Source of the DNA: an uncultured delta proteobacterium
GTDB taxonomy: Bacteria; Myxococcota_A; Polyangia; Haliangiales; Haliangiaceae
DNA: 64,000 nucleotides
Reading direction: 5' to 3'
Assembly (NCBI GenBank): GCA_963848295.1
Contig: CAWKDB010000010.1
Span: 3,296,001-3,360,000, forward strand
Numbering within the stretch: the first letter of the stretch is position 1; every line of letters begins with the position of its first letter. Shown one piece after another: positions 1 to 64,000 of the stretch. The notes beneath the pieces are model-generated. The model made no database searches. It saw nothing but the letters and a program-made list of their open reading frames with translations, and was not told where the DNA came from. The position numbers and the translations under genes were made by a program.

Positions 1-41
1 CTATTCGCCGTCCCAGTAGCTGGGGATCCGGATCGTCGCGG

Positions 42-539
42 TCAATTCGGGCGACACGGCGGAAGCTCGACCGCAACCCCGGCGTCGCCGAACACGTCAC
101 GATCGAACGCCCGCGCCTCTTCACAATCAGTCGAGAGTCCGAACAGCGCGAACGATTCGGTCGTGATCTCGAGCGCGGCGTGCGAAAGCGTGATCCCTCG
201 CGCCCGGAGGTTCGCGTCGTCGATCGGGCGGGAGAACTGGAGCACGTAGCCAGGCTGATGCAGGTTGTGCGGCGGCAGCGGCTCGACCCGGCACCAGCGA
301 GAGACCTCCGCCGAGCCGCCGTGCTGCGCCTGCTTCAAGTGGTCGACGAGTGCGTTGCACATCGCGACCGCGTCGAGTGGCTTGCCGGTGATCTCGAAGC
401 TCGTCCACGTCTCGCCGGTCCGCACGCGAGCGCTGATCGTCCGGCGCGGCCCCGCGGGCTCCGGCTCCGGCTCCGGCTGACTCGGCCGATCGTGCGACGA
501 GCACGCGACGAGCACGAGCAACGCCGCGGCACGCATCAT
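42..539 (-). CDS. Hypothetical lipoprotein
   Basis: Start moved to ATG 539, which overlaps the kinase stop (ATGA). The N-terminus MMRAAALLVLVAC is a lipobox-type signal. Confidence 0.65.
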   Translation of the reverse strand: MMRAAALLVLVACSSHDRPSQPEPEPEPAGPRRTISARVRTGETWTSFEITGKPLDAVAMCNALVDHLKQAQHGGSAEVSRWCRVEPLPPHNLHQPGYVLQFSRPIDDANLRARGITLSHAALEITTESFALFGLSTDCEEARAFDRDVFGDAGVAVELPPCRPN

Positions 540-2794
540 CCGCGACGATGCGGCACGATCGTCTGAGCGGTCGCGCGTTCGTCGCTCGCCCCCGGCGGTC
601 GCTGGTCGATCGTGCGACCGGGCATGATGACTTGTTGTTCGCTCGGCGACACCGAAGGGATCGGCGCCGGTGCGGTGTAGCCTTGCCACCAGGCGACCGA
701 TCGCGCGGTCGTCCAGGCATGGACCTCGGGGATCGGGATCGCGCGTAGTTGGTCCGACAGCATCTGAGCGTCGCGCGGCCGGTCGTCGGCCTCTTTCGCC
801 AAGCACGACACGATCAAGTCCTCGAGCTCGACCGGGAGCCAGCCCATGACTTGCGGCCGCAGCTCCGGCACCGGCTCGTAGATGTGGCGATGCAGCAGCT
901 TCGCGTCGCCGACGTCGCGCGAGAACACCTCGCGGCCGGTGAGCAGCCACCACGCGACGCAGCCCAGCGAGTACAGGTCGGCGCGGCCATCGAGCTGCAT
1001 GCCGAGGATCTGCTCGGGTCCCATGAACCCGGGCGTGCCGAGCATCGCGCCGAGCTGGGTCAGCCTCGGGGTCTCGAGCGGCGCCGACGGGATCGGCCCC
1101 TGGGCGTGGCGCACGGTGCCGGGCGGCTCGGACAGCGTCTGGACGATGCCGAAGTCGAGCAGCTTCGCGATGTCGAGCTCATCGGCGGCGCGGCATAGAA
1201 ATAGATTCGGCGGCTTGATGTCGCGATGGAGCATGCCGGCGCGATGTGCTTCGGCGAGCGATGACGCAGCGTCGGCGAGGAATGGGATCACGCGCGCGGC
1301 GGGCTGCGGCCCGTAGCGAACGACGAGCGACTCGAGATCGAGTCCGTCGAGCAGCTCCATGACGTAGTAGAAGACGCCCTCGGCGGTGACGCCGTAGTCG
1401 AAGATCTGGATCGTGTGGCGCGACTTCATCGAGGCGAGCGTCTGGGCTTCGCGGCGAAACCGCTCGCGGATCTCGCCCGCGTACTGCTCGTCGTGCATGA
1501 CCTCGGGCCGGATCAACTTGATCGCCGCCTGGCGGGCGAGCAGCTGGTGTTGCGCGCGCCACACCTCGCCCATGCCGCCGGCGCCGAGCTTCGCGACGAG
1601 CCGATAGCTGCCCATCTCGACGACGCGCGCCTCCGCGACGTTCGCCCGCTGCTTCGATGCCGCGACTTGCTTGCGCATGCGCACCAAGTTCCATGCGAGG
1701 ACGAGCGCGATGCCGACCGCCACCGCCAATGCGCCGGCACTCGCGATCACGCTCGAACGCTCGAGCGCGCGGGTCGGCCCGAGCAGCGTGCTCGTCGGCA
1801 CGACCGTCGCGACGTACCAATCGAGCGGCACCGCGACGCCGGCGCGCTTGCCGCCGATCGGCGCGACCGATGCGAGGTAACCGCCGTCGCTCGCGGTCAA
1901 GCTGAAGAACTCTTGCGTCTTGGGGCCGCGCGCACCGATCGCCGCAAACAGCGCCTCGACCGCCGGGTCGTGCAGATCCTCGTGACGCATCAGCTTGTCG
2001 CTCGACGGCAGCACGTACTGATCGCTCGCCGGGGACGCCAGGATCGTGCCATCGCCGGCGAACACGAACGAGCGCGCGCCGTCGAGCGCGGAGTGGACGA
2101 CGTAACCCGACAGCGTGGTGACATCGAAGTCGACCGTGAGCACGGCGACGAGCACGTGATCCGGCCCGAACACCGGCTCGCTACAGGTGACGCCGGTCGC
2201 GTGCGTCTTCGCGAACGTGTAGGGCTCGGTCCACGCGCGCGCCCCGGTCGTGACCGCGAGCGTGTAGAACGGCCGGGTGCGCGGATCGTAAGACATCATC
2301 TCGTGCATCCGCGGCGCGAGCGCTCCGTTCACGATGGTGAAGCGATGCACGTCGGTGCCGTTCGGAGTGATCCGACTCTCTTGGACCTCGAGCCCGCCGC
2401 TCGGCGTCACGTAGGCGCCGCGAAACGTGCCGGTCGGAAAGCTGACGCTGACGTACGACACCCCGGGCCGGCCGACGAGCAAGTCGTGCATGCGGACGAG
2501 CACCTCGTCGATCGGCTGCGACTCGTCGGCGAACGACGACAGCCGCGCGAGCAACGGATCGGCTTGATCGAGCGCGAACGCGACCTCGGTCTGCGTCGCC
2601 GCCGCTTGTTGCGCCAGCTGATGGCGCGCCATCTGTTCGGTCGCGGTCCGCGTCGCGCCGCGGCCGAGCAGCAAGATGCCGAGGCCGCACGCGACGACGA
2701 TCAGCGGCACCGTGATGATCACGCCGACCGGCGAAGCAAGCGCGCGCGCGAAGCGCGCCGGACCGCGGCCGCCGTCGAACGTCGTCTTAGCCAC
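536..2794 (-). CDS. Membrane Ser/Thr protein kinase with an extracytoplasmic Cache-like sensor domain
   Basis: Two TM segments flank a Cache-like region (YDPRTRPFY, WTEPY). Kinase motifs GAGGMGEV, AAIK, HRDIKPPN, DFG, GTPGFM are present. Confidence 0.9.
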   Translation of the reverse strand: MAKTTFDGGRGPARFARALASPVGVIITVPLIVVACGLGILLLGRGATRTATEQMARHQLAQQAAATQTEVAFALDQADPLLARLSSFADESQPIDEVLVRMHDLLVGRPGVSYVSVSFPTGTFRGAYVTPSGGLEVQESRITPNGTDVHRFTIVNGALAPRMHEMMSYDPRTRPFYTLAVTTGARAWTEPYTFAKTHATGVTCSEPVFGPDHVLVAVLTVDFDVTTLSGYVVHSALDGARSFVFAGDGTILASPASDQYVLPSSDKLMRHEDLHDPAVEALFAAIGARGPKTQEFFSLTASDGGYLASVAPIGGKRAGVAVPLDWYVATVVPTSTLLGPTRALERSSVIASAGALAVAVGIALVLAWNLVRMRKQVAASKQRANVAEARVVEMGSYRLVAKLGAGGMGEVWRAQHQLLARQAAIKLIRPEVMHDEQYAGEIRERFRREAQTLASMKSRHTIQIFDYGVTAEGVFYYVMELLDGLDLESLVVRYGPQPAARVIPFLADAASSLAEAHRAGMLHRDIKPPNLFLCRAADELDIAKLLDFGIVQTLSEPPGTVRHAQGPIPSAPLETPRLTQLGAMLGTPGFMGPEQILGMQLDGRADLYSLGCVAWWLLTGREVFSRDVGDAKLLHRHIYEPVPELRPQVMGWLPVELEDLIVSCLAKEADDRPRDAQMLSDQLRAIPIPEVHAWTTARSVAWWQGYTAPAPIPSVSPSEQQVIMPGRTIDQRPPGASDERATAQTIVPHRRG

Positions 2795-3539
2795 GCGACT
2801 CGTACACGCGTTGTGCCGGCAGCTCGAACGCGGTCAAGAACCCGCCCTTGCCGCAGGCGGTATCGAGGCCGACGCATGACTTGCCGGCCCACAGGTCCGT
2901 CGGATCGTCGGGCGTGTAGCTCGACAGCTCGTTCGGCAACGTGCGCGTCGTCGTGTGACCGAACACGACGAGCTTGCCGCGATAGTTCTCGAAGAAGTCG
3001 CGATCGCGCAGCCACAACAACGCGCGGGGCGGCTCGATCTTCGACGGATGCGGGAAGCCATCGCCGACGCGCTTGATCCCGGCATGGACGTAGATCGCGT
3101 GCTCGTTCTCGTAGAAGAACGGCAACGCGCGCATCCATGCGACGACGTCCTGGGGGAAGAACTTGCCCTCGAGCATCGCGTCGAACTCGTCGTTCGTCGG
3201 CGCCTCGGCTTCGCCGGGGACCGCCTCGCCGCGGAACGAGCGGAACGATTCGAGGCAGCCGTTGCCGCGCGGCAGGATGAACTCCGGCCAGCCCTTGTCG
3301 ATGACGTGCAGCCACGCGTCCTCGTGATTGCCACGCAGCGTGACGACCTTCGCAGGGCCCTTGTCCGCGAACGCGCGCACCCAGGCGATGACGCCGGCGG
3401 AGTCGGGGCCGCGGTCGATGTAGTCCCCGACGAAGACGACCGTGTCGTCGACGGTCAACGGCGGCAGGCGCTCGAACAGCGTCTGCAAGGCCTCTAGATC
3501 CCCGTGAATGTCTCCGACCGCGAAGGTACGACCCGGCAC
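2787..3539 (-). CDS. Metallophosphoesterase, PPP-family Ser/Thr phosphatase-like
   Basis: GDIHG, GDYIDRG, LRGNHE, VHAG, FGHT and LDT motifs. Overlaps the kinase start. Confidence 0.9.
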   Translation of the reverse strand: MPGRTFAVGDIHGDLEALQTLFERLPPLTVDDTVVFVGDYIDRGPDSAGVIAWVRAFADKGPAKVVTLRGNHEDAWLHVIDKGWPEFILPRGNGCLESFRSFRGEAVPGEAEAPTNDEFDAMLEGKFFPQDVVAWMRALPFFYENEHAIYVHAGIKRVGDGFPHPSKIEPPRALLWLRDRDFFENYRGKLVVFGHTTTRTLPNELSSYTPDDPTDLWAGKSCVGLDTACGKGGFLTAFELPAQRVYESRG

Positions 3540-3646
3540 GACGCCATCTTAGTGTAGGAAGCCGCGACGATCTCGCTCGGGTGTCGGCTTTGACCACGCC
3601 GATTTCAAGGCTTTGCACTGGCACGCCAAGTGGAGATACTGGACCC

Positions 3647-4348
3647 ATGCGGTATTCCCTCGTCGCGGTGGCCCTCGGAGTGTTGTCGGCGACCGCATAC
3701 GCGCAGGCGCCGGGCATGTACGACGCCGGTCCGCCAAGCGGTTCGGACCAGTTGCTGCCCGTCGTGCTGCCGGTCGCGGTGGTTCCGGTGCGCCCGTCGG
3801 TGATGGCGAATCGCTGGGCGGTCGGGCTCTCGGTCGGCGGGATGTCGCTGGAGCAGCACGGTGCGAACCAACCATCGAAGTTCAACATCGCCGAGCTCGG
3901 GCTGCGGTTTCGCATGACGCTCCACCTCGAGCTCGAGGCGAGCCTCGCGGGCGGCGGCGAGAAGCAAGACGGCGGCGATCAAGTCAGCGGCTTTGCGCTC
4001 ACCGCGCGCTATCGGTTCGCGCCGGAGCGTCGGTGGAACTGGTGGCTGCTCGGCGGCGCCGGCGTGATCGGCGTCGTGCCAACCGGCGCGACCGATCAGG
4101 AGAAGAGCGACGCGACGCGCGAAGAGCTCCACGCCGGCATCGGCCTCGAGCGCCGGTTCCACCGCTTCGCGCTGCAGGCCGAGCTGCGCGCGATCGCGAC
4201 CGGTCCCTCGAAAGGCGAGAGCGACGGTACCACGACGGTGATGCCGACCGCGGGTCGCAGTCCGATGACGACGCCGCCGACCGACTCGACGACCCCGACG
4301 GGCATGGCAGGCGGTCAGCTCACGATCGGCGCAAGCTTCTACTTCTAG
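3647..4348 (+). CDS. Secreted outer-membrane beta-barrel-like protein
   Basis: Signal peptide, alternating beta-strand pattern, C-terminal YF. Confidence 0.7.
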   Translation: MRYSLVAVALGVLSATAYAQAPGMYDAGPPSGSDQLLPVVLPVAVVPVRPSVMANRWAVGLSVGGMSLEQHGANQPSKFNIAELGLRFRMTLHLELEASLAGGGEKQDGGDQVSGFALTARYRFAPERRWNWWLLGGAGVIGVVPTGATDQEKSDATREELHAGIGLERRFHRFALQAELRAIATGPSKGESDGTTTVMPTAGRSPMTTPPTDSTTPTGMAGGQLTIGASFYF

Positions 4349-4705
4349 CCGCGGGCCCCGTCTCGCGAGCTTGAAGTTGGCACGGCGTCCGCCTCGCAGT
4401 CGATCGCTGCGAGATCACGAGCGCTTCGCGCGGCTGCCTTGCGAGGGCGCCCCGGCCTCGCTCGGGCGACGGCGCAGGCGCTGGTGGTTCCGGCGCCTCC
4501 GCGTAGCGACGCCGCTGCGCGGCGATCGCGCTTGCGCGCGAGTTGGAGTTTCTTACCGCGGGGCCGCGCGTCTCATCGCGCGCCTGCCCTCGGCTCCCCG
4601 AGGCTGTCCCTCGCGGCGACGCCGCGCTCAGCTGCGAGATCGCGAACGTCAGCGCTTGCGGCAGTGGACGAATTGCTGGCCAGTTCGCGTCGTGCTTGTG
4701 CGTGT
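4349..4705 (+). repeat. Long structured repeat, copy A
   Basis: Aligns by eye with the reverse complement of 5415-5774 and with 24600-24840. Shared blocks include GCTTCGCGCGGCTGCCTTGCGAGGGCG and CGCGTCTCATCGCGCGCCTGC. Confidence 0.9.
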
Positions 4706-4847
4706 CTGGCTCAGACGGATCGCCTCGCGCAGCTGGCCGCCCCGTTCGCGGAATTCGTCGCGCGGAGCGCAGCTCCGCGAAGCCGGGACGCGTGAAGGAC
4801 GCGTGAACCGGCGCACCTGGTGCAATGCAAGCGCGTAACTTCGCGTC

Positions 4848-5351
4848 ATGTCGAAAGGCGCACGCGTTGGGCTGGTCGCTGCCATTGCACTTGCGAGCGG
4901 GTGCATGAACGCCAACCAAACGATGGCAACGCTCGCGGGGTTTGGTGTGATCGCTGGCGCCGGCATGATCGCAGGGGGAGCCGTGCTATGCAGCGGACAG
5001 TCTTGCCTTCAATTTCAAGAAGAGCCCTCTAGCCCATCAGTCGGAGCGCAAGTTGGCACGCCCTTGTTGATCGTCGGAGTGGGGACCGTGATCGCGTCGG
5101 TCGTGCTCGAGATCATTGCTGGCCACAGGGAGGTTACGCACGGTGAAACTGTTCCGGCGTCGAGCGACGCCGACGCCGACGCCGCGCTAGCAAGAGCAAA
5201 ACAGCAGGCCGCAGCTGCCCTCGCTCGCGATGGTCATTGCGCCACGGTCAAGACGATCGCGAACCAGGTCCGCAGCCTCGACGAGGATTACTACTCTCGC
5301 GTGTTTGTCTTGGAGCCCGCGATTGCGGCGTGCTTGAGCGCGGCGCGGTAA
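4848..5351 (+). CDS. Small membrane lipoprotein (cargo between repeats A and B)
   Basis: Lipobox LASGC, two hydrophobic segments, visibly more A/T-rich than the flanks, TAACTT 6 nt before the ATG. Confidence 0.7.
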   Translation: MSKGARVGLVAAIALASGCMNANQTMATLAGFGVIAGAGMIAGGAVLCSGQSCLQFQEEPSSPSVGAQVGTPLLIVGVGTVIASVVLEIIAGHREVTHGETVPASSDADADAALARAKQQAAAALARDGHCATVKTIANQVRSLDEDYYSRVFVLEPAIAACLSAAR

Positions 5352-5414
5352 TTTTTGTAGCTCGGTCCGCTCGGTTACCCCAGGGCGACGGCGGACTCGG
5401 AGGCGGCAACGATG

Positions 5415-5774
5415 AGCAGGCACAGCACGAAAACAGTGGATCTTCATCCACAACGCCTGCACTCGTGCGCGAGCGCTCGCGATCACGTCGCTGAGTGCGG
5501 CGCGCCGCGAGGGACAGCCACGGAGAGCGAGTGCAGGCGCGCGATGAGACGCGAGGATCTTTGTGAAACACCTGCTCGCGCCCCAGCGCGATCGCCGGGT
5601 TGCGGCGTCGCTTCGCGAAGACGCTGGAACCACCGCGGCCTGCGCCGTAGCACGAGCGGATCCGGGTCGCCCTCGCAAGGCAGCCGCGCGAAGCTCTCGC
5701 GCGTACTCCGGTCGAAGACTGCGCGGTGGGCGCCGGGCCAACTGCAAGCTCGCGAGACGGGGCCCGGCGAGACT
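5415..5774 (-). repeat. Long structured repeat, copy B (inverted relative to A)
   Basis: The reverse complement contains GGGCCCCGTCTCGCGAGCTTG near its start, as A does, and stays collinear with A. Confidence 0.9.
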
Positions 5775-5778
5775 CTAG

Positions 5779-7415
5779 CCCGGATCATTCGTGATGGCTC
5801 CAGCTGACCGGCGCTTGGCGGCGGAGCCGCCTCGCGCACGGTCAGGGTACGTCGCGAGCTCGCATCGTTGCCGCGGCGCCACGCCGCAACGGTCGGCGAT
5901 CCGGGAGGCGGCGCACTGGTTGTCAAAGAATCGCCGACTACGTGACGCCGAGGTCGCGCGCCACGGCGAAGAAGATGTGGGCGAGCGGGAAGGCTCGCGG
6001 CAGGCGGACGAGGACGCGGCGGACGGATGCCGTGACGTGAGCCGCGACCTTGAGTAGCCGCAAGCGAAGAGTGTCCATCTGGGCGGTTGCGAGCCGAACG
6101 CGATCGGTGGAGACATACTCGGTGGCAGGGGCGACGCGCGCGACGGTGGCACGCAACGCATGCATCAAGCGGTAGGCGATGGCGTGCAGCAAGAGACGGA
6201 AGGCGTTGGCGACGAAGCGGTGACACGACAGACGATCGGCGTGGAGCGCGTTCTTGAGGTCCTTGATGAAGTTCTCCGACTGCCCGCGTGCGCAGTAGGC
6301 GACGTCATAGATGAGACCTGGGGAGAACTCGTCGAGCGTGGTCACCACGAATCGCGGATTCTCGCCGCGCTCGCTGTGCTCGACCTTGCAGATCACGTGA
6401 CGCTCGGCGGGCCAGGACTTCGAGGCGTACGACAGCCAAGTGAAGCGGCGAACGAATCGCTTGCCGTCGAGGAATTCCTCCTCGACGGAGGACCGCAGCG
6501 GCTTGGCAAACTCCAGCAGCCGCGAATTCTTCGCGACACCGATCACGTACTCGACGTCGCCGAGCTCGGCGTCAAGCTGCTCGAGGCGATCGAGGAGCTT
6601 GGGCATCGCAAACGCGGAGTCACCGCGCACCAGGATGCTTGCGTGGGGGCACCGTCGGCGAATGGCTCGAATCAGCCGCGTGAGGATCGTGATCGCACCC
6701 TTGGCGGCGTGCGCACGCCCGGGCCGGAGCAAGGCGGTGATCAGCTGCCCACTCAGGGCGTCGAACACGAGCAGCGGGTGAAGCATGTGCTGGTCGTAGA
6801 AGCCGTGGAAACACATGAGCTCCTGGTTGCCGTGGGTCTGGTCATCGGTGGAGTCGATGTCCAGAACGATCAGGTCGGTCGTCGATACGAGTTCGTCGAC
6901 GTAGACCTGCTCGTAGGCGCGAGTCAGCCGATTGAGCTCGCGACCGGTGATCGCGTTTTCGAACCGCGACAGCGTCGGCTGCGATGACATCGCGTGATCT
7001 TCGGCGTCGCACGCCAGGCGAAGTGCCGGATCGTGGCGCAACCAGTCCGCATCGTTGCAGTCCTCGTAGCCGAGGCAGATCTGATAGACGCGCTGCCGGA
7101 CTTGCTCGAGGCGCGAATGCCGAACTCGAGCTGAGTCGCGCCGATCGCCGAGTAACGCTGTCAGACGCGTCGTCAGCTCCAACCGCTCGTCGAGCTTGCG
7201 CAGCAGCACGACGCCGCCATCGGAGGACACCTGTTCGGCGTCAGCGCTCAGAATCGCGCGGCGGCGCTGGAACTGAAGCTCGATCGGTGGAATACACGGT
7301 GTCGTCGGTGCGTGGGCAAATTCGTTTGTCTTCACAAACAGCGAAACCTGCGTACCGGCACCGAAATTCCGGCGATGCGCTCCTCGCGGCGCGCTCCCTT
7401 CGCGAATGATCCGGG
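5779..7415 (-). mobile_element. IS1380-family insertion sequence, 1637 bp
   Basis: Terminal inverted repeats CCCGGATCATTCGTGA (5779-5794) and TCGCGAATGATCCGGG (7400-7415) match 15/16. CTAG direct repeats at 5775-5778 and 7416-7419. Confidence 0.93.
5938..7335 (-). CDS. IS1380-family DDE transposase
   Basis: Motifs SSDGG, GYEDCND, SQPTLSRFE, LDIDST, RGDS, RGQSENFIKDLK, SCHRFVANAFRL. Probable GTG start at 7335. Confidence 0.93.
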   Translation of the reverse strand: MKTNEFAHAPTTPCIPPIELQFQRRRAILSADAEQVSSDGGVVLLRKLDERLELTTRLTALLGDRRDSARVRHSRLEQVRQRVYQICLGYEDCNDADWLRHDPALRLACDAEDHAMSSQPTLSRFENAITGRELNRLTRAYEQVYVDELVSTTDLIVLDIDSTDDQTHGNQELMCFHGFYDQHMLHPLLVFDALSGQLITALLRPGRAHAAKGAITILTRLIRAIRRRCPHASILVRGDSAFAMPKLLDRLEQLDAELGDVEYVIGVAKNSRLLEFAKPLRSSVEEEFLDGKRFVRRFTWLSYASKSWPAERHVICKVEHSERGENPRFVVTTLDEFSPGLIYDVAYCARGQSENFIKDLKNALHADRLSCHRFVANAFRLLLHAIAYRLMHALRATVARVAPATEYVSTDRVRLATAQMDTLRLRLLKVAAHVTASVRRVLVRLPRAFPLAHIFFAVARDLGVT

Positions 7416-8822
7416 CTAGTCGGCGTCGACGGTGGCTTGGATCGCCGCGGCGACGATCTTGCCGAACCGCGTGCGATTCTCGGCGTCGAATTCCTCGGTG
7501 TACGGCAAGTGGATGAAGCCAGCGCGCTTGCCGGTCATCGCGCCGATGTCGGCGAACATGACGTTGTTGCAGACGTAGCGACCGGGGTCGGTGCTCGGTT
7601 GTGGCGCTTCGCCGAGAGCGACGAGCGCGGCGTTGATCGCATCGAGCGGGAGCAACGTCGCGCGCGTCGCGGCCGCGGCGGGATCGATCGGCTGCGAGAC
7701 CCGGATGACGCCGCGGTTGTCGGGCACGCCGCCGGTGACCTCGCCGGTGTCCTGCAAGTTGTACGCGGTCTGCTCGAGCGCGATCGCATCGCCGCCTTGG
7801 CCGAAGCTGATCACGATGTCGGGGGCGCAGCGCGCGATCGCGTCGGTCACCTCGGCCGGGGCGCGATCGTACTCGACCGGGATCACGAGGCGCATCACGC
7901 TCGCGCCGTGCAGCGAGCTCGGATCGAGCGCGGTGACCGCGACGCCGGAGACGTTGTCGTGCGTGCCGTCGGCGGGGAACGGCTGGAAGCCGGTGACGAG
8001 CACCTTCGCGGCGCCGCTGCCTTCGTAGTTGCAGGCCGGGACGGTGCGGCGCAACGTCGTGCGCGCGGCGGTCTCGGCGGCATCGACGCGAACGTCGGCG
8101 ACATCGCCGCGATTCGGCGCGAGATCGGCGACCGCGATGTCGTAGATCTTGCGGTACGCGGTGGTCTGCACCGTCGCGAGCGCTGTGACTTGCGCGGTGA
8201 CATCGACGCCATCGACCTCGACGCGGTCGAGCGCACGATCGGCGGGAAGCTCGAACGTGACGTGATCGCTGTCCGCGACGACGCCGGCACCGGGCGAGAT
8301 GACCAGGCCGAAGCGCGAGGGGAACACCTCGACATAATCGAACGCCAGCTGCGCGCCGGGCGCCGGGGTGACGCGAATGCCGACCGCATCGCCGTTCGAC
8401 GACCATGCGACTGGAACGTCGAGCCACGCGGCATCGCTGCGCAGCGTCTCGACCGTGAGCGTCGTCGTCGCGAGCGTCGCGCCGTGGTCGGTGACGTCGA
8501 TCGTCGCGATCAAACCGCTCGCGGCGTGCGCATCGACGCGCAGGCGCGCACTCGCGATCAGATCGCCGACCTGTTGCCCGCCGTTGACGTCGCCGCTGCA
8601 CGCCGAGGTGAGCTCGACCGCGCCGTCGCTCACGCTGCCTTGGCACAGCCCTTCGGCCTCGGTGACGATCGCGTTGATCGGGTGACCGGCGCCGTCGTAC
8701 TTGCCGTCGAGAAAGTCGCGCAACAGGCCAGCGTTCGGATCGCTCGTCGATCCTGGGCCCGAGCTCGCGCACGCGGCGAGCGCCGCAGCGACGGTAACCG
8801 CGATGAAATGTTCGAGGCGCAC
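7416..8822 (-). CDS. Lipoprotein with C-terminal pyroglutamyl-peptidase I (C15) domain
   Basis: Lipobox LAAC. Peptidase motifs VLVTGFQPF, IALE, DPGRYVCN, GFIHLP. The start is an estimate. Confidence 0.85.
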   Translation of the reverse strand: MRLEHFIAVTVAAALAACASSGPGSTSDPNAGLLRDFLDGKYDGAGHPINAIVTEAEGLCQGSVSDGAVELTSACSGDVNGGQQVGDLIASARLRVDAHAASGLIATIDVTDHGATLATTTLTVETLRSDAAWLDVPVAWSSNGDAVGIRVTPAPGAQLAFDYVEVFPSRFGLVISPGAGVVADSDHVTFELPADRALDRVEVDGVDVTAQVTALATVQTTAYRKIYDIAVADLAPNRGDVADVRVDAAETAARTTLRRTVPACNYEGSGAAKVLVTGFQPFPADGTHDNVSGVAVTALDPSSLHGASVMRLVIPVEYDRAPAEVTDAIARCAPDIVISFGQGGDAIALEQTAYNLQDTGEVTGGVPDNRGVIRVSQPIDPAAAATRATLLPLDAINAALVALGEAPQPSTDPGRYVCNNVMFADIGAMTGKRAGFIHLPYTEEFDAENRTRFGKIVAAAIQATVDAD

Positions 8823-8888
8823 GGGCTGAACAGCAGCACCCGCCGTGCCACGATCGAGGCCAGCGCTATCGCGGCGTTGCCGGCCGCT

Positions 8889-8904
8889 GGCTAGTCGCCT
8901 AGCC
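8889..8904. terminator. Short hairpin downstream of the PhzF-family gene
   Basis: GGCTAG-TCGC-CTAGCC inverted repeat with no U-tract. Confidence 0.35.
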
Positions 8905-8908
8905 GGCT

Positions 8909-9811
8909 CTACAGGACGAGCGTTCCCTGCGCGAGCTCGATCACCAGGCCGGTGACGTAGATCTCGCGGTCGGCATCGACCCGCAAGCCGAGCCGCGAAG
9001 GGCGCGCGACCGCATCGCCTTGGCGCAGGGTCTCGGCGACCGGCAGCGCCCGCCCGGTCGCGACCATCCAGCCGCCGAGGTTCGCGCATGCCGAGCCGGT
9101 CGCCGGGTCCTCGATCACCGCGCCGTGCGACGTGAAGAAGAACCGCACGACGAGCTCGCCGGTCGCGTCGCGCGCCCAGACGTACGCCATCGCCTCTTCG
9201 CGCGTGTCCGACAGGCCTAGCCGCGCGATCAGCTCCGGCACCGGCCGCACCGCGCGCACCGCCTCGACGGTCGCGAGCGGAATCACGAGTTGCTCGGCGC
9301 CGGTGTTGACCCACAGCGGCTCACCCGCGATCTCGGTCGCGGCGATTCCGAGCATGTGCGCGAGCTCGGCGCGGCTGCCCGCCGGTGGTCGCGTCGTCGC
9401 TGGCCGCGCCGCGCGCAGCGTCCACGTGTCGCCGTTCGCGGTCACCGGCACGATGCCGGCAATCATCTCGAATGTCACGCGGTCGCCGCCGCGCAGCGCG
9501 CGCACCACGTGAGCCGTGCCGAGCGTCGGATGACCTGCGAACGGCATCTCGAAGCCGGGAGTGAAGATCCGGACGCGCGCGTCGGCTCGACCACTCGATT
9601 GAACCGCACCGCCATTCGGCGGCGCTGCCGGCGAGCTGCAAGTCCCCGCCGTCGGGGGCAGCACGAACGTCGTCTCCGACAAGTTCATCTGGCGGGCGAG
9701 CCCCTGCATCTGCGCGTCGGTCAGGCCCCGCGCGTCCTCGAACACGCACAGTGGATTACCCGACAGCCTGTCGCCCTCGATCGCGAACACGTTGACGATG
9801 CGAAACCGCAT
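8909..9811 (-). CDS. PhzF-family epimerase/isomerase carrying a 19-codon insertion
   Basis: GNPLCV, NLSETTF, RIFTP, EMPFAGHPTLG, EDPATGSA. Confidence 0.92.
   Translation of the reverse strand: MRFRIVNVFAIEGDRLSGNPLCVFEDARGLTDAQMQGLARQMNLSETTFVLPPTAGTCSSPAAPPNGGAVQSSGRADARVRIFTPGFEMPFAGHPTLGTAHVVRALRGGDRVTFEMIAGIVPVTANGDTWTLRAARPATTRPPAGSRAELAHMLGIAATEIAGEPLWVNTGAEQLVIPLATVEAVRAVRPVPELIARLGLSDTREEAMAYVWARDATGELVVRFFFTSHGAVIEDPATGSACANLGGWMVATGRALPVAETLRQGDAVARPSRLGLRVDADREIYVTGLVIELAQGTLVL
9594..9650 (+). repeat. 57-bp double-hairpin element, antisense and in-frame within the PhzF-family gene
   Basis: 45/57 identical to the tandem unit at 34333; followed by GTCG. Confidence 0.85.
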
Positions 9812-9895
9812 GCCCTCGTGTAGCGACCCCAGCGCATCCCCACAAGGAGCAGCGCATGGTCTCGACGACCGGTACACGCGGCCGATGCACCGGGA

Positions 9896-10510
9896 ATGCT
9901 CCGTTGGCTCGTGCTCGCGACCGCCCTGACGGGATGCCATCCGTTCGTCGCCGCCGGGTACGACATGTCGACCCGCGTCGGCGGACCGCTGTCGAGCGTC
10001 GTCGCGGCGCCGGCGACGCCGGCCGCGCGCTCGACCACCGCGCCGACCGCGCCGTTGCCGCCGGCCTCGGGCTCGACCTATTCGCTCGCGGTCGGCGGCG
10101 GCGCCAAGAACTTCTCGGTCGAGGCCGGGTTGCAGGCCCAGAACGTGAGCAGCGCGAGCTTCTCGCTGCCGTCGATCAATGGTGTCGAGCAAGGCACGAT
10201 CGTCGATCCGGGGACGCCGCACTACATCACCGCGACGAGCGACTTGTTGGTGAGGTACACGCCGCTGCGGTTCAAGTACTTCTCGACGAACGTCTACGCC
10301 GGGCCCGGCGGCGCGCTCGTGTTCGATCGGACCTCGGGGAATCGCTCGTGGGGTGAAGAGGTGCGGTTCGGCGTCGGGATCTCGACGAACCTGAAATGGT
10401 TCGCGGCGTTCGCGGATGTGTCGCGCACGGTCGTCGTGTTCGCGGACGGCCCGGCGACCGGCACGAGCACGATCGACGGCATCATGGTCGGGCTCGCTCT
10501 GCACAACTGA
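9896..10510 (+). CDS. Hypothetical lipoprotein, beta-rich
   Basis: Lipobox LTGC, coding-like composition. Confidence 0.7.
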   Translation: MLRWLVLATALTGCHPFVAAGYDMSTRVGGPLSSVVAAPATPAARSTTAPTAPLPPASGSTYSLAVGGGAKNFSVEAGLQAQNVSSASFSLPSINGVEQGTIVDPGTPHYITATSDLLVRYTPLRFKYFSTNVYAGPGGALVFDRTSGNRSWGEEVRFGVGISTNLKWFAAFADVSRTVVVFADGPATGTSTIDGIMVGLALHN

Positions 10511-10533
10511 GCGAGTCGAGCTATCATCGGGAG

Positions 10534-11358
10534 GTGCCGGCCACCGTTGTCGATGCGGTCAAGTCGCCGATGCCGTGCGCGTGCAACTGCTACGCGGCGC
10601 TGACGCTCGACGAGCGCGTCGCCGGCATCGAGGCGCTGTATCGGTTCGACGACGCGATGCGCGGTTGGGGCCAGACCGTGATCTGGGACCTCGCGGCGCC
10701 GACGATGTGGCGAGTGCAGCAGCAGATCGGCGCGGTCAAGTGGGTCGCGGTCCGCGACACCGGGTGCTTGTACAGCCGGCTGCTCGGCTTCTGCGTCCAC
10801 GAGACGATCCACGCGAGCTGCGGCGACCCGACGCTGCCGAACTACGGCACCCCGGTCGGGCTGCCCTACGGCGTGCCCGAAGCAGTCCCGCCGAGTGAAG
10901 AGGCCGCGTATCTCCATCCGTTCAATCAGAACGAGGCGCGCGCGTGGGTCGGGCTCGGCGTCGTCGCGTATCGCCTGTTTCAGATCGAATGGACGCTGCT
11001 GCCGGCGCGCGACGTCGGCACGTACGGCTTCGTCGGCGGCAACGCGCTCGTCGATGTGCCCGACGGCTATCGCCGCGTCACCCACTTCGATTCGCAGCAT
11101 CACGCCCGCCGCTACGAAGCGCTCGCCCGCAAGCTCGAAGATGAAGCGCGCGAGTGGTTCACGCCGCAGCGGCTCGACGAGATCGCGGCGAAGTTCGAAG
11201 CGGCCGAGGCGATCGGTCGTGCGCAACGCCCGATGAAATATCCCGCGGCGCGCGAAGTCGCGCGGCTGCGTCCGAAACAGCCCGGGCGCAACGACATGTG
11301 CCTGTGCGGCTCGATGCGGAAATGGAAGCAGTGTTGCGGCGCGCTGGTCGCGGATTGA
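10534..11358 (+). CDS. HExxH protein with C-terminal SEC-C motif
   Basis: HETIH motif and C-terminal GRNDMCLCGSMRKWKQCCG. The GTG start is supported by TATCAT 6 nt upstream. Confidence 0.8.
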   Translation: MPATVVDAVKSPMPCACNCYAALTLDERVAGIEALYRFDDAMRGWGQTVIWDLAAPTMWRVQQQIGAVKWVAVRDTGCLYSRLLGFCVHETIHASCGDPTLPNYGTPVGLPYGVPEAVPPSEEAAYLHPFNQNEARAWVGLGVVAYRLFQIEWTLLPARDVGTYGFVGGNALVDVPDGYRRVTHFDSQHHARRYEALARKLEDEAREWFTPQRLDEIAAKFEAAEAIGRAQRPMKYPAAREVARLRPKQPGRNDMCLCGSMRKWKQCCGALVAD

Positions 11359-11374
11359 GGCTACTGTCCGCGCG

Positions 11375-14131
11375 ATGTCGCGCTTCGCGTTGCTCGCGCT
11401 GATCGCCTGCTCGGCACCTGCGAAGCCCGTCGTCGCGCCAGTTGCGCCGGTCGTCGTCACCGCGCCGACGCCGCCGCCGCCGCCTGCGGCGGTCACGCCG
11501 ACGCAGCCGACGGTGCGCCTGCCGCGCAACTTCGTTCCGACCGGCTACACCGCGACGCTGAAGATCGATCCCGCGATGCCGACGTTCGACGGCTCGATCG
11601 CGATCGCCGGCGAGATCTCGGAACCGTCGGCGGCGATCTGGCTGGATGCGCGCCACCTCAAGATCTCGAGCTCGTACGCTACGCGCGGCGACTCGCAGGA
11701 TCGCGTCGAGCTCGCGATCACGCAGCGCACCGACGAGCTGATCGAGATCCGCCCGGCGACGATCCTCGCGGCCGGCGCGTGGACGCTGCACTTCGACTAC
11801 GTCGGTGAGCTCGACGACGTCGACACGACCGGTGCGTTCCGCGAGGTCGCGGCCGGCGAGCGCTACGTGTTCAGCCAGTTCGAGGCGGTCTACGCGCGGC
11901 GCGTGTTCCCGTGCTTCGACGAGCCCGACAACAAGGTGCCGTGGCAGCTCACGCTCGAGGTGCCCGCGGGCGCGATCGCGGTGAGCAACACGCCGGTCGC
12001 AGCGACCACGGATCTGCCGAACGGCGGCAAGCGGTTCGAGTTCGAGCCGACCAAGCCGCTGCCGAGTTATCTCATCGCGTTCGGCGTCGGCCCGTTCGAA
12101 TTCGTCGACGCCGGCAAGACGACCTCGGGCATCGCGGTGCGGATGATCGTGCCGAAGGGCCGGGCCGCCGACGTCGCGTATCCCGCCAAGACGATCGCGC
12201 GCGTCCTCGACCTGCTCGAAGCCTGGTTCGGTACGGGCTATCCGTTCCGCAAGCTCGACTGGATGGAGATCCCGATCACCGTCGGGTTCGGCGCGATGGA
12301 GAATCAAGGGCTGGTCACTGGAGCCGAGCGCGTCACGCTCGTCGATCAGAATAGCTCGCTCGAGCGCCGCCACCGATGGATCGCGGTCTCCGCGCACGAG
12401 CTCGCGCACCAATGGTTCGGCGATCTCGTCACGCCCGCGTCGTGGGACGACATCTGGCTCAACGAGGGTTTCGCGAACTGGATGGAGGCGAAGATCACCG
12501 ATGCGTTCGAGCCGGCGTGGCACGAGCGACTCGTCGAATGGAAGATGCGCGAGCAGGCGCTCACCGCGGATCGGTTGGTGACCGCGCGCAAGATCCGCCA
12601 ACCGATCGCGACGGCCGACGACATCTTCGGCGTGTTCGACGGCATCACCTACGACAAGGGCGCGAGCGTGCTCGACATGTTCGAGCACTACGTCGGTGCC
12701 GAAACGTTCCGGCGCGGCGTGCGCGAGTACCTCCACGATCGCGCGTACGGCAACGCGACGTCGAGCGACTTCATCGCCGCGGTCAGTAAGGTCGCCGGCA
12801 AGGATCTCGCGCCTGCGTTTTCATCGTTCCTCGATCGTGCGGGGGCGCCGTTACTCGAGGTCAGCGTGTCGTGCGAGCCCGGAGGTGCCAAGCTCGTCGT
12901 TCATCAGCAGCGCTTCACGTTGCCGGGCTCCGCGCCGCCGCCCGCGCAGGGACCGTGGATCGTGCCGATCTGCGTCGCGTTCGAACGAGCCGGCGCGCGG
13001 GCCGAGGCCTGCGGCAAGATCGACGCGGACACCGGCGAGCTGCCGCTCGGCACGACCGGTTGCCCGCGCTGGGTGATGCCGAACAGCGGAGGCCGCGGTT
13101 ACTACCGGGTCGCGCTCAGCGCCGCTCAGCTCACCGCGCTGCGCGACGAAGCGTGGCCGGTGCTGAGCGAGGCCGAGAAGCTGACGCTCGCCGGCGATGC
13201 GCGCGCGCTCGTCGCGGCCGGACGCGTGCCGCTCCAGCTCGCGCTGTCGTTCGCGCCGAAGCTGCTCGCGATCGGCGATCGATTCGCCGCGCAGGAGGCG
13301 CTCGCCCTGCCGCTCGCGCTCGACCGCTTCGTTCCCGACGACCTGCGCGCGAAATACGAGAGCTGGATGCGTCAGACGTTCGGGCCGACCGCGGCCAAGC
13401 TCGGGTTCCGACCGACGGCGAAGGACGACCTCGACAGCGAGACGATCCGCAGCTCGGTCGTCGCCGCAGTGGCGTGGCAAGGCCGCGACCCCGCGCTGGT
13501 CAAGCAAGCGGTCGCGCTCGCGCAGCGTTGGCAGGACTTGCCGCAGGCCGTGCGCGAGCCGGTGCTGCGCGTCGCGGTCGACGCCGACCCCGCGCTGTTC
13601 GATCGCGTGCTGTCCGCGCTGCCGACCGAACCGGATCGCCGGACGCGCACCGACATGATCTCGGCGCTCGGTCAGGTCCGCGATGTCGCACGCCTCGACC
13701 GCGTGTTGCCGTTACTGCTCGATCACGAGCTCGACTTTCGCGAAGCGATGCAGATCCCGACGAAGCCGAAGCTCGATGCGACGATCTCCGCGGCGGGTCG
13801 GTTCGTCCGCGATCATCAGGCCGCGGTGCTCGCACGCATGCCTCGCGACGAGACCAACGCGCTCGCCGGCGGCTTCCTCGCGGTGTTCACCGCGACGTGT
13901 CGAGCCGATCAGCGCACCGAGATCGCCGACTACGTGACGTCGGCGTTCGGCAGCTTCCCCGGCGCGCACCGCGCGATCGCGCAGGCGATCGAGGGGATGG
14001 ATCAGTGCATCGCGTCGCGCGCGACCTTCGAGCCGGCGCTCCGCGCCTGGCTCGGTGGCTCGAGGCTTCCCAAGCCGAAGCAAGAATCGACACCCGGGGC
14101 CAAGAAGCCCGGGAAGCCCGCGCATCATTAG
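11375..14131 (+). CDS. M1-family aminopeptidase N-like lipoprotein
   Basis: ARRVFPCFDEP, GAMEN, HELAH...WLNEGFA, YDKG, ERAP1-like C-terminal region. Confidence 0.95.
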   Translation: MSRFALLALIACSAPAKPVVAPVAPVVVTAPTPPPPPAAVTPTQPTVRLPRNFVPTGYTATLKIDPAMPTFDGSIAIAGEISEPSAAIWLDARHLKISSSYATRGDSQDRVELAITQRTDELIEIRPATILAAGAWTLHFDYVGELDDVDTTGAFREVAAGERYVFSQFEAVYARRVFPCFDEPDNKVPWQLTLEVPAGAIAVSNTPVAATTDLPNGGKRFEFEPTKPLPSYLIAFGVGPFEFVDAGKTTSGIAVRMIVPKGRAADVAYPAKTIARVLDLLEAWFGTGYPFRKLDWMEIPITVGFGAMENQGLVTGAERVTLVDQNSSLERRHRWIAVSAHELAHQWFGDLVTPASWDDIWLNEGFANWMEAKITDAFEPAWHERLVEWKMREQALTADRLVTARKIRQPIATADDIFGVFDGITYDKGASVLDMFEHYVGAETFRRGVREYLHDRAYGNATSSDFIAAVSKVAGKDLAPAFSSFLDRAGAPLLEVSVSCEPGGAKLVVHQQRFTLPGSAPPPAQGPWIVPICVAFERAGARAEACGKIDADTGELPLGTTGCPRWVMPNSGGRGYYRVALSAAQLTALRDEAWPVLSEAEKLTLAGDARALVAAGRVPLQLALSFAPKLLAIGDRFAAQEALALPLALDRFVPDDLRAKYESWMRQTFGPTAAKLGFRPTAKDDLDSETIRSSVVAAVAWQGRDPALVKQAVALAQRWQDLPQAVREPVLRVAVDADPALFDRVLSALPTEPDRRTRTDMISALGQVRDVARLDRVLPLLLDHELDFREAMQIPTKPKLDATISAAGRFVRDHQAAVLARMPRDETNALAGGFLAVFTATCRADQRTEIADYVTSAFGSFPGAHRAIAQAIEGMDQCIASRATFEPALRAWLGGSRLPKPKQESTPGAKKPGKPAHH

Positions 14132-14180
14132 ACGAGGGTTAACGTGTAACCGGCGCGCGCGGACCCGACACGGTGAAGGT

Positions 14181-15629
14181 ATGCGACGCATTCTCCCGCT
14201 CTCGCTCGCCTCGCTGGTCGGGTTGGCCGGCTCCGCGGCGGCGCAATCCGCCGGCAGCTTCGAGCTCGACGAGTTCCGACCCGCGATGGACTCGCGCGGT
14301 TACCTCACGCTCAACGGCTCCGAGCCCCTCGACAACAAGGAGGCATCGTTCGGTCTCGGCTCGCTCGACTGGGGCCATCATCTGTTGGCGGTCGGCGATG
14401 GTGCTTACTCCGTCAACGATGTCGTGACCGCGACGTTGGTCGGCGCGGTCGGCGTGCGGCTCGCCGGCGTGCCCCTCGAATTCGGCGCCTCGCTGCCGTT
14501 GTCGATCATCAGCGGCACGACCGGATCGAGCGACGTCGGTCAGCAAGGGCTCGGCGATCTCGGCCTCCACCTGAAGACGCGGTTCATTCACGCCGGCTGG
14601 TTCGGCCTCGGCGCGATCGCGAGCGTCTACCTGCCGACGGCGTCGCCGAAGGACAGCTTTCTCGGCGACGGTTCGGTCACGCCACAAGTGCTCGCGGTCG
14701 CCGATGGAACGTTCGGCCCGCTGCGCCTCGCCCTCAACGGCGGCATCCGGATCCGCTCCGCCGACACGTTCAGCGCGATGGACACGACGACCGGCATGAT
14801 GACGACGGTCACGACCGCGACCGAGCTCCCGTTCGGCGTCGCGGCGGCGTATGCGATCTCTCCGCAGAAGGTCGATCTCATCGCCGAGCTGTACGGCTCG
14901 ATCCCGCTCGCGACCGAACAGAACTATCAGCCGCTCGAAGCGATGGGCGGCGTGAAGGTCTACCTCGCGAAGAACTCGTACCTGTCGCTCGGCGCCGGTC
15001 GCGGCTTGATTCCCGATCGCGCCGGCAACCCCGACATGCGCGCGTTCATCGGCATCGTGTTCGAACCCAAGCCGGCGGTGCAACGCCACGCGCTGATCGC
15101 GGACGACATCGAGCCGCCGCCGCCCGCGCGGCCTCCGCCGCCCGCGCCCGACACCTCCTTCCACGATCGCGATGGCGACGGCATCCAGGACAAAGATGAC
15201 AAGTGCCCCGACGAGCCCGGCTTCACGCGCGATGACGGTTGCCCCGATCGCGACCGCGTCGTCGACGTCGGTAGCGAGCTCGTGACCCTCGATCCGATCC
15301 AGTTCGAGTTCGACAAGGCGGTGATTCGCCCCGAGTCGTTCAGCATCCTCGACGCGATCGTCGCGACGATGCAGGGCAACCCGGACATCGGGTTGATCGA
15401 GGTCCAGGGCCATACCGATGCGCGCGGTAGCGCGGCGTACAACCTGGATCTCTCCGATCGCCGCGCCGCTGCCGTCGTCGTCTATCTCGTCGAGCATGGC
15501 GTGGCGCACGATCGGCTGATCTCCCACGGCTACGGTTCGACCCAGCCGGTCGACAACCGCGCGACCGAAGAGGCCTACACGAAGAACCGTCGCGTCGCGT
15601 TCGTTATCAAGATTCGCACCGCACACTGA
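14181..15629 (+). CDS. OmpA-family outer-membrane protein (barrel, TSP3-like repeats, OmpA C-terminal domain)
   Basis: DRDGDGIQDKDDKCP, GHTD, YNLDLSDRRA, NRRV. Confidence 0.9.
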   Translation: MRRILPLSLASLVGLAGSAAAQSAGSFELDEFRPAMDSRGYLTLNGSEPLDNKEASFGLGSLDWGHHLLAVGDGAYSVNDVVTATLVGAVGVRLAGVPLEFGASLPLSIISGTTGSSDVGQQGLGDLGLHLKTRFIHAGWFGLGAIASVYLPTASPKDSFLGDGSVTPQVLAVADGTFGPLRLALNGGIRIRSADTFSAMDTTTGMMTTVTTATELPFGVAAAYAISPQKVDLIAELYGSIPLATEQNYQPLEAMGGVKVYLAKNSYLSLGAGRGLIPDRAGNPDMRAFIGIVFEPKPAVQRHALIADDIEPPPPARPPPPAPDTSFHDRDGDGIQDKDDKCPDEPGFTRDDGCPDRDRVVDVGSELVTLDPIQFEFDKAVIRPESFSILDAIVATMQGNPDIGLIEVQGHTDARGSAAYNLDLSDRRAAAVVVYLVEHGVAHDRLISHGYGSTQPVDNRATEEAYTKNRRVAFVIKIRTAH

Positions 15630-15642
15630 TACGATCATCGCG

Positions 15643-16293
15643 GTGAAGCTCGCCGTGCTCGCGTTGGTCGCTGCCGCTTGTGGCGACAACTCGAGGCCGC
15701 CGATCGATGCGGTCGTGCCCGATGCGCCAGGCATGCCGGACCTGACGCTCGTCGCCGCGCAGATGGACGGCACGGTGGCGATCACCGACACCGACTTCAC
15801 CGCCGATGCGTGCGAGCTCGTCGAAGGCTGCATCGGCGATATCGGTACGCGCCGGCTGTTGCGGTTCGACACCGTGACCGCAAACCTCGGCACCGCGGAT
15901 CTCGACCTCGGCCAGGTGCCCCCGCCGGGAGTCAGCGCCGGCATCTTCGTATGGTCGCCGTGTCACATGCACCATCACGTGATGGGCTTCGCTGACTACG
16001 AGCTGTCCGATGCGACCGGCGCCGTGACGACGACCGGCCACAAGCAGGGCTTCTGCATCGAAGACGACGAGCAGATCCAGCAAGACGGACCGAGCCACGG
16101 GTTCAACTGCAACCTCCAAGGCATCACGCGGGGCTGGGCTGATTCGTACGGCAAGGGACTACCGTGTCAGTGGGTCGACATCACAGATGTAGCCCCCGGC
16201 ACCTACACACTGACCGTGACCGTCGACGCGAGTGGCATACTTCCCGACTCGAATCCCGACGACAACTCGTGGACGACGTCGGTGACCTTCTAG
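15643..16293 (+). CDS. Lysyl-oxidase-like domain lipoprotein
   Basis: RRLLRF, WSPCHMHHH, GHKQGFCIED, GWADSY...CQWVDITDV. Confidence 0.85.
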   Translation: MKLAVLALVAAACGDNSRPPIDAVVPDAPGMPDLTLVAAQMDGTVAITDTDFTADACELVEGCIGDIGTRRLLRFDTVTANLGTADLDLGQVPPPGVSAGIFVWSPCHMHHHVMGFADYELSDATGAVTTTGHKQGFCIEDDEQIQQDGPSHGFNCNLQGITRGWADSYGKGLPCQWVDITDVAPGTYTLTVTVDASGILPDSNPDDNSWTTSVTF

Positions 16294-16325
16294 CCATTCG
16301 CGGAGAAACGTGTATCGTGATTTAC

Positions 16326-17528
16326 ATGGGGAAGCTGCCGCTATGCGCGGCGTTGGTCTTGACGTCCGCGTGCGGACGCTGGGGCTTCGATCCGGGCGGC
16401 GGCCCGGGTAACCCTGGGGATTCGCCCGACGCGCTCGGCGCGGCAAGCCCGGACGCAGCGGCGACACGACTACAGTGCACCTCGCCGTCGCGATTTCAGA
16501 TCGGCGCCGGGTCGCTGTCGGCGATCTCGGCCACCGGCACGCAGAACGGGTTCGCGATGTTCACCGTCGATAGTGGCGGCAACCTCGCGGACTGGGAGTA
16601 CGCGCTCGACACGAGCGGCCAGCTGTCGGCGACCGTCTCGAACAACGCGATCGATACGAACGCGAACGGCGTGCTCGGCGTCGCATCGACCGGCTCGACC
16701 GTCCTCGTCGCCTCGCAGTACGGTCGACCGTCGGCGACTGGTACCGCGATCTACGCGTTCGACGGATCGCTGTTGGCGCCGACGGCGGCGGTCTCGCGTC
16801 GCGACGGGGAATACGCGGCGCCGACGTCTCTCGCGGTCAGCGGAGATGGCTCGCAGATCGCGTTCGTCACCGTCGATCCGTCGAGTCTCGAAGCGGATGC
16901 GCACATCCTCGACACGAAAGGCAACGACGTCGGTGCTCCGGCGATGGTGATCTCATCCGCGGCGATGACGAACTACACGTTCGTGGCGCCGGCCGGGCCG
17001 GGCTACGCGATCTCGTACAGCTCGAACGGGATCTCGCCGACCGGCACGATGCTCGAGTTGCTCGACAAGAACCTCAACATCGTCGCCGGGCCGATCGAGA
17101 CCAGTGACGGCAACGACGACGCGTACTCCGCGCAAGTCGCGTGGGCTGCGACTTCGCAGGTCTATCTCGCGTCGTGGCACGAGAAGACCGCCACCGGCGA
17201 CGATGACGTCTGGATCGAGATTCTCGGACCGAACCTCGAGGTCATCGTCCCCGGAATCGACATCGCGCACAGCGCGTCCGATGCGCGCGCCACGACCGAT
17301 GGCACTGGGTTTTGGCTGACGTGGATGGACTACAGCGTGGCGCCAGCCGTGCTCAACGGTGCCTACGTCGCAGCCGATGGCACGACGACGGCGCGACCGG
17401 TGACCGCGATGAGCGGATCGCCGTCGCAGTGGGTGATGATCGATCGAGAAGGCCAATCGATCCTCGTGTGGACCGCTACCGGCGGCAGCGGTGCGGACCT
17501 GTCGTTCGACGCCGAGTGCGGCTCGTAG
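16326..17528 (+). CDS. Secreted beta-propeller-like lipoprotein (CGRxGFD type)
   Basis: Lipobox ending SACGRWGFD, beta-rich repeats. Confidence 0.7.
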   Translation: MGKLPLCAALVLTSACGRWGFDPGGGPGNPGDSPDALGAASPDAAATRLQCTSPSRFQIGAGSLSAISATGTQNGFAMFTVDSGGNLADWEYALDTSGQLSATVSNNAIDTNANGVLGVASTGSTVLVASQYGRPSATGTAIYAFDGSLLAPTAAVSRRDGEYAAPTSLAVSGDGSQIAFVTVDPSSLEADAHILDTKGNDVGAPAMVISSAAMTNYTFVAPAGPGYAISYSSNGISPTGTMLELLDKNLNIVAGPIETSDGNDDAYSAQVAWAATSQVYLASWHEKTATGDDDVWIEILGPNLEVIVPGIDIAHSASDARATTDGTGFWLTWMDYSVAPAVLNGAYVAADGTTTARPVTAMSGSPSQWVMIDREGQSILVWTATGGSGADLSFDAECGS

Positions 17529-17529
17529 G

Positions 17530-19113
17530 CTACTTCAGCTCGAACGACAGCCAGGTGACGAGGCCGCGCTCGTCGAGCAGCACCTGAATCGTCGCGAGTC
17601 CGAAGAGCTTCATCACCGCGCGCGACATCTCGCTCTCGGCGTCGTGCTTGTCCGCGAGGACCAAGTCGAACAGCCGCGCGTAATCGTATTCCATGAACAA
17701 GAGCGGGGCGGCGACCGGCGTGCCGCCGAGGACCTCGACCGCGTCCGCGTCGCTGTTCGCGCCCATCGCGAGCGCGAGTGCATCCGGCTGCGCCGCGAAG
17801 CTGCCCGGGAACCCGAGCAGCGCGGGCAGTGGATGCGGCTTACCGTCGGCGCTCACTTCGATCCCGGGGAGCTGGGACGCGACCAACTTCAGCAAGTCAC
17901 CCGCGTGATCCATCCGGACCACGGCGTAGCCGTCGATCTTCTCGGGCCTCCTTGCGAAGCCGCGCGGCATCTGCAGCTCGTTGACGACGAGGATGCCTCC
18001 GTGGATGCCGGTCGCGTACGGCGGCAGCGGCGCCGCGCCGAGATCGCCGAGGCTCTGCGCGACGTCGGTGGTGCCTTGGAGATGGCAGCGCTTGTCGACA
18101 TCGCGCAGGTACGTCGACAGCTTCGTCGCGAGGTCGCGCGCGCGATCGACGTTAGCGGACACGGCGACGGCGAACAGCGGGCGCTCCTCGAGCAGCTTGT
18201 CGAACCCGGCGAGCGGCGCGGTGAGCGTGCGCGCTTGAGCCGCGAGCTCGGGCGCGAGCTCGAGGACGAACCCCATGGCGATCTTGTGGGTCGTGAAGTC
18301 ATCGTAGCCGAACGTGAGCCGTGGGACCTTCGCCGCGATCTCGGCCACGACGCCCTGGCACCCGGGGTCGATTCCGGCGGCGGCCCCGGCGAGCTGGCCG
18401 ACGCGAGCGAGATCGACGAAGCCGACGCCCTGAGCGGAATAACCGTCGCGCTTCGCGATGTCGCGGAACACGGACGTCGCGATCGACTTCGCCGGCCGTT
18501 GCTCGCCGAGCAACACCGCGAGGTTCGCATCGATGAACGAGTGCGGCCCGACCGAGACGACGAGCTCGGTCTTGCCGAGCGCGATCAGCACGGCCATCGC
18601 TTTGACATCGATGATCCAGTAGCGGCGGTCACCGCGTTGCTTCGGCGCTGCAAGCGGGGCCTCGAATCGCGCCGCGAGTCGGCCGACGAGCGCGAACACC
18701 TTGTCCCCGCTCGTGATCTCGAGCCGCAACACCGGATACGCGCCGACGCCGTACAGCGCGAATCTCGCCTTGGTCGAAAATCCGAGCTCGTCGAATCGCT
18801 TCGCGTCGAGCGGCCCGATCTCGTCGGCGAACGTGCGCCACAGCTTTGCCTGGTCCGTGCCCATCTGATCGAGCACCTTCGACCACATCGGCTTGATCGC
18901 ATCGGACATCTTCGACATGTAGTCGAGCGGGATCGGCTTGAACGTCGCGAACGCGTACGGCGTATCCGACGGAATCGACGCGATCAGCGGGTTGTCCGCG
19001 AACTCGCCATGCGAGCTGGCCCGCACTCCGGTCGTGACGGCCGATGGTTTCCCGCCGCAGCCGGCGATCGTCGCGGTGACGAGCATGAGCGCGAGCGCGT
19101 GACGTCGGATCAT
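17530..19113 (-). CDS. Hypothetical lipoprotein
   Basis: Lipobox IAGC, long open frame with protein-like composition. Confidence 0.7.
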   Translation of the reverse strand: MIRRHALALMLVTATIAGCGGKPSAVTTGVRASSHGEFADNPLIASIPSDTPYAFATFKPIPLDYMSKMSDAIKPMWSKVLDQMGTDQAKLWRTFADEIGPLDAKRFDELGFSTKARFALYGVGAYPVLRLEITSGDKVFALVGRLAARFEAPLAAPKQRGDRRYWIIDVKAMAVLIALGKTELVVSVGPHSFIDANLAVLLGEQRPAKSIATSVFRDIAKRDGYSAQGVGFVDLARVGQLAGAAAGIDPGCQGVVAEIAAKVPRLTFGYDDFTTHKIAMGFVLELAPELAAQARTLTAPLAGFDKLLEERPLFAVAVSANVDRARDLATKLSTYLRDVDKRCHLQGTTDVAQSLGDLGAAPLPPYATGIHGGILVVNELQMPRGFARRPEKIDGYAVVRMDHAGDLLKLVASQLPGIEVSADGKPHPLPALLGFPGSFAAQPDALALAMGANSDADAVEVLGGTPVAAPLLFMEYDYARLFDLVLADKHDAESEMSRAVMKLFGLATIQVLLDERGLVTWLSFELK

Positions 19114-19139
19114 GGGCGCGACATAACACGGATCGATTG

Positions 19140-20006
19140 TCAGTTCACGGCGCGCATCGCGGCATCCGACGCGGCGCTCGCGAGCTGGATCCGGACGCGC
19201 ACGGGGCGGTCGTCGTCGTCGAGATCGAGATAGATCGGAAACACGCCGTCGCCCCAGCTCGTGAAGAACAAGCAGACCTGCGCGCCGCCGACCTCGATCG
19301 TGCCGGCGCCGCTGCGACTCTGGCGCGCGGCGGCGAGCGCCGCGAAGTGGTGCGAGTGCGGCCGGAAGTCGGTTGCGAGCAGCCAATGATGCTCCGACTT
19401 GAGCCGCGCGGCGCGGTCGGCTTTCGCCTCGGCGTCGGCGACGGTCAGGTCGGTCCAGCCGTAGCCCTCCGACATCGCCGGCGCTGCCATCGCCTTCGCG
19501 AGCTCGCCGGCGTCGCGGCCCCAGAACACGAAGTCGGCCAGGCCGTCGAGACTGTCTTCGTGATGCCAGTGGTCGAGCGCCTCGCGATCCATGCACACGA
19601 GCCGCGCGAAATCGACGCCGGCCTCGCCGAGCTTGCGGGTCGACGCAATCTCGCCGCGCCCGAGCTCGACCGCGACGTGATCCCAGCAATCGGCGAACCG
19701 GCCCTTGCCGACCCTGACGCCGACGACCTCGAGCACTCGGTCGCGCGGCGCATCTACCAGCACCAAGGCCGGCTCGAGCGCTGCCATCGGCAGGTGTCCG
19801 ACCAGGCCGACGTCGAATACGGCGAGCCTCCCGGACGGTACGGTCACGCTGCCGATCGTCTCTTTCGTGCCCGTGCTCGTGCTCGCCTTCGTCTTCTTCT
19901 TCGGCGGCTTCTTCGCGCCCTTCCCCCGAAATGCCAAACGCGGCGCCTTGCGGGCACCGCGTTTCGTCGGCTTGGACTTCTTGGGTTTCGTCTTCGTCTT
20001 CGCCAT
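19140..20006 (-). CDS. DUF4241-like protein with Lys-rich N-terminus
   Basis: PSGRLAVFD and C-terminal TSWGDGVFPIY motifs. Confidence 0.6.
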   Translation of the reverse strand: MAKTKTKPKKSKPTKRGARKAPRLAFRGKGAKKPPKKKTKASTSTGTKETIGSVTVPSGRLAVFDVGLVGHLPMAALEPALVLVDAPRDRVLEVVGVRVGKGRFADCWDHVAVELGRGEIASTRKLGEAGVDFARLVCMDREALDHWHHEDSLDGLADFVFWGRDAGELAKAMAAPAMSEGYGWTDLTVADAEAKADRAARLKSEHHWLLATDFRPHSHHFAALAAARQSRSGAGTIEVGGAQVCLFFTSWGDGVFPIYLDLDDDDRPVRVRIQLASAASDAAMRAVN

Positions 20007-20015
20007 CCCGGCAGT

Positions 20016-21650
20016 CTACTGCAGGGTGCCGCTCATCATCACGTAGCCCTCGTCGCCATCGATCGTCAGGTTCGACATCTGGACGCCCATCAGAGCCGGG
20101 ATCGGGATGCCACCGAGCAGCACGCTGATCTGCTTGATCTGAGCGTCGAGCACCAGCGCGGTCGCGCTAGACAGGTCGTCGTTCGACAGGCGCGTGTCGT
20201 TCGCGTAGTTGTCGGTCACGACATCGACCGCGATCGTCGGGGTGCCGAGCTGCAGCGCGACGCCTTGGCCGTTCGGGGTCGGAACGACGGTGAGCTCGAT
20301 CGAGGCGTTGATGGCAGCCTGGCCGACCGGGGTACCCTGCTCGGTCAGCGTCGCCATCATGTCGGGGATGACGAGGCGGAGCTTACCGTTCGACGGGTCG
20401 GCGCTGATCATCGGGGGCGAGGTCAGCGAGATGTTCGTGGTGTCGAAGGTGCCGCCGGTGATCGGCATCTTGAGGTTGAGCAGGCCCGTCGCCGCGACCT
20501 CCGCGAGCAGCTCGTTCGCGAGGTCGCTCGCGATGCCGAGCTGCATGCCGCCGTTCGCGTCGAGCGTCGGCGTGCCGTTGCCGATCGAGACGAAGTTACC
20601 GGTCTTCTCGGTGCCTTCGATCAGCATCATCGTGTTGAGCGTGATGTCCGCTTCGGTCGCGGTGAAGTTGACCGCCGAGGTCGAGACCTGGACGTCGATG
20701 GTCTGGCCGAGCAGGCTGAGCTTCTGCGGACCGCCGAGCGCGCCGAACACCTTGTTGACCATGCCGGGCATGAAGCTCTCGGCGCCCTTCTCGGCGGCCG
20801 AGGCGATCAGGCTGTTCATGTCGATCAGGTCGAGGATCGCGCCGGGTAGGCCGCTCGCCTGGACGTCGAGGCCTTGGATATCGACGTTCGGGTTCTGGAT
20901 CGTGCTGGTGAAGCCCATCATGCCGTTCGCGGTGACCGCGAGCGTGCCGGTGACCGTCACCGAGCTCGCGGTGATCTCGAACGTGTCGCTGCCGTCGATG
21001 CAGGCGACGTCGAACGTCGCATGCGCGTGGGTGTCGAGACCGTCGATCTCGATCGAGAACTGCATGCCGCCGACGACCGGGACGAGCGAAATGTGCGCGT
21101 CGGTCATCGTCAGCGAGTCGACGTACGCCTTCGCACCGAGGCAGCTGCCGCCGGTGTTGAGCATCGGTTGATACGGCGCGAGCAGGGTCGAGAAGTCCTC
21201 GGCCTTGATCAGCGTCTCTGCGGCGGTGCTGATCTTCGCGAACGCCTGGGTCGAGATTGCGGTGGTGATCGCATTCGGGACCATCGAGCCCGCGGTCATC
21301 GTCTTGCCGGCTTCGACCGAGCGAGTGTCGTCGGCCTTGCCGCCGGCCTTGTCGGTCGCTTCGGTGTGGATGAGCGTCGCGCCCGCTTCGACCATCACCG
21401 TCGCGGTGAACGAGCCGTCGGCGGCAACCGTGGCGGCGACGTCGTTGACCATGACGCCGGTGATCGGCGTGCCTTCGGGGTTCGGCGCGACCGTCCCGGT
21501 GACCGTCACGTTACCGGGCGCGCCCTGGATCAGGCTGCGCGCGGGCGACGTAACGGTCAACACCGGCGGGTCCGGCAGCTGGGCCGGGGCGCTGGTGCAG
21601 GCCGAAGCGGCGAGGAGCGAGATGCCGGAGGTGATGAAGAGGTTGCGCAT
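20016..21650 (-). CDS. Large secreted lipoprotein: Ig-like N-terminal domain plus long beta-rich region
   Basis: Lipobox ASAC; PPVLTVTSP...DGSFTATV Ig-like segment. Confidence 0.7.
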   Translation of the reverse strand: MRNLFITSGISLLAASACTSAPAQLPDPPVLTVTSPARSLIQGAPGNVTVTGTVAPNPEGTPITGVMVNDVAATVAADGSFTATVMVEAGATLIHTEATDKAGGKADDTRSVEAGKTMTAGSMVPNAITTAISTQAFAKISTAAETLIKAEDFSTLLAPYQPMLNTGGSCLGAKAYVDSLTMTDAHISLVPVVGGMQFSIEIDGLDTHAHATFDVACIDGSDTFEITASSVTVTGTLAVTANGMMGFTSTIQNPNVDIQGLDVQASGLPGAILDLIDMNSLIASAAEKGAESFMPGMVNKVFGALGGPQKLSLLGQTIDVQVSTSAVNFTATEADITLNTMMLIEGTEKTGNFVSIGNGTPTLDANGGMQLGIASDLANELLAEVAATGLLNLKMPITGGTFDTTNISLTSPPMISADPSNGKLRLVIPDMMATLTEQGTPVGQAAINASIELTVVPTPNGQGVALQLGTPTIAVDVVTDNYANDTRLSNDDLSSATALVLDAQIKQISVLLGGIPIPALMGVQMSNLTIDGDEGYVMMSGTLQ

Positions 21651-21901
21651 GGCTGACTTCCCTTTCAGCAAGCGCGGGGCCAGATCCGGGATCCATGTCG
21701 GCATCGGACTTACCCCTGCGAACCGCAACAGATCGAATCGGTTAGCCGACGACAGACGGCAACGCGTCGCGTCGAAGTCGGCGGGGTGCCTACTGGATCT
21801 TCCGGTTGGCCGGGGTCACCGGCGACCTCCCGTGGCTGATCGACTAGCCACAGCACCTTCGAATTCCGGATCCGCTTCCCCCTTCACGATCCTGATCCCC
21901 C

Positions 21902-22258
21902 TCACCCCATCGTGACCTTCCCGACGCCGCGGTCGGTCAACAGCGCCGCCACGCGCTGGCGCAGGTCGCCCTGCAAAACGATCGATTCTCCGTCGACGGC
22001 GCCCCCGCAGCCGAGCGCCTGTTTGAGATCCTTGCACCAGGTCGCGAGCTCGCCCGGAGCGATCCCGAGCTTATCCACGATCGTCACTTCTTTGCCGCGG
22101 CGCTGTTTGCGCTCGAGCCGAACGACCGCCCGCGCCGGCGGCTTGGTCGCGGCGATCGTCGTCGGAGAAGGCGCGATCGTCGTCGGAGAAGGGCCAGCCG
22201 GCAGCTGCGCGCGCAGCGCATCGAGGGCGGCGAACGGGTTGTCGGTCTTCTTCGCCAT
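21902..22258 (-). CDS. yciH: SUI1/YciH translation initiation factor
   Basis: RRGKEVT, LKQALGCGGAV, IVLQGD. Contains an internal 21-bp duplication (PSPTTIA x2). Confidence 0.88.
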   Translation of the reverse strand: MAKKTDNPFAALDALRAQLPAGPSPTTIAPSPTTIAATKPPARAVVRLERKQRRGKEVTIVDKLGIAPGELATWCKDLKQALGCGGAVDGESIVLQGDLRQRVAALLTDRGVGKVTMG

Positions 22259-22356
22259 TGTGCGCACTGTCGTACATCGTCGTCGAAAAACCACAGCTGG
22301 AATCGTCGTTTCTTGGCTTTACGAATCCGCGTTTAGGATCCGAGAATGTAATTACG

Positions 22357-24555
22357 ATGGGCACTTCCTCTGGCAGAGATCCTGTGGTGAAGACCGGCGA
22401 CGTCATCGAAGGGCGCTACCGGATCATTCGAACTCTAGGTGAGGGTGGGATGGGGACGGTGTTCCTCGCAGAACACGCGCTGATCAAACGGCGCGTCGCC
22501 ATCAAGATTCTGCATCCCGAGTTAGCGACGGACGCGAACGTTATCGAGCGCTTCATGAACGAAGCGCGCGCGGCCGGCACCCTCGGTCACCCGAACATCG
22601 TCGAGTCGACGGACATGGGGTTCACGCCGAACCATGTGCCCTACATCGTGTTCGAGTACCTCGAGGGCACGCTGCTCACCGACGAGATCTATCGCGTCGG
22701 CGGGTTACCGGTTCGCCGCGCGATTCGCGTGGCGTCGCAGATCGCGTCGGCGCTGCAAGCGGCGCATAACGCCGGCATCGTCCACCGCGACCTCAAGAGC
22801 GACAACGTCTTCCTGACCGACAAGGACGACGCGCTCGATCACGTCAAGGTGTTGGACTTCGGCGTGTCGCGGTTCATGGAGACCGACGACGCGCAGCGCA
22901 ACATGGTGATCGGCACGCCGGAGTTCATGGCGCCCGAGCAGATCACCGACCCCGGCTCGGTCGATCGCCGCGCCGACATCTACGCCCTCGGCGTGATCCT
23001 CTACGAGATGCTGACCGCGCGCCGGCCGTTCTCGCAAGAGGACGATCCACGCCAGCTCATGCACCGGATCGTTCACGAGGTGCCGCCGCCGCTGCAGCGC
23101 CCGGAGGTTCCGGTCAAGCTGCAGGAAATCATCCTGACGAAGCTGCTCGCGAAGGATCCGGCGCACCGGCTGCCGACGATGAACGACGTCGAAGCGGCGC
23201 TCGAGACGTTCTTGACCCGCAGCGATGGCAGCTCGGCTCGCCGCCGCGGCCAGGCGACCGACGCGCCCGATGCACGGACGTCGGGCACGATCCCTCCGCC
23301 GTCGAAGATGCTCAACACGCCGTGGCCGCCGGGCAAGGTCGACACACTCGATCAGACCGGCGCCTCGATGCTGAACAGCGTCGCGTTGCCGACAGCGCCA
23401 TCGGCGCGCAAGCCGATCGCGCTGTACGCGATCGCGGCGATCGGCGTGATCGTCGGCGGTCTCGGCCTCGCGATGGGGCTGCGCGGAGGCAACAACACCG
23501 AGACGAAGACCGCAGAGAACACGCAGACGGCGACGACCCAGCAGCCGCAGCCCGGCGCTGCGATCCCGCAACGGTCGTCGGAGGTCCAGAAGGTCGAAGT
23601 CCAGATCGATGCCGATGCGCCGAACTCGCGCGTCGTGTTTCGTCGGCGCGTTGCCGCGGCTCCCGCGACGCAGCTGGTGTCGCCGAGCGATATCGTGGAG
23701 CTCGTCGAGGTGTCGGCGCCCGGCTACAAGACCGCGCGCTACTGGCTGACGTTCGATCGCCCGACCCATCTCAAAGCCCACTTGACGAAAGGCAATGGCT
23801 CGTCGGAAGCGACCGAGGAAGACACGCTTGCCGCACTCGGCGAGGTCAGCGGCAACACGCCGCCGGTGATCCCGTCGATCATCGACGCGCTGCCGCAGGT
23901 GCCGGCTGCCGCGGCTGCGGCGATCAAGGCCGAGCCCAAGAAGGGCGAGCTGGTCGCGACCGCGACCCAGGCTTCGCCACGCACGGTGGAAGCGCGTACC
24001 ACGCTCGCGCCGACGATGGCGCCCCGCAAGATCGGCCGCGGTGGCGCGGAAGTGCCGCCGGCTGACAATCTGGTCGCGACGATGTCGGTGCCCGATGCGC
24101 CTGCGATGAAGGCGCGCGCGATCGAGCGGCCCGAGCCCGAGACGGCGAAGGCCGAGGCCACTTCGGCCAAGGAAGAGACGAGGGCCGAGCCGGCGAAGAT
24201 CGAGGCGATGCAGCCGAAGGCCGAACCGGCGACGATGCCGGTGGAGCAGCCGAAGCCGCAGACGGTGCAGCCGACGATCGACTACGGTACGGTGACCGCG
24301 GTGGTGGGTCAGCATCGCCCCGAGGTGCTGAAGTGCTTCGCCGACGGCAAGAAGAAGAACCCGGCGATGAAGGGCACGCTCAACCTGCAGTTGCAGGTCG
24401 ATGGGAGCGGCAGGGTCCACCGGGTTCAAGTTCAGTCGACGCTCGGCGCACCGCTGGTCGCCGCGTGCGTCGTGAAGTCGGCGAATGCGTGGCACTTCCC
24501 GGGCCGCGCGGGCGGCGATTTCGCGAGCGTCAACTACCCGTTCACGATCAACTGA
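22357..24555 (+). CDS. Membrane Ser/Thr kinase with C-terminal AgmX/PglI (TonB-C-like) domain
   Basis: GEGGMGTV, HRDLKSDN, DFG, GTPEFMAPE; a TM segment; C-terminal KCF...G.V...CV...W.FP...YPF. Confidence 0.9.
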   Translation: MGTSSGRDPVVKTGDVIEGRYRIIRTLGEGGMGTVFLAEHALIKRRVAIKILHPELATDANVIERFMNEARAAGTLGHPNIVESTDMGFTPNHVPYIVFEYLEGTLLTDEIYRVGGLPVRRAIRVASQIASALQAAHNAGIVHRDLKSDNVFLTDKDDALDHVKVLDFGVSRFMETDDAQRNMVIGTPEFMAPEQITDPGSVDRRADIYALGVILYEMLTARRPFSQEDDPRQLMHRIVHEVPPPLQRPEVPVKLQEIILTKLLAKDPAHRLPTMNDVEAALETFLTRSDGSSARRRGQATDAPDARTSGTIPPPSKMLNTPWPPGKVDTLDQTGASMLNSVALPTAPSARKPIALYAIAAIGVIVGGLGLAMGLRGGNNTETKTAENTQTATTQQPQPGAAIPQRSSEVQKVEVQIDADAPNSRVVFRRRVAAAPATQLVSPSDIVELVEVSAPGYKTARYWLTFDRPTHLKAHLTKGNGSSEATEEDTLAALGEVSGNTPPVIPSIIDALPQVPAAAAAAIKAEPKKGELVATATQASPRTVEARTTLAPTMAPRKIGRGGAEVPPADNLVATMSVPDAPAMKARAIERPEPETAKAEATSAKEETRAEPAKIEAMQPKAEPATMPVEQPKPQTVQPTIDYGTVTAVVGQHRPEVLKCFADGKKKNPAMKGTLNLQLQVDGSGRVHRVQVQSTLGAPLVAACVVKSANAWHFPGRAGGDFASVNYPFTIN

Positions 24556-24599
24556 CCCGCTGCGCCTCGCCGCCTCCGCGGGCACCGCCTCGCCTCCTT

Positions 24600-24840
24600 G
24601 ATGAGATCGAGATCGCGGGGGCTTCGCGCGGCTGCCTTGCGAGGGCGCCCGGACCCGCTCGGGCGACGGCGCAGACGCTGGCGGTTCCGGCGTCTCCGCG
24701 GAGCGACGCCGCTACGCGGCGATCGCGCTGGCGCGCGAGTTGGAGTGTTGACCGCGTGGCCGCGCGTCTCATCGCGCGCCTGCCCTCGCTCCCCGGGCAT
24801 CCCTCGCGGCGACGCCGCGCTCAGCGACGAGATCGCGAAC
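24600..24840 (+). repeat. Long structured repeat, copy C
   Basis: Collinear with 4410-4650. Lies just downstream of the kinase stop codon. Confidence 0.9.
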
Positions 24841-24893
24841 AGAAGGAGAACCTAAAACGACGGGACTCGAAGTGATCACGAGCCGTCACGACC

Positions 24894-25200
24894 TCACTTT
24901 GTCTCCGCGCAGTCCGCGGCAGTTCCACTCGCCGTTTGCTGGGCCGCGCACGCGTCGCTACTCGCGGCGCAGTGATCGCCAGCGCACCATGCGGTCTCGG
25001 TCAGCGCGCACGCATCGAGATCGGGAACGGTGCCGAGCGAAACGCCGCGCGCCGCTTCGCAGGCGGCCTTCTCACGAACGCAGAAACTTGCAGTGGCAAC
25101 GGTCGCCGAATGGGCGCAGAAAAAACCGCGGGGCACGGGTGCCCTCGGAACATCGAGATCTGGCCCGCGAGGGCTCGAAGCGATCGCGCCTTCGCGCAGG
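24894..25200 (-). pseudogene. Cys-rich protein C-terminal fragment between repeats C and D
   Basis: Protein-like segment RGFFCAHS...FCVREKAACEAAR...CALTETAWC with 8 Cys. No credible start or signal peptide; the upstream frame runs into repeat DNA. Confidence 0.45.
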
Positions 25201-25289
25201 TCGTAGGCCGCCGGAGCGGTGTTTAAGGGGACCCCGAGCGCTAGCCGAGCCGCGCGTCCCCATTCCGCGTGACCCGGAGCGCTAGCCCA

Positions 25290-25372
25290 GCCGCGCGTCT
25301 CCATCTCGCACGACCAAGAGCGCGAGGTGGGCGCCGGGCCCATTGCAAGTTGGCGAGCCGGGGCTCGGCTAG
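25290..25372 (-). repeat. Long structured repeat, partial copy D (inverted relative to C)
   Basis: GGTGGGCGCCGGGCCCATTGCAAG at 25326 resembles 5726-5749 in copy B. Ends in CTAG. Confidence 0.7.
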
Positions 25373-25389
25373 GTGGTAATGTCCGCGCC

Positions 25390-27660
25390 GTGAAGATCGT
25401 CCGCAGACTCGCAGCTTTCGTCGCGTGGGGAGCGTACGGAGTCTGCGGACTGTGCGGAGCATGCGGAGACAACCTGCAGGCGACACTCCCCGAAGTAACC
25501 GATGCGGTCGCTTATGTCGATCCGACGATCGGCACCGGCGGTCTGGGCTACGCGTATGGCAGCTGCTTCGTCGGCGCGGCGGCGCCGCACGGGCTCGCGA
25601 AGCCGGCGCCCGATACCGACGGCGAGTTCGGCACGGTCGCGTTCCAGCACTTCTCCGGCTACTACGCGGACGACAACAAGATCCAGGGCTTTTCTTCGCT
25701 GCACTTGCACGGCACTGGCGCGACCGACTACGGCGTGTTGTCGGTGATGCCGACGCTCGCGTTCGATCCGTCGAAGACGACCGTCGTCGCCTACGAGATG
25801 CCGTTCGACAAGTCGGACGAGCATGCGACCGCGGGCCACTACAGCGTGACGCTCGCCGACGGCATCGAGGTCGAGCTCACGGCCACGCAGCGCGTCGCGG
25901 TCGAGCGGTTCACGCTGCCGAGCGCGGGCTCGCTCGTGCTCGATCTATCGAAGGTGCTCGACGGTGGCACGGTCGACGCCGCACAGCTCGCGATCGACGA
26001 CGGTGCGCACGAGATCACCGGCTCGTTGCATCACCTCGGTGGCATGTCGTCGGGCTACGGCGGCTACACCGTGTACTTCGTCGCGCGCGCCGCGCAGCCG
26101 TGGACCGCGCACTACGCCTGGGCGAAAGGCTCGCCCGCCGATGCGAACGCGACGAGCGAGCACGGCACCGCGGTCGGTGCCGCGATCGGGCTGCCGGCCG
26201 GCGAGTTCCAGCTCGCGATCGGGTTGTCGCTCGTGTCGGCCGAAGGAGCGCGCCAAAACCTCGACAGCGAGGTGCCGACGATCGACTTCGATGCCGTCGC
26301 CGCCGAGACGCGCGCCGCGTGGAGCGCGAAGCTCGATCGCGTCGAGCTCACCGGCGGTACGCTCGCCCAGCGCCGCGTGTTCTACACGAGCCTGTATCAC
26401 GCGTTCTTGATGCCGAGCGTGATCGGCGATGTCGACGGCACCTATCAGCTCGTCGGCCAACCGGAGCAGTTCGCGAGCGGCTGGCACCAGATGTCTGATC
26501 TCTCGCTGTGGGACACGTACCGCACGGTCGCGCCGCTCTACGCGTGGCTCGCGCCCGAGTCGGCTCGAGACGAGGCGCGGTCGCTCGTCGGGTTTGGCGA
26601 GGGGCTCGGGGCGTATCCGAAATGGCCGCTCGCGATCGGAGAGACCGGCACGATGCTGGGTGCGTCGGCCGAGATCATCCTCGCCGACGCCACCGCGCGC
26701 GGAGTACCCGGTGCCGGCGGCGACCTCGCGTACGCGCAGCTGCGCGCCGCTGCCATGGATCCGGATGCGCCGGCCGCGAGTCGCGGTGGTCGGGGCGACG
26801 TCGTGCCGTACATGAAGTACGGCTACGTGCCGCGCTCGATCGCCAGCTCGGTCAGCGAGACCACCGAGTATGCTCACGACGACTTCGCGCTCGCTCAGCT
26901 CGCGGGCGCGCTCGGCAACACTGCAGATCACGATGCGTTGCTCGCCCGCAGTCTCGGCTGGCGTTTGCTCTACGATCCGTCGGTCGGTTATCTCCGCGGG
27001 CGCAACGAGGACGGCACGTTCCCGACCGATCCGTTCGATCCCGGCGCGTCGAGCGATGACTATCGCGAAGCGAACGCGCGGCAATCGCTGTGGATGACCG
27101 GCCTGCACGATCCGGACGGCCTCGCGCAGCTGCTCGGCGGCACCGACGCGGCGGTGGCGACGCTGTCCGACCTGTTCGAGCAGACGAAGGTCGATGCCGA
27201 GACCTCGGATCCGTCGGCGGCCAACTTTCCGCGACCGTACTACTGGGCCGGCAACGAGCCCGATCTCAACGCCGCGTTCCTGTTCGCGCAGTGGGGGCGG
27301 CCCGATCTGACGGCGCAATGGACGCGGTGGGTGCTCGACACGGTCTACACCGACCAACCCGACGGCGTGCCCGGCAACGACGACGGCGGCACGATGGGCG
27401 CGTGGTACGTGCTCGCGTCGATCGGGATCTACCCGGTCGCCGGCACCGATACGTGGGTGATCGGTACGCCGCGGTTCCCGCGCGTGCGGATCGACGTCGG
27501 CGGACACGAGCTCGTGATCGAAGCCGATGGCGTCGGCGATGCGCCGGCCTACGTCCACGACATCGAGATCGACGGCGTGGCTGTCGCCGGCCCGTACCTC
27601 ACGCAGGCGCAGCTCGCCGGCGCGTCGCGCATCTCGTTCCTGATGACGCAGCAGCCATAA
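25390..27660 (+). CDS. GH92 alpha-1,2-mannosidase-like lipoprotein
   Basis: YVDPTIGT, SLWDTYR, YREAN, GNEP, GNDDGGTMGAWY. Confidence 0.92.
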   Translation: MKIVRRLAAFVAWGAYGVCGLCGACGDNLQATLPEVTDAVAYVDPTIGTGGLGYAYGSCFVGAAAPHGLAKPAPDTDGEFGTVAFQHFSGYYADDNKIQGFSSLHLHGTGATDYGVLSVMPTLAFDPSKTTVVAYEMPFDKSDEHATAGHYSVTLADGIEVELTATQRVAVERFTLPSAGSLVLDLSKVLDGGTVDAAQLAIDDGAHEITGSLHHLGGMSSGYGGYTVYFVARAAQPWTAHYAWAKGSPADANATSEHGTAVGAAIGLPAGEFQLAIGLSLVSAEGARQNLDSEVPTIDFDAVAAETRAAWSAKLDRVELTGGTLAQRRVFYTSLYHAFLMPSVIGDVDGTYQLVGQPEQFASGWHQMSDLSLWDTYRTVAPLYAWLAPESARDEARSLVGFGEGLGAYPKWPLAIGETGTMLGASAEIILADATARGVPGAGGDLAYAQLRAAAMDPDAPAASRGGRGDVVPYMKYGYVPRSIASSVSETTEYAHDDFALAQLAGALGNTADHDALLARSLGWRLLYDPSVGYLRGRNEDGTFPTDPFDPGASSDDYREANARQSLWMTGLHDPDGLAQLLGGTDAAVATLSDLFEQTKVDAETSDPSAANFPRPYYWAGNEPDLNAAFLFAQWGRPDLTAQWTRWVLDTVYTDQPDGVPGNDDGGTMGAWYVLASIGIYPVAGTDTWVIGTPRFPRVRIDVGGHELVIEADGVGDAPAYVHDIEIDGVAVAGPYLTQAQLAGASRISFLMTQQP

Positions 27661-27711
27661 CACCGTCGCTCGCCTTCCATGCCGTGCGGGCTCCGGCATA
27701 CCTTTGCGGTC

Positions 27712-28590
27712 ATGAAGTCTTCGATCGTTCTGGCGCTGTGCGCCGCGTGCTCGAGCTCGCCGGCGCACCCCGAGACCACCGCGACGGCGCCCGCGTTCAC
27801 GCCGACGGCGTTCGCGGTCAAGGTCGCAGGCACCGGTCGCCCGGTGATCCTGATCCCGGGCCTCGCGTGCGGTGGCGACGTGTGGGACGGCACGGTCGCG
27901 CATCTCGGCGGCAAGGTTCAGACCCACGTCGTGACGCTCGCCGGCTTCGCGGGCCAGCCGGCGATTCCGCCGCCGTTCTTGTCCACCGTGCACGATCAGC
28001 TCGTCGAGTACATCAAGGCGAACAAGCTCGTCCATCCGATCGTGATCGGCCACAGCCTCGGTGGCGTGATGGCGCTGTGGCTCGCCGAAACCGATCCGGA
28101 TGTCGCCGCGGTGATCGACGTCGATGGCCTGCCGTTCCTCGCGGCCACGGCCGACGAGGCGGTGACGGTCGACAAGGCGAAGGCCGGCGCGACGCAGATG
28201 CAGCAGCAGATCACAGCGATGCCTGCCGGCGCGCTACCGAAGATGATGCGGCAGTTCATGACCAGTATGATCACGAAGCCGGCTGACCTCGATCGCGTGA
28301 TGGTGGACGTCGAGAAATCGGATCCGACGACGATCGGCCAGGCGTTCTACGATCTGTTCACGCTCGACCTGCGACCGCAGCTCGCGATGATCAAGGTGCC
28401 GTTGCTGATCGTCGCCGCCGGAGACAACGGCGAGCACTCCGACATGACGCCGGCACTCTGGCACAAGCAGATCGATGCGATCCCGCACGTCGACCTCCAG
28501 GTCGTCCCGGGTGCGAAACACTTCGTGATGCTCGACGCGCCGGACGCGTTCTACGCGCTGGTCGACGGGTTCCTCGCGAAGGCCCCGTAG
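27712..28590 (+). CDS. Alpha/beta hydrolase lipoprotein
   Basis: LIPGL, GHSLGG, KHFVMLD. Confidence 0.9.
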   Translation: MKSSIVLALCAACSSSPAHPETTATAPAFTPTAFAVKVAGTGRPVILIPGLACGGDVWDGTVAHLGGKVQTHVVTLAGFAGQPAIPPPFLSTVHDQLVEYIKANKLVHPIVIGHSLGGVMALWLAETDPDVAAVIDVDGLPFLAATADEAVTVDKAKAGATQMQQQITAMPAGALPKMMRQFMTSMITKPADLDRVMVDVEKSDPTTIGQAFYDLFTLDLRPQLAMIKVPLLIVAAGDNGEHSDMTPALWHKQIDAIPHVDLQVVPGAKHFVMLDAPDAFYALVDGFLAKAP

Positions 28591-28648
28591 CTATCGGGCG
28601 TTCGCGATTGGTCGCCGGTGCGCGCCGGCTTGACCTACAATGGGCCGC

Positions 28649-29666
28649 ATGAGGGCCACGACGTGGGTAGTCGTCCTGATGGAAGAGCACGCATCCCGAA
28701 GTGTTCGGCACGCAGGATCTGTCGTTCGACGAGCTCGTCAGTCGCGATGTCGAGTTCGCGACCGCGATCAAGCGTGCCGCCGCGAATGCGATCGTGTTCG
28801 GGCCGGTCGTCGCCGGCGTCGACGGCATGACGTCGCTCGACGACTATACGAACCTCGCCGCGACGAACCCGTACGCGACGACGAACATCGATGCGATCTC
28901 GTATTATCTCGCGCACGTCGCGACCGCATCGAGTCAAGCCGGCCTGCGCTTGCTCGACGTGCTCGATCTCCACTACTACAACGACGCCAAAGACAAAGCG
29001 GGCACGGAGAAGACCGACGCGGAGTGCGCACAGGGACCGCGCGATTACTGGGACCCGACCTATTCCACGGTCGACACCTCGTTCGACGACTACATCACAG
29101 GCTGGAAGCCGCGCGTCCTGATCCCGCGGATGGAGGCATCGATCGCCGCGAACTACGCGGGCACCGACCTCGCGTTCACCGAATACAACAACGGCTGCGA
29201 GCAATCGATCGGCGGCGGCGTCGCCGAGGCCGATACGCTCGGTGTGTTCGGGCAATACGGCGTGTTCGCCGGGACCGCGTGGCCTCTGCACAGCGCCGCG
29301 CCCGGCGGTAACTGGCTGGTCGGCGCGTTCGACGCCTATCGCAACTACGACGGTCACGGCGCGAAGGTCGGCTCGCTCGCCGCCTCGTCGACCTCGAGCG
29401 ACGTCGCCAGCGTCGCGGTCTACGGGTTCGTCGCTCCGAACGGCGCGACCGGCGCCCAGGTCGTGGCGATCAACCGCACCGACGCCGCGGTCACCGTCGA
29501 GGTTCGCCTATCGAACGCGTGCACGCTGACGCTCGCGCAGCCCTACCAGCTGACCTCGGCGAGCGCGGCGCTCACATCGGTGGGGCCGCCGATCGCGATC
29601 ACCGGCAACGCGTTCGGCTACACGCTGCCGGCGATGAGCGTGACGACGTTCGCGCTCACGCCGTAG
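28649..29666 (+). pseudogene. GH44 endoglucanase pseudogene (internal deletion)
   Basis: GH44-type motifs LLDVLDLHYY, WDPTY, LIPR, TEYN, ADTLGVFG. The frame opens after a stop at WKSTHPEV, so the N-terminal half is absent. Confidence 0.7.
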
Positions 29667-30575
29667 CTACATGCAGCTGCGAGTCGCGGTCCAGATGTCG
29701 GTCGAGCCCGAGCGATCGGTCGAGTACAGCACCGTGCTGCCGTCCTCGCTCAGATCCGCGTCGTCGTCATTGTTGTTCGTCTCGAGCGCCGGGACCGCGA
29801 CGGGCACGGAAAAGTTGTCGGCGCGTGCCGCGCGGGTCGAGATGAACAGGTCGTAGCCGCCGACATCGGGCGTGCGCTCCGAACCGAGCATCACGGTGAG
29901 CCCATCCGCCGAGATCGTCGCGCCGCGATCGGAGGCGGTGCTGTTGACCGCGCGCAGGTCGGTGACCGTGAACGGGTCGGCGGTCGTAGCCCGGGTCGCG
30001 AGATAGAGATCGTCGCTGCCGAGTCCCCCCGCGCGATCCGAGCGCAACACCATCGTCAAGCCGTCGGCGGTGATCGCCGGCGTGTCGTCGTTCGCAGACG
30101 AATTCAGCTCCGTGACCGGTGACGCGGCGCCGAACGCATCGCCGATCGCGGGCCGAGTCGCGACGAAGATGTCGAGCGTGTCATCCGACGAGGCCATCGT
30201 GCTCGAAAAGTACAGCGTCAGCGCGTCGTGCGTCAGTGCGGGCCCATATTCGTCTCCGCTGGTGTTCAGCTCCGCGACGTTCGCGATCTGACCGAACGCG
30301 TCCGCGGTCGACGCGCGTGTCGCGCGATACAGGTCGAAGCCACCGCGGCCGCCGGCGCGATCACTCGAGAAGAATAGCTCGAGCCCGTTCGGGCTCAGGT
30401 CGGCGGCCCACTCGGTGCTCGCCGAGTTGACCGCGTCGAGCGGCGTCGGCGTTCCGAATGGTCCGTAGGCGCACGTCGGTGCGTCGCCGAGCATGGCGCC
30501 GCCGTCGCGATCGGCGAAATCGATGCGGCCGCACGCGGCTACCCAAAACCCGAGCATGGCGCAGCGGACCATCAT
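29667..30575 (-). CDS. PD40-repeat beta-propeller lipoprotein
   Basis: CGRIDF lipoprotein start; repeated LSxDGLxLxFSSDR...DLYxATR. Confidence 0.85.
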   Translation of the reverse strand: MMVRCAMLGFWVAACGRIDFADRDGGAMLGDAPTCAYGPFGTPTPLDAVNSASTEWAADLSPNGLELFFSSDRAGGRGGFDLYRATRASTADAFGQIANVAELNTSGDEYGPALTHDALTLYFSSTMASSDDTLDIFVATRPAIGDAFGAASPVTELNSSANDDTPAITADGLTMVLRSDRAGGLGSDDLYLATRATTADPFTVTDLRAVNSTASDRGATISADGLTVMLGSERTPDVGGYDLFISTRAARADNFSVPVAVPALETNNNDDDADLSEDGSTVLYSTDRSGSTDIWTATRSCM

Positions 30576-31204
30576 GCCGCGGACAACGTTCTTAGGAACA
30601 CCTCGGTCTCGTGGAGCAATCGCGGCAAGGATGCGACCAGCTCGTGGCCGTCGTCGAGCTCGACCAGCCGTGCGGTCGCGCAGCCGGCGACGAACGCTCG
30701 AGACGAGCCGATCGCGACGACGTCGTCACGCGTGCCGTGCAGCACCAACGTCGGCACCGTCACGCGCGGAAACCCGACGTCGATCGCGGCGGCATCCTCG
30801 ACGAAGCCGAAGTCGACCCGGGCCGGCGCGTTCGTCGTGTAATCTGTGACCTCGCGCCAGCCGGTGCGTTGCCAGTCGTCCCACGCCGGCCCGAGCGTGT
30901 CGCGCCAGCGAGCGGCGAGTTGAAACGCCGGCGCGAGCAAGACGAGCCCGATCACGCGCGGATCGCGCTCGGCAACGCGAGCGGCAGCCAGGCCACCGAG
31001 GCTCGAGCCGATCAAGATCGCCCCGTCGCCCAGCTCGCCGCACACCTTCTCGATCATCGCGGAGAGCCGGAGATGCTCGAGCGATGGCACGCGCAGGTCG
31101 AGACGCTCGAGCTCGACGCCTCGTTCGGCGAAGTGGCGCGCGAACGCCACGCCCTTCGTCGAGGCTGGACCCGACGCGAAGCCGTGGAGATACAAGACGC
31201 GCAT
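30572..31204 (-). CDS. YqiA/YcfP-family esterase
   Basis: LYLHGFAS, GSSLGG, HGTRDDVV, DDGH. Confidence 0.88.
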   Translation of the reverse strand: MRVLYLHGFASGPASTKGVAFARHFAERGVELERLDLRVPSLEHLRLSAMIEKVCGELGDGAILIGSSLGGLAAARVAERDPRVIGLVLLAPAFQLAARWRDTLGPAWDDWQRTGWREVTDYTTNAPARVDFGFVEDAAAIDVGFPRVTVPTLVLHGTRDDVVAIGSSRAFVAGCATARLVELDDGHELVASLPRLLHETEVFLRTLSAA

Positions 31205-31250
31205 CTCCGCAGCATAACCGTTGTAGTGTGCCGGCGGACCAAGCCAGGCG

Positions 31251-31895
31251 ATGAACGAAGCCGATCTCAAGTTCGCGGTGGTCGCGCTCTCGGCGATGTT
31301 CTTCGTGATCGATCCGATCGCGAACGTGCCGGTCTACCTGACGATCACGAGCTCGTTCGGCGAGGACCAGCGCAAGCGGATCGCGGCGCGCGGCGCGTTT
31401 GCGGCCTGGGTGCTGCTCTGCGTGTTCGCCGCTGCCGGCGGGCTGATCTTTCAAGCCTTCGGGATTTCGCTCGGCGCGTTCAAGATCGCAGGCGGCCTCA
31501 TGTTGTTGCTGATGTCGATCGACATGATGCGAGCGCAACCATCGCGCACGCGAACCTCGAGCGAAGAGCAAGCCGAGAGCCGGGAACGCGAAGACATCGC
31601 GATCTTTCCGCTCGCGACGCCAATGCTCGCCGGACCAGGCGCGATCGCGACCGTGATGGTGCTGATGAGCCGCGCCGCGTGGCATCCGATCGCGACGATC
31701 TCGGTGTTCACCGCGGTCACGCTGACCTGCGGCGCGTCGTGGCTGTTGATGCGCAGCGCAGCCCACGCCGAACGCTGGCTACCGAAGACGCTGTTGCGCG
31801 CGCTCGAGCGCGTCATGGGCTTGTTGCTCGCGGCGGTCGCGGTCGAGTTCGTCGCCGGCGGCGTCCACGACATGATCCGGTTGTACGGTGGGTAA
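31251..31895 (+). CDS. MarC-family membrane protein
   Basis: IDPIANVP, FGISLGAFKIAGG, PLATPMLAGPG, RVMGLLL. Confidence 0.92.
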   Translation: MNEADLKFAVVALSAMFFVIDPIANVPVYLTITSSFGEDQRKRIAARGAFAAWVLLCVFAAAGGLIFQAFGISLGAFKIAGGLMLLLMSIDMMRAQPSRTRTSSEEQAESREREDIAIFPLATPMLAGPGAIATVMVLMSRAAWHPIATISVFTAVTLTCGASWLLMRSAAHAERWLPKTLLRALERVMGLLLAAVAVEFVAGGVHDMIRLYGG

Positions 31896-31947
31896 CCCGG
31901 AGGAGACCGGAGCCCGGAGGCAAACGGTCGTCTGAGCGGCAGGCCTC

Positions 31948-33294
31948 TTACTGCTGCACGTACTCGTCGGCGCCGATATCGCTCGCCGAGCCGTTGGGTC
32001 GCGCGTCGCCGTCGAAGTCGATCGCATTCGTCGACGCGGGATCGGCCCTGTCGATCGCGGGTGAGCCTGCGCCGAGATGGAAGTTGGTGGCGCCGACGAA
32101 CTGCGGGTCTCCGACGAGGTTGTTGTTCCCGGCCAGCAAGAGCGTGTCGGCCAGTGAGTAGTTCGCCGCACAGGTGGTGCTGACCGCGTTGCCCGCGAAG
32201 ATCGAATCGGCGAGCGTCCCGCCGAGACCACACTCGGCACCGGGATCGACGCTGAGGTCACCGCCGGCTTGATTCTCCGCGACCGTGTTGAACGCGAACC
32301 GGTTCGTCGAGCCGATCGAGGCGTTCAGCAGATCTACCCCGGACGCCTTGGTCGTCGCCCCGCCGTTGAGCGTGATGAAGCTGTTCGTGATGTCGTAGAG
32401 CGCGGAGGCGCTGACTCGGATTCCGCCGCCGGCGTTGTTCGTGATCTGCGAACGCTCGATGACCAGCATGCCGCCCGCGACCATCACGGCCGGCTCCGCC
32501 GCGCCGCTGCCGTGAACGATCGACTGGACCAACTGGACGGTGCTGCTGCCAGCGCAATCGATCGCGCCGGTCTTGCTCGACTGGATGTCGACGTTGTAGA
32601 GCGCGAGTGAAGCACCGCCTTGAATGCGGACGTCCTCGGTCGACGCCTCGGCGAACGTGACGCCTTCGACGACCACCGAGCCGGTGCGGACCTCGATCAC
32701 GTGATCGTACGTGCCACCGTCGCTCGTGAACAGGAACGTCGCGTTGCCGCCGGGGCCGGCCACGTTGCCGCTCGTCTTGGCACCCGCACCCGAGATCAGC
32801 ACGTTCGCTGGACCTTCGATGATGAACGAGTCGGAGTACGTGCCGTCGCCGACCGCGATCGCATAGCGCGTGGCATCGACGAGCGTGATCGCGTGCGACA
32901 CGGTTGCGCACGGATCGGCCTGATCGCACGTCGCGTTGTCGACACCTGCGGCCGTGACGAACAGCGAGGAGCTCGCGGCGATACACGTACCGGTCGACTC
33001 CGAGCACACTCCGCTGGCGCACTCGATATCGCCGAGACACCCGCGGCAGGCGCCGGTCGTGGCGCAAACCGGCGTCGCGCCGTTGCACATCGAGTTGTCC
33101 GTGCACGCTGGTACGATCGAGTCGCTGCCGGTCCCGCCATCGCCGAGCGACGCGGAGGTCACGCACGTGTCGGACAGCGGATCGCAGACCAGGCCGCTCG
33201 GGCACGTGCCGTCGATCGAGCACGGGGCTCCCGCGGCGGGTACGCCGCTGTAGCACCCGCACACCACCGCGAGTCCGACGAGGACAGCCCTCAC
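31948..33294 (-). CDS. Cys-rich secreted protein with right-handed beta-helix region
   Basis: Cys-rich N-terminus, PCATV, NNAGGGI, C-terminal SPAID...D.DGDAR...DIGADE. Confidence 0.8.
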   Translation of the reverse strand: MRAVLVGLAVVCGCYSGVPAAGAPCSIDGTCPSGLVCDPLSDTCVTSASLGDGGTGSDSIVPACTDNSMCNGATPVCATTGACRGCLGDIECASGVCSESTGTCIAASSSLFVTAAGVDNATCDQADPCATVSHAITLVDATRYAIAVGDGTYSDSFIIEGPANVLISGAGAKTSGNVAGPGGNATFLFTSDGGTYDHVIEVRTGSVVVEGVTFAEASTEDVRIQGGASLALYNVDIQSSKTGAIDCAGSSTVQLVQSIVHGSGAAEPAVMVAGGMLVIERSQITNNAGGGIRVSASALYDITNSFITLNGGATTKASGVDLLNASIGSTNRFAFNTVAENQAGGDLSVDPGAECGLGGTLADSIFAGNAVSTTCAANYSLADTLLLAGNNNLVGDPQFVGATNFHLGAGSPAIDRADPASTNAIDFDGDARPNGSASDIGADEYVQQ

Positions 33295-33360
33295 CGTGCC
33301 ACGATAACACGGGACGAGGTGGCGATTCGCAACTACCAAAGCGTGGCATGCTCCACAGCC

Positions 33361-33813
33361 ATGAAACGGATCTTGTTGTTAGTCCTCGCGCTCGGGGCGT
33401 GTGGTCAAAGCGCAGAACCCAAGACCGCCGCCATGGCGCCGAAGTCGTGCGACAACGTCGCCGATCACGTCGTCTCGCTGATGTCAGCGTCGGCGAAATC
33501 TCCGGAAGATGTCGATCCATTCCGCCGGATCATCGCGAAGCGCTGCAGCGAAGACGCGTGGAGCGCAGACGCGCAGCAGTGCATGCTGTCGATCAAGTCG
33601 CTCGACGAAGGCAACGCGTGCGAGAAGCAGCTGACCGAGGCGCAGGCAAAGGCGTTCGAGGCCGACACGCAGACGGCCGCTGCCAAGCTCGGCGGTAGCG
33701 CGCCGCCGCCGCCGAGCGCCGCTACCGCACCCGGTGATCCGCCGGCGGCACAACCGGCGATGGCCAAGCACAAAGCGGCGAATAGCAGCGACCCCGACGA
33801 AGGCGGCGACTGA
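33361..33813 (+). CDS. Small Cys-containing lipoprotein
   Basis: Lipobox LGAC. Confidence 0.75.
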   Translation: MKRILLLVLALGACGQSAEPKTAAMAPKSCDNVADHVVSLMSASAKSPEDVDPFRRIIAKRCSEDAWSADAQQCMLSIKSLDEGNACEKQLTEAQAKAFEADTQTAAAKLGGSAPPPPSAATAPGDPPAAQPAMAKHKAANSSDPDEGGD

Positions 33814-33831
33814 GCTGGCGAGCGAGGAGCC

Positions 33832-34284
33832 GTGCGAGCGGTCGAGATGATCGTCGCAACGATCGCCGCGACGGGTTGTGCGGCGTCGCACGTACAGGCT
33901 CCGCGGGTGCCGCGGACGCGACCGACGATCGCCGTGCTCGGGATCGAGGCGGCCGACCGAGACGCTGCGGTCGCGCGCGAGCTCACCGCGGCGTTGCGCG
34001 CCGAAGCCGCATCGCCTCGATCGCGCTATGCGTTGGCGCCACATCGCGAGCGCGAGCTGGCGGAGATGAAGGACCTCGCGAACTGCGCGAACGAGTCGGC
34101 ATCGTGTATGGCGGACATCGGCGCCGACCTCGAGGTCGACTTCATGATCTACGGTCGGCTCGACCACGGCACCGTCAAGCTCGAGCTTATGGATGTGGCC
34201 AAACGGTTCAATCGACGCGCCATCACGGTGCCGATCGCACCCGCCGGGCCGCTCTACGCGCGGCTCGGCGCCACCGTCGATTGA
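33832..34284 (+). CDS. Hypothetical lipoprotein whose stop codon lies within the first 57-bp repeat unit
   Basis: ATGC lipobox-like start; IAVLGIE; C-x5-C motif. Confidence 0.6.
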   Translation: MRAVEMIVATIAATGCAASHVQAPRVPRTRPTIAVLGIEAADRDAAVARELTAALRAEAASPRSRYALAPHRERELAEMKDLANCANESASCMADIGADLEVDFMIYGRLDHGTVKLELMDVAKRFNRRAITVPIAPAGPLYARLGATVD

Positions 34285-34482
34285 ACCGCGTCGCCATGCG
34301 GCGTCGCTGCTGGCGGCGGGCAAGCCGCCACCGTCGATCGAACCGCGCCGCCATGCGGCGTCGCTGCCGGCGGCGGGCAAGCCGCCACCGTCGATCGAAC
34401 CGCGCCGCCATGCGGCGTCGCTGCCGGCGGCGGGCAAGCCGCCACCGTCGATCGAACCGCGCCGCCATGCGGCGTCGCTGCC
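34276..34482 (+). repeat. Tandem array of the 57-bp element (~3.6 units)
   Basis: Units start at 34276, 34333, 34390 and 34447. Unit: GTCGATCGAACCGCGCCGCCATGCGGCGTCGCTGCCGGCGGCGGGCAAGCCGCCACC. Confidence 0.97.
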
Positions 34483-34537
34483 CCCGCCGTCGAGTAATCC
34501 TTTCGCGCGCTGACGCTAGCGTGCTAGGTCTGGCGCT

Positions 34538-36718
34538 ATGTCGGCCGTCGCGCGAGCGCTGTTTTCGTACCGCCCATACTGGGCGGAGCGATTCGGTACG
34601 GCGACGTTCCTGCCGACGACCCGCGCCGAGCTGGACGAGCTTGGCTGGGATAGCTGCGACATCATCCTCGTCACCGGCGACGCGTACATCGATCATCCGA
34701 GCTTCGGCATGGCGCTGGTCGGACGCTTGCTCGAGTCGCACGGCTTTCGAGTCGGCATCCTCGATCAACCCGGGTGGCGAGACCCGGATACGTTTCGCGC
34801 GCTCGGTCCGCCAAATCTATTTTGGGGCGTGACCGCCGGCAACATGGATTCGATGGTCAATCGCTACACCAGCGATCGCAAAGTGCGCTCGGACGACGCC
34901 TACTCGCCCGATGCGCGCGCCGGCCTGCGCCCCGACCGGTCGGTGCTGGTCTATACGCAGCGCTGTCGCGAAGCGTTCCCGGATCAGCCGACGCCGGTCG
35001 TGATCGGCGGCATCGAAGCGAGCCTGCGACGAATCGCGCACTACGACTACTGGTCGGACAAGGTGCGGCGCTCGGTGCTCGCGGAGTCGCGCGCGGACTT
35101 GCTCGTCTACGGCAACGCCGAGCGCGCGATCGTCGAGCTCGCTCATCGCCTCGCAGCGGGCACGCCGATCGGCGAGGTCCGCGATCTGCGCGGCACGTCG
35201 TATCTCATGCCGGCGGGCGCGAAGACCGGCGACTGGGTCGAGGTCGACTCGTCGACCGTCGACGCGCCGGGCAAGGTCGATCCGCCGCGCGATCCGTATG
35301 CGACGGAGGACGAGCGCAAGGCGGCACCGTGCGCGACCGGACAAACCTCCGCACCCGCGCCGCTCGTCCAGCTGCGCCCGCGCAAGGTCGATCGTGCACG
35401 CCAAGTCATCAGGATGCCGAGCTTGGAGCAGGTCACTGCGGATCCGGTGCTGTACGCACACGCGTCGCGCATCCTTCACCTCGAGTCGAATCCGGGCAAC
35501 GCGCGCGCCCTCGTGCAACGCCACGCCAAGACCGACGTCTGGATCAACCCGCCGCCCGAGCCCCTGACCACGCCGGAGATGGACGCGCTCTACGAGCTGC
35601 CTTTCCAGCGCATCCCGCACCCGCGACATCAGGCCGCGAAGATCCCCGCGTTCGAGATGATCAAGCACTCGGTGACGATCCTGCGCGGCTGTTTCGGCGG
35701 CTGCAGCTTCTGCTCGATCACCGAGCACGAGGGCCGGATCATTCAGAGCCGCTCGGAGCAGTCGATCTTGCGCGAGGTCGCACAGATCCGCGACAAGGCG
35801 CCCGGGTTCACCGGCAACATCAGCGACCTCGGTGGCCCGACCGCGAACATGTATCGGATGGCGTGCAAGAGCCGGGAGATCGAGGCCGCTTGCCGCAAGC
35901 CGTCGTGCGTGTTCCCCGACATCTGCGACAACCTCGGCACCGATCACACGCCGCTCGTGTCGCTCTATCGCAAGGCGCGCGCGATTCCGGGCGTGAAGCG
36001 GATCTTCATCGCATCCGGCGTGCGCTACGACCTCGCGGTCCGCTCGCCCGAATGGATCCGCGAGCTCGCGCAGCACCACACCGGCGGCTACTTGAAGATC
36101 GCGCCCGAGCATACCGAACAGGGCCCGCTCGAGCACATGATGAAACCGGGCATCGGCGCGTACGATCGCTTCAAAGAGTTGTTCGACCGATACTCGAAGG
36201 AAGCCGGGAAAGAGCAGTACTTGATTCCGTACTTCATCGCCGCGCACCCGGGCACGACGGATGAAGACATGTTGAACCTCGCGCTCTGGCTCAAGCGCAA
36301 CGGCTTCCGACCAGACCAAGTGCAAGCCTTCCTGCCGTCGCCGATGGCTAGCGCGACCGCGATGTATCACACGGGGTTCTCCCCGCTGCGCTCGCTCAAG
36401 GCCAGGCGGCGCGTCCACGTCGTCAAAGACCTCGCGCAACGCCGGCTACACAAGGCGTTCTTGCGCTACCACGATCCGAACAACTGGCCGATGCTGCGCG
36501 ACGCTCTGCAGCGCATGGGTCGCGCCGACCTCATCGGCGGCGGCAAGAACCACCTCGTGCCGGCGTGGCAACCCACTCACACTGGCTCGGGCGCGAACGC
36601 AAGCCGTGGCCAGTCGCGCGATGGCGCCGACGGCGGCGGCGAAGGTCACCGACGCAAGATCCGCAAGGGCACCGCGTTGACCCAGCACACGGGTTTGCCA
36701 CCGCGCAAGCACCGCTGA
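34538..36718 (+). CDS. ygiQ: YgiQ-family radical SAM protein
   Basis: [45 protein letters not shown]. Confidence 0.93.
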
Positions 36719-36782
36719 TCGCACGAACTAACGCGCGGCGCACGGCGCATCCGAGCGTTGCCCGTCGGCCGCCCGGATTATT

Positions 36783-36798
36783 GACTGAACGTTCGTTC
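36783..36798. promoter_or_regulatory. Putative TetR operator (degenerate)
   Basis: GACTGAACGTTCGTTC, similar to the site at 36906; both are followed by GATAAA. Confidence 0.6.
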
Positions 36799-36905
36799 GA
36801 TAAATGTCTGAAAGCCATGAAAGATACGACGCGCGTGAGGGGTCGTCCAGGTCTCGAGCAAGAAACCGCGTGACAGCGCCGAAGCTGCGAGCTACAACAC
36901 AAATA

Positions 36906-36921
36906 GAATGAATGTTCATTC
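36906..36921. promoter_or_regulatory. Putative TetR operator
   Basis: Perfect inverted repeat GAATGAA-TG-TTCATTC upstream of the TetR gene. Confidence 0.7.
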
Positions 36922-36930
36922 GATAAAATA

Positions 36931-37057
36931 CGCAACGGGTCGGACCGCAACGGGTCGGACCGCAACGGGTCGGACCGCAACGGGTCGGACCGCGACGGGT
37001 CGGACCGCGACGGGTCGGACCGCGACGCGGCGGACCGCGACGGGGCGGACCGCGACG
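36931..37057 (+). repeat. 15-bp minisatellite, ~8.5 copies
   Basis: Tandem CGC(A/G)ACGGGTCGGAC units. Confidence 0.97.
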
Positions 37058-37084
37058 ACTAGAGCGCGAGCGACGGCGGAGCGA

Positions 37085-37738
37085 GTGAGCCCGGCAACGC
37101 GAGGACGACCGCGGGTCGATGACAAGCGGCGGCGGATCTTGGATGCGGCGCTGCGCGTGTTTGCCGACCGCGGCTATCACGGCACGGCGGTGCCCGAAGT
37201 GGCAGAGGCTGCGACGGTTTCGACCGGGACCCTCTATCACTACTTCGCTTCGAAAGAGCGGCTGGTCAACGAGGTGTATCGCGATGCGAAGACCAGGCTC
37301 GCGACGGCGCTGCTCGGTGATCTGCCCGCGCCCGACCCTTATCAGCTCGACGCTGGCGAGGCGTGGTTCGCCGAGCTGTGGCGCCGGCTCGGAGCCTTCG
37401 CGGGCCGCGAGCCCGATGCGTTTCGGTTTCTAGAGATGCAAGACCACGCGCCGTACCTCGACGCCGAGAGCAAACAACTCGAGATCTCGGTGCTCGCTCC
37501 GCTGGTGCTCGTTGGTAACCGACTGAGCGCGCGCGGCGACGACGCGCTGCCGGTCGATGTCGCGATCGCGCTGTTGTGGGGCGCGTTCGTCGGTCTCGTC
37601 AAGGCGAGCCGGCTTGGCTATCTGAAGCTCGACGCGAAACGGCTCGAGCGCGCGGGTGTTGCGTGCTGGCGAATGCTCGCTCCGCAGCTGCCGCGCGCGA
37701 CCGGCCGCAGTAGTTCCGCACAACCTCGTAAAGGATGA
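37085..37738 (+). CDS. TetR/AcrR-family regulator
   Basis: RILDAALRVF...GYHGT...GTLYHYFASKE. An alternative in-frame start exists at 36908. Confidence 0.92.
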   Translation: MSPATRGRPRVDDKRRRILDAALRVFADRGYHGTAVPEVAEAATVSTGTLYHYFASKERLVNEVYRDAKTRLATALLGDLPAPDPYQLDAGEAWFAELWRRLGAFAGREPDAFRFLEMQDHAPYLDAESKQLEISVLAPLVLVGNRLSARGDDALPVDVAIALLWGAFVGLVKASRLGYLKLDAKRLERAGVACWRMLAPQLPRATGRSSSAQPRKG

Positions 37739-37742
37739 TCGC

Positions 37743-38300
37743 ATGACCCAACTCGCTACGTCCCATGTCACCACCGCTCGCCCGCCGTTTACCCTCGATG
37801 CGCTCGCGCGGCTGTCACACGACGCGCTCGATGCGCTCTATCGCAGCGCATCGGTGTCGACGACCATGCGTGCCGCCGATGGTGCGCTCGTCGGGCGCAT
37901 GCTCGCGGTCAAGGGCTTACCGGCTGCGCTCGCGAAGCCGTTGCGACGCTGGACCGGATCGCCGTCGTTCGTGTGGGAGGGCAAGTCGTTCGCGTCGACC
38001 AGCGATACCCGCGGGACCGGGATCAACCGCGTGAATGGCGCGGCCGTGCTCGGCCGCCAAACGCTGTTCGCGTTCGATACATCGTTCGGCCCGTCCGCGA
38101 TCGACGGCAAGCCGACGCTGATCCTCGACTACGACCTCGCGGTCAACCCGAGCTACATCCGCCACGTTCACGACGAAATTCGTGAGGTCTCGCCCGGGGT
38201 GTTCCTCGGCCCGGCGATGTGGAAGACCGCGACGAGCAAGCGCATGGTGCTGTGGTTCGCACTCGACGCCGCGCGCGCGGCGCGGTCGAGGCCGTCGTGA
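37743..38300 (+). CDS. Conserved hypothetical protein
   Basis: WEGKSF, DGKP.L.LDY, DEIREV.PG.FLG. Appears operonic with the TetR gene. Confidence 0.7.
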   Translation: MTQLATSHVTTARPPFTLDALARLSHDALDALYRSASVSTTMRAADGALVGRMLAVKGLPAALAKPLRRWTGSPSFVWEGKSFASTSDTRGTGINRVNGAAVLGRQTLFAFDTSFGPSAIDGKPTLILDYDLAVNPSYIRHVHDEIREVSPGVFLGPAMWKTATSKRMVLWFALDAARAARSRPS

Positions 38301-38402
38301 CCCCTGGCTCCGCGCTCGACTCGGCACGTGCCGGCCGGTCGAGGTCATCGTGAGCCAGGGCCACGCGCTGTGCGCGGTGCGTGTCGTTCCGTCGAGGACG
38401 TC

Positions 38403-39191
38403 GTGACCATCGCGGTCCAGGGCTACGACCATCTGCTGATCACTGGCGCCGCCGGAGCGATCGGTAGTGCGCTCGCCCGCGCGATGCACGCAGCATGGCC
38501 GCGCTGCGAGCTCGCGCTGATCGATCGCGATGGCGACGCACTGGCGGCTCTCGCGCGAGAGCTCGGCGGGCGAGCGAGCGTTCACGCTGGGGATCTACGC
38601 GACCTCGACGCGCTGCCAGCGATCGTCGCCGCGATCGAGCAGACGGCGCCGGTCGACGGACTCATCAACTGCGCCGGCGTCATGAAGGTGCAACACGTCT
38701 CGACGTGGCGGTGGAGCGACGCTCGCGACCTGATGACGATCGACCTGCTTGCTCCGCTGCGGCTGCAGGATCTCGTCGTGCGCGGCATGATCGAGCGCCG
38801 TCGGGGCGTGATCGTCAACGTCGCCAGCATGGCGGGGCGAGTGCCACTACGCGGCGCCGCGTACTACGGCGCATCGAAGGCGGGGCTCGCGATGGCCTCC
38901 GAGATCGCGCGTGCGGATCTCGCGCCGCACGGCGTGCGCGTCGTCACGGTGTATCCTGGGCCGGTCAAGTCAGCGCTGGAAGCGGGCGCGCGCGCGGCCT
39001 GGGGCGGCGGCGGCATCTTGGGACGCCTCGCCCGCAGCGGTGAACCGGACGAGCTCGCGCGCCGGATCATGAGGGCGATCGCAGTCGATGCGCCGCGCGT
39101 GATCTATCCGCGGCTCTATCGCGCAGGATGGGCCGCCACGAACCTCGCGAGCTGGTTTGCGCTGTCGTACGGCCCGCCGCCGATCGCTTGA
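38403..39191 (+). CDS. Short-chain dehydrogenase/reductase
   Basis: TGAAGAIG, NCAG, YGASK. Confidence 0.9.
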   Translation: MTIAVQGYDHLLITGAAGAIGSALARAMHAAWPRCELALIDRDGDALAALARELGGRASVHAGDLRDLDALPAIVAAIEQTAPVDGLINCAGVMKVQHVSTWRWSDARDLMTIDLLAPLRLQDLVVRGMIERRRGVIVNVASMAGRVPLRGAAYYGASKAGLAMASEIARADLAPHGVRVVTVYPGPVKSALEAGARAAWGGGGILGRLARSGEPDELARRIMRAIAVDAPRVIYPRLYRAGWAATNLASWFALSYGPPPIA

Positions 39192-39565
39192 TCGCGCGCG
39201 CCGGTGGCTGCCGCGGGCTCGCAGCGATCCCGATCGCGCGCGCCGGTGGCTGCCGCGGGCTCGCAGCGATCCCGATCGCGCGCGCCGGTGGCTGCCGCGG
39301 GCTCGCAGCGATCCCGATCGCGCGCGCCGGTGGCCGCCGCGGGCTCGCAGCGATCTCGATCGCGCGCATTGCCGGCGCGATCGCTGATCACGGGCTGCGG
39401 CGGCCCTTCGCGATCTCGGCGCGGTCGCTGATCACGGGCTGCGGTGGCCTCCGCGATCTCGGCGCGATCGCTGATCACGCGCTGCGGTGAGCTCCGCGAT
39501 CTCGGCGCGATCGCTGATCACGCGCTGCGGAGGCTTCCGGCGTCTCGACGCGATCGCTGATCGTA
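39190..39565 (+). repeat. Tandem array of 42-44-bp units in two related subtypes
   Basis: Four 42-bp units from 39190, then about four 43-44-bp units from 39376. Confidence 0.93.
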
Positions 39566-39763
39566 CGCGCCGTCGACCGCCGCGGTGTCGGAGCTCTCGT
39601 TGATCGAGCCGGACTCGAGCGCGACGGCATGCGAGCCTCCCGGGAGCGAGTCTCGAGATCGGCTTGACCGCGCAGGTGCTTGATTGCTTGACGTGGCCGG
39701 CGGACATCAGCGCACATCGGGCCTGTCTTGCCCGAGATCCGCTTGATATCCTCGGGCCTTCGC

Positions 39764-41179
39764 ATGGGAGAACCCTTCGCAACGCCCGAGGACGACGATG
39801 GGGTCGCCCTCGGGAGCGTGCTCGACGGCCGTTACCGCATCGATGAGGTGATCGGCATCGGCGGCATGGGCCGGGTCTATCGCGGCGAGCACACCGGCAT
39901 CGGCCGCGCCGTCGCGATCAAGGTGCTCCACGCGGATCTCGGCCGCAACAAGGAGGCCGCACAGCGGTTCCAGCGCGAGGCGCTCGCGTCAGGTCGGCTC
40001 GATCATCCGAACATCGTCGGAGTCAGCGACTTCGGCACGATCGAGCACGTCGGGCTCTACCTCGTGATGGAATCTCTCGAGGGCGAGCCGCTGGGCGATC
40101 GCCTCACCCGCGAGCGCACGATCCACTGGCTCGAAGCGATCGAGATCGCGCGCTACGTGCTGACCGGCCTGCGCCATGCCCACGATCGCGGCGTCGTCCA
40201 TCGCGACATCAAGCCGGACAACATCTTTCTCGCGCGCAAGGACGGCGATCAGATCATCAAGATCCTCGACTTCGGGATCGCGAAGCTCTACGCCGGGTCG
40301 ACCGAGGATCCCGCGATGACACGCGCCGGGCTGACGGTCGGGACGCCCGCGTACCTGTCGCCGGAACAAGCGGTCGGCGGCTTGATCACACCGGCCTCGG
40401 ATCTCTATTCGATGAGCATCGTGCTGTACGAGATGCTGACCGGCCGCGCGCCGTTCGAGGACAAAGATCCGCTCGCGATGCTGACCGCGCACGTCAGCCG
40501 CGAGCCGCCCGCGATGAGCGACATCGCACCTGCCATCCAACTACCGCCAGGGCTCGAGGATGTCGTGCGCCGCGGCATGGCGAAGATGGCGGCGGAACGG
40601 ACGAGCTCCGCGATCGAATACATCGCTGAGCTCGACGCGGTCGTCGAGGCCGCCGGGTTCGCGCGGCCCAACCGCGACGCGCGCGAAGCCAGCGGCTCGC
40701 GCACGAGGGCGACCGCGACTCCCGCGGCCGCGGTGCCGGCGGTGGCGCCGGTCGAGCCCGCGCCGGCTGCGCGTGCCCAGACCGCCCCGGTGCGCGCGCC
40801 GGTCGGCGAGTCGGTCTCGAAGAAGCAGTTGGTCGTCGGCGGCATCGTGCTCGTGCTCGCGCTGTTGTTCGCGCTGATCTTGCTCGCGTGGCGCAACGGT
40901 CGCACGCAGCACCCCACGCCGGCCGACGGTTCGGCGGCTCCGATCGCGAGTGTCCCGGCTTCAGCTCCGTCGAGCGATGCCGAGCGCGAGCTGCGCATGA
41001 AGGCCGCGCTGCACGATCTCGAGGACAGCAAGTCGTGCGCCGACAAGAGAGCCGCGGTCGCGACGCTCGACGAGCTCGCCGATGCGCGCGCGGTCCCCTC
41101 GCTGAGGGCGCGTGCCAAAGATGCGTGCGTGAAGACCGAGGTCGAAGCGTTGCTCAAGAAGCTGACAACGCCAAAGTAG
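39764..41179 (+). CDS. Membrane Ser/Thr protein kinase
   Basis: GIGGMGRV, HRDIKPDN, DFG, GTPAYLSPE; a TM segment. Confidence 0.92.
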   Translation: MGEPFATPEDDDGVALGSVLDGRYRIDEVIGIGGMGRVYRGEHTGIGRAVAIKVLHADLGRNKEAAQRFQREALASGRLDHPNIVGVSDFGTIEHVGLYLVMESLEGEPLGDRLTRERTIHWLEAIEIARYVLTGLRHAHDRGVVHRDIKPDNIFLARKDGDQIIKILDFGIAKLYAGSTEDPAMTRAGLTVGTPAYLSPEQAVGGLITPASDLYSMSIVLYEMLTGRAPFEDKDPLAMLTAHVSREPPAMSDIAPAIQLPPGLEDVVRRGMAKMAAERTSSAIEYIAELDAVVEAAGFARPNRDAREASGSRTRATATPAAAVPAVAPVEPAPAARAQTAPVRAPVGESVSKKQLVVGGIVLVLALLFALILLAWRNGRTQHPTPADGSAAPIASVPASAPSSDAERELRMKAALHDLEDSKSCADKRAAVATLDELADARAVPSLRARAKDACVKTEVEALLKKLTTPK

Positions 41180-41187
41180 GCGTCGGC

Positions 41188-42033
41188 TCACGCGCTCGCG
41201 GTCTTCCAGTCCTTCTTCGAGAACGTGTCGAAGTCGATGACGAGCGCGATCGCCTTGTCGTCGGCATCGACCGCCCAATACGCCGTGTACTCGCCGTTGC
41301 CGGGGGCGAGCGCGAGCGCGCGCCGGCCATCGATCAGCGGGATCTCGGTCGGCTCGAGCCCGGCGACGGCCGGGACCGCGAGCACGCCGGTCGCTGCGCC
41401 GGTGTCGACGGTGCGGGCTCGCCCCGCGCCGGCAGCACCGCCGGACGGCGGTGCGGTTGGATCGACGAGCGCGATCCAACCACTCGTCACCGGAACGCGG
41501 GGCAGATCATCGGGCGACCTCGGCGGCTTCTGACCTCTGTAGTGCGCGACCGTCCAGCGCGCGATCGGCGGCCGGCCGACGTGCACGACGACGGCAGCGA
41601 GGCGCTGCTTCGCACCGTCGATCGAGCCCCGACCATCGGTCGCGATCGACGTCATCGCGCGAAACATGCCGGTGCCGACCGGGCGATCGAACACGCGCCA
41701 ACTCTTCGGCACGGCGGGGTCGCCGATCGCGATCGCGCCCGAGCTGACCGGCAGCGCGGTCGTGAGCCATTTCACATCGATCTTGTAAGCGCCGAACTTT
41801 TCGCCGTAGCGGAGCAGGCGGGCGACATCGCGCGGTGCCGCGAGCTCGTCGCGTTGCGCGGGGGGCGGCGGTGGTGCGGGCGGCGCCGGCGTCGTGACCC
41901 GAGTCGACTTCGGCTTTGCGACGCGCTTGGCCGCCGGCGTCGTGGCCCGAATCGACTTCGGCTTTGCGACGCGCTTGGCCGCCGGCTCTTTCGCCGCCGC
42001 CTTCGGTCTCGACTTGGCCTTCGTCTTCGCCAC
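41188..42033 (-). CDS. DUF4241-like protein with Lys/Ala-rich N-terminus and a 19-aa insertion
   Basis: SSGAIAIGDP and GNGEY.AYW..D...ALVIDF; PAAKRVAKPKS duplication. Confidence 0.65.
   Translation of the reverse strand: MAKTKAKSRPKAAAKEPAAKRVAKPKSIRATTPAAKRVAKPKSTRVTTPAPPAPPPPPAQRDELAAPRDVARLLRYGEKFGAYKIDVKWLTTALPVSSGAIAIGDPAVPKSWRVFDRPVGTGMFRAMTSIATDGRGSIDGAKQRLAAVVVHVGRPPIARWTVAHYRGQKPPRSPDDLPRVPVTSGWIALVDPTAPPSGGAAGAGRARTVDTGAATGVLAVPAVAGLEPTEIPLIDGRRALALAPGNGEYTAYWAVDADDKAIALVIDFDTFSKKDWKTASA
41410..41466 (-). repeat. 57-bp double-hairpin element, in-frame
   Basis: 46/57 identical to the tandem unit. Begins with GTCGA and is followed by GTCGA. Confidence 0.9.
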
Positions 42034-42091
42034 GCGCGAAACCTAACACGCCGGGTAGATCGTCCGCCTACACCACGCGTTGACACGCGAC

Positions 42092-43009
42092 ATGAAGCCG
42101 TATTGGACACTGCTCGCATTGGTCGGCTTGGGTGGAACGTCATTCGCGGATGACGATGCGCGGCCCGTCGCCACCGGCGAGCTCAGCTATGTCCGTGACT
42201 CGGTGCGCGGCGTCGCGCAGGACTACTTGGTGCTGCCGTCGGGCGGTGAGCTCGTCGGCGACATGAAGTTCGTCATGGCGGATCCGCTGCTCGGCGGCAA
42301 GGGGCTGCAGTTCACCGACCTCGCCTTGTTCGAGCTCGCCGGCCGCTGGTCGTTCGGCAAACAGCTCGAGCTCGCCTCGCACGTCGCATTCTTGGCGAAG
42401 CAGCCGTCGTATACCGACGAGAAGACCTGGCAGAGCGTCGATGTCGTGGGCCGCGCCGGCATCGGGCATCACGGCGCGCTCGCGTTGTCAGGCGCGGGTG
42501 GCCATCTGATGGATCACGATGGCGAGTGGCTGCGCCAGGGCCTCGACCTCGAGTGGAAGAAGACGATCGATCGCGAGTTCCTCTCGTTCGACATGCACGG
42601 CGGCGTCGATAGCATCGAGCTCGTGACGCCGGGACAACAAGCGGCGTACCTCAGCGAGGCCAGCGTCGCGGCGGCCGCGCTGTTTCGCGAGCCGAGCGGA
42701 CATTGGGGCGCGTGGATCGGTTTGTCCTATGCGCTGCCGTTCGCTCATCACGGCATCGATCCGACGAGTCAGCTCGCGCTCGATCCGCAGCCCCGCCTCG
42801 ATTTCCACATCGGCACCGCGCTGTCGCTCGTGGACAACTGGGACTTGTTCGTCGACTTTGCGGTCATCGATCGCGGCGACCTGTCGAACCCGGCGACCCG
42901 GTTGCCGATCCTCGACGGCGGGTTCGACCAGCGCCAGCTCGTGCTCGGGGTGACCCGCCACTTCGCGGGCGCTACGAGAAATCGCTACCAGTACGCGATG
43001 GCGGAGTAG
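42092..43009 (+). CDS. Secreted or outer-membrane hypothetical protein
   Basis: Signal peptide, beta-strand pattern. Confidence 0.7.
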   Translation: MKPYWTLLALVGLGGTSFADDDARPVATGELSYVRDSVRGVAQDYLVLPSGGELVGDMKFVMADPLLGGKGLQFTDLALFELAGRWSFGKQLELASHVAFLAKQPSYTDEKTWQSVDVVGRAGIGHHGALALSGAGGHLMDHDGEWLRQGLDLEWKKTIDREFLSFDMHGGVDSIELVTPGQQAAYLSEASVAAAALFREPSGHWGAWIGLSYALPFAHHGIDPTSQLALDPQPRLDFHIGTALSLVDNWDLFVDFAVIDRGDLSNPATRLPILDGGFDQRQLVLGVTRHFAGATRNRYQYAMAE

Positions 43010-43117
43010 ACCTCGGTACCCGGGTGGGTAGATGCGTACTCAGCCCTACTCGACTGGCGAACGCTTACATATCGAGGATCATGGACAAGTGTGCCGCGCC
43101 CCGACGTGAGGGTGACC

Positions 43118-43133
43118 TGGCGCGGGCTTCGCA
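43118..43133 (+). promoter_or_regulatory. sigma54 -24/-12 promoter of fliA
   Basis: TGGCGCGGGCTTCGCA (GG-N10-GC). Confidence 0.6.
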
Positions 43134-43145
43134 CATGGCGGCGGC

Positions 43146-43820
43146 ATGGACGTCATCGACCGCCAAACTGCGCGAGATCAGCTGATTTCTGACTACGTCG
43201 GCATGGCGCGCAACATCGCGCTGAAGATGGCGCGCCGCTATCCAGCGCACGTCGACCGCGACGACATCGTGGCGGCCGCGATGCTCGGCCTGACCGAGGC
43301 GGCGAGCCGGTTCGACGAGTCGCGACGCGAGCCGTTCATGTCGTTCGCCGAACGCCGAGTCCGTGGCGCCGTGATCGACGAGCTGCGCCGCGGCGACGTG
43401 TTGACCCGCAATGCTCGCAAGCTCGCGCGCAAGGTCAACGCCGCTCGGCGCGATCTCGAGCAGCGCGGGATCGAGGCGACCGACGAGCTCGTCGCCGAGG
43501 CCTGCGGCGTATCGCTCGAGGAATTCGTCACCGACATCAAGCCACGCGTCACCGTCGAACATAAGGGTCTCAACGGGACGCTGGTCGCGACCGAGCCTCG
43601 CCAGGATGCGCAGTTGATCGAGCAGCGCGAACGCCAAGACGTCAAGGACGCGATGGGCGAGCTCCCGGCGCGCGAGTTGACTTGCTTGGAGCTGCACTAC
43701 TTCGAGGACCGGCCGTACTACGACATCGGACGGTCGATCGGTGTCACGCCAGCTCGGGTCTATCAGCTCTGCAGTCGCGCGCTCGAACGCGTGCGCACCA
43801 CGCTCGCGCACGCGGCCTAG
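43146..43820 (+). CDS. fliA: FliA/WhiG-family sigma factor (sigma28)
   Basis: DDIVAAAMLGL, FAERRVRGAVIDELR, GVTPARVYQL; flagellar context. Confidence 0.85.
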   Translation: MDVIDRQTARDQLISDYVGMARNIALKMARRYPAHVDRDDIVAAAMLGLTEAASRFDESRREPFMSFAERRVRGAVIDELRRGDVLTRNARKLARKVNAARRDLEQRGIEATDELVAEACGVSLEEFVTDIKPRVTVEHKGLNGTLVATEPRQDAQLIEQRERQDVKDAMGELPARELTCLELHYFEDRPYYDIGRSIGVTPARVYQLCSRALERVRTTLAHAA

Positions 43821-43994
43821 AGATTTGCTGACCGCATCGTTGTTCAACGGGTATGCGATCACCCACCGCGGTAACAAAATACCCGGGGTGCTATCCCAGT
43901 GCTAACCATGCGAATCTAAGCTTGATTCAGTCATGTCCGCGCGATCATTCGATCGCCCTTACAAGTGGATCAAGCGCCAATCAAATCCGGAGAG

Positions 43995-44010
43995 TGGCCC
44001 AGCGCTCGCA
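43995..44010 (+). promoter_or_regulatory. sigma54 -24/-12 promoter
   Basis: TGGCCCAGCGCTCGCA (GG-N10-GC). Confidence 0.5.
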
Positions 44011-44022
44011 CTATCACTCCGC

Positions 44023-45042
<1,020 letters not shown>

Positions 45043-45045
45043 ACG

Positions 45046-46476
<1,431 letters not shown>

Positions 46477-46496
46477 GTTTCCTCGGGGGAGGCGAG

Positions 46497-47657
46497 CTAG
46501 CTGCGTCCGGGCAGCCTCACGTGGAACGTGGGGCCTTCAGGCTGCGACTTGTACTCGATGGACCCGCCGTGAGCTTCGCACGCGAGGCGGCAGAAGTACA
46601 AGCCGATGCCGCGCTTGCCATTCTTGCCCTTGGCGTACTTCGCAAACAGGTTGTTCTCCAGGTCCGGCGGCACGAGGGGACCGGTGTTGTGGACGACGAT
46701 CTCGACGCTCTCGGGGTCGTGGTCGTGGAGCGGGCGCGCCGACAGCCGGATCTCGCCGTTCGCGTTGCAGTAGCGCGCGGCGTTGCCGACCAGGTTGTGC
46801 AGGACGCGCTCGATCAGGGCGACGTCGAGGTGGCCGTTGAGCTTCTGGTCGCAGTCGACGTTGCACTTGATGTTGCGGCCCATCGCCGCCGCGTGGACGT
46901 CGATCACCTCGAGCAGCAGCGCGCGTACGGGCGCCGTGGTGCACGCAGGTTTGACGCTGGCGTCCTCGAACCGCGCGATGTCGACGAAGTTCGCGACCAA
47001 GCCGCTCATCCGGCGCAACGCGTTGAGCGTCGAGGTCAGCGCCTGGCCCTCATCGGCTTCGAGCGTGATCGAGCCGCTGATGTACGTGAGGTTCGACAGC
47101 GCGACCGCGAGGCCGTTGTTGAGGTCGTGGGCGAGCATCGCGGCGGCTTCGGCGCCGTACGCGAGCAAGCGGTCCGCGCGCTCGCGAGCGAGGCGGGATT
47201 CGATGTAGGCCTGCTGCGTACGCGCAGCGGCGATCATCCGGCGGCGCAGCTCGGCGATCACCGCCGGCTTCGTCATCACATCGTCGGCGCCGGCATCGAA
47301 GCAGGTCGCGCGGAAGTCTTCATCGTCTTGCCCGCTGAGCACCGACACCCACACCGCCGAGCCGTGAAGCTCCTTGAGCCGGCGCACGACCTCGAGACCG
47401 CTCGTCGGCATGTCGAAGTCGACGAGCGCGAGATCCGGCGGCGTGGTCTCGGCGAGCGCGATCGCGGGCTTGCCGTCCTCGGCGGTCATCACGTGGAAGC
47501 CGACCCGAGACAGGGCATTCGCGATCGCGCGGCGGACGCGAGGGTCATCGTCGACGACAAGGATGCGAACCCCGGCCAGCTGAGGCAGCGGGTGGGCCCC
47601 CGACATCGATGTGGTCGGTTCGGGGTGATCCAACAAGCTCGCGATCGCGTTCGACAC
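46497..47657 (-). CDS. Hybrid receiver-histidine kinase
   Basis: ILVVDDD receiver; AHDLNN H-box; NLVGNA; GIGLYFC. Confidence 0.88.
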   Translation of the reverse strand: MSNAIASLLDHPEPTTSMSGAHPLPQLAGVRILVVDDDPRVRRAIANALSRVGFHVMTAEDGKPAIALAETTPPDLALVDFDMPTSGLEVVRRLKELHGSAVWVSVLSGQDDEDFRATCFDAGADDVMTKPAVIAELRRRMIAAARTQQAYIESRLARERADRLLAYGAEAAAMLAHDLNNGLAVALSNLTYISGSITLEADEGQALTSTLNALRRMSGLVANFVDIARFEDASVKPACTTAPVRALLLEVIDVHAAAMGRNIKCNVDCDQKLNGHLDVALIERVLHNLVGNAARYCNANGEIRLSARPLHDHDPESVEIVVHNTGPLVPPDLENNLFAKYAKGKNGKRGIGLYFCRLACEAHGGSIEYKSQPEGPTFHVRLPGRS

Positions 47658-47669
47658 GCCAAGGGGCTT

Positions 47670-47685
47670 TGCGAGCGACGTGCCA
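47670..47685 (-). promoter_or_regulatory. sigma54 -24/-12 promoter
   Basis: TGGCACGTCGCTCGCA on the minus strand. Confidence 0.65.
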
Positions 47686-47787
47686 GTAACGGTCGGTGCG
47701 CTGACGAGAGTTAGCCGCGATGAGAGCCGCGTTACGTCAAACTCGCCGACACTTTACGGCATCGGGGTCCGGCCGAATCTCTCGGTG

Positions 47788-49071
47788 ATGCCGAGTAGCG
47801 TCGCCCAAGCCCTCTCGTCGTTGGCACCTTCGCCGCCGGTCGCAGTGGTCGATACGTTGCTCGACGCCGCGATCGGGTCCGACGCCGACTTCGTGTGGAT
47901 CGAGCCCGTCCCGATGGCCGAAGAGCTCTATCTGATCTCGATCGAGAGCCAGGGTCAGGTGATCGCGACCGCTTCGATCGACGCGCTGCTCGCGCTGTCG
48001 GTGATCGCTCGGTTGGCGTTCATCTCCGGAGTCGACCTCACCGCGCCGACGGTCGTCACCGGTACCGCGCGGGTCAAGGGCCGCGGGCGCGAGTGCGACG
48101 TCGTTTGCACGTTGCGGCCCGGCACCGAGGTGCGCGCCGAGGTGATGTTCGTCAAACGCGGACCGCGACTCGTCGCGGGCGAACGGCACGAGCTCGGCGA
48201 CGGAGATCGTGTCGGTCACTATCGAATCATCGAACGACTCGGAGCAGGTGGCATGGGCAGCGTGTACAAGGTCGAGCACGTCACGCTCGGTCGGCTCTAC
48301 GCGCTCAAGGTCTTGCACCGCACCGTGCTAGAGCGCGATCCCCAGAGCGTCGATCGGTTCCTGCGCGAAGCGAGGGCGGCGTCGCGCATCCAGCATTCGC
48401 ACATCGTCGACGTGTTCGACTTCGGGTTCGTGGCCGACGGTCGGCCGTACTTCGTGATGGAGATGCTACCGGGCATCAGCCTCGCCGACCTGATCGACGA
48501 CGCGGCGCTCGAACCGGCGCGCGCACTCGAGATCGCGCGCCAGCTCGGCGAGGCGCTCGCGGCGGCTCACGAGCACGGCGTGATCCATGCCGACGTCACG
48601 CCGTCGAACGTGCTGGTCACCGAGCTCGACGACAAGACGATCGTCAAGCTCGTCGACTTCGGCCTCGCCGAGCTGCGCGAACCGAACGTCGTGCCCGAGG
48701 AGCCGGTCGCGAGCGACTTCGTGCTCGGTACGCCGTGCTACGTGTCGCCCGAACAACTGCGCGGCATGCCCGTGACCGAGCGCTCCGATCAATACGCGCT
48801 CGGCGTCGTGCTGTACGAGATGATCGTCGGCGCACCGCCGTTCACCGACACGAATCTGCGCGCGCTGTGCATGAAGCACATCAACGATGCGGTGCCCGAC
48901 GTCCACAGCAAGTTCGGCCCGGTGCCGGCGGAGCTGTCGAAGTTCATCCAGCGCTGCATGGCGAAGTCGCCGTCGGCGCGTTATCCGAGCACGCGCGCGA
49001 TGCTCGGCGATCTCGACATCGTCACCAAGCTCGTCGAACGCCGTGGCTGGCGTCGTTGGCTGACCACGTGA
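47788..49071 (+). CDS. Cytoplasmic Ser/Thr kinase with N-terminal GspE/PilB-like domain
   Basis: GAGGMGSV, ALK, HADVTPSN, DFG, GTPCYVSPE. The N-terminal domain call is tentative. Confidence 0.85.
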   Translation: MPSSVAQALSSLAPSPPVAVVDTLLDAAIGSDADFVWIEPVPMAEELYLISIESQGQVIATASIDALLALSVIARLAFISGVDLTAPTVVTGTARVKGRGRECDVVCTLRPGTEVRAEVMFVKRGPRLVAGERHELGDGDRVGHYRIIERLGAGGMGSVYKVEHVTLGRLYALKVLHRTVLERDPQSVDRFLREARAASRIQHSHIVDVFDFGFVADGRPYFVMEMLPGISLADLIDDAALEPARALEIARQLGEALAAAHEHGVIHADVTPSNVLVTELDDKTIVKLVDFGLAELREPNVVPEEPVASDFVLGTPCYVSPEQLRGMPVTERSDQYALGVVLYEMIVGAPPFTDTNLRALCMKHINDAVPDVHSKFGPVPAELSKFIQRCMAKSPSARYPSTRAMLGDLDIVTKLVERRGWRRWLTT

Positions 49072-49080
49072 GGCTAGTCC

Positions 49081-49674
49081 ATGCCCGATGACCATCCCGC
49101 CACGCCACGTCCCGTCGTCGTCTGCGTCGATGACGATCCCGAGATGCTTGCCGCGTTGCTGCGCACGCTGCGCAAGATGCCGATCGAGTTGATCTCGACC
49201 TCCGAGCCCGCACAAGCGCTCGCGTGGGTCGGTGAACGCGACATCGCGGTCCTCGTGTCGGACTACGAGATGCCCATGATGAACGGCGCCGAGCTTGCCG
49301 CGGCGGCGCGCCGCGCGCGTCCCGAAACGGTGCGCGTGCTGATGACCGGCCGGCAGACGCTCGACACCGCGGTCGATGGCATCAACCAGGGCGAGGTGTT
49401 TCGTTACGTCCAGAAGCCGTTCGATCCGAAGCGGATGGTTCAGGTCGTGACCGAGGCGGTCGCGCGCCACCAGGAGCTCGTGTCGGTGTCGAGCGAGCGC
49501 GATCGCGCGGTGCGCCGCGACCGGATCGTCGCCGAGCTCGAGTCCGAGCATCCGCACATGACGAGCGTCGCGCGCGAGTCCGACGGCACCTACATCGTGC
49601 CCGTCACGCCGCACTCCGCGGTCGCCGGGTTGGGCCTCGACGCGATCATCGCGCTCGCGGGGCGCGTCCGATGA
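49081..49674 (+). CDS. Response regulator receiver protein
   Basis: CVDDD, SDYEMP, MTG, KPF. Confidence 0.88.
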   Translation: MPDDHPATPRPVVVCVDDDPEMLAALLRTLRKMPIELISTSEPAQALAWVGERDIAVLVSDYEMPMMNGAELAAAARRARPETVRVLMTGRQTLDTAVDGINQGEVFRYVQKPFDPKRMVQVVTEAVARHQELVSVSSERDRAVRRDRIVAELESEHPHMTSVARESDGTYIVPVTPHSAVAGLGLDAIIALAGRVR

Positions 49675-49746
49675 CGACGCTGGCGGAATTGACGGCGAGC
49701 GGTGGCGCTCGCGTCGCTAACCGCGCGGCACCCCAGCGATCGCGTG

Positions 49747-49762
49747 CGGCATGGTCGTTGCT
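49747..49762 (+). promoter_or_regulatory. sigma54 -24/-12 promoter of the fliL-pse operon
   Basis: CGGCATGGTCGTTGCT (GG-N10-GC). Confidence 0.6.
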
Positions 49763-49779
49763 GTTGGAGTCCACTACCT

Positions 49780-50265
49780 ATGTCTGACGAGCCCGCCGTC
49801 AAACCGCCCGAACTGGCGAAGAGCAAGACCTCCAAAGTCGTGCTCGCGTTGCTCGTGCTCAACCTCGGCGCCAGCGGCTTCGGTGTGTTCAAGCTGCTCA
49901 CCGCGACCCCGGCCGAGGCCGCGACCGTCGCGAAAGAGCCGCCACCTCCGACCAACGAGGTGACCGGCCCGGTGATGAGCTTCGATCCGTTCGTGGTCAA
50001 CCTCGACGAGCCCGGCACGTCTCGCTACTTGAAGGTCACGCTCCAGGTCGAGCTCGAGTCGCCCGACGCGGCGGAGGCAGTCGAGAAGAGCAAGCAGCTC
50101 ATTCGCGACACGATCCTCAGCCACCTCTCGGGCCTGCACGTCAAAGACACGCTCGGCGCGGAAGCGAAGGACAAGATCCGCAGCGAGCTGATGACCCGCG
50201 TCGAGAAGGTCCTCGGCAAGAACAAGATCAAGCGGATGTTCTTCCAAGAATTCGTCGTCCAGTAG
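49780..50265 (+). CDS. fliL: Flagellar basal-body protein FliL
   Basis: A TM segment, FVVNL, RYLK, IRD, C-terminal FQEFVVQ. Confidence 0.9.
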   Translation: MSDEPAVKPPELAKSKTSKVVLALLVLNLGASGFGVFKLLTATPAEAATVAKEPPPPTNEVTGPVMSFDPFVVNLDEPGTSRYLKVTLQVELESPDAAEAVEKSKQLIRDTILSHLSGLHVKDTLGAEAKDKIRSELMTRVEKVLGKNKIKRMFFQEFVVQ

Positions 50266-50275
50266 CGAGCAAACC

Positions 50276-51319
50276 ATGGCGAAGCCCATCACCATCGGAC
50301 GTCCCGTCGGTCCCGGCGAACCGCCGTTCATCGTCGCGGAGCTGTCCGCGAATCACCTAGGGAGTCTCGAGCGAGCCCTCGCGATCGTCGATGCGGCGGC
50401 CGATGCCGGGTGCGACGCGATGAAGCTCCAGACGTTCACTCCATCGGCCATGACGCTCGAGATGGACAAAGGTGATTTTCATATCGCCGACGGTCCGTGG
50501 CAGGGCCGGTCGCTGTGGGATCTCTACGACGAGGCGCACACGCCGTGGGAGTGGCACGCGCCGCTGTTCGCACGCGCCGCCGCGCGCGGCATGATGTGCT
50601 TCTCGACGCCGTTCGACGAGCAAGCGGTCGAGCAACTCGATCGGCTCGGCGCGCCGGCGTTCAAGGTCGCGTCGTTCGAGCTCGTCGATCTCGAGTTGAT
50701 CGCCGCGTGCGCGAGGACCGGCAAGCCGTTGATCATGTCGACCGGGATGGCCTCCGATGAAGAGATCGGCGAGGCGATCGAGACCGCGCGCTCGGCGGGC
50801 GCCGGTGGCATCGCGCTCCTGCACTGCGTGAGCGGCTATCCGACGCCGCCGGAGCAGACCAACTTGCGCCGGCTCGACGCGCTCGCGCAGCTCGGTACCG
50901 TCGTCGGCATCTCCGATCACTCGCCCGGCTCGACCGTGCCGATCGCCGCGGTCGCTCGCGGTGCCACGATCGTCGAGAAGCACCTGACGCTCGCGCGCGC
51001 CGACGGCGGCCCGGATGCGGGGTTTTCGCTCGAGCCGGCCGAGATGGCCGAGGTCGTACGGGGCTGCAAGATGGCGTGGGCCGCGCTCGGCGATGGCTCG
51101 TCCGTCCGGCCGAAGGCCGAAGCGGGCTCGCGCAAGTTTCGTCGTTCGCTCTATGCCACCGCCGACATCGCGCCCGGCGAGGCGTTCGGTCGCGACAACA
51201 TTCGCTCGATCCGCCCTGGCCTCGGCTTGCCGCCGCGTGACTTGCCGCGCGTGATCGGTCGCGCCGCGAGGGTGGCGATCGCGAAGGGCACGCCGCTCGC
51301 GTGGGAGCTGATCGCGTGA
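50276..51319 (+). CDS. pseI: Pseudaminic acid synthase
   Basis: AELSANH, KLQT, AHTPWEWH, KVASFE, HCVSGYP, EKH, SAF domain. Confidence 0.92.
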   Translation: MAKPITIGRPVGPGEPPFIVAELSANHLGSLERALAIVDAAADAGCDAMKLQTFTPSAMTLEMDKGDFHIADGPWQGRSLWDLYDEAHTPWEWHAPLFARAAARGMMCFSTPFDEQAVEQLDRLGAPAFKVASFELVDLELIAACARTGKPLIMSTGMASDEEIGEAIETARSAGAGGIALLHCVSGYPTPPEQTNLRRLDALAQLGTVVGISDHSPGSTVPIAAVARGATIVEKHLTLARADGGPDAGFSLEPAEMAEVVRGCKMAWAALGDGSSVRPKAEAGSRKFRRSLYATADIAPGEAFGRDNIRSIRPGLGLPPRDLPRVIGRAARVAIAKGTPLAWELIA

Positions 51320-51816
51320 CCGTGGCGCTGCGCAAAGCTCGCCCGCTCGACTGCCGGCGCGTGTGGGAATGGAGCTGCTCGCCGGACGCGCGCGCTAGCT
51401 CGCTCGATCCGCGGCCGATTCCGATCGCCGAGCACGAGCAGTGGTTTCGCGAGCGCGTCGCGCGTGACGGCATGTGGATCGTCGAAGCGAACCTCGCCGA
51501 CGTCGGCGTCGTGCGGATCGATCCAACCGCGCTGCCATTCGACCGGATCTCGATCGCGATCACCTCGGCGGCGCGCGGTCGCGGCATCGGTCGTCGCGCG
51601 GTCGCCGCCGCGTGCGAAGCGTGGCAACGCCCGGTGTTCGCCGAGGTCCTGCCCGACAACGCGGCGAGCCGAGCCTGTTTCGAAGCGTGCGGGTTCGTCG
51701 TGCGCGACACCGGCCCCAGAGTCGATCCCACCGCACTGCCATTCGGCAGCGCTGCCGGCCGCGGGCAAGCCGCGACCGTCGTCACTTACGCGTGGAGCCC
51801 AGCATGCAAGCCATGA
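51316..51816 (+). CDS. pseH: GNAT acetyltransferase, PseH-like, with 57-bp insertion
   Basis: EHEQWF, GVVRID, RGRGIG, DNAASRACFEACGF; located in the pse cluster. Confidence 0.7.
   Translation: MTVALRKARPLDCRRVWEWSCSPDARASSLDPRPIPIAEHEQWFRERVARDGMWIVEANLADVGVVRIDPTALPFDRISIAITSAARGRGIGRRAVAAACEAWQRPVFAEVLPDNAASRACFEACGFVVRDTGPRVDPTALPFGSAAGRGQAATVVTYAWSPACKP
51517..51541 (+). repeat. Truncated copy of the 57-bp element
   Basis: ATCGATCCAACCGCGCTGCCATTCG matches the first 25 nt of the element. Confidence 0.65.
51721..51777 (+). repeat. 57-bp double-hairpin element, in-frame in pseH
   Basis: 48/57 identical to the tandem unit; GTCG at the start and immediately after. Confidence 0.92.
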
Positions 51817-52415
51817 CCGAGACCTCGCAACTGAAGCTGTGGAAGTCCGACTTCGGGCGGTCGTACACCGATCGCAACGACTACGAAAAGCCCGAGCGCG
51901 TCACCAGCTGGGAGCGCGTGCTCGAAGGCATCGCGCCGAAGCGCGTCCTCGAGGTCGGGTGCAACGTCGGCTGGAACCTCGTGTATCTCACGCGCGTCGG
52001 TGTGCCCGAGCTCTACGGCGTCGAGCCGCAACGCTATGCAGTCGAGCGCGCGCGGCAGCGTTGCCCCGATTTCGGCGTGCTGCAAGGCACCGCGTTCGAC
52101 CTGCCGTTTCGCGATGGCTTCTTCGACATGGTGTTCACGAGCGGCGTGATGATTCACATCGGACCGCAAGAGCTGCCGCTCGCGCTCGACGAGATCTATC
52201 GCTGCTCGCGCCGGTGGATCGTCGCGATCGAATACGACCACGCGACCGAGCAAGAGGTCGAATACCGCGGTCACGCCGGCGCGCTGTGGAAGCGCGATCA
52301 CGGCAAGGTCTGGCAGGCGCGCTATCCGAGCCTGCGCGAGATCCGCACGATCAAGCTCGGCACCGCCGACGGCTACGACGACTGCACCGCCCACGTATTC
52401 GAGAAGCGCGCATGA
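51813..52415 (+). CDS. Pseudaminic acid biosynthesis-associated methyltransferase
   Basis: WKSDFGRSYTDRN, LEVGCNVGWNL, FTSGVMIHI, YRGH...LWKRD. Confidence 0.85.
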   Translation: MTETSQLKLWKSDFGRSYTDRNDYEKPERVTSWERVLEGIAPKRVLEVGCNVGWNLVYLTRVGVPELYGVEPQRYAVERARQRCPDFGVLQGTAFDLPFRDGFFDMVFTSGVMIHIGPQELPLALDEIYRCSRRWIVAIEYDHATEQEVEYRGHAGALWKRDHGKVWQARYPSLREIRTIKLGTADGYDDCTAHVFEKRA

Positions 52416-53143
52416 AGACCGTCGCGATCGTCCAAGCGCGCATGAGCTCGAGCCGGCTCCACGGCAAGGTGCTCGCCGATCTGTGCGGCGACACGATGCT
52501 CGGGCGAGTCGTCACGCGGCTGCGCGCTGCCAAGACGATCGATCGCATCATCGTCGCGACCTCGACCGAGCCGACCGACGACCCGATCGTGATCGAGGCC
52601 GGCAAGCTCGGCTGCGGCGTACATCGCGGGTCGATCGACGACGTGCTCGCTCGCTACGTCGGCGCCGCTCGGCGATTTCGCGCCGATGCCTATGTTCGGA
52701 TCACGTCGGACTGCCCGCTCATCGATCCCGGGGTCGTCGACGCGGTGGTCGCGGCGCTACCCGGCTACGACTACGCGTCGAACACTCACACGCGCACGTA
52801 TCCGCGCGGGCTCGACGTCGAAGCGTTCTACGCCGACACGCTCGAGCGGATCGGTCGACTCGCCACCTCGTCCGCCGCGCGCGAGCACGTCACGGCGTTC
52901 GCGATGGAGCGGCCCGCGCTGTTCAAGATCAACCAAGTCTGCGCCGATGCCGACGACTCCGACCTGCGATGGACGGTCGACACCGCCGATGACCTCGCGT
53001 TGATCCGCACGCTCTACGCGCGCTTCGATCTGGGTCAAACGATCCGGCCGTACTACGAAGTCGTGGCCGCGGTGCGGGCCGAACCGGAGCTCGCGACCGC
53101 GAACGCGCATGTCGCGCAGAAAGCGTGGCAGCATGTCGCTTGA
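52412..53143 (+). CDS. pseF: SpsF/PseF-type cytidylyltransferase
   Basis: IVQARMSSSRLHGKV, RITSDCP, REHVT, RWTVDT. Confidence 0.8.
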   Translation: MKTVAIVQARMSSSRLHGKVLADLCGDTMLGRVVTRLRAAKTIDRIIVATSTEPTDDPIVIEAGKLGCGVHRGSIDDVLARYVGAARRFRADAYVRITSDCPLIDPGVVDAVVAALPGYDYASNTHTRTYPRGLDVEAFYADTLERIGRLATSSAAREHVTAFAMERPALFKINQVCADADDSDLRWTVDTADDLALIRTLYARFDLGQTIRPYYEVVAAVRAEPELATANAHVAQKAWQHVA

Positions 53144-55049
53144 GCTGCTCGCGCGCTGGCGCCCGCTGCTCGCGGAGGTCGGCGACCTCGGTGAGGCGTT
53201 GCGCGCGGCGATCGTCCGTGGTGATGTCGTGACTGCGATCGCGGCGAATGTGGCGTTGCGCCGCGCGCGGTCCGCGCTGTCGCGGGTGGAGGCGCCGGCG
53301 AACGTCACCGGCGAGTACGCCGAGCTCGTCGCGATGCGCGATGTCGCCGAGCTGACGCTGCGCGCTCAGACCGCCGACGCGGTGATGGCGAAGTGGCTCG
53401 CCCGCCAGCTCCCCGGCGATAGGGCGTTGCTCGGCTCGGCGCTCGGCGTCGCCGTGCTCGCCGACGCGATGCTGCCGCCGGTGTGGGACTACGACAAGGA
53501 TCTCGTCGTCCTCGTCGGCACCGGACTCGAGCCGGTCGCGACCGTGCTCGCCGACCTCGGCCAGCGCCGGATCATCGTTCACGACGGCAACGACGCCACG
53601 CGCGGCATCGTCACGAAGACGAGCGACGAGCTCGTCGCCGCGATCCGCACGATGACGCCGGTCGCGCCCGACCAATTCGTCGTCCGCGGTGCCGTCGCGC
53701 TCGCGCGCGCTCAGGTCGAAAGGATCGCGGACGCGACCACCTCGGCGATCAGCGACCTACGTATTCATCGCAACACCGTCCACGCGTTCTCGAAGACCTG
53801 GCTCGAGCAGGGCGCGGCGAATCTGCCGGCGCTCGCCCAGTGGCCCTCGATCGCCGCGATCGGCGATCGGTTCGCCGGCAAGCCGATGGTGATCGTCGCA
53901 CCCGGCCCGTCGCTCGCGAACAACGTCGCGCAGCTCGGCGCGCTCAAAGGCAAGGCGATCATCACCGCGTTCTCGCACTCGCTGCGGCCGCTGATCGCGG
54001 CCGGCATCGAGCCCGATCTCGTCATCACGGTCGATCCGCAGGACGTCCAGTATCACTTCGCCGGCATCGACGTGTCGCGGATGTGCCTGGTCAACGCCGC
54101 GACCGTTCATCCGTCGCTGTTCGAGCTCCCGGCGGCGCGGTTCCTGACGCTGTCCGCGAACTCGGCGATCGACGATTGGATCTTCACCGGGGTCGGCGAA
54201 GACGCGATCGCTCCCGGCGGCGGCTCGGTCGCGACCACCGCGTTCTCGCTCGCGTTGCGCTGGAAGTGCGATCCGATCGTGTTCGTCGGTCTGGACCTGT
54301 CGTTTCCGGGCGGCAACTACTACGTCGCGACATCACACGACGGAGGAGCGCACGCGGTCGTCGACGATCGCGGGCTCGTCCGGGTCGAAGGTTGGAGCCC
54401 TGGGTTTCGCGCGATGAAGGCCGGCGGTGGCCCGCAGGCGACGCGCGAGCGCGCGATCGAGCTCCCGGCATGGAACGGCGGCACGGTGCCGTCGAGCTTC
54501 ATGTTCAGCATGTTCCATCGCTGGTTCGTCGAGCGGATGCGCTCGGTCACCGGCACTCGCGTGTTCAACTGCACCGAGGGCGGCGCGTTCATCGAGGGCA
54601 TGGATCATCGCGCGCTCGCCGACGTCGTGCCCGAGCTGGTTGCCGGTGTCGATGCTGCCTCGTTGCTCGACGACGCGATCGCGAACGTGCCAGCGCGGCG
54701 TCGCGGTCAGTTGCTCAATCACATCGCGGGTTACGTGCGCGGGTTGCGTCGGGTCGGGCGCCTCGCGCGGCGCGCGCGCGTGATGGTCAAGGAGCCGGAG
54801 CGCTTGGGCGCGGTCGAACGCGAGCTCGGCGCAGCGTTGAAGCCGTTGACGTTCGCATCGCTGCTCGCCCAACGGGAGATCGAGCTCGCCCACGATGTCG
54901 CGCGGCGCGAAGGCAGTGACTACCTCGCCGCATCGGCGAAGTTGTTCGAGACGCTCGTGCGCGTCGTCGACGATCTCCAGCTGGTGCTCGCGAGCGCGCT
55001 CGCCCGCACGCGGCCGAACAGGAAGGTGGGGCATGACCGCGCCGCGTAA
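53133..55049 (+). CDS. maf: Motility-associated factor (Maf/DUF115) flagellin glycosyltransferase
   Basis: IVAPGPSL, GIEPDLVITVDP, GGSVA, IVFVGLDL, NCTEGGAFIEG. Confidence 0.85.
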   Translation: MSLELLARWRPLLAEVGDLGEALRAAIVRGDVVTAIAANVALRRARSALSRVEAPANVTGEYAELVAMRDVAELTLRAQTADAVMAKWLARQLPGDRALLGSALGVAVLADAMLPPVWDYDKDLVVLVGTGLEPVATVLADLGQRRIIVHDGNDATRGIVTKTSDELVAAIRTMTPVAPDQFVVRGAVALARAQVERIADATTSAISDLRIHRNTVHAFSKTWLEQGAANLPALAQWPSIAAIGDRFAGKPMVIVAPGPSLANNVAQLGALKGKAIITAFSHSLRPLIAAGIEPDLVITVDPQDVQYHFAGIDVSRMCLVNAATVHPSLFELPAARFLTLSANSAIDDWIFTGVGEDAIAPGGGSVATTAFSLALRWKCDPIVFVGLDLSFPGGNYYVATSHDGGAHAVVDDRGLVRVEGWSPGFRAMKAGGGPQATRERAIELPAWNGGTVPSSFMFSMFHRWFVERMRSVTGTRVFNCTEGGAFIEGMDHRALADVVPELVAGVDAASLLDDAIANVPARRRGQLLNHIAGYVRGLRRVGRLARRARVMVKEPERLGAVERELGAALKPLTFASLLAQREIELAHDVARREGSDYLAASAKLFETLVRVVDDLQLVLASALARTRPNRKVGHDRAA

Positions 55050-56025
55050 GCGACCGCCGCCGCGCCTCGTCGCGATCGCCGGCGGCAAGGGCGGTGTCGG
55101 CAAGAGCACGGTCGCCGCGAACCTCGCGCTGATGATCGGCCGGCTCGGCATGCGGGTCGCGCTCGTCGATGCTGACCTCGGCGCTGCGAACCTCCACACG
55201 ATGCTCGGCATGCTGCGCCCCGAATCCGGCCTGGCCGACTTTCTCGACCGCCGGATCGATACGCTCGACGAAGCGCGGCTGACGATGGACGTGCCGACGG
55301 TGAGCCTGATCCCCGGCACGTCTCGGCCGGGTGCGGCGAACATGACGCAGCAACAGAAGCTCCGTCTGTTGCGCGCGATCGCGCGGCTCGACGCCGACTG
55401 CGTGATCGTCGATGTCGGCGCCGGCACGTCGTACAACGTCGTCGATTTCGTCGCGGCGGCGGACCTCAAGTTGTTCGTCGTGACCGCGCAGCTACCGTCG
55501 CTGCACAACGCCTACGCGCTGCTCAAGGCGTGCGTCCATCGCGTCGTGCGCAAGATGGCGGACGGCGAGACCGAGCAGACGCTGATCGACTCGGCGCTCG
55601 GCAACGAGGGCAAGGCGCGGACGATTCCCCAGCTGCTCGGCGTGTTGCGCCAGTTCGATGCGAACCTCGCGGACCGGATCGTCGACGTGTTGCTGCGCTT
55701 CGGCGTCGGGCTCATCGGCAACCAGGTCAGTGACGCGGATGGCCCGGTGCTGGGCCGGATGACGACGATGATCTACGACCACCTGCTGATCCAGGCGCCG
55801 GTGATGGCGACGGTCGCGCGCTCGAGCGCGCTCGCCGGCGGGCTGAAGGCCGGTGCCGGTGTTCGCGCGAAGTCCACCGACGATGCGTTCGCGATGTTTC
55901 GCCAGCTCGCGAACACCGTGATCGAGGCCGACCTCGATCGGTTGCGCGGCACGCAGCGCGCGATGAACCGCACGATGCCGCTGTGGATGATCCGCGACGA
56001 GCTCGCCGCGGCCGGTCGCGGGTAA
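55033..56025 (+). CDS. flhG: FlhG/FleN MinD-like ATPase
   Basis: GGKGGVGKS, DADLGAANLH, DVGAG, NAYALLK. Confidence 0.82.
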   Translation: MTAPRKRPPPRLVAIAGGKGGVGKSTVAANLALMIGRLGMRVALVDADLGAANLHTMLGMLRPESGLADFLDRRIDTLDEARLTMDVPTVSLIPGTSRPGAANMTQQQKLRLLRAIARLDADCVIVDVGAGTSYNVVDFVAAADLKLFVVTAQLPSLHNAYALLKACVHRVVRKMADGETEQTLIDSALGNEGKARTIPQLLGVLRQFDANLADRIVDVLLRFGVGLIGNQVSDADGPVLGRMTTMIYDHLLIQAPVMATVARSSALAGGLKAGAGVRAKSTDDAFAMFRQLANTVIEADLDRLRGTQRAMNRTMPLWMIRDELAAAGRG

Positions 56026-56027
56026 GC

Positions 56028-56729
56028 CTATTCGGCGTCCCACGGGTTCGTGGCGGTCGGCTTCGCGAGCTTCGCGATCGAAGCGTGCGTGATGCCTTTG
56101 AGCGGCGCGGTCTTGCCGTCGGCGAACGTCAGCGTGATGTCGAGATCGACCCCGGCTTCGAGCAGATCGGGCGAGTAGTTGTCGACGCAACCGAGCCGGC
56201 CGATCTGGATCTGGCCGTCGACGACCGGAACGTCGAGCTCGGTCCATGCCGCCTTGTCATCTCGCCGGAGCTTGACGTGGGCGGAGACCGCGGGCACGTC
56301 GACCTTGATCGCGAGGCCGTCGAACACTTCGTTCACGGTCGAGTGCGGGATCTTCGAGTGGTAGCGGTTGGTCGTGGCATGGGCGTCGTGGCTGAGGTTC
56401 GTAGCGGCGACCGTATAGTCGTGCTTCGCGCCGAGCCACGTCAGCTCGAGCGCGCCGGTGCGGTCGCTGTCGATATCGATGACCGCGAACCGATACGGCG
56501 CCGAGCTCGCCCGGGTGAGCTCGACCTTGACGGGAGTGCCGTCGATCGTCGCGGTCGGCGCCGGCTCCATCTTGCGCCATGCCTGCGTCGTGAACGCGAC
56601 GATCCGCGCGTGCGGTGGAATCGTCGCGCCCGGCTTCGGGACCAAGCCGCTGCCCGCGTTGCACGCGCTGTACGCGTGCGCGGTGTGCGCGCTGGCCACG
56701 GCGATCGCGAGGGCGAGCAGGAGCTTCAT
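56028..56729 (-). CDS. Secreted hypothetical protein
   Basis: Signal peptide MKLLLALAIAVASAHTAHA. Confidence 0.7.
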   Translation of the reverse strand: MKLLLALAIAVASAHTAHAYSACNAGSGLVPKPGATIPPHARIVAFTTQAWRKMEPAPTATIDGTPVKVELTRASSAPYRFAVIDIDSDRTGALELTWLGAKHDYTVAATNLSHDAHATTNRYHSKIPHSTVNEVFDGLAIKVDVPAVSAHVKLRRDDKAAWTELDVPVVDGQIQIGRLGCVDNYSPDLLEAGVDLDITLTFADGKTAPLKGITHASIAKLAKPTATNPWDAE

Positions 56730-56775
56730 GCGCGCAGTCTACCGCCTCGCCAGCACGAGGCGAGTGCCCCGCTGG

Positions 56776-57318
56776 CTACCGGCCGGCTTGCCGAGCGATC
56801 GCGACTTGGAACAGCGCCTCGCCGATCGTGAGGTACAGCTCGCCGCCGGTGACCGCGAGATCCCAGCGGTTGACACGATCGAGCTTGGCCGCGACGCTGT
56901 CGAGCCAGGCCTCGGGCAGCGCGACGAGCTCGATGCGCTCGGGCTTGAACACGCCGCGCTCCGCGATCGCTTCGAGGATGCCGGCCGGATCTTTCCAGGT
57001 GTAGACGACGACTCGCGGCGCGGCCTTCGTCGCCTTGTGCAGGCGATCCGCGGTCGGAGCACCGATCTCGATCCACGCGACGAGATCGCCGCGCAGGTCG
57101 CGCTGGACGAGCGCCGGCTCTTCGTCGTCCGACACGCCACCCTTGCTGAACTCGAGGCCCTCGCCGTGCTCGAGAGCGCGCGCGATCACGCGGGCGACGA
57201 GATAGCGCTCGCTCTCCGACGGATGCTGCGCCACCCGCAGATCGAGTGATTCGTAGCGATCGCGGTCGGCGTCGGCGAGCGAGATCTCGAAGCGACGCAT
57301 CGTCGCCGACAGAGCCAT
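56776..57318 (-). CDS. yaeQ: YaeQ-family protein
   Basis: MALSAT, AQHPSE, FSKG, EPAL, WIEIG.P..DRLHKA. Confidence 0.9.
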   Translation of the reverse strand: MALSATMRRFEISLADADRDRYESLDLRVAQHPSESERYLVARVIARALEHGEGLEFSKGGVSDDEEPALVQRDLRGDLVAWIEIGAPTADRLHKATKAAPRVVVYTWKDPAGILEAIAERGVFKPERIELVALPEAWLDSVAAKLDRVNRWDLAVTGGELYLTIGEALFQVAIARQAGR

Positions 57319-57327
57319 CGCGCGACG

Positions 57328-58347
57328 TTACACCAGCAGGGCTTGCTCGACCACGCGATGGGCCCCGTCGCTGTCGGCGGTCGCGAGCGCGCGGTGGCGC
57401 TGTTCGGCGCGGCCGTGATCGTCTTCGAGGAAGGCTTCGAAGTCGGCGCGCAGCGTGTCGTCATCGACCTCGCACCACTCGCGGCCACCGGAGATCATGC
57501 CTTCTTTGAGCTGCTGGCGCGCCGGCGCGACTTGATCCGCGGCGATCGCGTAGGCGAGCGCGGGGCAGCCGAGATAGGCGAGCTCGCCGAGCGTGCCACC
57601 GGCCGACGTGATCGCGGCATCGGCGCTGACGAATAGCTCGCCCGGATCGGCGGGCGACCGGCGAATGTCGACGGTGTGACCGGCTTGGACCGCGATCTCC
57701 GCCGCGTCGCGCAGCGCCTCGTCGCCGCGAAAGCCCGGGCCGGCGATCACGACGAGCTCGAGCGCGCGCCCGGCGGGCAGGGTGAGCAGCGTGCGCACCG
57801 TCGCCCCGACCGGGTCGCTGCCGCCGAACGTGACGATCACCCGCAACCGCTCCGCCGACATCGGCCGGCACGAGCCGCGCGTGTAGCGCCGGATGCACTT
57901 GCCCAACATCAAGTAGCGCCGGCCGAGCAAGCGCTGCCGGGCGAGGTAGGTCGATGACAGCGACGGCGCATGAAAGTTGTGGTTGACGATCGCGGAAACC
58001 GGAAGCCGGCAGCCGCCGTTGTCATCGATCACGACGGTGCGCATGCGGTGCTCGATCAGCTTCGGCGCGATGGTCTCGGCGAGATGCGGGCCATCGATCG
58101 CGACCGCGACCGCGTGCTCTTCCACGGCGATTTGCCAGATCTGGGTCGGCGTCCACTCAGCGACTCGCGCTTCGATCTTGCGATCGCGCGTCCACGCGAT
58201 GACCGCCTCGTGATCGCCGCCGAACAAGGCGATCGGCTCGGCGCCGGCGGCGGACACCTCCTCGATCAGCGCGCAGATCCGTGCGACGTGCCCGAACCCG
58301 ATCTCGTGCGAGGCATCGGCGCGGAACACGACGCGCGGCGCGGTCAT
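57328..58347 (-). CDS. pseG: PseG-like UDP-sugar hydrolase
   Basis: FRADAS.EIG.GH..R, TFGGSDP, AGGT..E. Confidence 0.82.
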   Translation of the reverse strand: MTAPRVVFRADASHEIGFGHVARICALIEEVSAAGAEPIALFGGDHEAVIAWTRDRKIEARVAEWTPTQIWQIAVEEHAVAVAIDGPHLAETIAPKLIEHRMRTVVIDDNGGCRLPVSAIVNHNFHAPSLSSTYLARQRLLGRRYLMLGKCIRRYTRGSCRPMSAERLRVIVTFGGSDPVGATVRTLLTLPAGRALELVVIAGPGFRGDEALRDAAEIAVQAGHTVDIRRSPADPGELFVSADAAITSAGGTLGELAYLGCPALAYAIAADQVAPARQQLKEGMISGGREWCEVDDDTLRADFEAFLEDDHGRAEQRHRALATADSDGAHRVVEQALLV

Positions 58348-59357
58348 GCGACCCGTTCGAGCATCTGGCGCGTCTCTTCGAGCCCGAGCCGAGGCTCCGC
58401 GATGTCACTCGAGTAGACGAAGTCTTCCGGAACCGGCGTACCGGGGCGGATCCCGGTGAGCGTGCGATGGAACTGGAACTCGGGCCAGATCACCATGACC
58501 TCGCCGAGGTCGCTCGTCCGCCGCGCTTCTTCGACCGAGATCAGGGTCTCGTGCAGCTTCTCGCCGGGTCGGATCCCGACGGTGGTGCGCGGGACGCCGG
58601 GGGCGAGTGCTTCGGCGAGCGTCTCGATGTCGCTCGCGGCGAGCTTCGGAATGAAGATCTCGCCGCCGGCCATCAGCTGGAGGCCGCGCAGCACGAGCGC
58701 GACCGCATCCGACATCTCGATCCAGAATCGCGTCATGCGCGAGTCGGTGATCGTCAGCGCCCCGCGTTGCTTCTGCGCGCGAAACAACGGGATCACGCTG
58801 CCTGCTGAGCCCATCACGTTGCCGTAGCGGACGCAGGAGAACCGGGTCGCGCGATCGCCGGAGTAAGCGTTCGCGGCGATCAGCAGCTTCTCCATGCACA
58901 GCTTCGTCGCGCCGTAGAGGTTCGCCGGCGAGACCGCCTTGTCGGTCGACAGCGCGATCACGCGTTCGACGCCGCACGACATCGCGGCTTCGATCAAGTT
59001 GCGCGCGCCGTTGACGTTGGTCTGCACGGCCTCGATCGGGTTGTACTCGCAGATCGGGACGTGCTTCATCGCCGCGGCGTGGACGACGATATCGACGTCG
59101 CGCAGCGCGGTCTGCAGGCGATCGCGGTCGCGAATATCGCCGACGAAGAACCGCAGCCGGCGGTCACTGATCTGGCGCTCCATCATGTAGTGCTTCTGCT
59201 CGTCGCGCGAGAACACGATGACCTTGCGCGCGCGGCTGTTCAGCGCCGTCTCGACGAACGCCTTGCCGAACGAGCCCGTGCCGCCGGTGACCAACACCGA
59301 ACGATCGTCGAGCACGGCGGGCGAGGCAGAGGCGGCGAGGCTGCTGGGCATCTTCAT
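58344..59357 (-). CDS. pseB: UDP-GlcNAc 4,6-dehydratase (inverting)
   Basis: TGGTGSFG, SRDEQK, HAAAMKHVP..EYNP, STDKA, NLYGATK, RYGNV.GS.GSV. Confidence 0.92.
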   Translation of the reverse strand: MKMPSSLAASASPAVLDDRSVLVTGGTGSFGKAFVETALNSRARKVIVFSRDEQKHYMMERQISDRRLRFFVGDIRDRDRLQTALRDVDIVVHAAAMKHVPICEYNPIEAVQTNVNGARNLIEAAMSCGVERVIALSTDKAVSPANLYGATKLCMEKLLIAANAYSGDRATRFSCVRYGNVMGSAGSVIPLFRAQKQRGALTITDSRMTRFWIEMSDAVALVLRGLQLMAGGEIFIPKLAASDIETLAEALAPGVPRTTVGIRPGEKLHETLISVEEARRTSDLGEVMVIWPEFQFHRTLTGIRPGTPVPEDFVYSSDIAEPRLGLEETRQMLERVA

Positions 59358-60514
59358 GGCTGATCTCCGAGAACGCGGTGGAGCTCGGCGACGACGTGGA
59401 CGACATCCTCGTCGGTCATCGCGGGAAACATCGGCAGGCTGAGCGTGCGGGCGTAGTAGCGAGCGGCGCCCGGGCGCTGACGAGCGAGCTCGCCCGGGCA
59501 ACGCGCGCGATGCAGCGGATGGTCGTAGAGCGGCACGTAGTGGACCTGCGTGCCGATCCCAGCCGCCGACAGCGCGGTCATGACGTGCGCCCGCGTCGTG
59601 GCGAACCGCTCGAAGTCGATCGCGACCGCGAACAGGTGATACGCCGAGCTGCGGTCGGCGAATTCGGCCGGCGGCGAGACCGCATCGCCGAACGTCGCGG
59701 CGAGCGCGCTGCGATACGCACCGGCGAGCTCGTGGCGGCGCGCGACGAACCGATCGAGCTTCGCGAGCTGCGAGATGCCGAGCGCGCATTGCAGATCGGA
59801 CAGCCGATAGTTCCAGCCGAGCTCGGCGACCTCGTAGACCCACGGGCCGGCGGGCGGCGCCGACATCTCCGCCGGATCGCGCTCGATGCCGTGTTGCCGC
59901 AGCCGGTCGACCCGGCGCTTGATCGCGGCGTCGCGCACGATCACGGCTCCGCCTTCGGCGGTCGTGATGTGCTTGACCGGGTGGAAGCTGAACACCACGG
60001 CGTCGGACGCGCCGCTCCCGATCGGCCGGCCGTGATACTCGGCGCCGAGCGCGTGGCATGCGTCTTCGATCAAGCGGAGGCCGCGGCGGTGCGCGAGCGC
60101 GACGAGCTTGTCGAGGTCGGCCGGCTGGCCGCCGAGGTGCACGGCGGTGATCGCGCGGGTGCGAGGTCCGATCAGCGCCTCGACCGAGGCGACGTCGACG
60201 TTGCCGGTGATCGGATCGACGTCGGCGATCCGGACCGTCGCGCCGACGTAGTACGCCGCCGCGGCGGTCGCGGAGAACGTGAGCGGCGTCGTGATGATCT
60301 CGTCGCCGGCGCCGATGCCGAGCGCGGCGTAAGCGAGGTGGAGCGCGGCGGTCCCGCTCGAGCAGGCGCTCGCGAACGGAGCACCGACGCGCGCGGCGAG
60401 CGCCGCTTCGAACCGCGCGACCAGCGGGCCGCAGGTCAGGAACGGGCTGCGCAACGCGTCGACGACCGCGGCGATATCGGCCTCGTCGATGAGCTGGCGG
60501 CCGTAGGGGAGCAT
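59354..60514 (-). CDS. pseC: PLP aminotransferase PseC
   Basis: LPYGRQ, GTAALH, EDACHALG, FSFHPVKHITT.EGG. Confidence 0.9.
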   Translation of the reverse strand: MLPYGRQLIDEADIAAVVDALRSPFLTCGPLVARFEAALAARVGAPFASACSSGTAALHLAYAALGIGAGDEIITTPLTFSATAAAAYYVGATVRIADVDPITGNVDVASVEALIGPRTRAITAVHLGGQPADLDKLVALAHRRGLRLIEDACHALGAEYHGRPIGSGASDAVVFSFHPVKHITTAEGGAVIVRDAAIKRRVDRLRQHGIERDPAEMSAPPAGPWVYEVAELGWNYRLSDLQCALGISQLAKLDRFVARRHELAGAYRSALAATFGDAVSPPAEFADRSSAYHLFAVAIDFERFATTRAHVMTALSAAGIGTQVHYVPLYDHPLHRARCPGELARQRPGAARYYARTLSLPMFPAMTDEDVVHVVAELHRVLGDQP

Positions 60515-60616
60515 GCGAGCCGAGGAATTGCGAGGCTCGGGCCAGCGCGGCGTCCATAGATCCACGGAGTTGCGGATCTGCGTCGATGTAGGCCGTCGCC
60601 AAGCCTGACGGCGGCG

Positions 60617-60892
60617 CTAGCGGACGCGGCTGGCGTAGGCGCGCAAGCCGCGTACGCCGATCTGCTGGCGGGCGAGCTGCTGGCGAGCGGCCGAGAGCGC
60701 GGCCTGCCAGGCGTCTTGTCGCTGTTCGAGCTCGCCGAGCTTGAGCGCGTCGGGTGTTGTCCGCTGCACGGTCGCGAGCGCGGTCGCGCGGGCGGCCGCG
60801 ACCTCCGCGGCAGCTGCGAGCAGCGCCGTCACGTCGCCGGTGGCCGGCGGGTAGGGAGTCGCGGCCAGCAACCGATCGATCGCGTCGGTCAT
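60617..60892 (-). CDS. Small helical protein, possibly FliT-like
   Basis: Translationally coupled downstream of fliS. The call rests on position and size only. Confidence 0.5.
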   Translation of the reverse strand: MTDAIDRLLAATPYPPATGDVTALLAAAAEVAAARATALATVQRTTPDALKLGELEQRQDAWQAALSAARQQLARQQIGVRGLRAYASRVR

Positions 60893-61263
60893 CGCACCAT
60901 CTCGTGCGCACGGCGAAAGCCATCGCCGAGCGTGCCCATCACGCGCTCGCAATGGGCGAGCGGTTTGACGTCGAGCTTCGAGTTCGCGCGCGCGAGCTGG
61001 TCGATCACGAACCGATACAGCGCGTCCAGGTTCGCGCACAGCTCGGGCGCGGCACGGTGATCGAGCGCCGAGCGTAGTTGCACGACGATCTGCGTGGCAT
61101 GGTCGAGGGCTCGGGCCTTGCTGCCGATGTCGCGGGCCTCGATCGCTCGGCGCGCGTCGGTCAGATCTCGCGCGAAGCGCTCGAACAGGCGCTCGACGAT
61201 CTGAGTCTTCGGCGCCGACTCGAGATCGACGGTCTTGTACAGGCGTGCGGCTCGGTTGCTCAT
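60889..61263 (-). CDS. fliS: Flagellin chaperone FliS
   Basis: AARLYK, LRSALD, NLDALY, LARAN. Confidence 0.88.
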   Translation of the reverse strand: MSNRAARLYKTVDLESAPKTQIVERLFERFARDLTDARRAIEARDIGSKARALDHATQIVVQLRSALDHRAAPELCANLDALYRFVIDQLARANSKLDVKPLAHCERVMGTLGDGFRRAHEMVR

Positions 61264-61274
61264 GGCGGATCCGA

Positions 61275-62648
61275 TCACGACGATGAAGAGGACGACGAGG
61301 AGGTCGAGTTCGATGAAGAGGACGACAGCGACGATGATGTGCCGAGGAGCTTCGAGACCTGCGTCGCCTGGCTGTTGAGCGCCGACATCGCGGTCTCGAG
61401 CGCGTTGAACTCGTCCTGGAGCCGCGTCTGCAATGCGGTCGCGTTGTCTTCGATCTGCTGGATCTGCGACTGCAGATCGGTCGAGCGATCGGTGTAGCTC
61501 TGACTCTTGGTCGTCAGGATTCCTTCGGTCGGGTCCGAGTACGCGTTCGTGAGCGACACGAACGTGTTCGACAAGCCGCTCGTGACGAACAGGTCTTGCA
61601 GGGCGTTCGGGTTGTTGTCGAGCGCGGTGTCGAGCGTCCCGCGGTCGAGCGACAGCGTACCGGTGTCGTCGATCGTGAGCCCGAGATCCGCCATCGAAGC
61701 GGTGCCGAGCTGCTGCGTCACGAGTCCGGTGAGAGATGTCTTGAGTTGCTCGAGCGTCGAATCGCCGAACAACGTGTCGGTGCCGGCGGTCGTCCCGGTG
61801 TAGTTCAGCTGCGTATTGAGCGATGACATCACCGCGTTGTAGTCGCTCACGAGCGTGCCGAGCTGGCTCGCGATCGCGTCGTGATCGACCGAGACCGAGA
61901 CCTGGGTGTCGGGATCACTCGCGGCCTGGGTCGATACCGCGGTGATCGTGAGTCCGGGCAACGCGTCGTCGATGACGTTGGTAGGCCGGGTGACCTGGAT
62001 GCCGTCGACCGTGACGATCGAGTTCTGGGCCGCGACCTGGACATTCGAGGGGTTCGACAGCCCGAGAGCGTTGCCGGTCTCGGTGAACGTCGGCGCGTTC
62101 GCGGTGCCGGTCTGGTTCGCGTTGACGAGGAGCCGGTACGTGCTGCCGTCGTACAGCACCGATGCGGTGACGCCGCTGTTGGCGTCGTTGATCTTCGAGG
62201 CGATCGTGTCGAGCGTATCGGTCGAGTCCCACGTGATCGAAGCGGGCGTGCCGCTGCCGGTCTGGATCGTCAGGCCGCCGGAGCCGGCGACGCCCGCGGT
62301 GTCGGTCGCGAACGTGCTCGATGACGTGACCTGAGCTCGCGCCAGCTGATCGACGCGGATGTCGTGAGACGTCGCGGGGGCGTCGCCAGAGGCGGCGACC
62401 GTGACATGGCTGTCGCTCGCGCTCGCGGTGCGGTACTGGACGTCGGAGTCGAGCGTCATGCTCTCCATCAACGTGCCGAGCGCACCGAGCTGCGAAGAAA
62501 TGTTGTCGACGATGCCCTTCTGGCTCGACAGATCCGATTGCTCGGACTGGAGCTGTTGTTCGGGGACCTTCTCGGCCGCGACGAGCGAGCTGATCAGCGA
62601 GGACGTATCGAGTCCACTCGCGAGGCCGGAGAAGGTAACCGCAGGCAT
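61275..62648 (-). CDS. fliD: Flagellar cap protein FliD
   Basis: SGLASGLDT, VDQLARAQ, IASKIN, AQNS, FNALE.AMS.LNSQ. Confidence 0.93.
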   Translation of the reverse strand: MPAVTFSGLASGLDTSSLISSLVAAEKVPEQQLQSEQSDLSSQKGIVDNISSQLGALGTLMESMTLDSDVQYRTASASDSHVTVAASGDAPATSHDIRVDQLARAQVTSSSTFATDTAGVAGSGGLTIQTGSGTPASITWDSTDTLDTIASKINDANSGVTASVLYDGSTYRLLVNANQTGTANAPTFTETGNALGLSNPSNVQVAAQNSIVTVDGIQVTRPTNVIDDALPGLTITAVSTQAASDPDTQVSVSVDHDAIASQLGTLVSDYNAVMSSLNTQLNYTGTTAGTDTLFGDSTLEQLKTSLTGLVTQQLGTASMADLGLTIDDTGTLSLDRGTLDTALDNNPNALQDLFVTSGLSNTFVSLTNAYSDPTEGILTTKSQSYTDRSTDLQSQIQQIEDNATALQTRLQDEFNALETAMSALNSQATQVSKLLGTSSSLSSSSSNSTSSSSSSSS

Positions 62649-62667
62649 CGTCTAGCTCCTTCGAGAG

Positions 62668-63510
62668 TTACTGGAGCAGCTTGAGGGCGGCGGACGGGAT
62701 CTGGTTCGCCTGCGACAGCACCGAGATGCCGGCCTGTTGCAGGATGTTCTCCTGCGTCATCTGCGCCGTCTCCGACGCGATGTCGGTGTCGGTGATGCCG
62801 GAGTTCGCGGCGGTCAGGTTCGTGGTCGTGGTCGACAGGTTGCTGATCGCGACCTGCATCCGGTTCTGCACCGCGCCGAGGTTCGCGCGTGCGGTCGACA
62901 GCTGGTTGATCGCCGCGTCGAAGGCGCCGAGGGCGGCTTGCGCGTTGGTCGCGGTCGACAGGCTGCACGATGCGAGGTGGAGCGACGTGGAGCCGAGCGT
63001 CGAGACCGCGAGGCGGGTGATGCTCATCGACAACCGGTCGTTCGCCGTGTTGTAGATGCCGACCTGGAACGTCAGGCCCGACGACGCGCTGCCGTCGAGC
63101 AGGTTCTGACCGTTGAAGTTCGTCGTGCTGCTGATCCGGTTGATTTCCGACGACAGCTGCGTGAACTCGGTCTGGATGTAACCGCGCTGGGTCGCGCCGA
63201 GCGTCGAGTTCGAGGACTCGACCGCGAGCTGGCGCATGCGCGACACGATGTCCTGCATCTGGCTCATGCCGCCTTCAGCGACCTGCGACAGCGACACCGC
63301 GTCGTTCGCGTTCTGCTGCGCTTGGCCGAGGCTCTTGATATCGGCGTTCAGCGACTCGCTGATGCCGAGTCCGGCCGCGTCGTCCGCAGCGCTGTTGATG
63401 CGCATACCGCTCGACAGCCGCTGGATCGACTGCGAGAGGGCATCCTGCGACTTGTTGAGGTTCTGCTGCGCTTCGAGGGACGTGACGTTGGTCAGAAGAG
63501 AGATGCTCAT
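62668..63510 (-). CDS. fliC: Flagellin (short, 280 aa)
   Basis: RLSSGMRINSAADDAAG, FNGQNLL, RANLGAVQNR, QQAG.SVLSQAN. Confidence 0.97.
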   Translation of the reverse strand: MSISLLTNVTSLEAQQNLNKSQDALSQSIQRLSSGMRINSAADDAAGLGISESLNADIKSLGQAQQNANDAVSLSQVAEGGMSQMQDIVSRMRQLAVESSNSTLGATQRGYIQTEFTQLSSEINRISSTTNFNGQNLLDGSASSGLTFQVGIYNTANDRLSMSITRLAVSTLGSTSLHLASCSLSTATNAQAALGAFDAAINQLSTARANLGAVQNRMQVAISNLSTTTTNLTAANSGITDTDIASETAQMTQENILQQAGISVLSQANQIPSAALKLLQ

Positions 63511-63577
63511 GACATTTCCTTTTGGGGGATTGGACCTAGTCGGTCCCGCACGTTGACTCGTCCGGATCCCGGACTGA

Positions 63578-64000
63578 TCAAGGGGTGGTCGTCGGCGACA
63601 GCGACGCGAGCACGTGGGCCGAGACCGCTTGCGTGATCTGGAGCGCTTGCGTCGACTGCGCGAGGTTGCTCGCCGCGGTGACCGCGTCGGCCTGCGTGAG
63701 GTTCGAGATCTCGCCGGCGAGCTGGGTCTCGAGCGCCTGGCGAGCGCTGTCGGTGTCGTTCAACACCGACATCGCGGTTCCACCGGTCGAGCGCGCCAGC
63801 GAGACCTGATCGGTCGCGGTCGACAGCGAGCCGAGCGACGACTGGATACCCGCCAGGTCATTGGCCGACAGCGCGGTCGCGAGCTGCTGCAGCTGCGGAA
63901 GGATATCCACGCCGTTCGTCGCGGTGAGCGCGACGCCCGAGACGCTCGCCGTGAGTGTGCCGCTATCGCTCGTCGCGATCGTGCGCGTCGAGCTGTCGCC
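63578..64000 (-). CDS. flgL: Hook-filament junction protein FlgL (3' part; begins outside the window)
   Basis: Flagellin-like C-terminal helices directly upstream of fliC; the frame is open to the window edge. Confidence 0.7.
   Translation of the reverse strand, partial: GDSSTRTIATSDSGTLTASVSGVALTATNGVDILPQLQQLATALSANDLAGIQSSLGSLSTATDQVSLARSTGGTAMSVLNDTDSARQALETQLAGEISNLTQADAVTAASNLAQSTQALQITQAVSAHVLASLSPTTTP

Follow-up and report, generated by a model that had tools for sequence, protein, structure and literature searches.

The window, which is the whole 64-kb stretch of DNA analysed from the genome of an uncultured Haliangiaceae bacterium, carries copies of a 57-nt unit at four loci and a 25-nt remnant of its left half (Table 1), where an earlier note made from the sequence had located them. 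Three copies lie singly in genes coding for a PhzF-family protein, a DUF4241 protein and an acetyltransferase inferred from its context to be PseH. These host frames are open, and their translations contain the peptides quoted in that note. The fourth locus, an array, is situated essentially outside coding sequence, as the TGA stop of the preceding short ORF lies in its first unit. The 57-nt length is retained with a shifted boundary: because position 58 pairs with position 36, the unit is better taken to span positions 2-58. Similarity between the single copies and the array, given earlier as 45-48 of 57 positions, is reproduced for array units 2 and 3 (45, 46 and 48) but not for unit 1 (44, 43 and 45).

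Table 1. Copies of the 57-nt element and associated genes in the window
Feature	Position	Strand	Remarks
PhzF/PhzC-family host gene, 300 aa	8909..9811	-	Pfam PF02567; PDB 1t6k alignment
Element copy, model positions 2-58	9595..9651	+	Antisense to PhzF-family gene; target TCG(G) at 9652-9655
Short ORF, no Pfam family	33934..34284	+	Stop codon within first array unit
Tandem array, three full 57-nt units	34277..34447	+	First unit gives TGA stop (34282-34284) of upstream ORF
Fourth unit, 42 nt, internally deleted, with terminal TCGA core	34448..34493	+	
DUF4241 host gene	41188..42033	-	Pfam PF14025
Element copy, sense, in frame in DUF4241 gene	41409..41465	-	Target TCGA at 41408-41405
PseH-like GNAT acetyltransferase host gene	51316..51816	+	Pfam PF13302; downstream of NeuB/SAF gene (PF03102)
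Left-half remnant, 25 nt	51517..51541	+	Region same length in sister
Element copy, sense, in frame, near C-terminus of PseH-like acetyltransferase	51722..51778	+	Followed by target TCGT

The PhzF insert falls within a loop connecting two strands, at approximately residues 53-71, and is absent from all 25 orthologues and from the sister genome G061, whose gene is 54 nt shorter. In the predicted structure (mean pLDDT 91.8) it is modelled as a low-confidence loop on an intact fold, with pLDDT values below 50 at residues 57-62 and 65-68; a single-sequence fold gave a pLDDT of 36 and was unusable. The DUF4241 and PseH inserts are common to G061. The former represents a net gain of 18 aa relative to orthologues and is absent from the seven other orthologues readable by motif search (of 18 loci), while the latter adds 19 aa and is absent from the eight others read (of 18 loci). 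The previously proposed gain of 19 aa thus holds for PseH and not for the PhzF and DUF4241 genes, and net gains relative to orthologues range from 18 to 20 aa. The remnant region encodes IDPTALPFDRI, compared to IDPRDDGAGRI in the sister. At the array site G061 contains two decayed 44-nt units; their interpretation as a second family was rejected, as no other copies occur.

This genome (7.8 Mb, 85% coding, 85% complete, from a host described as a soil bacterium) contains approximately 146 copies of the unit, spread over about 120 loci, compared to none in the reversed-genome control, in line with the high copy number anticipated from the window. The element is carried by 28 of the 138 family genomes searched, all within a single genus in which copy numbers of sister genomes range from 0 to >100 and other species contain 54- and 51-nt versions. 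Many copies have decayed by deletion. The 20 close spacings are all 57 bp head to tail, and no opposite-strand pairs (inverted doublets) occur within 400 bp of one another among the copies in the genome. No matches were found in the phage contigs searched, nor in Rfam for the 64-kb window, the best score being 16 bits against a gathering threshold of 45. A literature search for repeat insertions in Kofleriaceae and intragenic hairpin repeats in myxobacteria, with coverage that excluded most subscription papers, found none. The element represents a real family of a known kind, apparently undescribed so far.

The unit is predicted to fold into two hairpins, both of which covary strongly. Covariation is observed in 11 of 16 stem pairs, and none of 500 shuffles reaches the observed number of cells changed on both sides of a pair, so that the covariation claimed from four loci is significant in the larger alignment. 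The compensatory changes at 17/28, 40/54, 41/53 and 42/52 are present in the window copies and hold genome-wide. On the bottom strand the stem-2 loop reads C-YY-GC in 74 of 122 distinct copies (CTTGC in 27). In stem 1, the loop of the better-folding strand has the form G-N-A-(T/G), rather than GNRA; DNA GNA loops are stable. By eye, the hairpin foot on the top strand reads AACC, a hammerhead ribozyme reading was rejected, and an attC site, with features that differ from two separate hairpins, does not fit.

As 34 of the 88 loci compared with the sister genome are exact 57-bp presence/absence sites, the element is mobile, bearing out the earlier proposal of a non-autonomous mobile element with empty orthologous sites. 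Its ends are precise at the empty sites, with no tails, and most of its sites are lineage-specific. Among the joints listed for four DNA sequencing runs, searched as contigs, there was no 57-bp skip. The target is N|TCG(A), the 34 empty sites giving the consensus T29 C25 G30 A22, and TCG continues with A in 60 of 88 targets in this genome versus 23.6 expected. The information content of the target amounts to approximately 4-5 bases only. The GTCG(A) bordering the copies had been likened to a target duplication. The left and right copies are, however, uncorrelated across loci (position 2/59 identical in 69 versus 65.9 expected, n=111), so that a duplication is not demonstrated; the GTCG found at both ends is a shared core. 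Of 13 comparisons at the informative positions 2-4, the empty site agrees with the right copy in ten and with the left copy in one. The cut position within TCG could not be pinned down by a nearest-neighbour test, and the sister set also gave a signal at flank positions, which perhaps stems from duplicate loci.

The element enters genes as often as chance predicts, with 100 of the 120 loci (~83%) within called genes of an 85% coding genome, amounting to no depletion; 27 of the 34 empty sites also lie within genes. Approximately 96 called genes carry an insert, among them UvrD-, RecG- and penicillin-binding-protein genes, and these hosts are functionally unrelated. A 57-nt insert would add a loop of about 19 amino acids without breaking the frame, and the open frames suggest that the inserts are translated, as in the predicted peptide VDPTAPPSGGAAGAGRART. 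The element is found in four reading frames, each with different peptides. Preservation of frame in coding copies, raised as a question in the earlier note, is evident from the length variants, seven of eight being multiples of three in genes compared to one of seven outside (Fisher p 0.01). That 0/97 host frames contain a stop is a circular measure and is not used as evidence.

The general phenomenon of such elements is already known, and the element resembles by analogy the Rickettsia palindromic elements (RPEs), cyanobacterial small dispersed repeats (SDRs) and mitochondrial double-hairpin elements in its mode. According to the portions available of the sources, RPEs (Ogata et al. 2000, 2002) are stem-loops of 105-150 bp; R. 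conorii, with its reduced intracellular genome, has 44 insertions, of which about half are in genes (PMC10969869, PMC2229807). They too are gene-less palindromic repeats located in frame in unrelated genes, with no mobiliser stated in these portions. The same in-frame entry into unrelated, otherwise intact genes is found here, and this analogy, drawn earlier, stands. Unlike RPEs, the element is 57 bp long with two hairpins, occupies ~120 loci, ~83% in genes, of a 7.8-Mb genome, targets a defined tetranucleotide and shows numerous empty sites. Small dispersed repeats were treated by Elhai and colleagues in 2008. One of them, SDR5, is ~21 nt long. In the Nostocaceae SDR5 is described, in the text available, as a very small mobile repeat inserting precisely into a short palindromic target (PMC4390886, PMC5861425). 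This target is HIP1 (GCGATCGC), whereas TCGA is not over-represented in the present genome (observed/expected 0.99), and HIP1-like targeting was rejected on these word counts. The double-hairpin elements of chytrid and Schizosaccharomyces mitochondria, likened by description and not by sequence, are also GC-rich, two-hairpin and likely mobile, but are mitochondrial and, in Schizosaccharomyces, present in 1-14 copies in intergenic regions or rRNA genes (PMC10085805, as far as available).

Patchy lineage-specific expansion and tandem arrays are shared with the REP/REPIN/BIME-RAYT systems, for which the available text records intragenic REPs in some species (PMC3733652, PMC3116915, PMC8266576, PMC3333891), and the stem-2 loop, in its CTTGC form, is that of the P. 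fluorescens group II REP core GCGGGCTTGCCCCGC (PMC3116915, in part). The element nevertheless has no GTAG or CGTC tag, inverted doublets, prevailing extragenic location or flanked RAYT gene, being mostly intragenic, and the earlier analogy with REPs fails. With non-autonomous IS200/IS605 and IS91 derivatives it has in common two hairpins and a fixed tetranucleotide target without true duplication, as described in the accessible sections (PMC6006769, PMC13181058), but neither a parent IS with the same ends, a lagging-strand bias nor a guide match (as in PATEs), nor oriIS/terIS ends shared with a Y2 transposase (as in IS91 derivatives), was found.

It is proposed, with a probability of about 0.5, that this gene-less 57-bp element is moved as folded single-stranded DNA by an HUH transposase (Y1, RAYT-like) encoded elsewhere. 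Insertion of the intact unit at N|TCG(A) would probably use the bottom strand as the active strand, and the enzyme would cut the target 3' of a TCGA-like tetranucleotide and do likewise at the end of the element itself, a mode of cutting that would leave one core on each side and no true duplication. Tandem arrays may derive from re-insertion, read-through or slippage, while lineages of 3n length would persist because an 85%-coding genome purges those that shift the frame, and the Gly/Ala/Pro/Ser-rich peptide may be tolerated in loops without itself having a function. HUH elements as a rule have subterminal hairpins and target a tetranucleotide without duplicating it, according to the parts available of the literature (PMC6006769, PMC3333891, PMC13181058). 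The bottom strand is the better DNA fold in 96 of 122 distinct copies, which favours the HUH reading. Against it, a GTRG tag occurs near the bottom-strand 5' end in only 7 of 130 copies, and the wobble asymmetry (154 A-C versus 86 G-T) is largely due to stem 2 and two subfamily positions, whereas stem 1 is even in this respect. It is also weakened by the distribution of copies between the replichores, as assigned by GC skew, which is 60 versus 60, while IS200/IS605 elements prefer the lagging-strand template in the text available (PMC3333891).

In favour of the HUH reading, RAYT-like Y1 genes number nine in this genome and are present in 80 of the 91 genus genomes; that they are equally common in genomes without the element argues against it. 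None of the nine, nor of 26 in five relatives, has an element within 1.5 kb in these incomplete genomes, and the repeats flanking Y1 genes, where seen, are unrelated to it. The scores of the five Y1 proteins tested, 26-36 bits, fall short of the RAYT cut-off of 80, and by score the Y1 genes are not IS200-type. No Y1 match occurs among the ORFs adjoining the element in 244 loci, and, of 263 representative ORFs that lacked a homologue in this genome, many of them probably shadow frames, 108 were compared with Pfam and yielded no transposase. Within the genome neither TnpB nor a parent element, with orphan left and right halves around a transposase, was found, and the one IS91 Y2 gene is rearranged, with flanks that do not resemble the element. 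IS608 follows a guide-sequence rule, which, applied by eye, gave no matching guide. The flanking RAYT, IS200/605 or IS110 gene suggested earlier was thus not encountered.

A hairpin-reading nuclease from a different family (Ssn-like) is an unlikely agent of spread, as is host repair that would join a 57-nt single-stranded circle, once excised, into a break via TCGA microhomology, although this reading would accord with the lack of a linked transposase in any locus examined, the short core common to both ends and the lack of strand bias. Ssn nucleases cut beside hairpin repeats, according to the available part of their description (PMC11893778). Each of five high-copy genomes encodes two GIY-YIG proteins, a small conserved one and a long putative UvrC, but none of the ten loci is flanked by the element (best match weak and partial, E 0.13), none of the 146 copies matches the SRM motif, and it is not obvious how repair alone would preserve the covarying stems and the fixed 5' leader. 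Copying of a structured RNA by a reverse transcriptase, in the manner of a minimal bacterial SINE, is improbable. The conserved structure, the three reverse-transcriptase genes over the cut-off and the excess of sense in-frame copies over antisense copies of the same target phase (54 versus 21, p 0.002) speak for it, but selection at the peptide level can give such an excess, and the non-GNRA stem-1 loop, the missing Rfam match and the precise, tailless ends count against it.

Still less probable is insertion of a 57-bp circle by crossover in the TCG core, catalysed by a site-specific recombinase (IS110-type, tyrosine integrase or resolvase). The core on both sides and a tandem junction equivalent to a circle junction speak for it, and the genome has 15 matches to tyrosine recombinases as well as one resolvase. 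Set against these are the failure to find an IS110 transposase in this 85%-complete genome, the low target information and two hairpins unlike attC. Movement as a classical MITE by a DDE transposase, for which the TCG(A) on both sides and the net gain of 57 bp might be cited, ranks lower again and is largely refuted: any terminal inverted repeat does not exceed 5 bp, and the uncorrelated flanking copies and the empty sites matching the right copy, not both, also tell against the MITE analogy made earlier. Least probable of all is retention for host benefit, as a regulatory hairpin or functional peptide tag. While 20 of 88 loci are shared with the sister, and the inserts of nine scored pairs diverge no faster than their flanks (0.09 versus 0.12), the different peptides from four frames, the mostly lineage-specific sites, the many partly deleted copies and the unrelated host genes are at odds with it.

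Somewhat more tentative than movement by an HUH transposase is a broader possibility, that element length (57, 54 and 51 nt by species) is selected as a multiple of three, allowing neutral-rate entry into coding DNA, with independent blooms in several species of one genus, loops rewritten by insertion and then compensating deletion, and an unlinked single-strand enzyme outside the described REP, IS200/605, IS91 and Ssn systems. If true, this would constitute a natural, repeated insertion-scanning of the proteome and point to a new mobiliser. For coding palindromes such as RPEs and SDRs, empty sites are few, which has limited insight into their movement. Here, 34 exact empty/filled pairs, together with a defined target, copy numbers of 0 to >100 among sister genomes and subfamilies that differ in 3n length, render the mechanism and the proposed seeding of new protein loops directly testable, and the ~96 genes with an insert map tolerated insertion sites.

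The earlier note had placed a 57-nt two-hairpin unit at four loci of the window, together with a 25-nt left-half remnant, and all were located where claimed (see the table of features); the match of the single copies at 45-48 of 57 positions was reproduced against array units 2 and 3. In-frame insertion held for the PhzF-family, DUF4241 and PseH-like GNAT acetyltransferase hosts, whose reading frames are open through the inserts, but not for the array, which is no coding insertion because its first unit provides the stop codon of a short ORF.

Features of the window and of related loci (positions without prefix refer to the window; C2 and C10 are contigs of the source genome, where the Y1 clade has further members; L072 is a locus of the sister genome)
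Feature	Position	Strand	Details
57-nt element copy	9594		PhzF host (Pfam)
Element array	34276		three full 57-nt units, one deleted 42-nt unit
57-nt element copy	41466	minus	DUF4241 host (Pfam)
Left-half element remnant	51517		25 nt
57-nt element copy	51721		GNAT acetyltransferase host (Pfam)
Left-half element remnant	L072:1499-1532		in frame
Long inverted repeats	4352-4552, 5565-5766		segments 84-92% complementary
ORF between these repeats	4848-5351		167 aa, no Pfam match
Third inverted-repeat copy	24614-24795		partial
Array of 15-nt units	36916-37080		gap between two called genes
Neighbouring tandem arrays	39148-39577		42-nt and 43-nt units
RAYT-like Y1 gene	C10:261551-262312
RAYT-like Y1 gene	C10:1438888-1439988
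RAYT-like Y1 gene	C10:3657361-3658149
RAYT-like Y1 gene	C2:329455-330669
RAYT-like Y1 gene	C2:1374063-1374866
2.3-kb element	C10:55265-57600		adjoins rearranged IS91-type gene

The element family is mobile, and the empty orthologous sites sought on the basis of the earlier note were found. When 88 loci of the sister genome G061, a subset of its copies, were mapped onto the source genome, 34 corresponded to exact 57-bp empty sites and 13 to inexact ones, while 20 were filled in both genomes and 21 lacked an orthologue call. The insert is absent from all 25 PhzF orthologues examined, where the loop measures 18-31 residues (mostly 25 or 23) vs 43 in the source genome, and the PhzF site of the sister genome, which has ~130 element matches, is shorter by 54 nt. 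The DUF4241 and PseH inserts are common to the sister genome and absent from seven and eight more distant orthologues, respectively, that were readable by motif search (18 loci each).

The empty sites share the consensus N-T-C-G-A (T29, C25, G30, A22; n=34). Their position 1 agrees with the left flank copy in eight cases vs three, while positions 2-4 agree with the right copy in ten and with the left in one of 13 informative cases. As the left and right cores are also uncorrelated across 111 solo copies, the proposal that the flanking GTCG(A) is a target duplication is not supported. Position 58 moves together with the element, and the simplest reading is that the element runs from position 2 to position 58 and enters its target at N|TCG(A), with the cut placed only to within TCG. 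On the bottom strand, insertion would occur 3' of a TCGA-like tetranucleotide, the element's own end also being TCGA. There is little target preference beyond TCG(A), and TCGA is not over-represented in the source genome.

Compensatory change in the two stems (13-20 with 25-32 and 36-44 with 50-58) was borne out on a larger alignment. Stem pairs rank top in mutual information among 111 solo copies (41/53, 40/54, 44/50, 36/58, 38/56, 17/28, 15/30, 42/52, 16/29), and both-side changes occur at 11 of 16 stem pairs among 46 copies from several genomes. Both-side-changed cells number 103 vs 34 in shuffles, a value reached in 0/500 shuffles; relatedness inflates this test, but the repeated swaps and the slid-register control (covariation score 0.359 vs at most 0.148) agree with it. 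Positions 2-34, the left module, are conserved between species; stem 2 differs among them in both sequence and length. Of 122 distinct copies, 96 fold better on the bottom strand when treated as DNA and 85 when treated as RNA; single-sequence folds are no better than shuffles for the top strand, with z of -2.3 to -2.8 in three of four for the bottom strand. Its stem-1 loop is G-N-A-N and its stem-2 loop C-YY-GC in 74 of 122 copies, the latter matching the loop that the partial text of PMC3116915 gives for the group II REP core of P. fluorescens. The element was without match in an Rfam search.

A high genome-wide copy number had been predicted and was found. Profile searching of the 7.8-Mb source genome returned 168 matches at E 0.01, or 202 when the limit was relaxed to E 1 (none in the reversed genome), and an ungapped matrix scan 146 copies, 29 of them array members (reversed control 0), which merge to 120 loci at a stricter score; where copies lie close together, the spacing is 57 bp in all 20 cases. 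Dispersed copies are never identical, the nearest pairs differing at 2-15 positions, which gives no hint of a burst in the very recent past. The exact pattern occurs in 61 stretches of species genomes, mostly titled Kofleriaceae or Deltaproteobacteria, and in at least 123 metagenome stretches, with 0 matches in phage contigs; flank identity is ~90%. Two of the 61 belong to a bin titled Acidobacteriota (L046, L064), possibly mislabelled or mixed, with flanks 70-85% identical to the source genome. A two-mismatch pattern, fitted to the source genome and thus undercounting diverged subfamilies, is present in 28 of 138 family genomes, all of a single genus, five of which carry 32-122 matches. In a single-gene tree of 31 genomes (deep support weak), genomes rich in the element are scattered among those with few or no matches, which suggests that it may have bloomed several times within the genus.

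With the element masked, a custom gene caller gave 6,227 genes (84.6% coding), and 100 of 120 loci lie within them. For 81 loci, both gene ends are 15 or more codons away (expected 72%, p 0.22), and 27 of the 34 empty sites are genic when genes are called without the insert, a non-circular check (p 0.35); there is therefore no detectable depletion from coding DNA. Frame usage (54, 21, 15, 7, 2, 1) largely tracks TCG occurrence in codons, plus a sense-frame excess (p 0.02 overall; p 0.002 vs the antisense frame of the same phase). Frame preservation is supported by the length variants, which are 3n in 7/8 coding vs 1/7 non-coding copies (p 0.01). Tandem arrays elsewhere among the genomes have periods of 57 (18), 54 (5) and 56 (2), with 51-nt units and one 50-nt array in genome G082. 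Among 20 hosts scanned (Pfam) are kinases, SNF2, UvrD and RecG helicases and penicillin-binding proteins. The insert peptides, whose Gly/Ala/Pro/Ser content is 56-63% in each of the four common frames, are predicted to be translated; in the PhzF model (pLDDT 91.8) the insert is a low-confidence loop joining strands 47-51 and 78-84. In the PseH gene, the remnant stands in place of an equal number of host codons, which fits an insertion later offset by a deletion. The remnant at L072 lies in a gene resembling, by eye, an alanyl-tRNA editing protein.

The RAYT, IS200/605 or IS110 gene flanked by the element, for which the earlier note had called, did not emerge. None of nine RAYT-like Y1 genes in the source genome and 26 in five relatives has the element within 1.5 kb, the repeats flanking them, where seen, are unrelated to it, the Y1 proteins tested score under the RAYT cut-off, and Y1 genes are present in 80 of 91 genus genomes irrespective of the element. 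Searches of the 85%-complete source genome gave no IS110 or TnpB, GIY-YIG genes are not flanked by the element, and the one rearranged IS91-type gene has different ends. Orientation relative to the replichore is unbiased (60 to 60). An HUH/Y1 enzyme acting in trans is still favoured as the mobiliser, at a probability of about 0.5, since that chemistry would account for ends folded as single strands, a tetranucleotide target without true duplication, and amplification in tandem, as outlined in parts of PMC6006769, PMC3333891, PMC8266576 and PMC13181058.

The element works like Rickettsia RPEs (partial texts of PMC10969869 and PMC2229807), Nostocaceae SDR5 (through citing descriptions alone) and mitochondrial double-hairpin elements, as partly described. 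Intragenic REPs are known (PMC3733652, in part), but on partial accounts, and by features rather than consensus sequences, the element differs from REPs in having no REP tag, doublets, extragenic bias or linked RAYT. No earlier description turned up in the literature searched for its bacterial group. It is a genuine, mobile and apparently undescribed family of known kind, notable for neutral-rate gene colonisation, for subfamilies of 3n length and for its many empty sites.

Other repeats were also observed. The 42-nt and 43-nt arrays are seemingly mutually related. The multi-copy Y1 clade of the source genome (82-90% DNA identity) mostly carries a conserved ~200-bp upstream repeat, unrelated to the 57-nt element. 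In two other genomes (L309, L300, L295; G011, G018), Y1 genes with long C-terminal extensions have inverted arrays of 59-61-bp units on their flanks. Further dispersed families in the source genome reach at most ~50 copies, e.g. with GACAAAAGAGACAGCGTC and CAAAGTGAACACCGTCCC. The 2.3-kb element, with ~9 near-identical copies (98.6-100%) on contigs C1, C2 and C10, is apparently a recently active insertion sequence.
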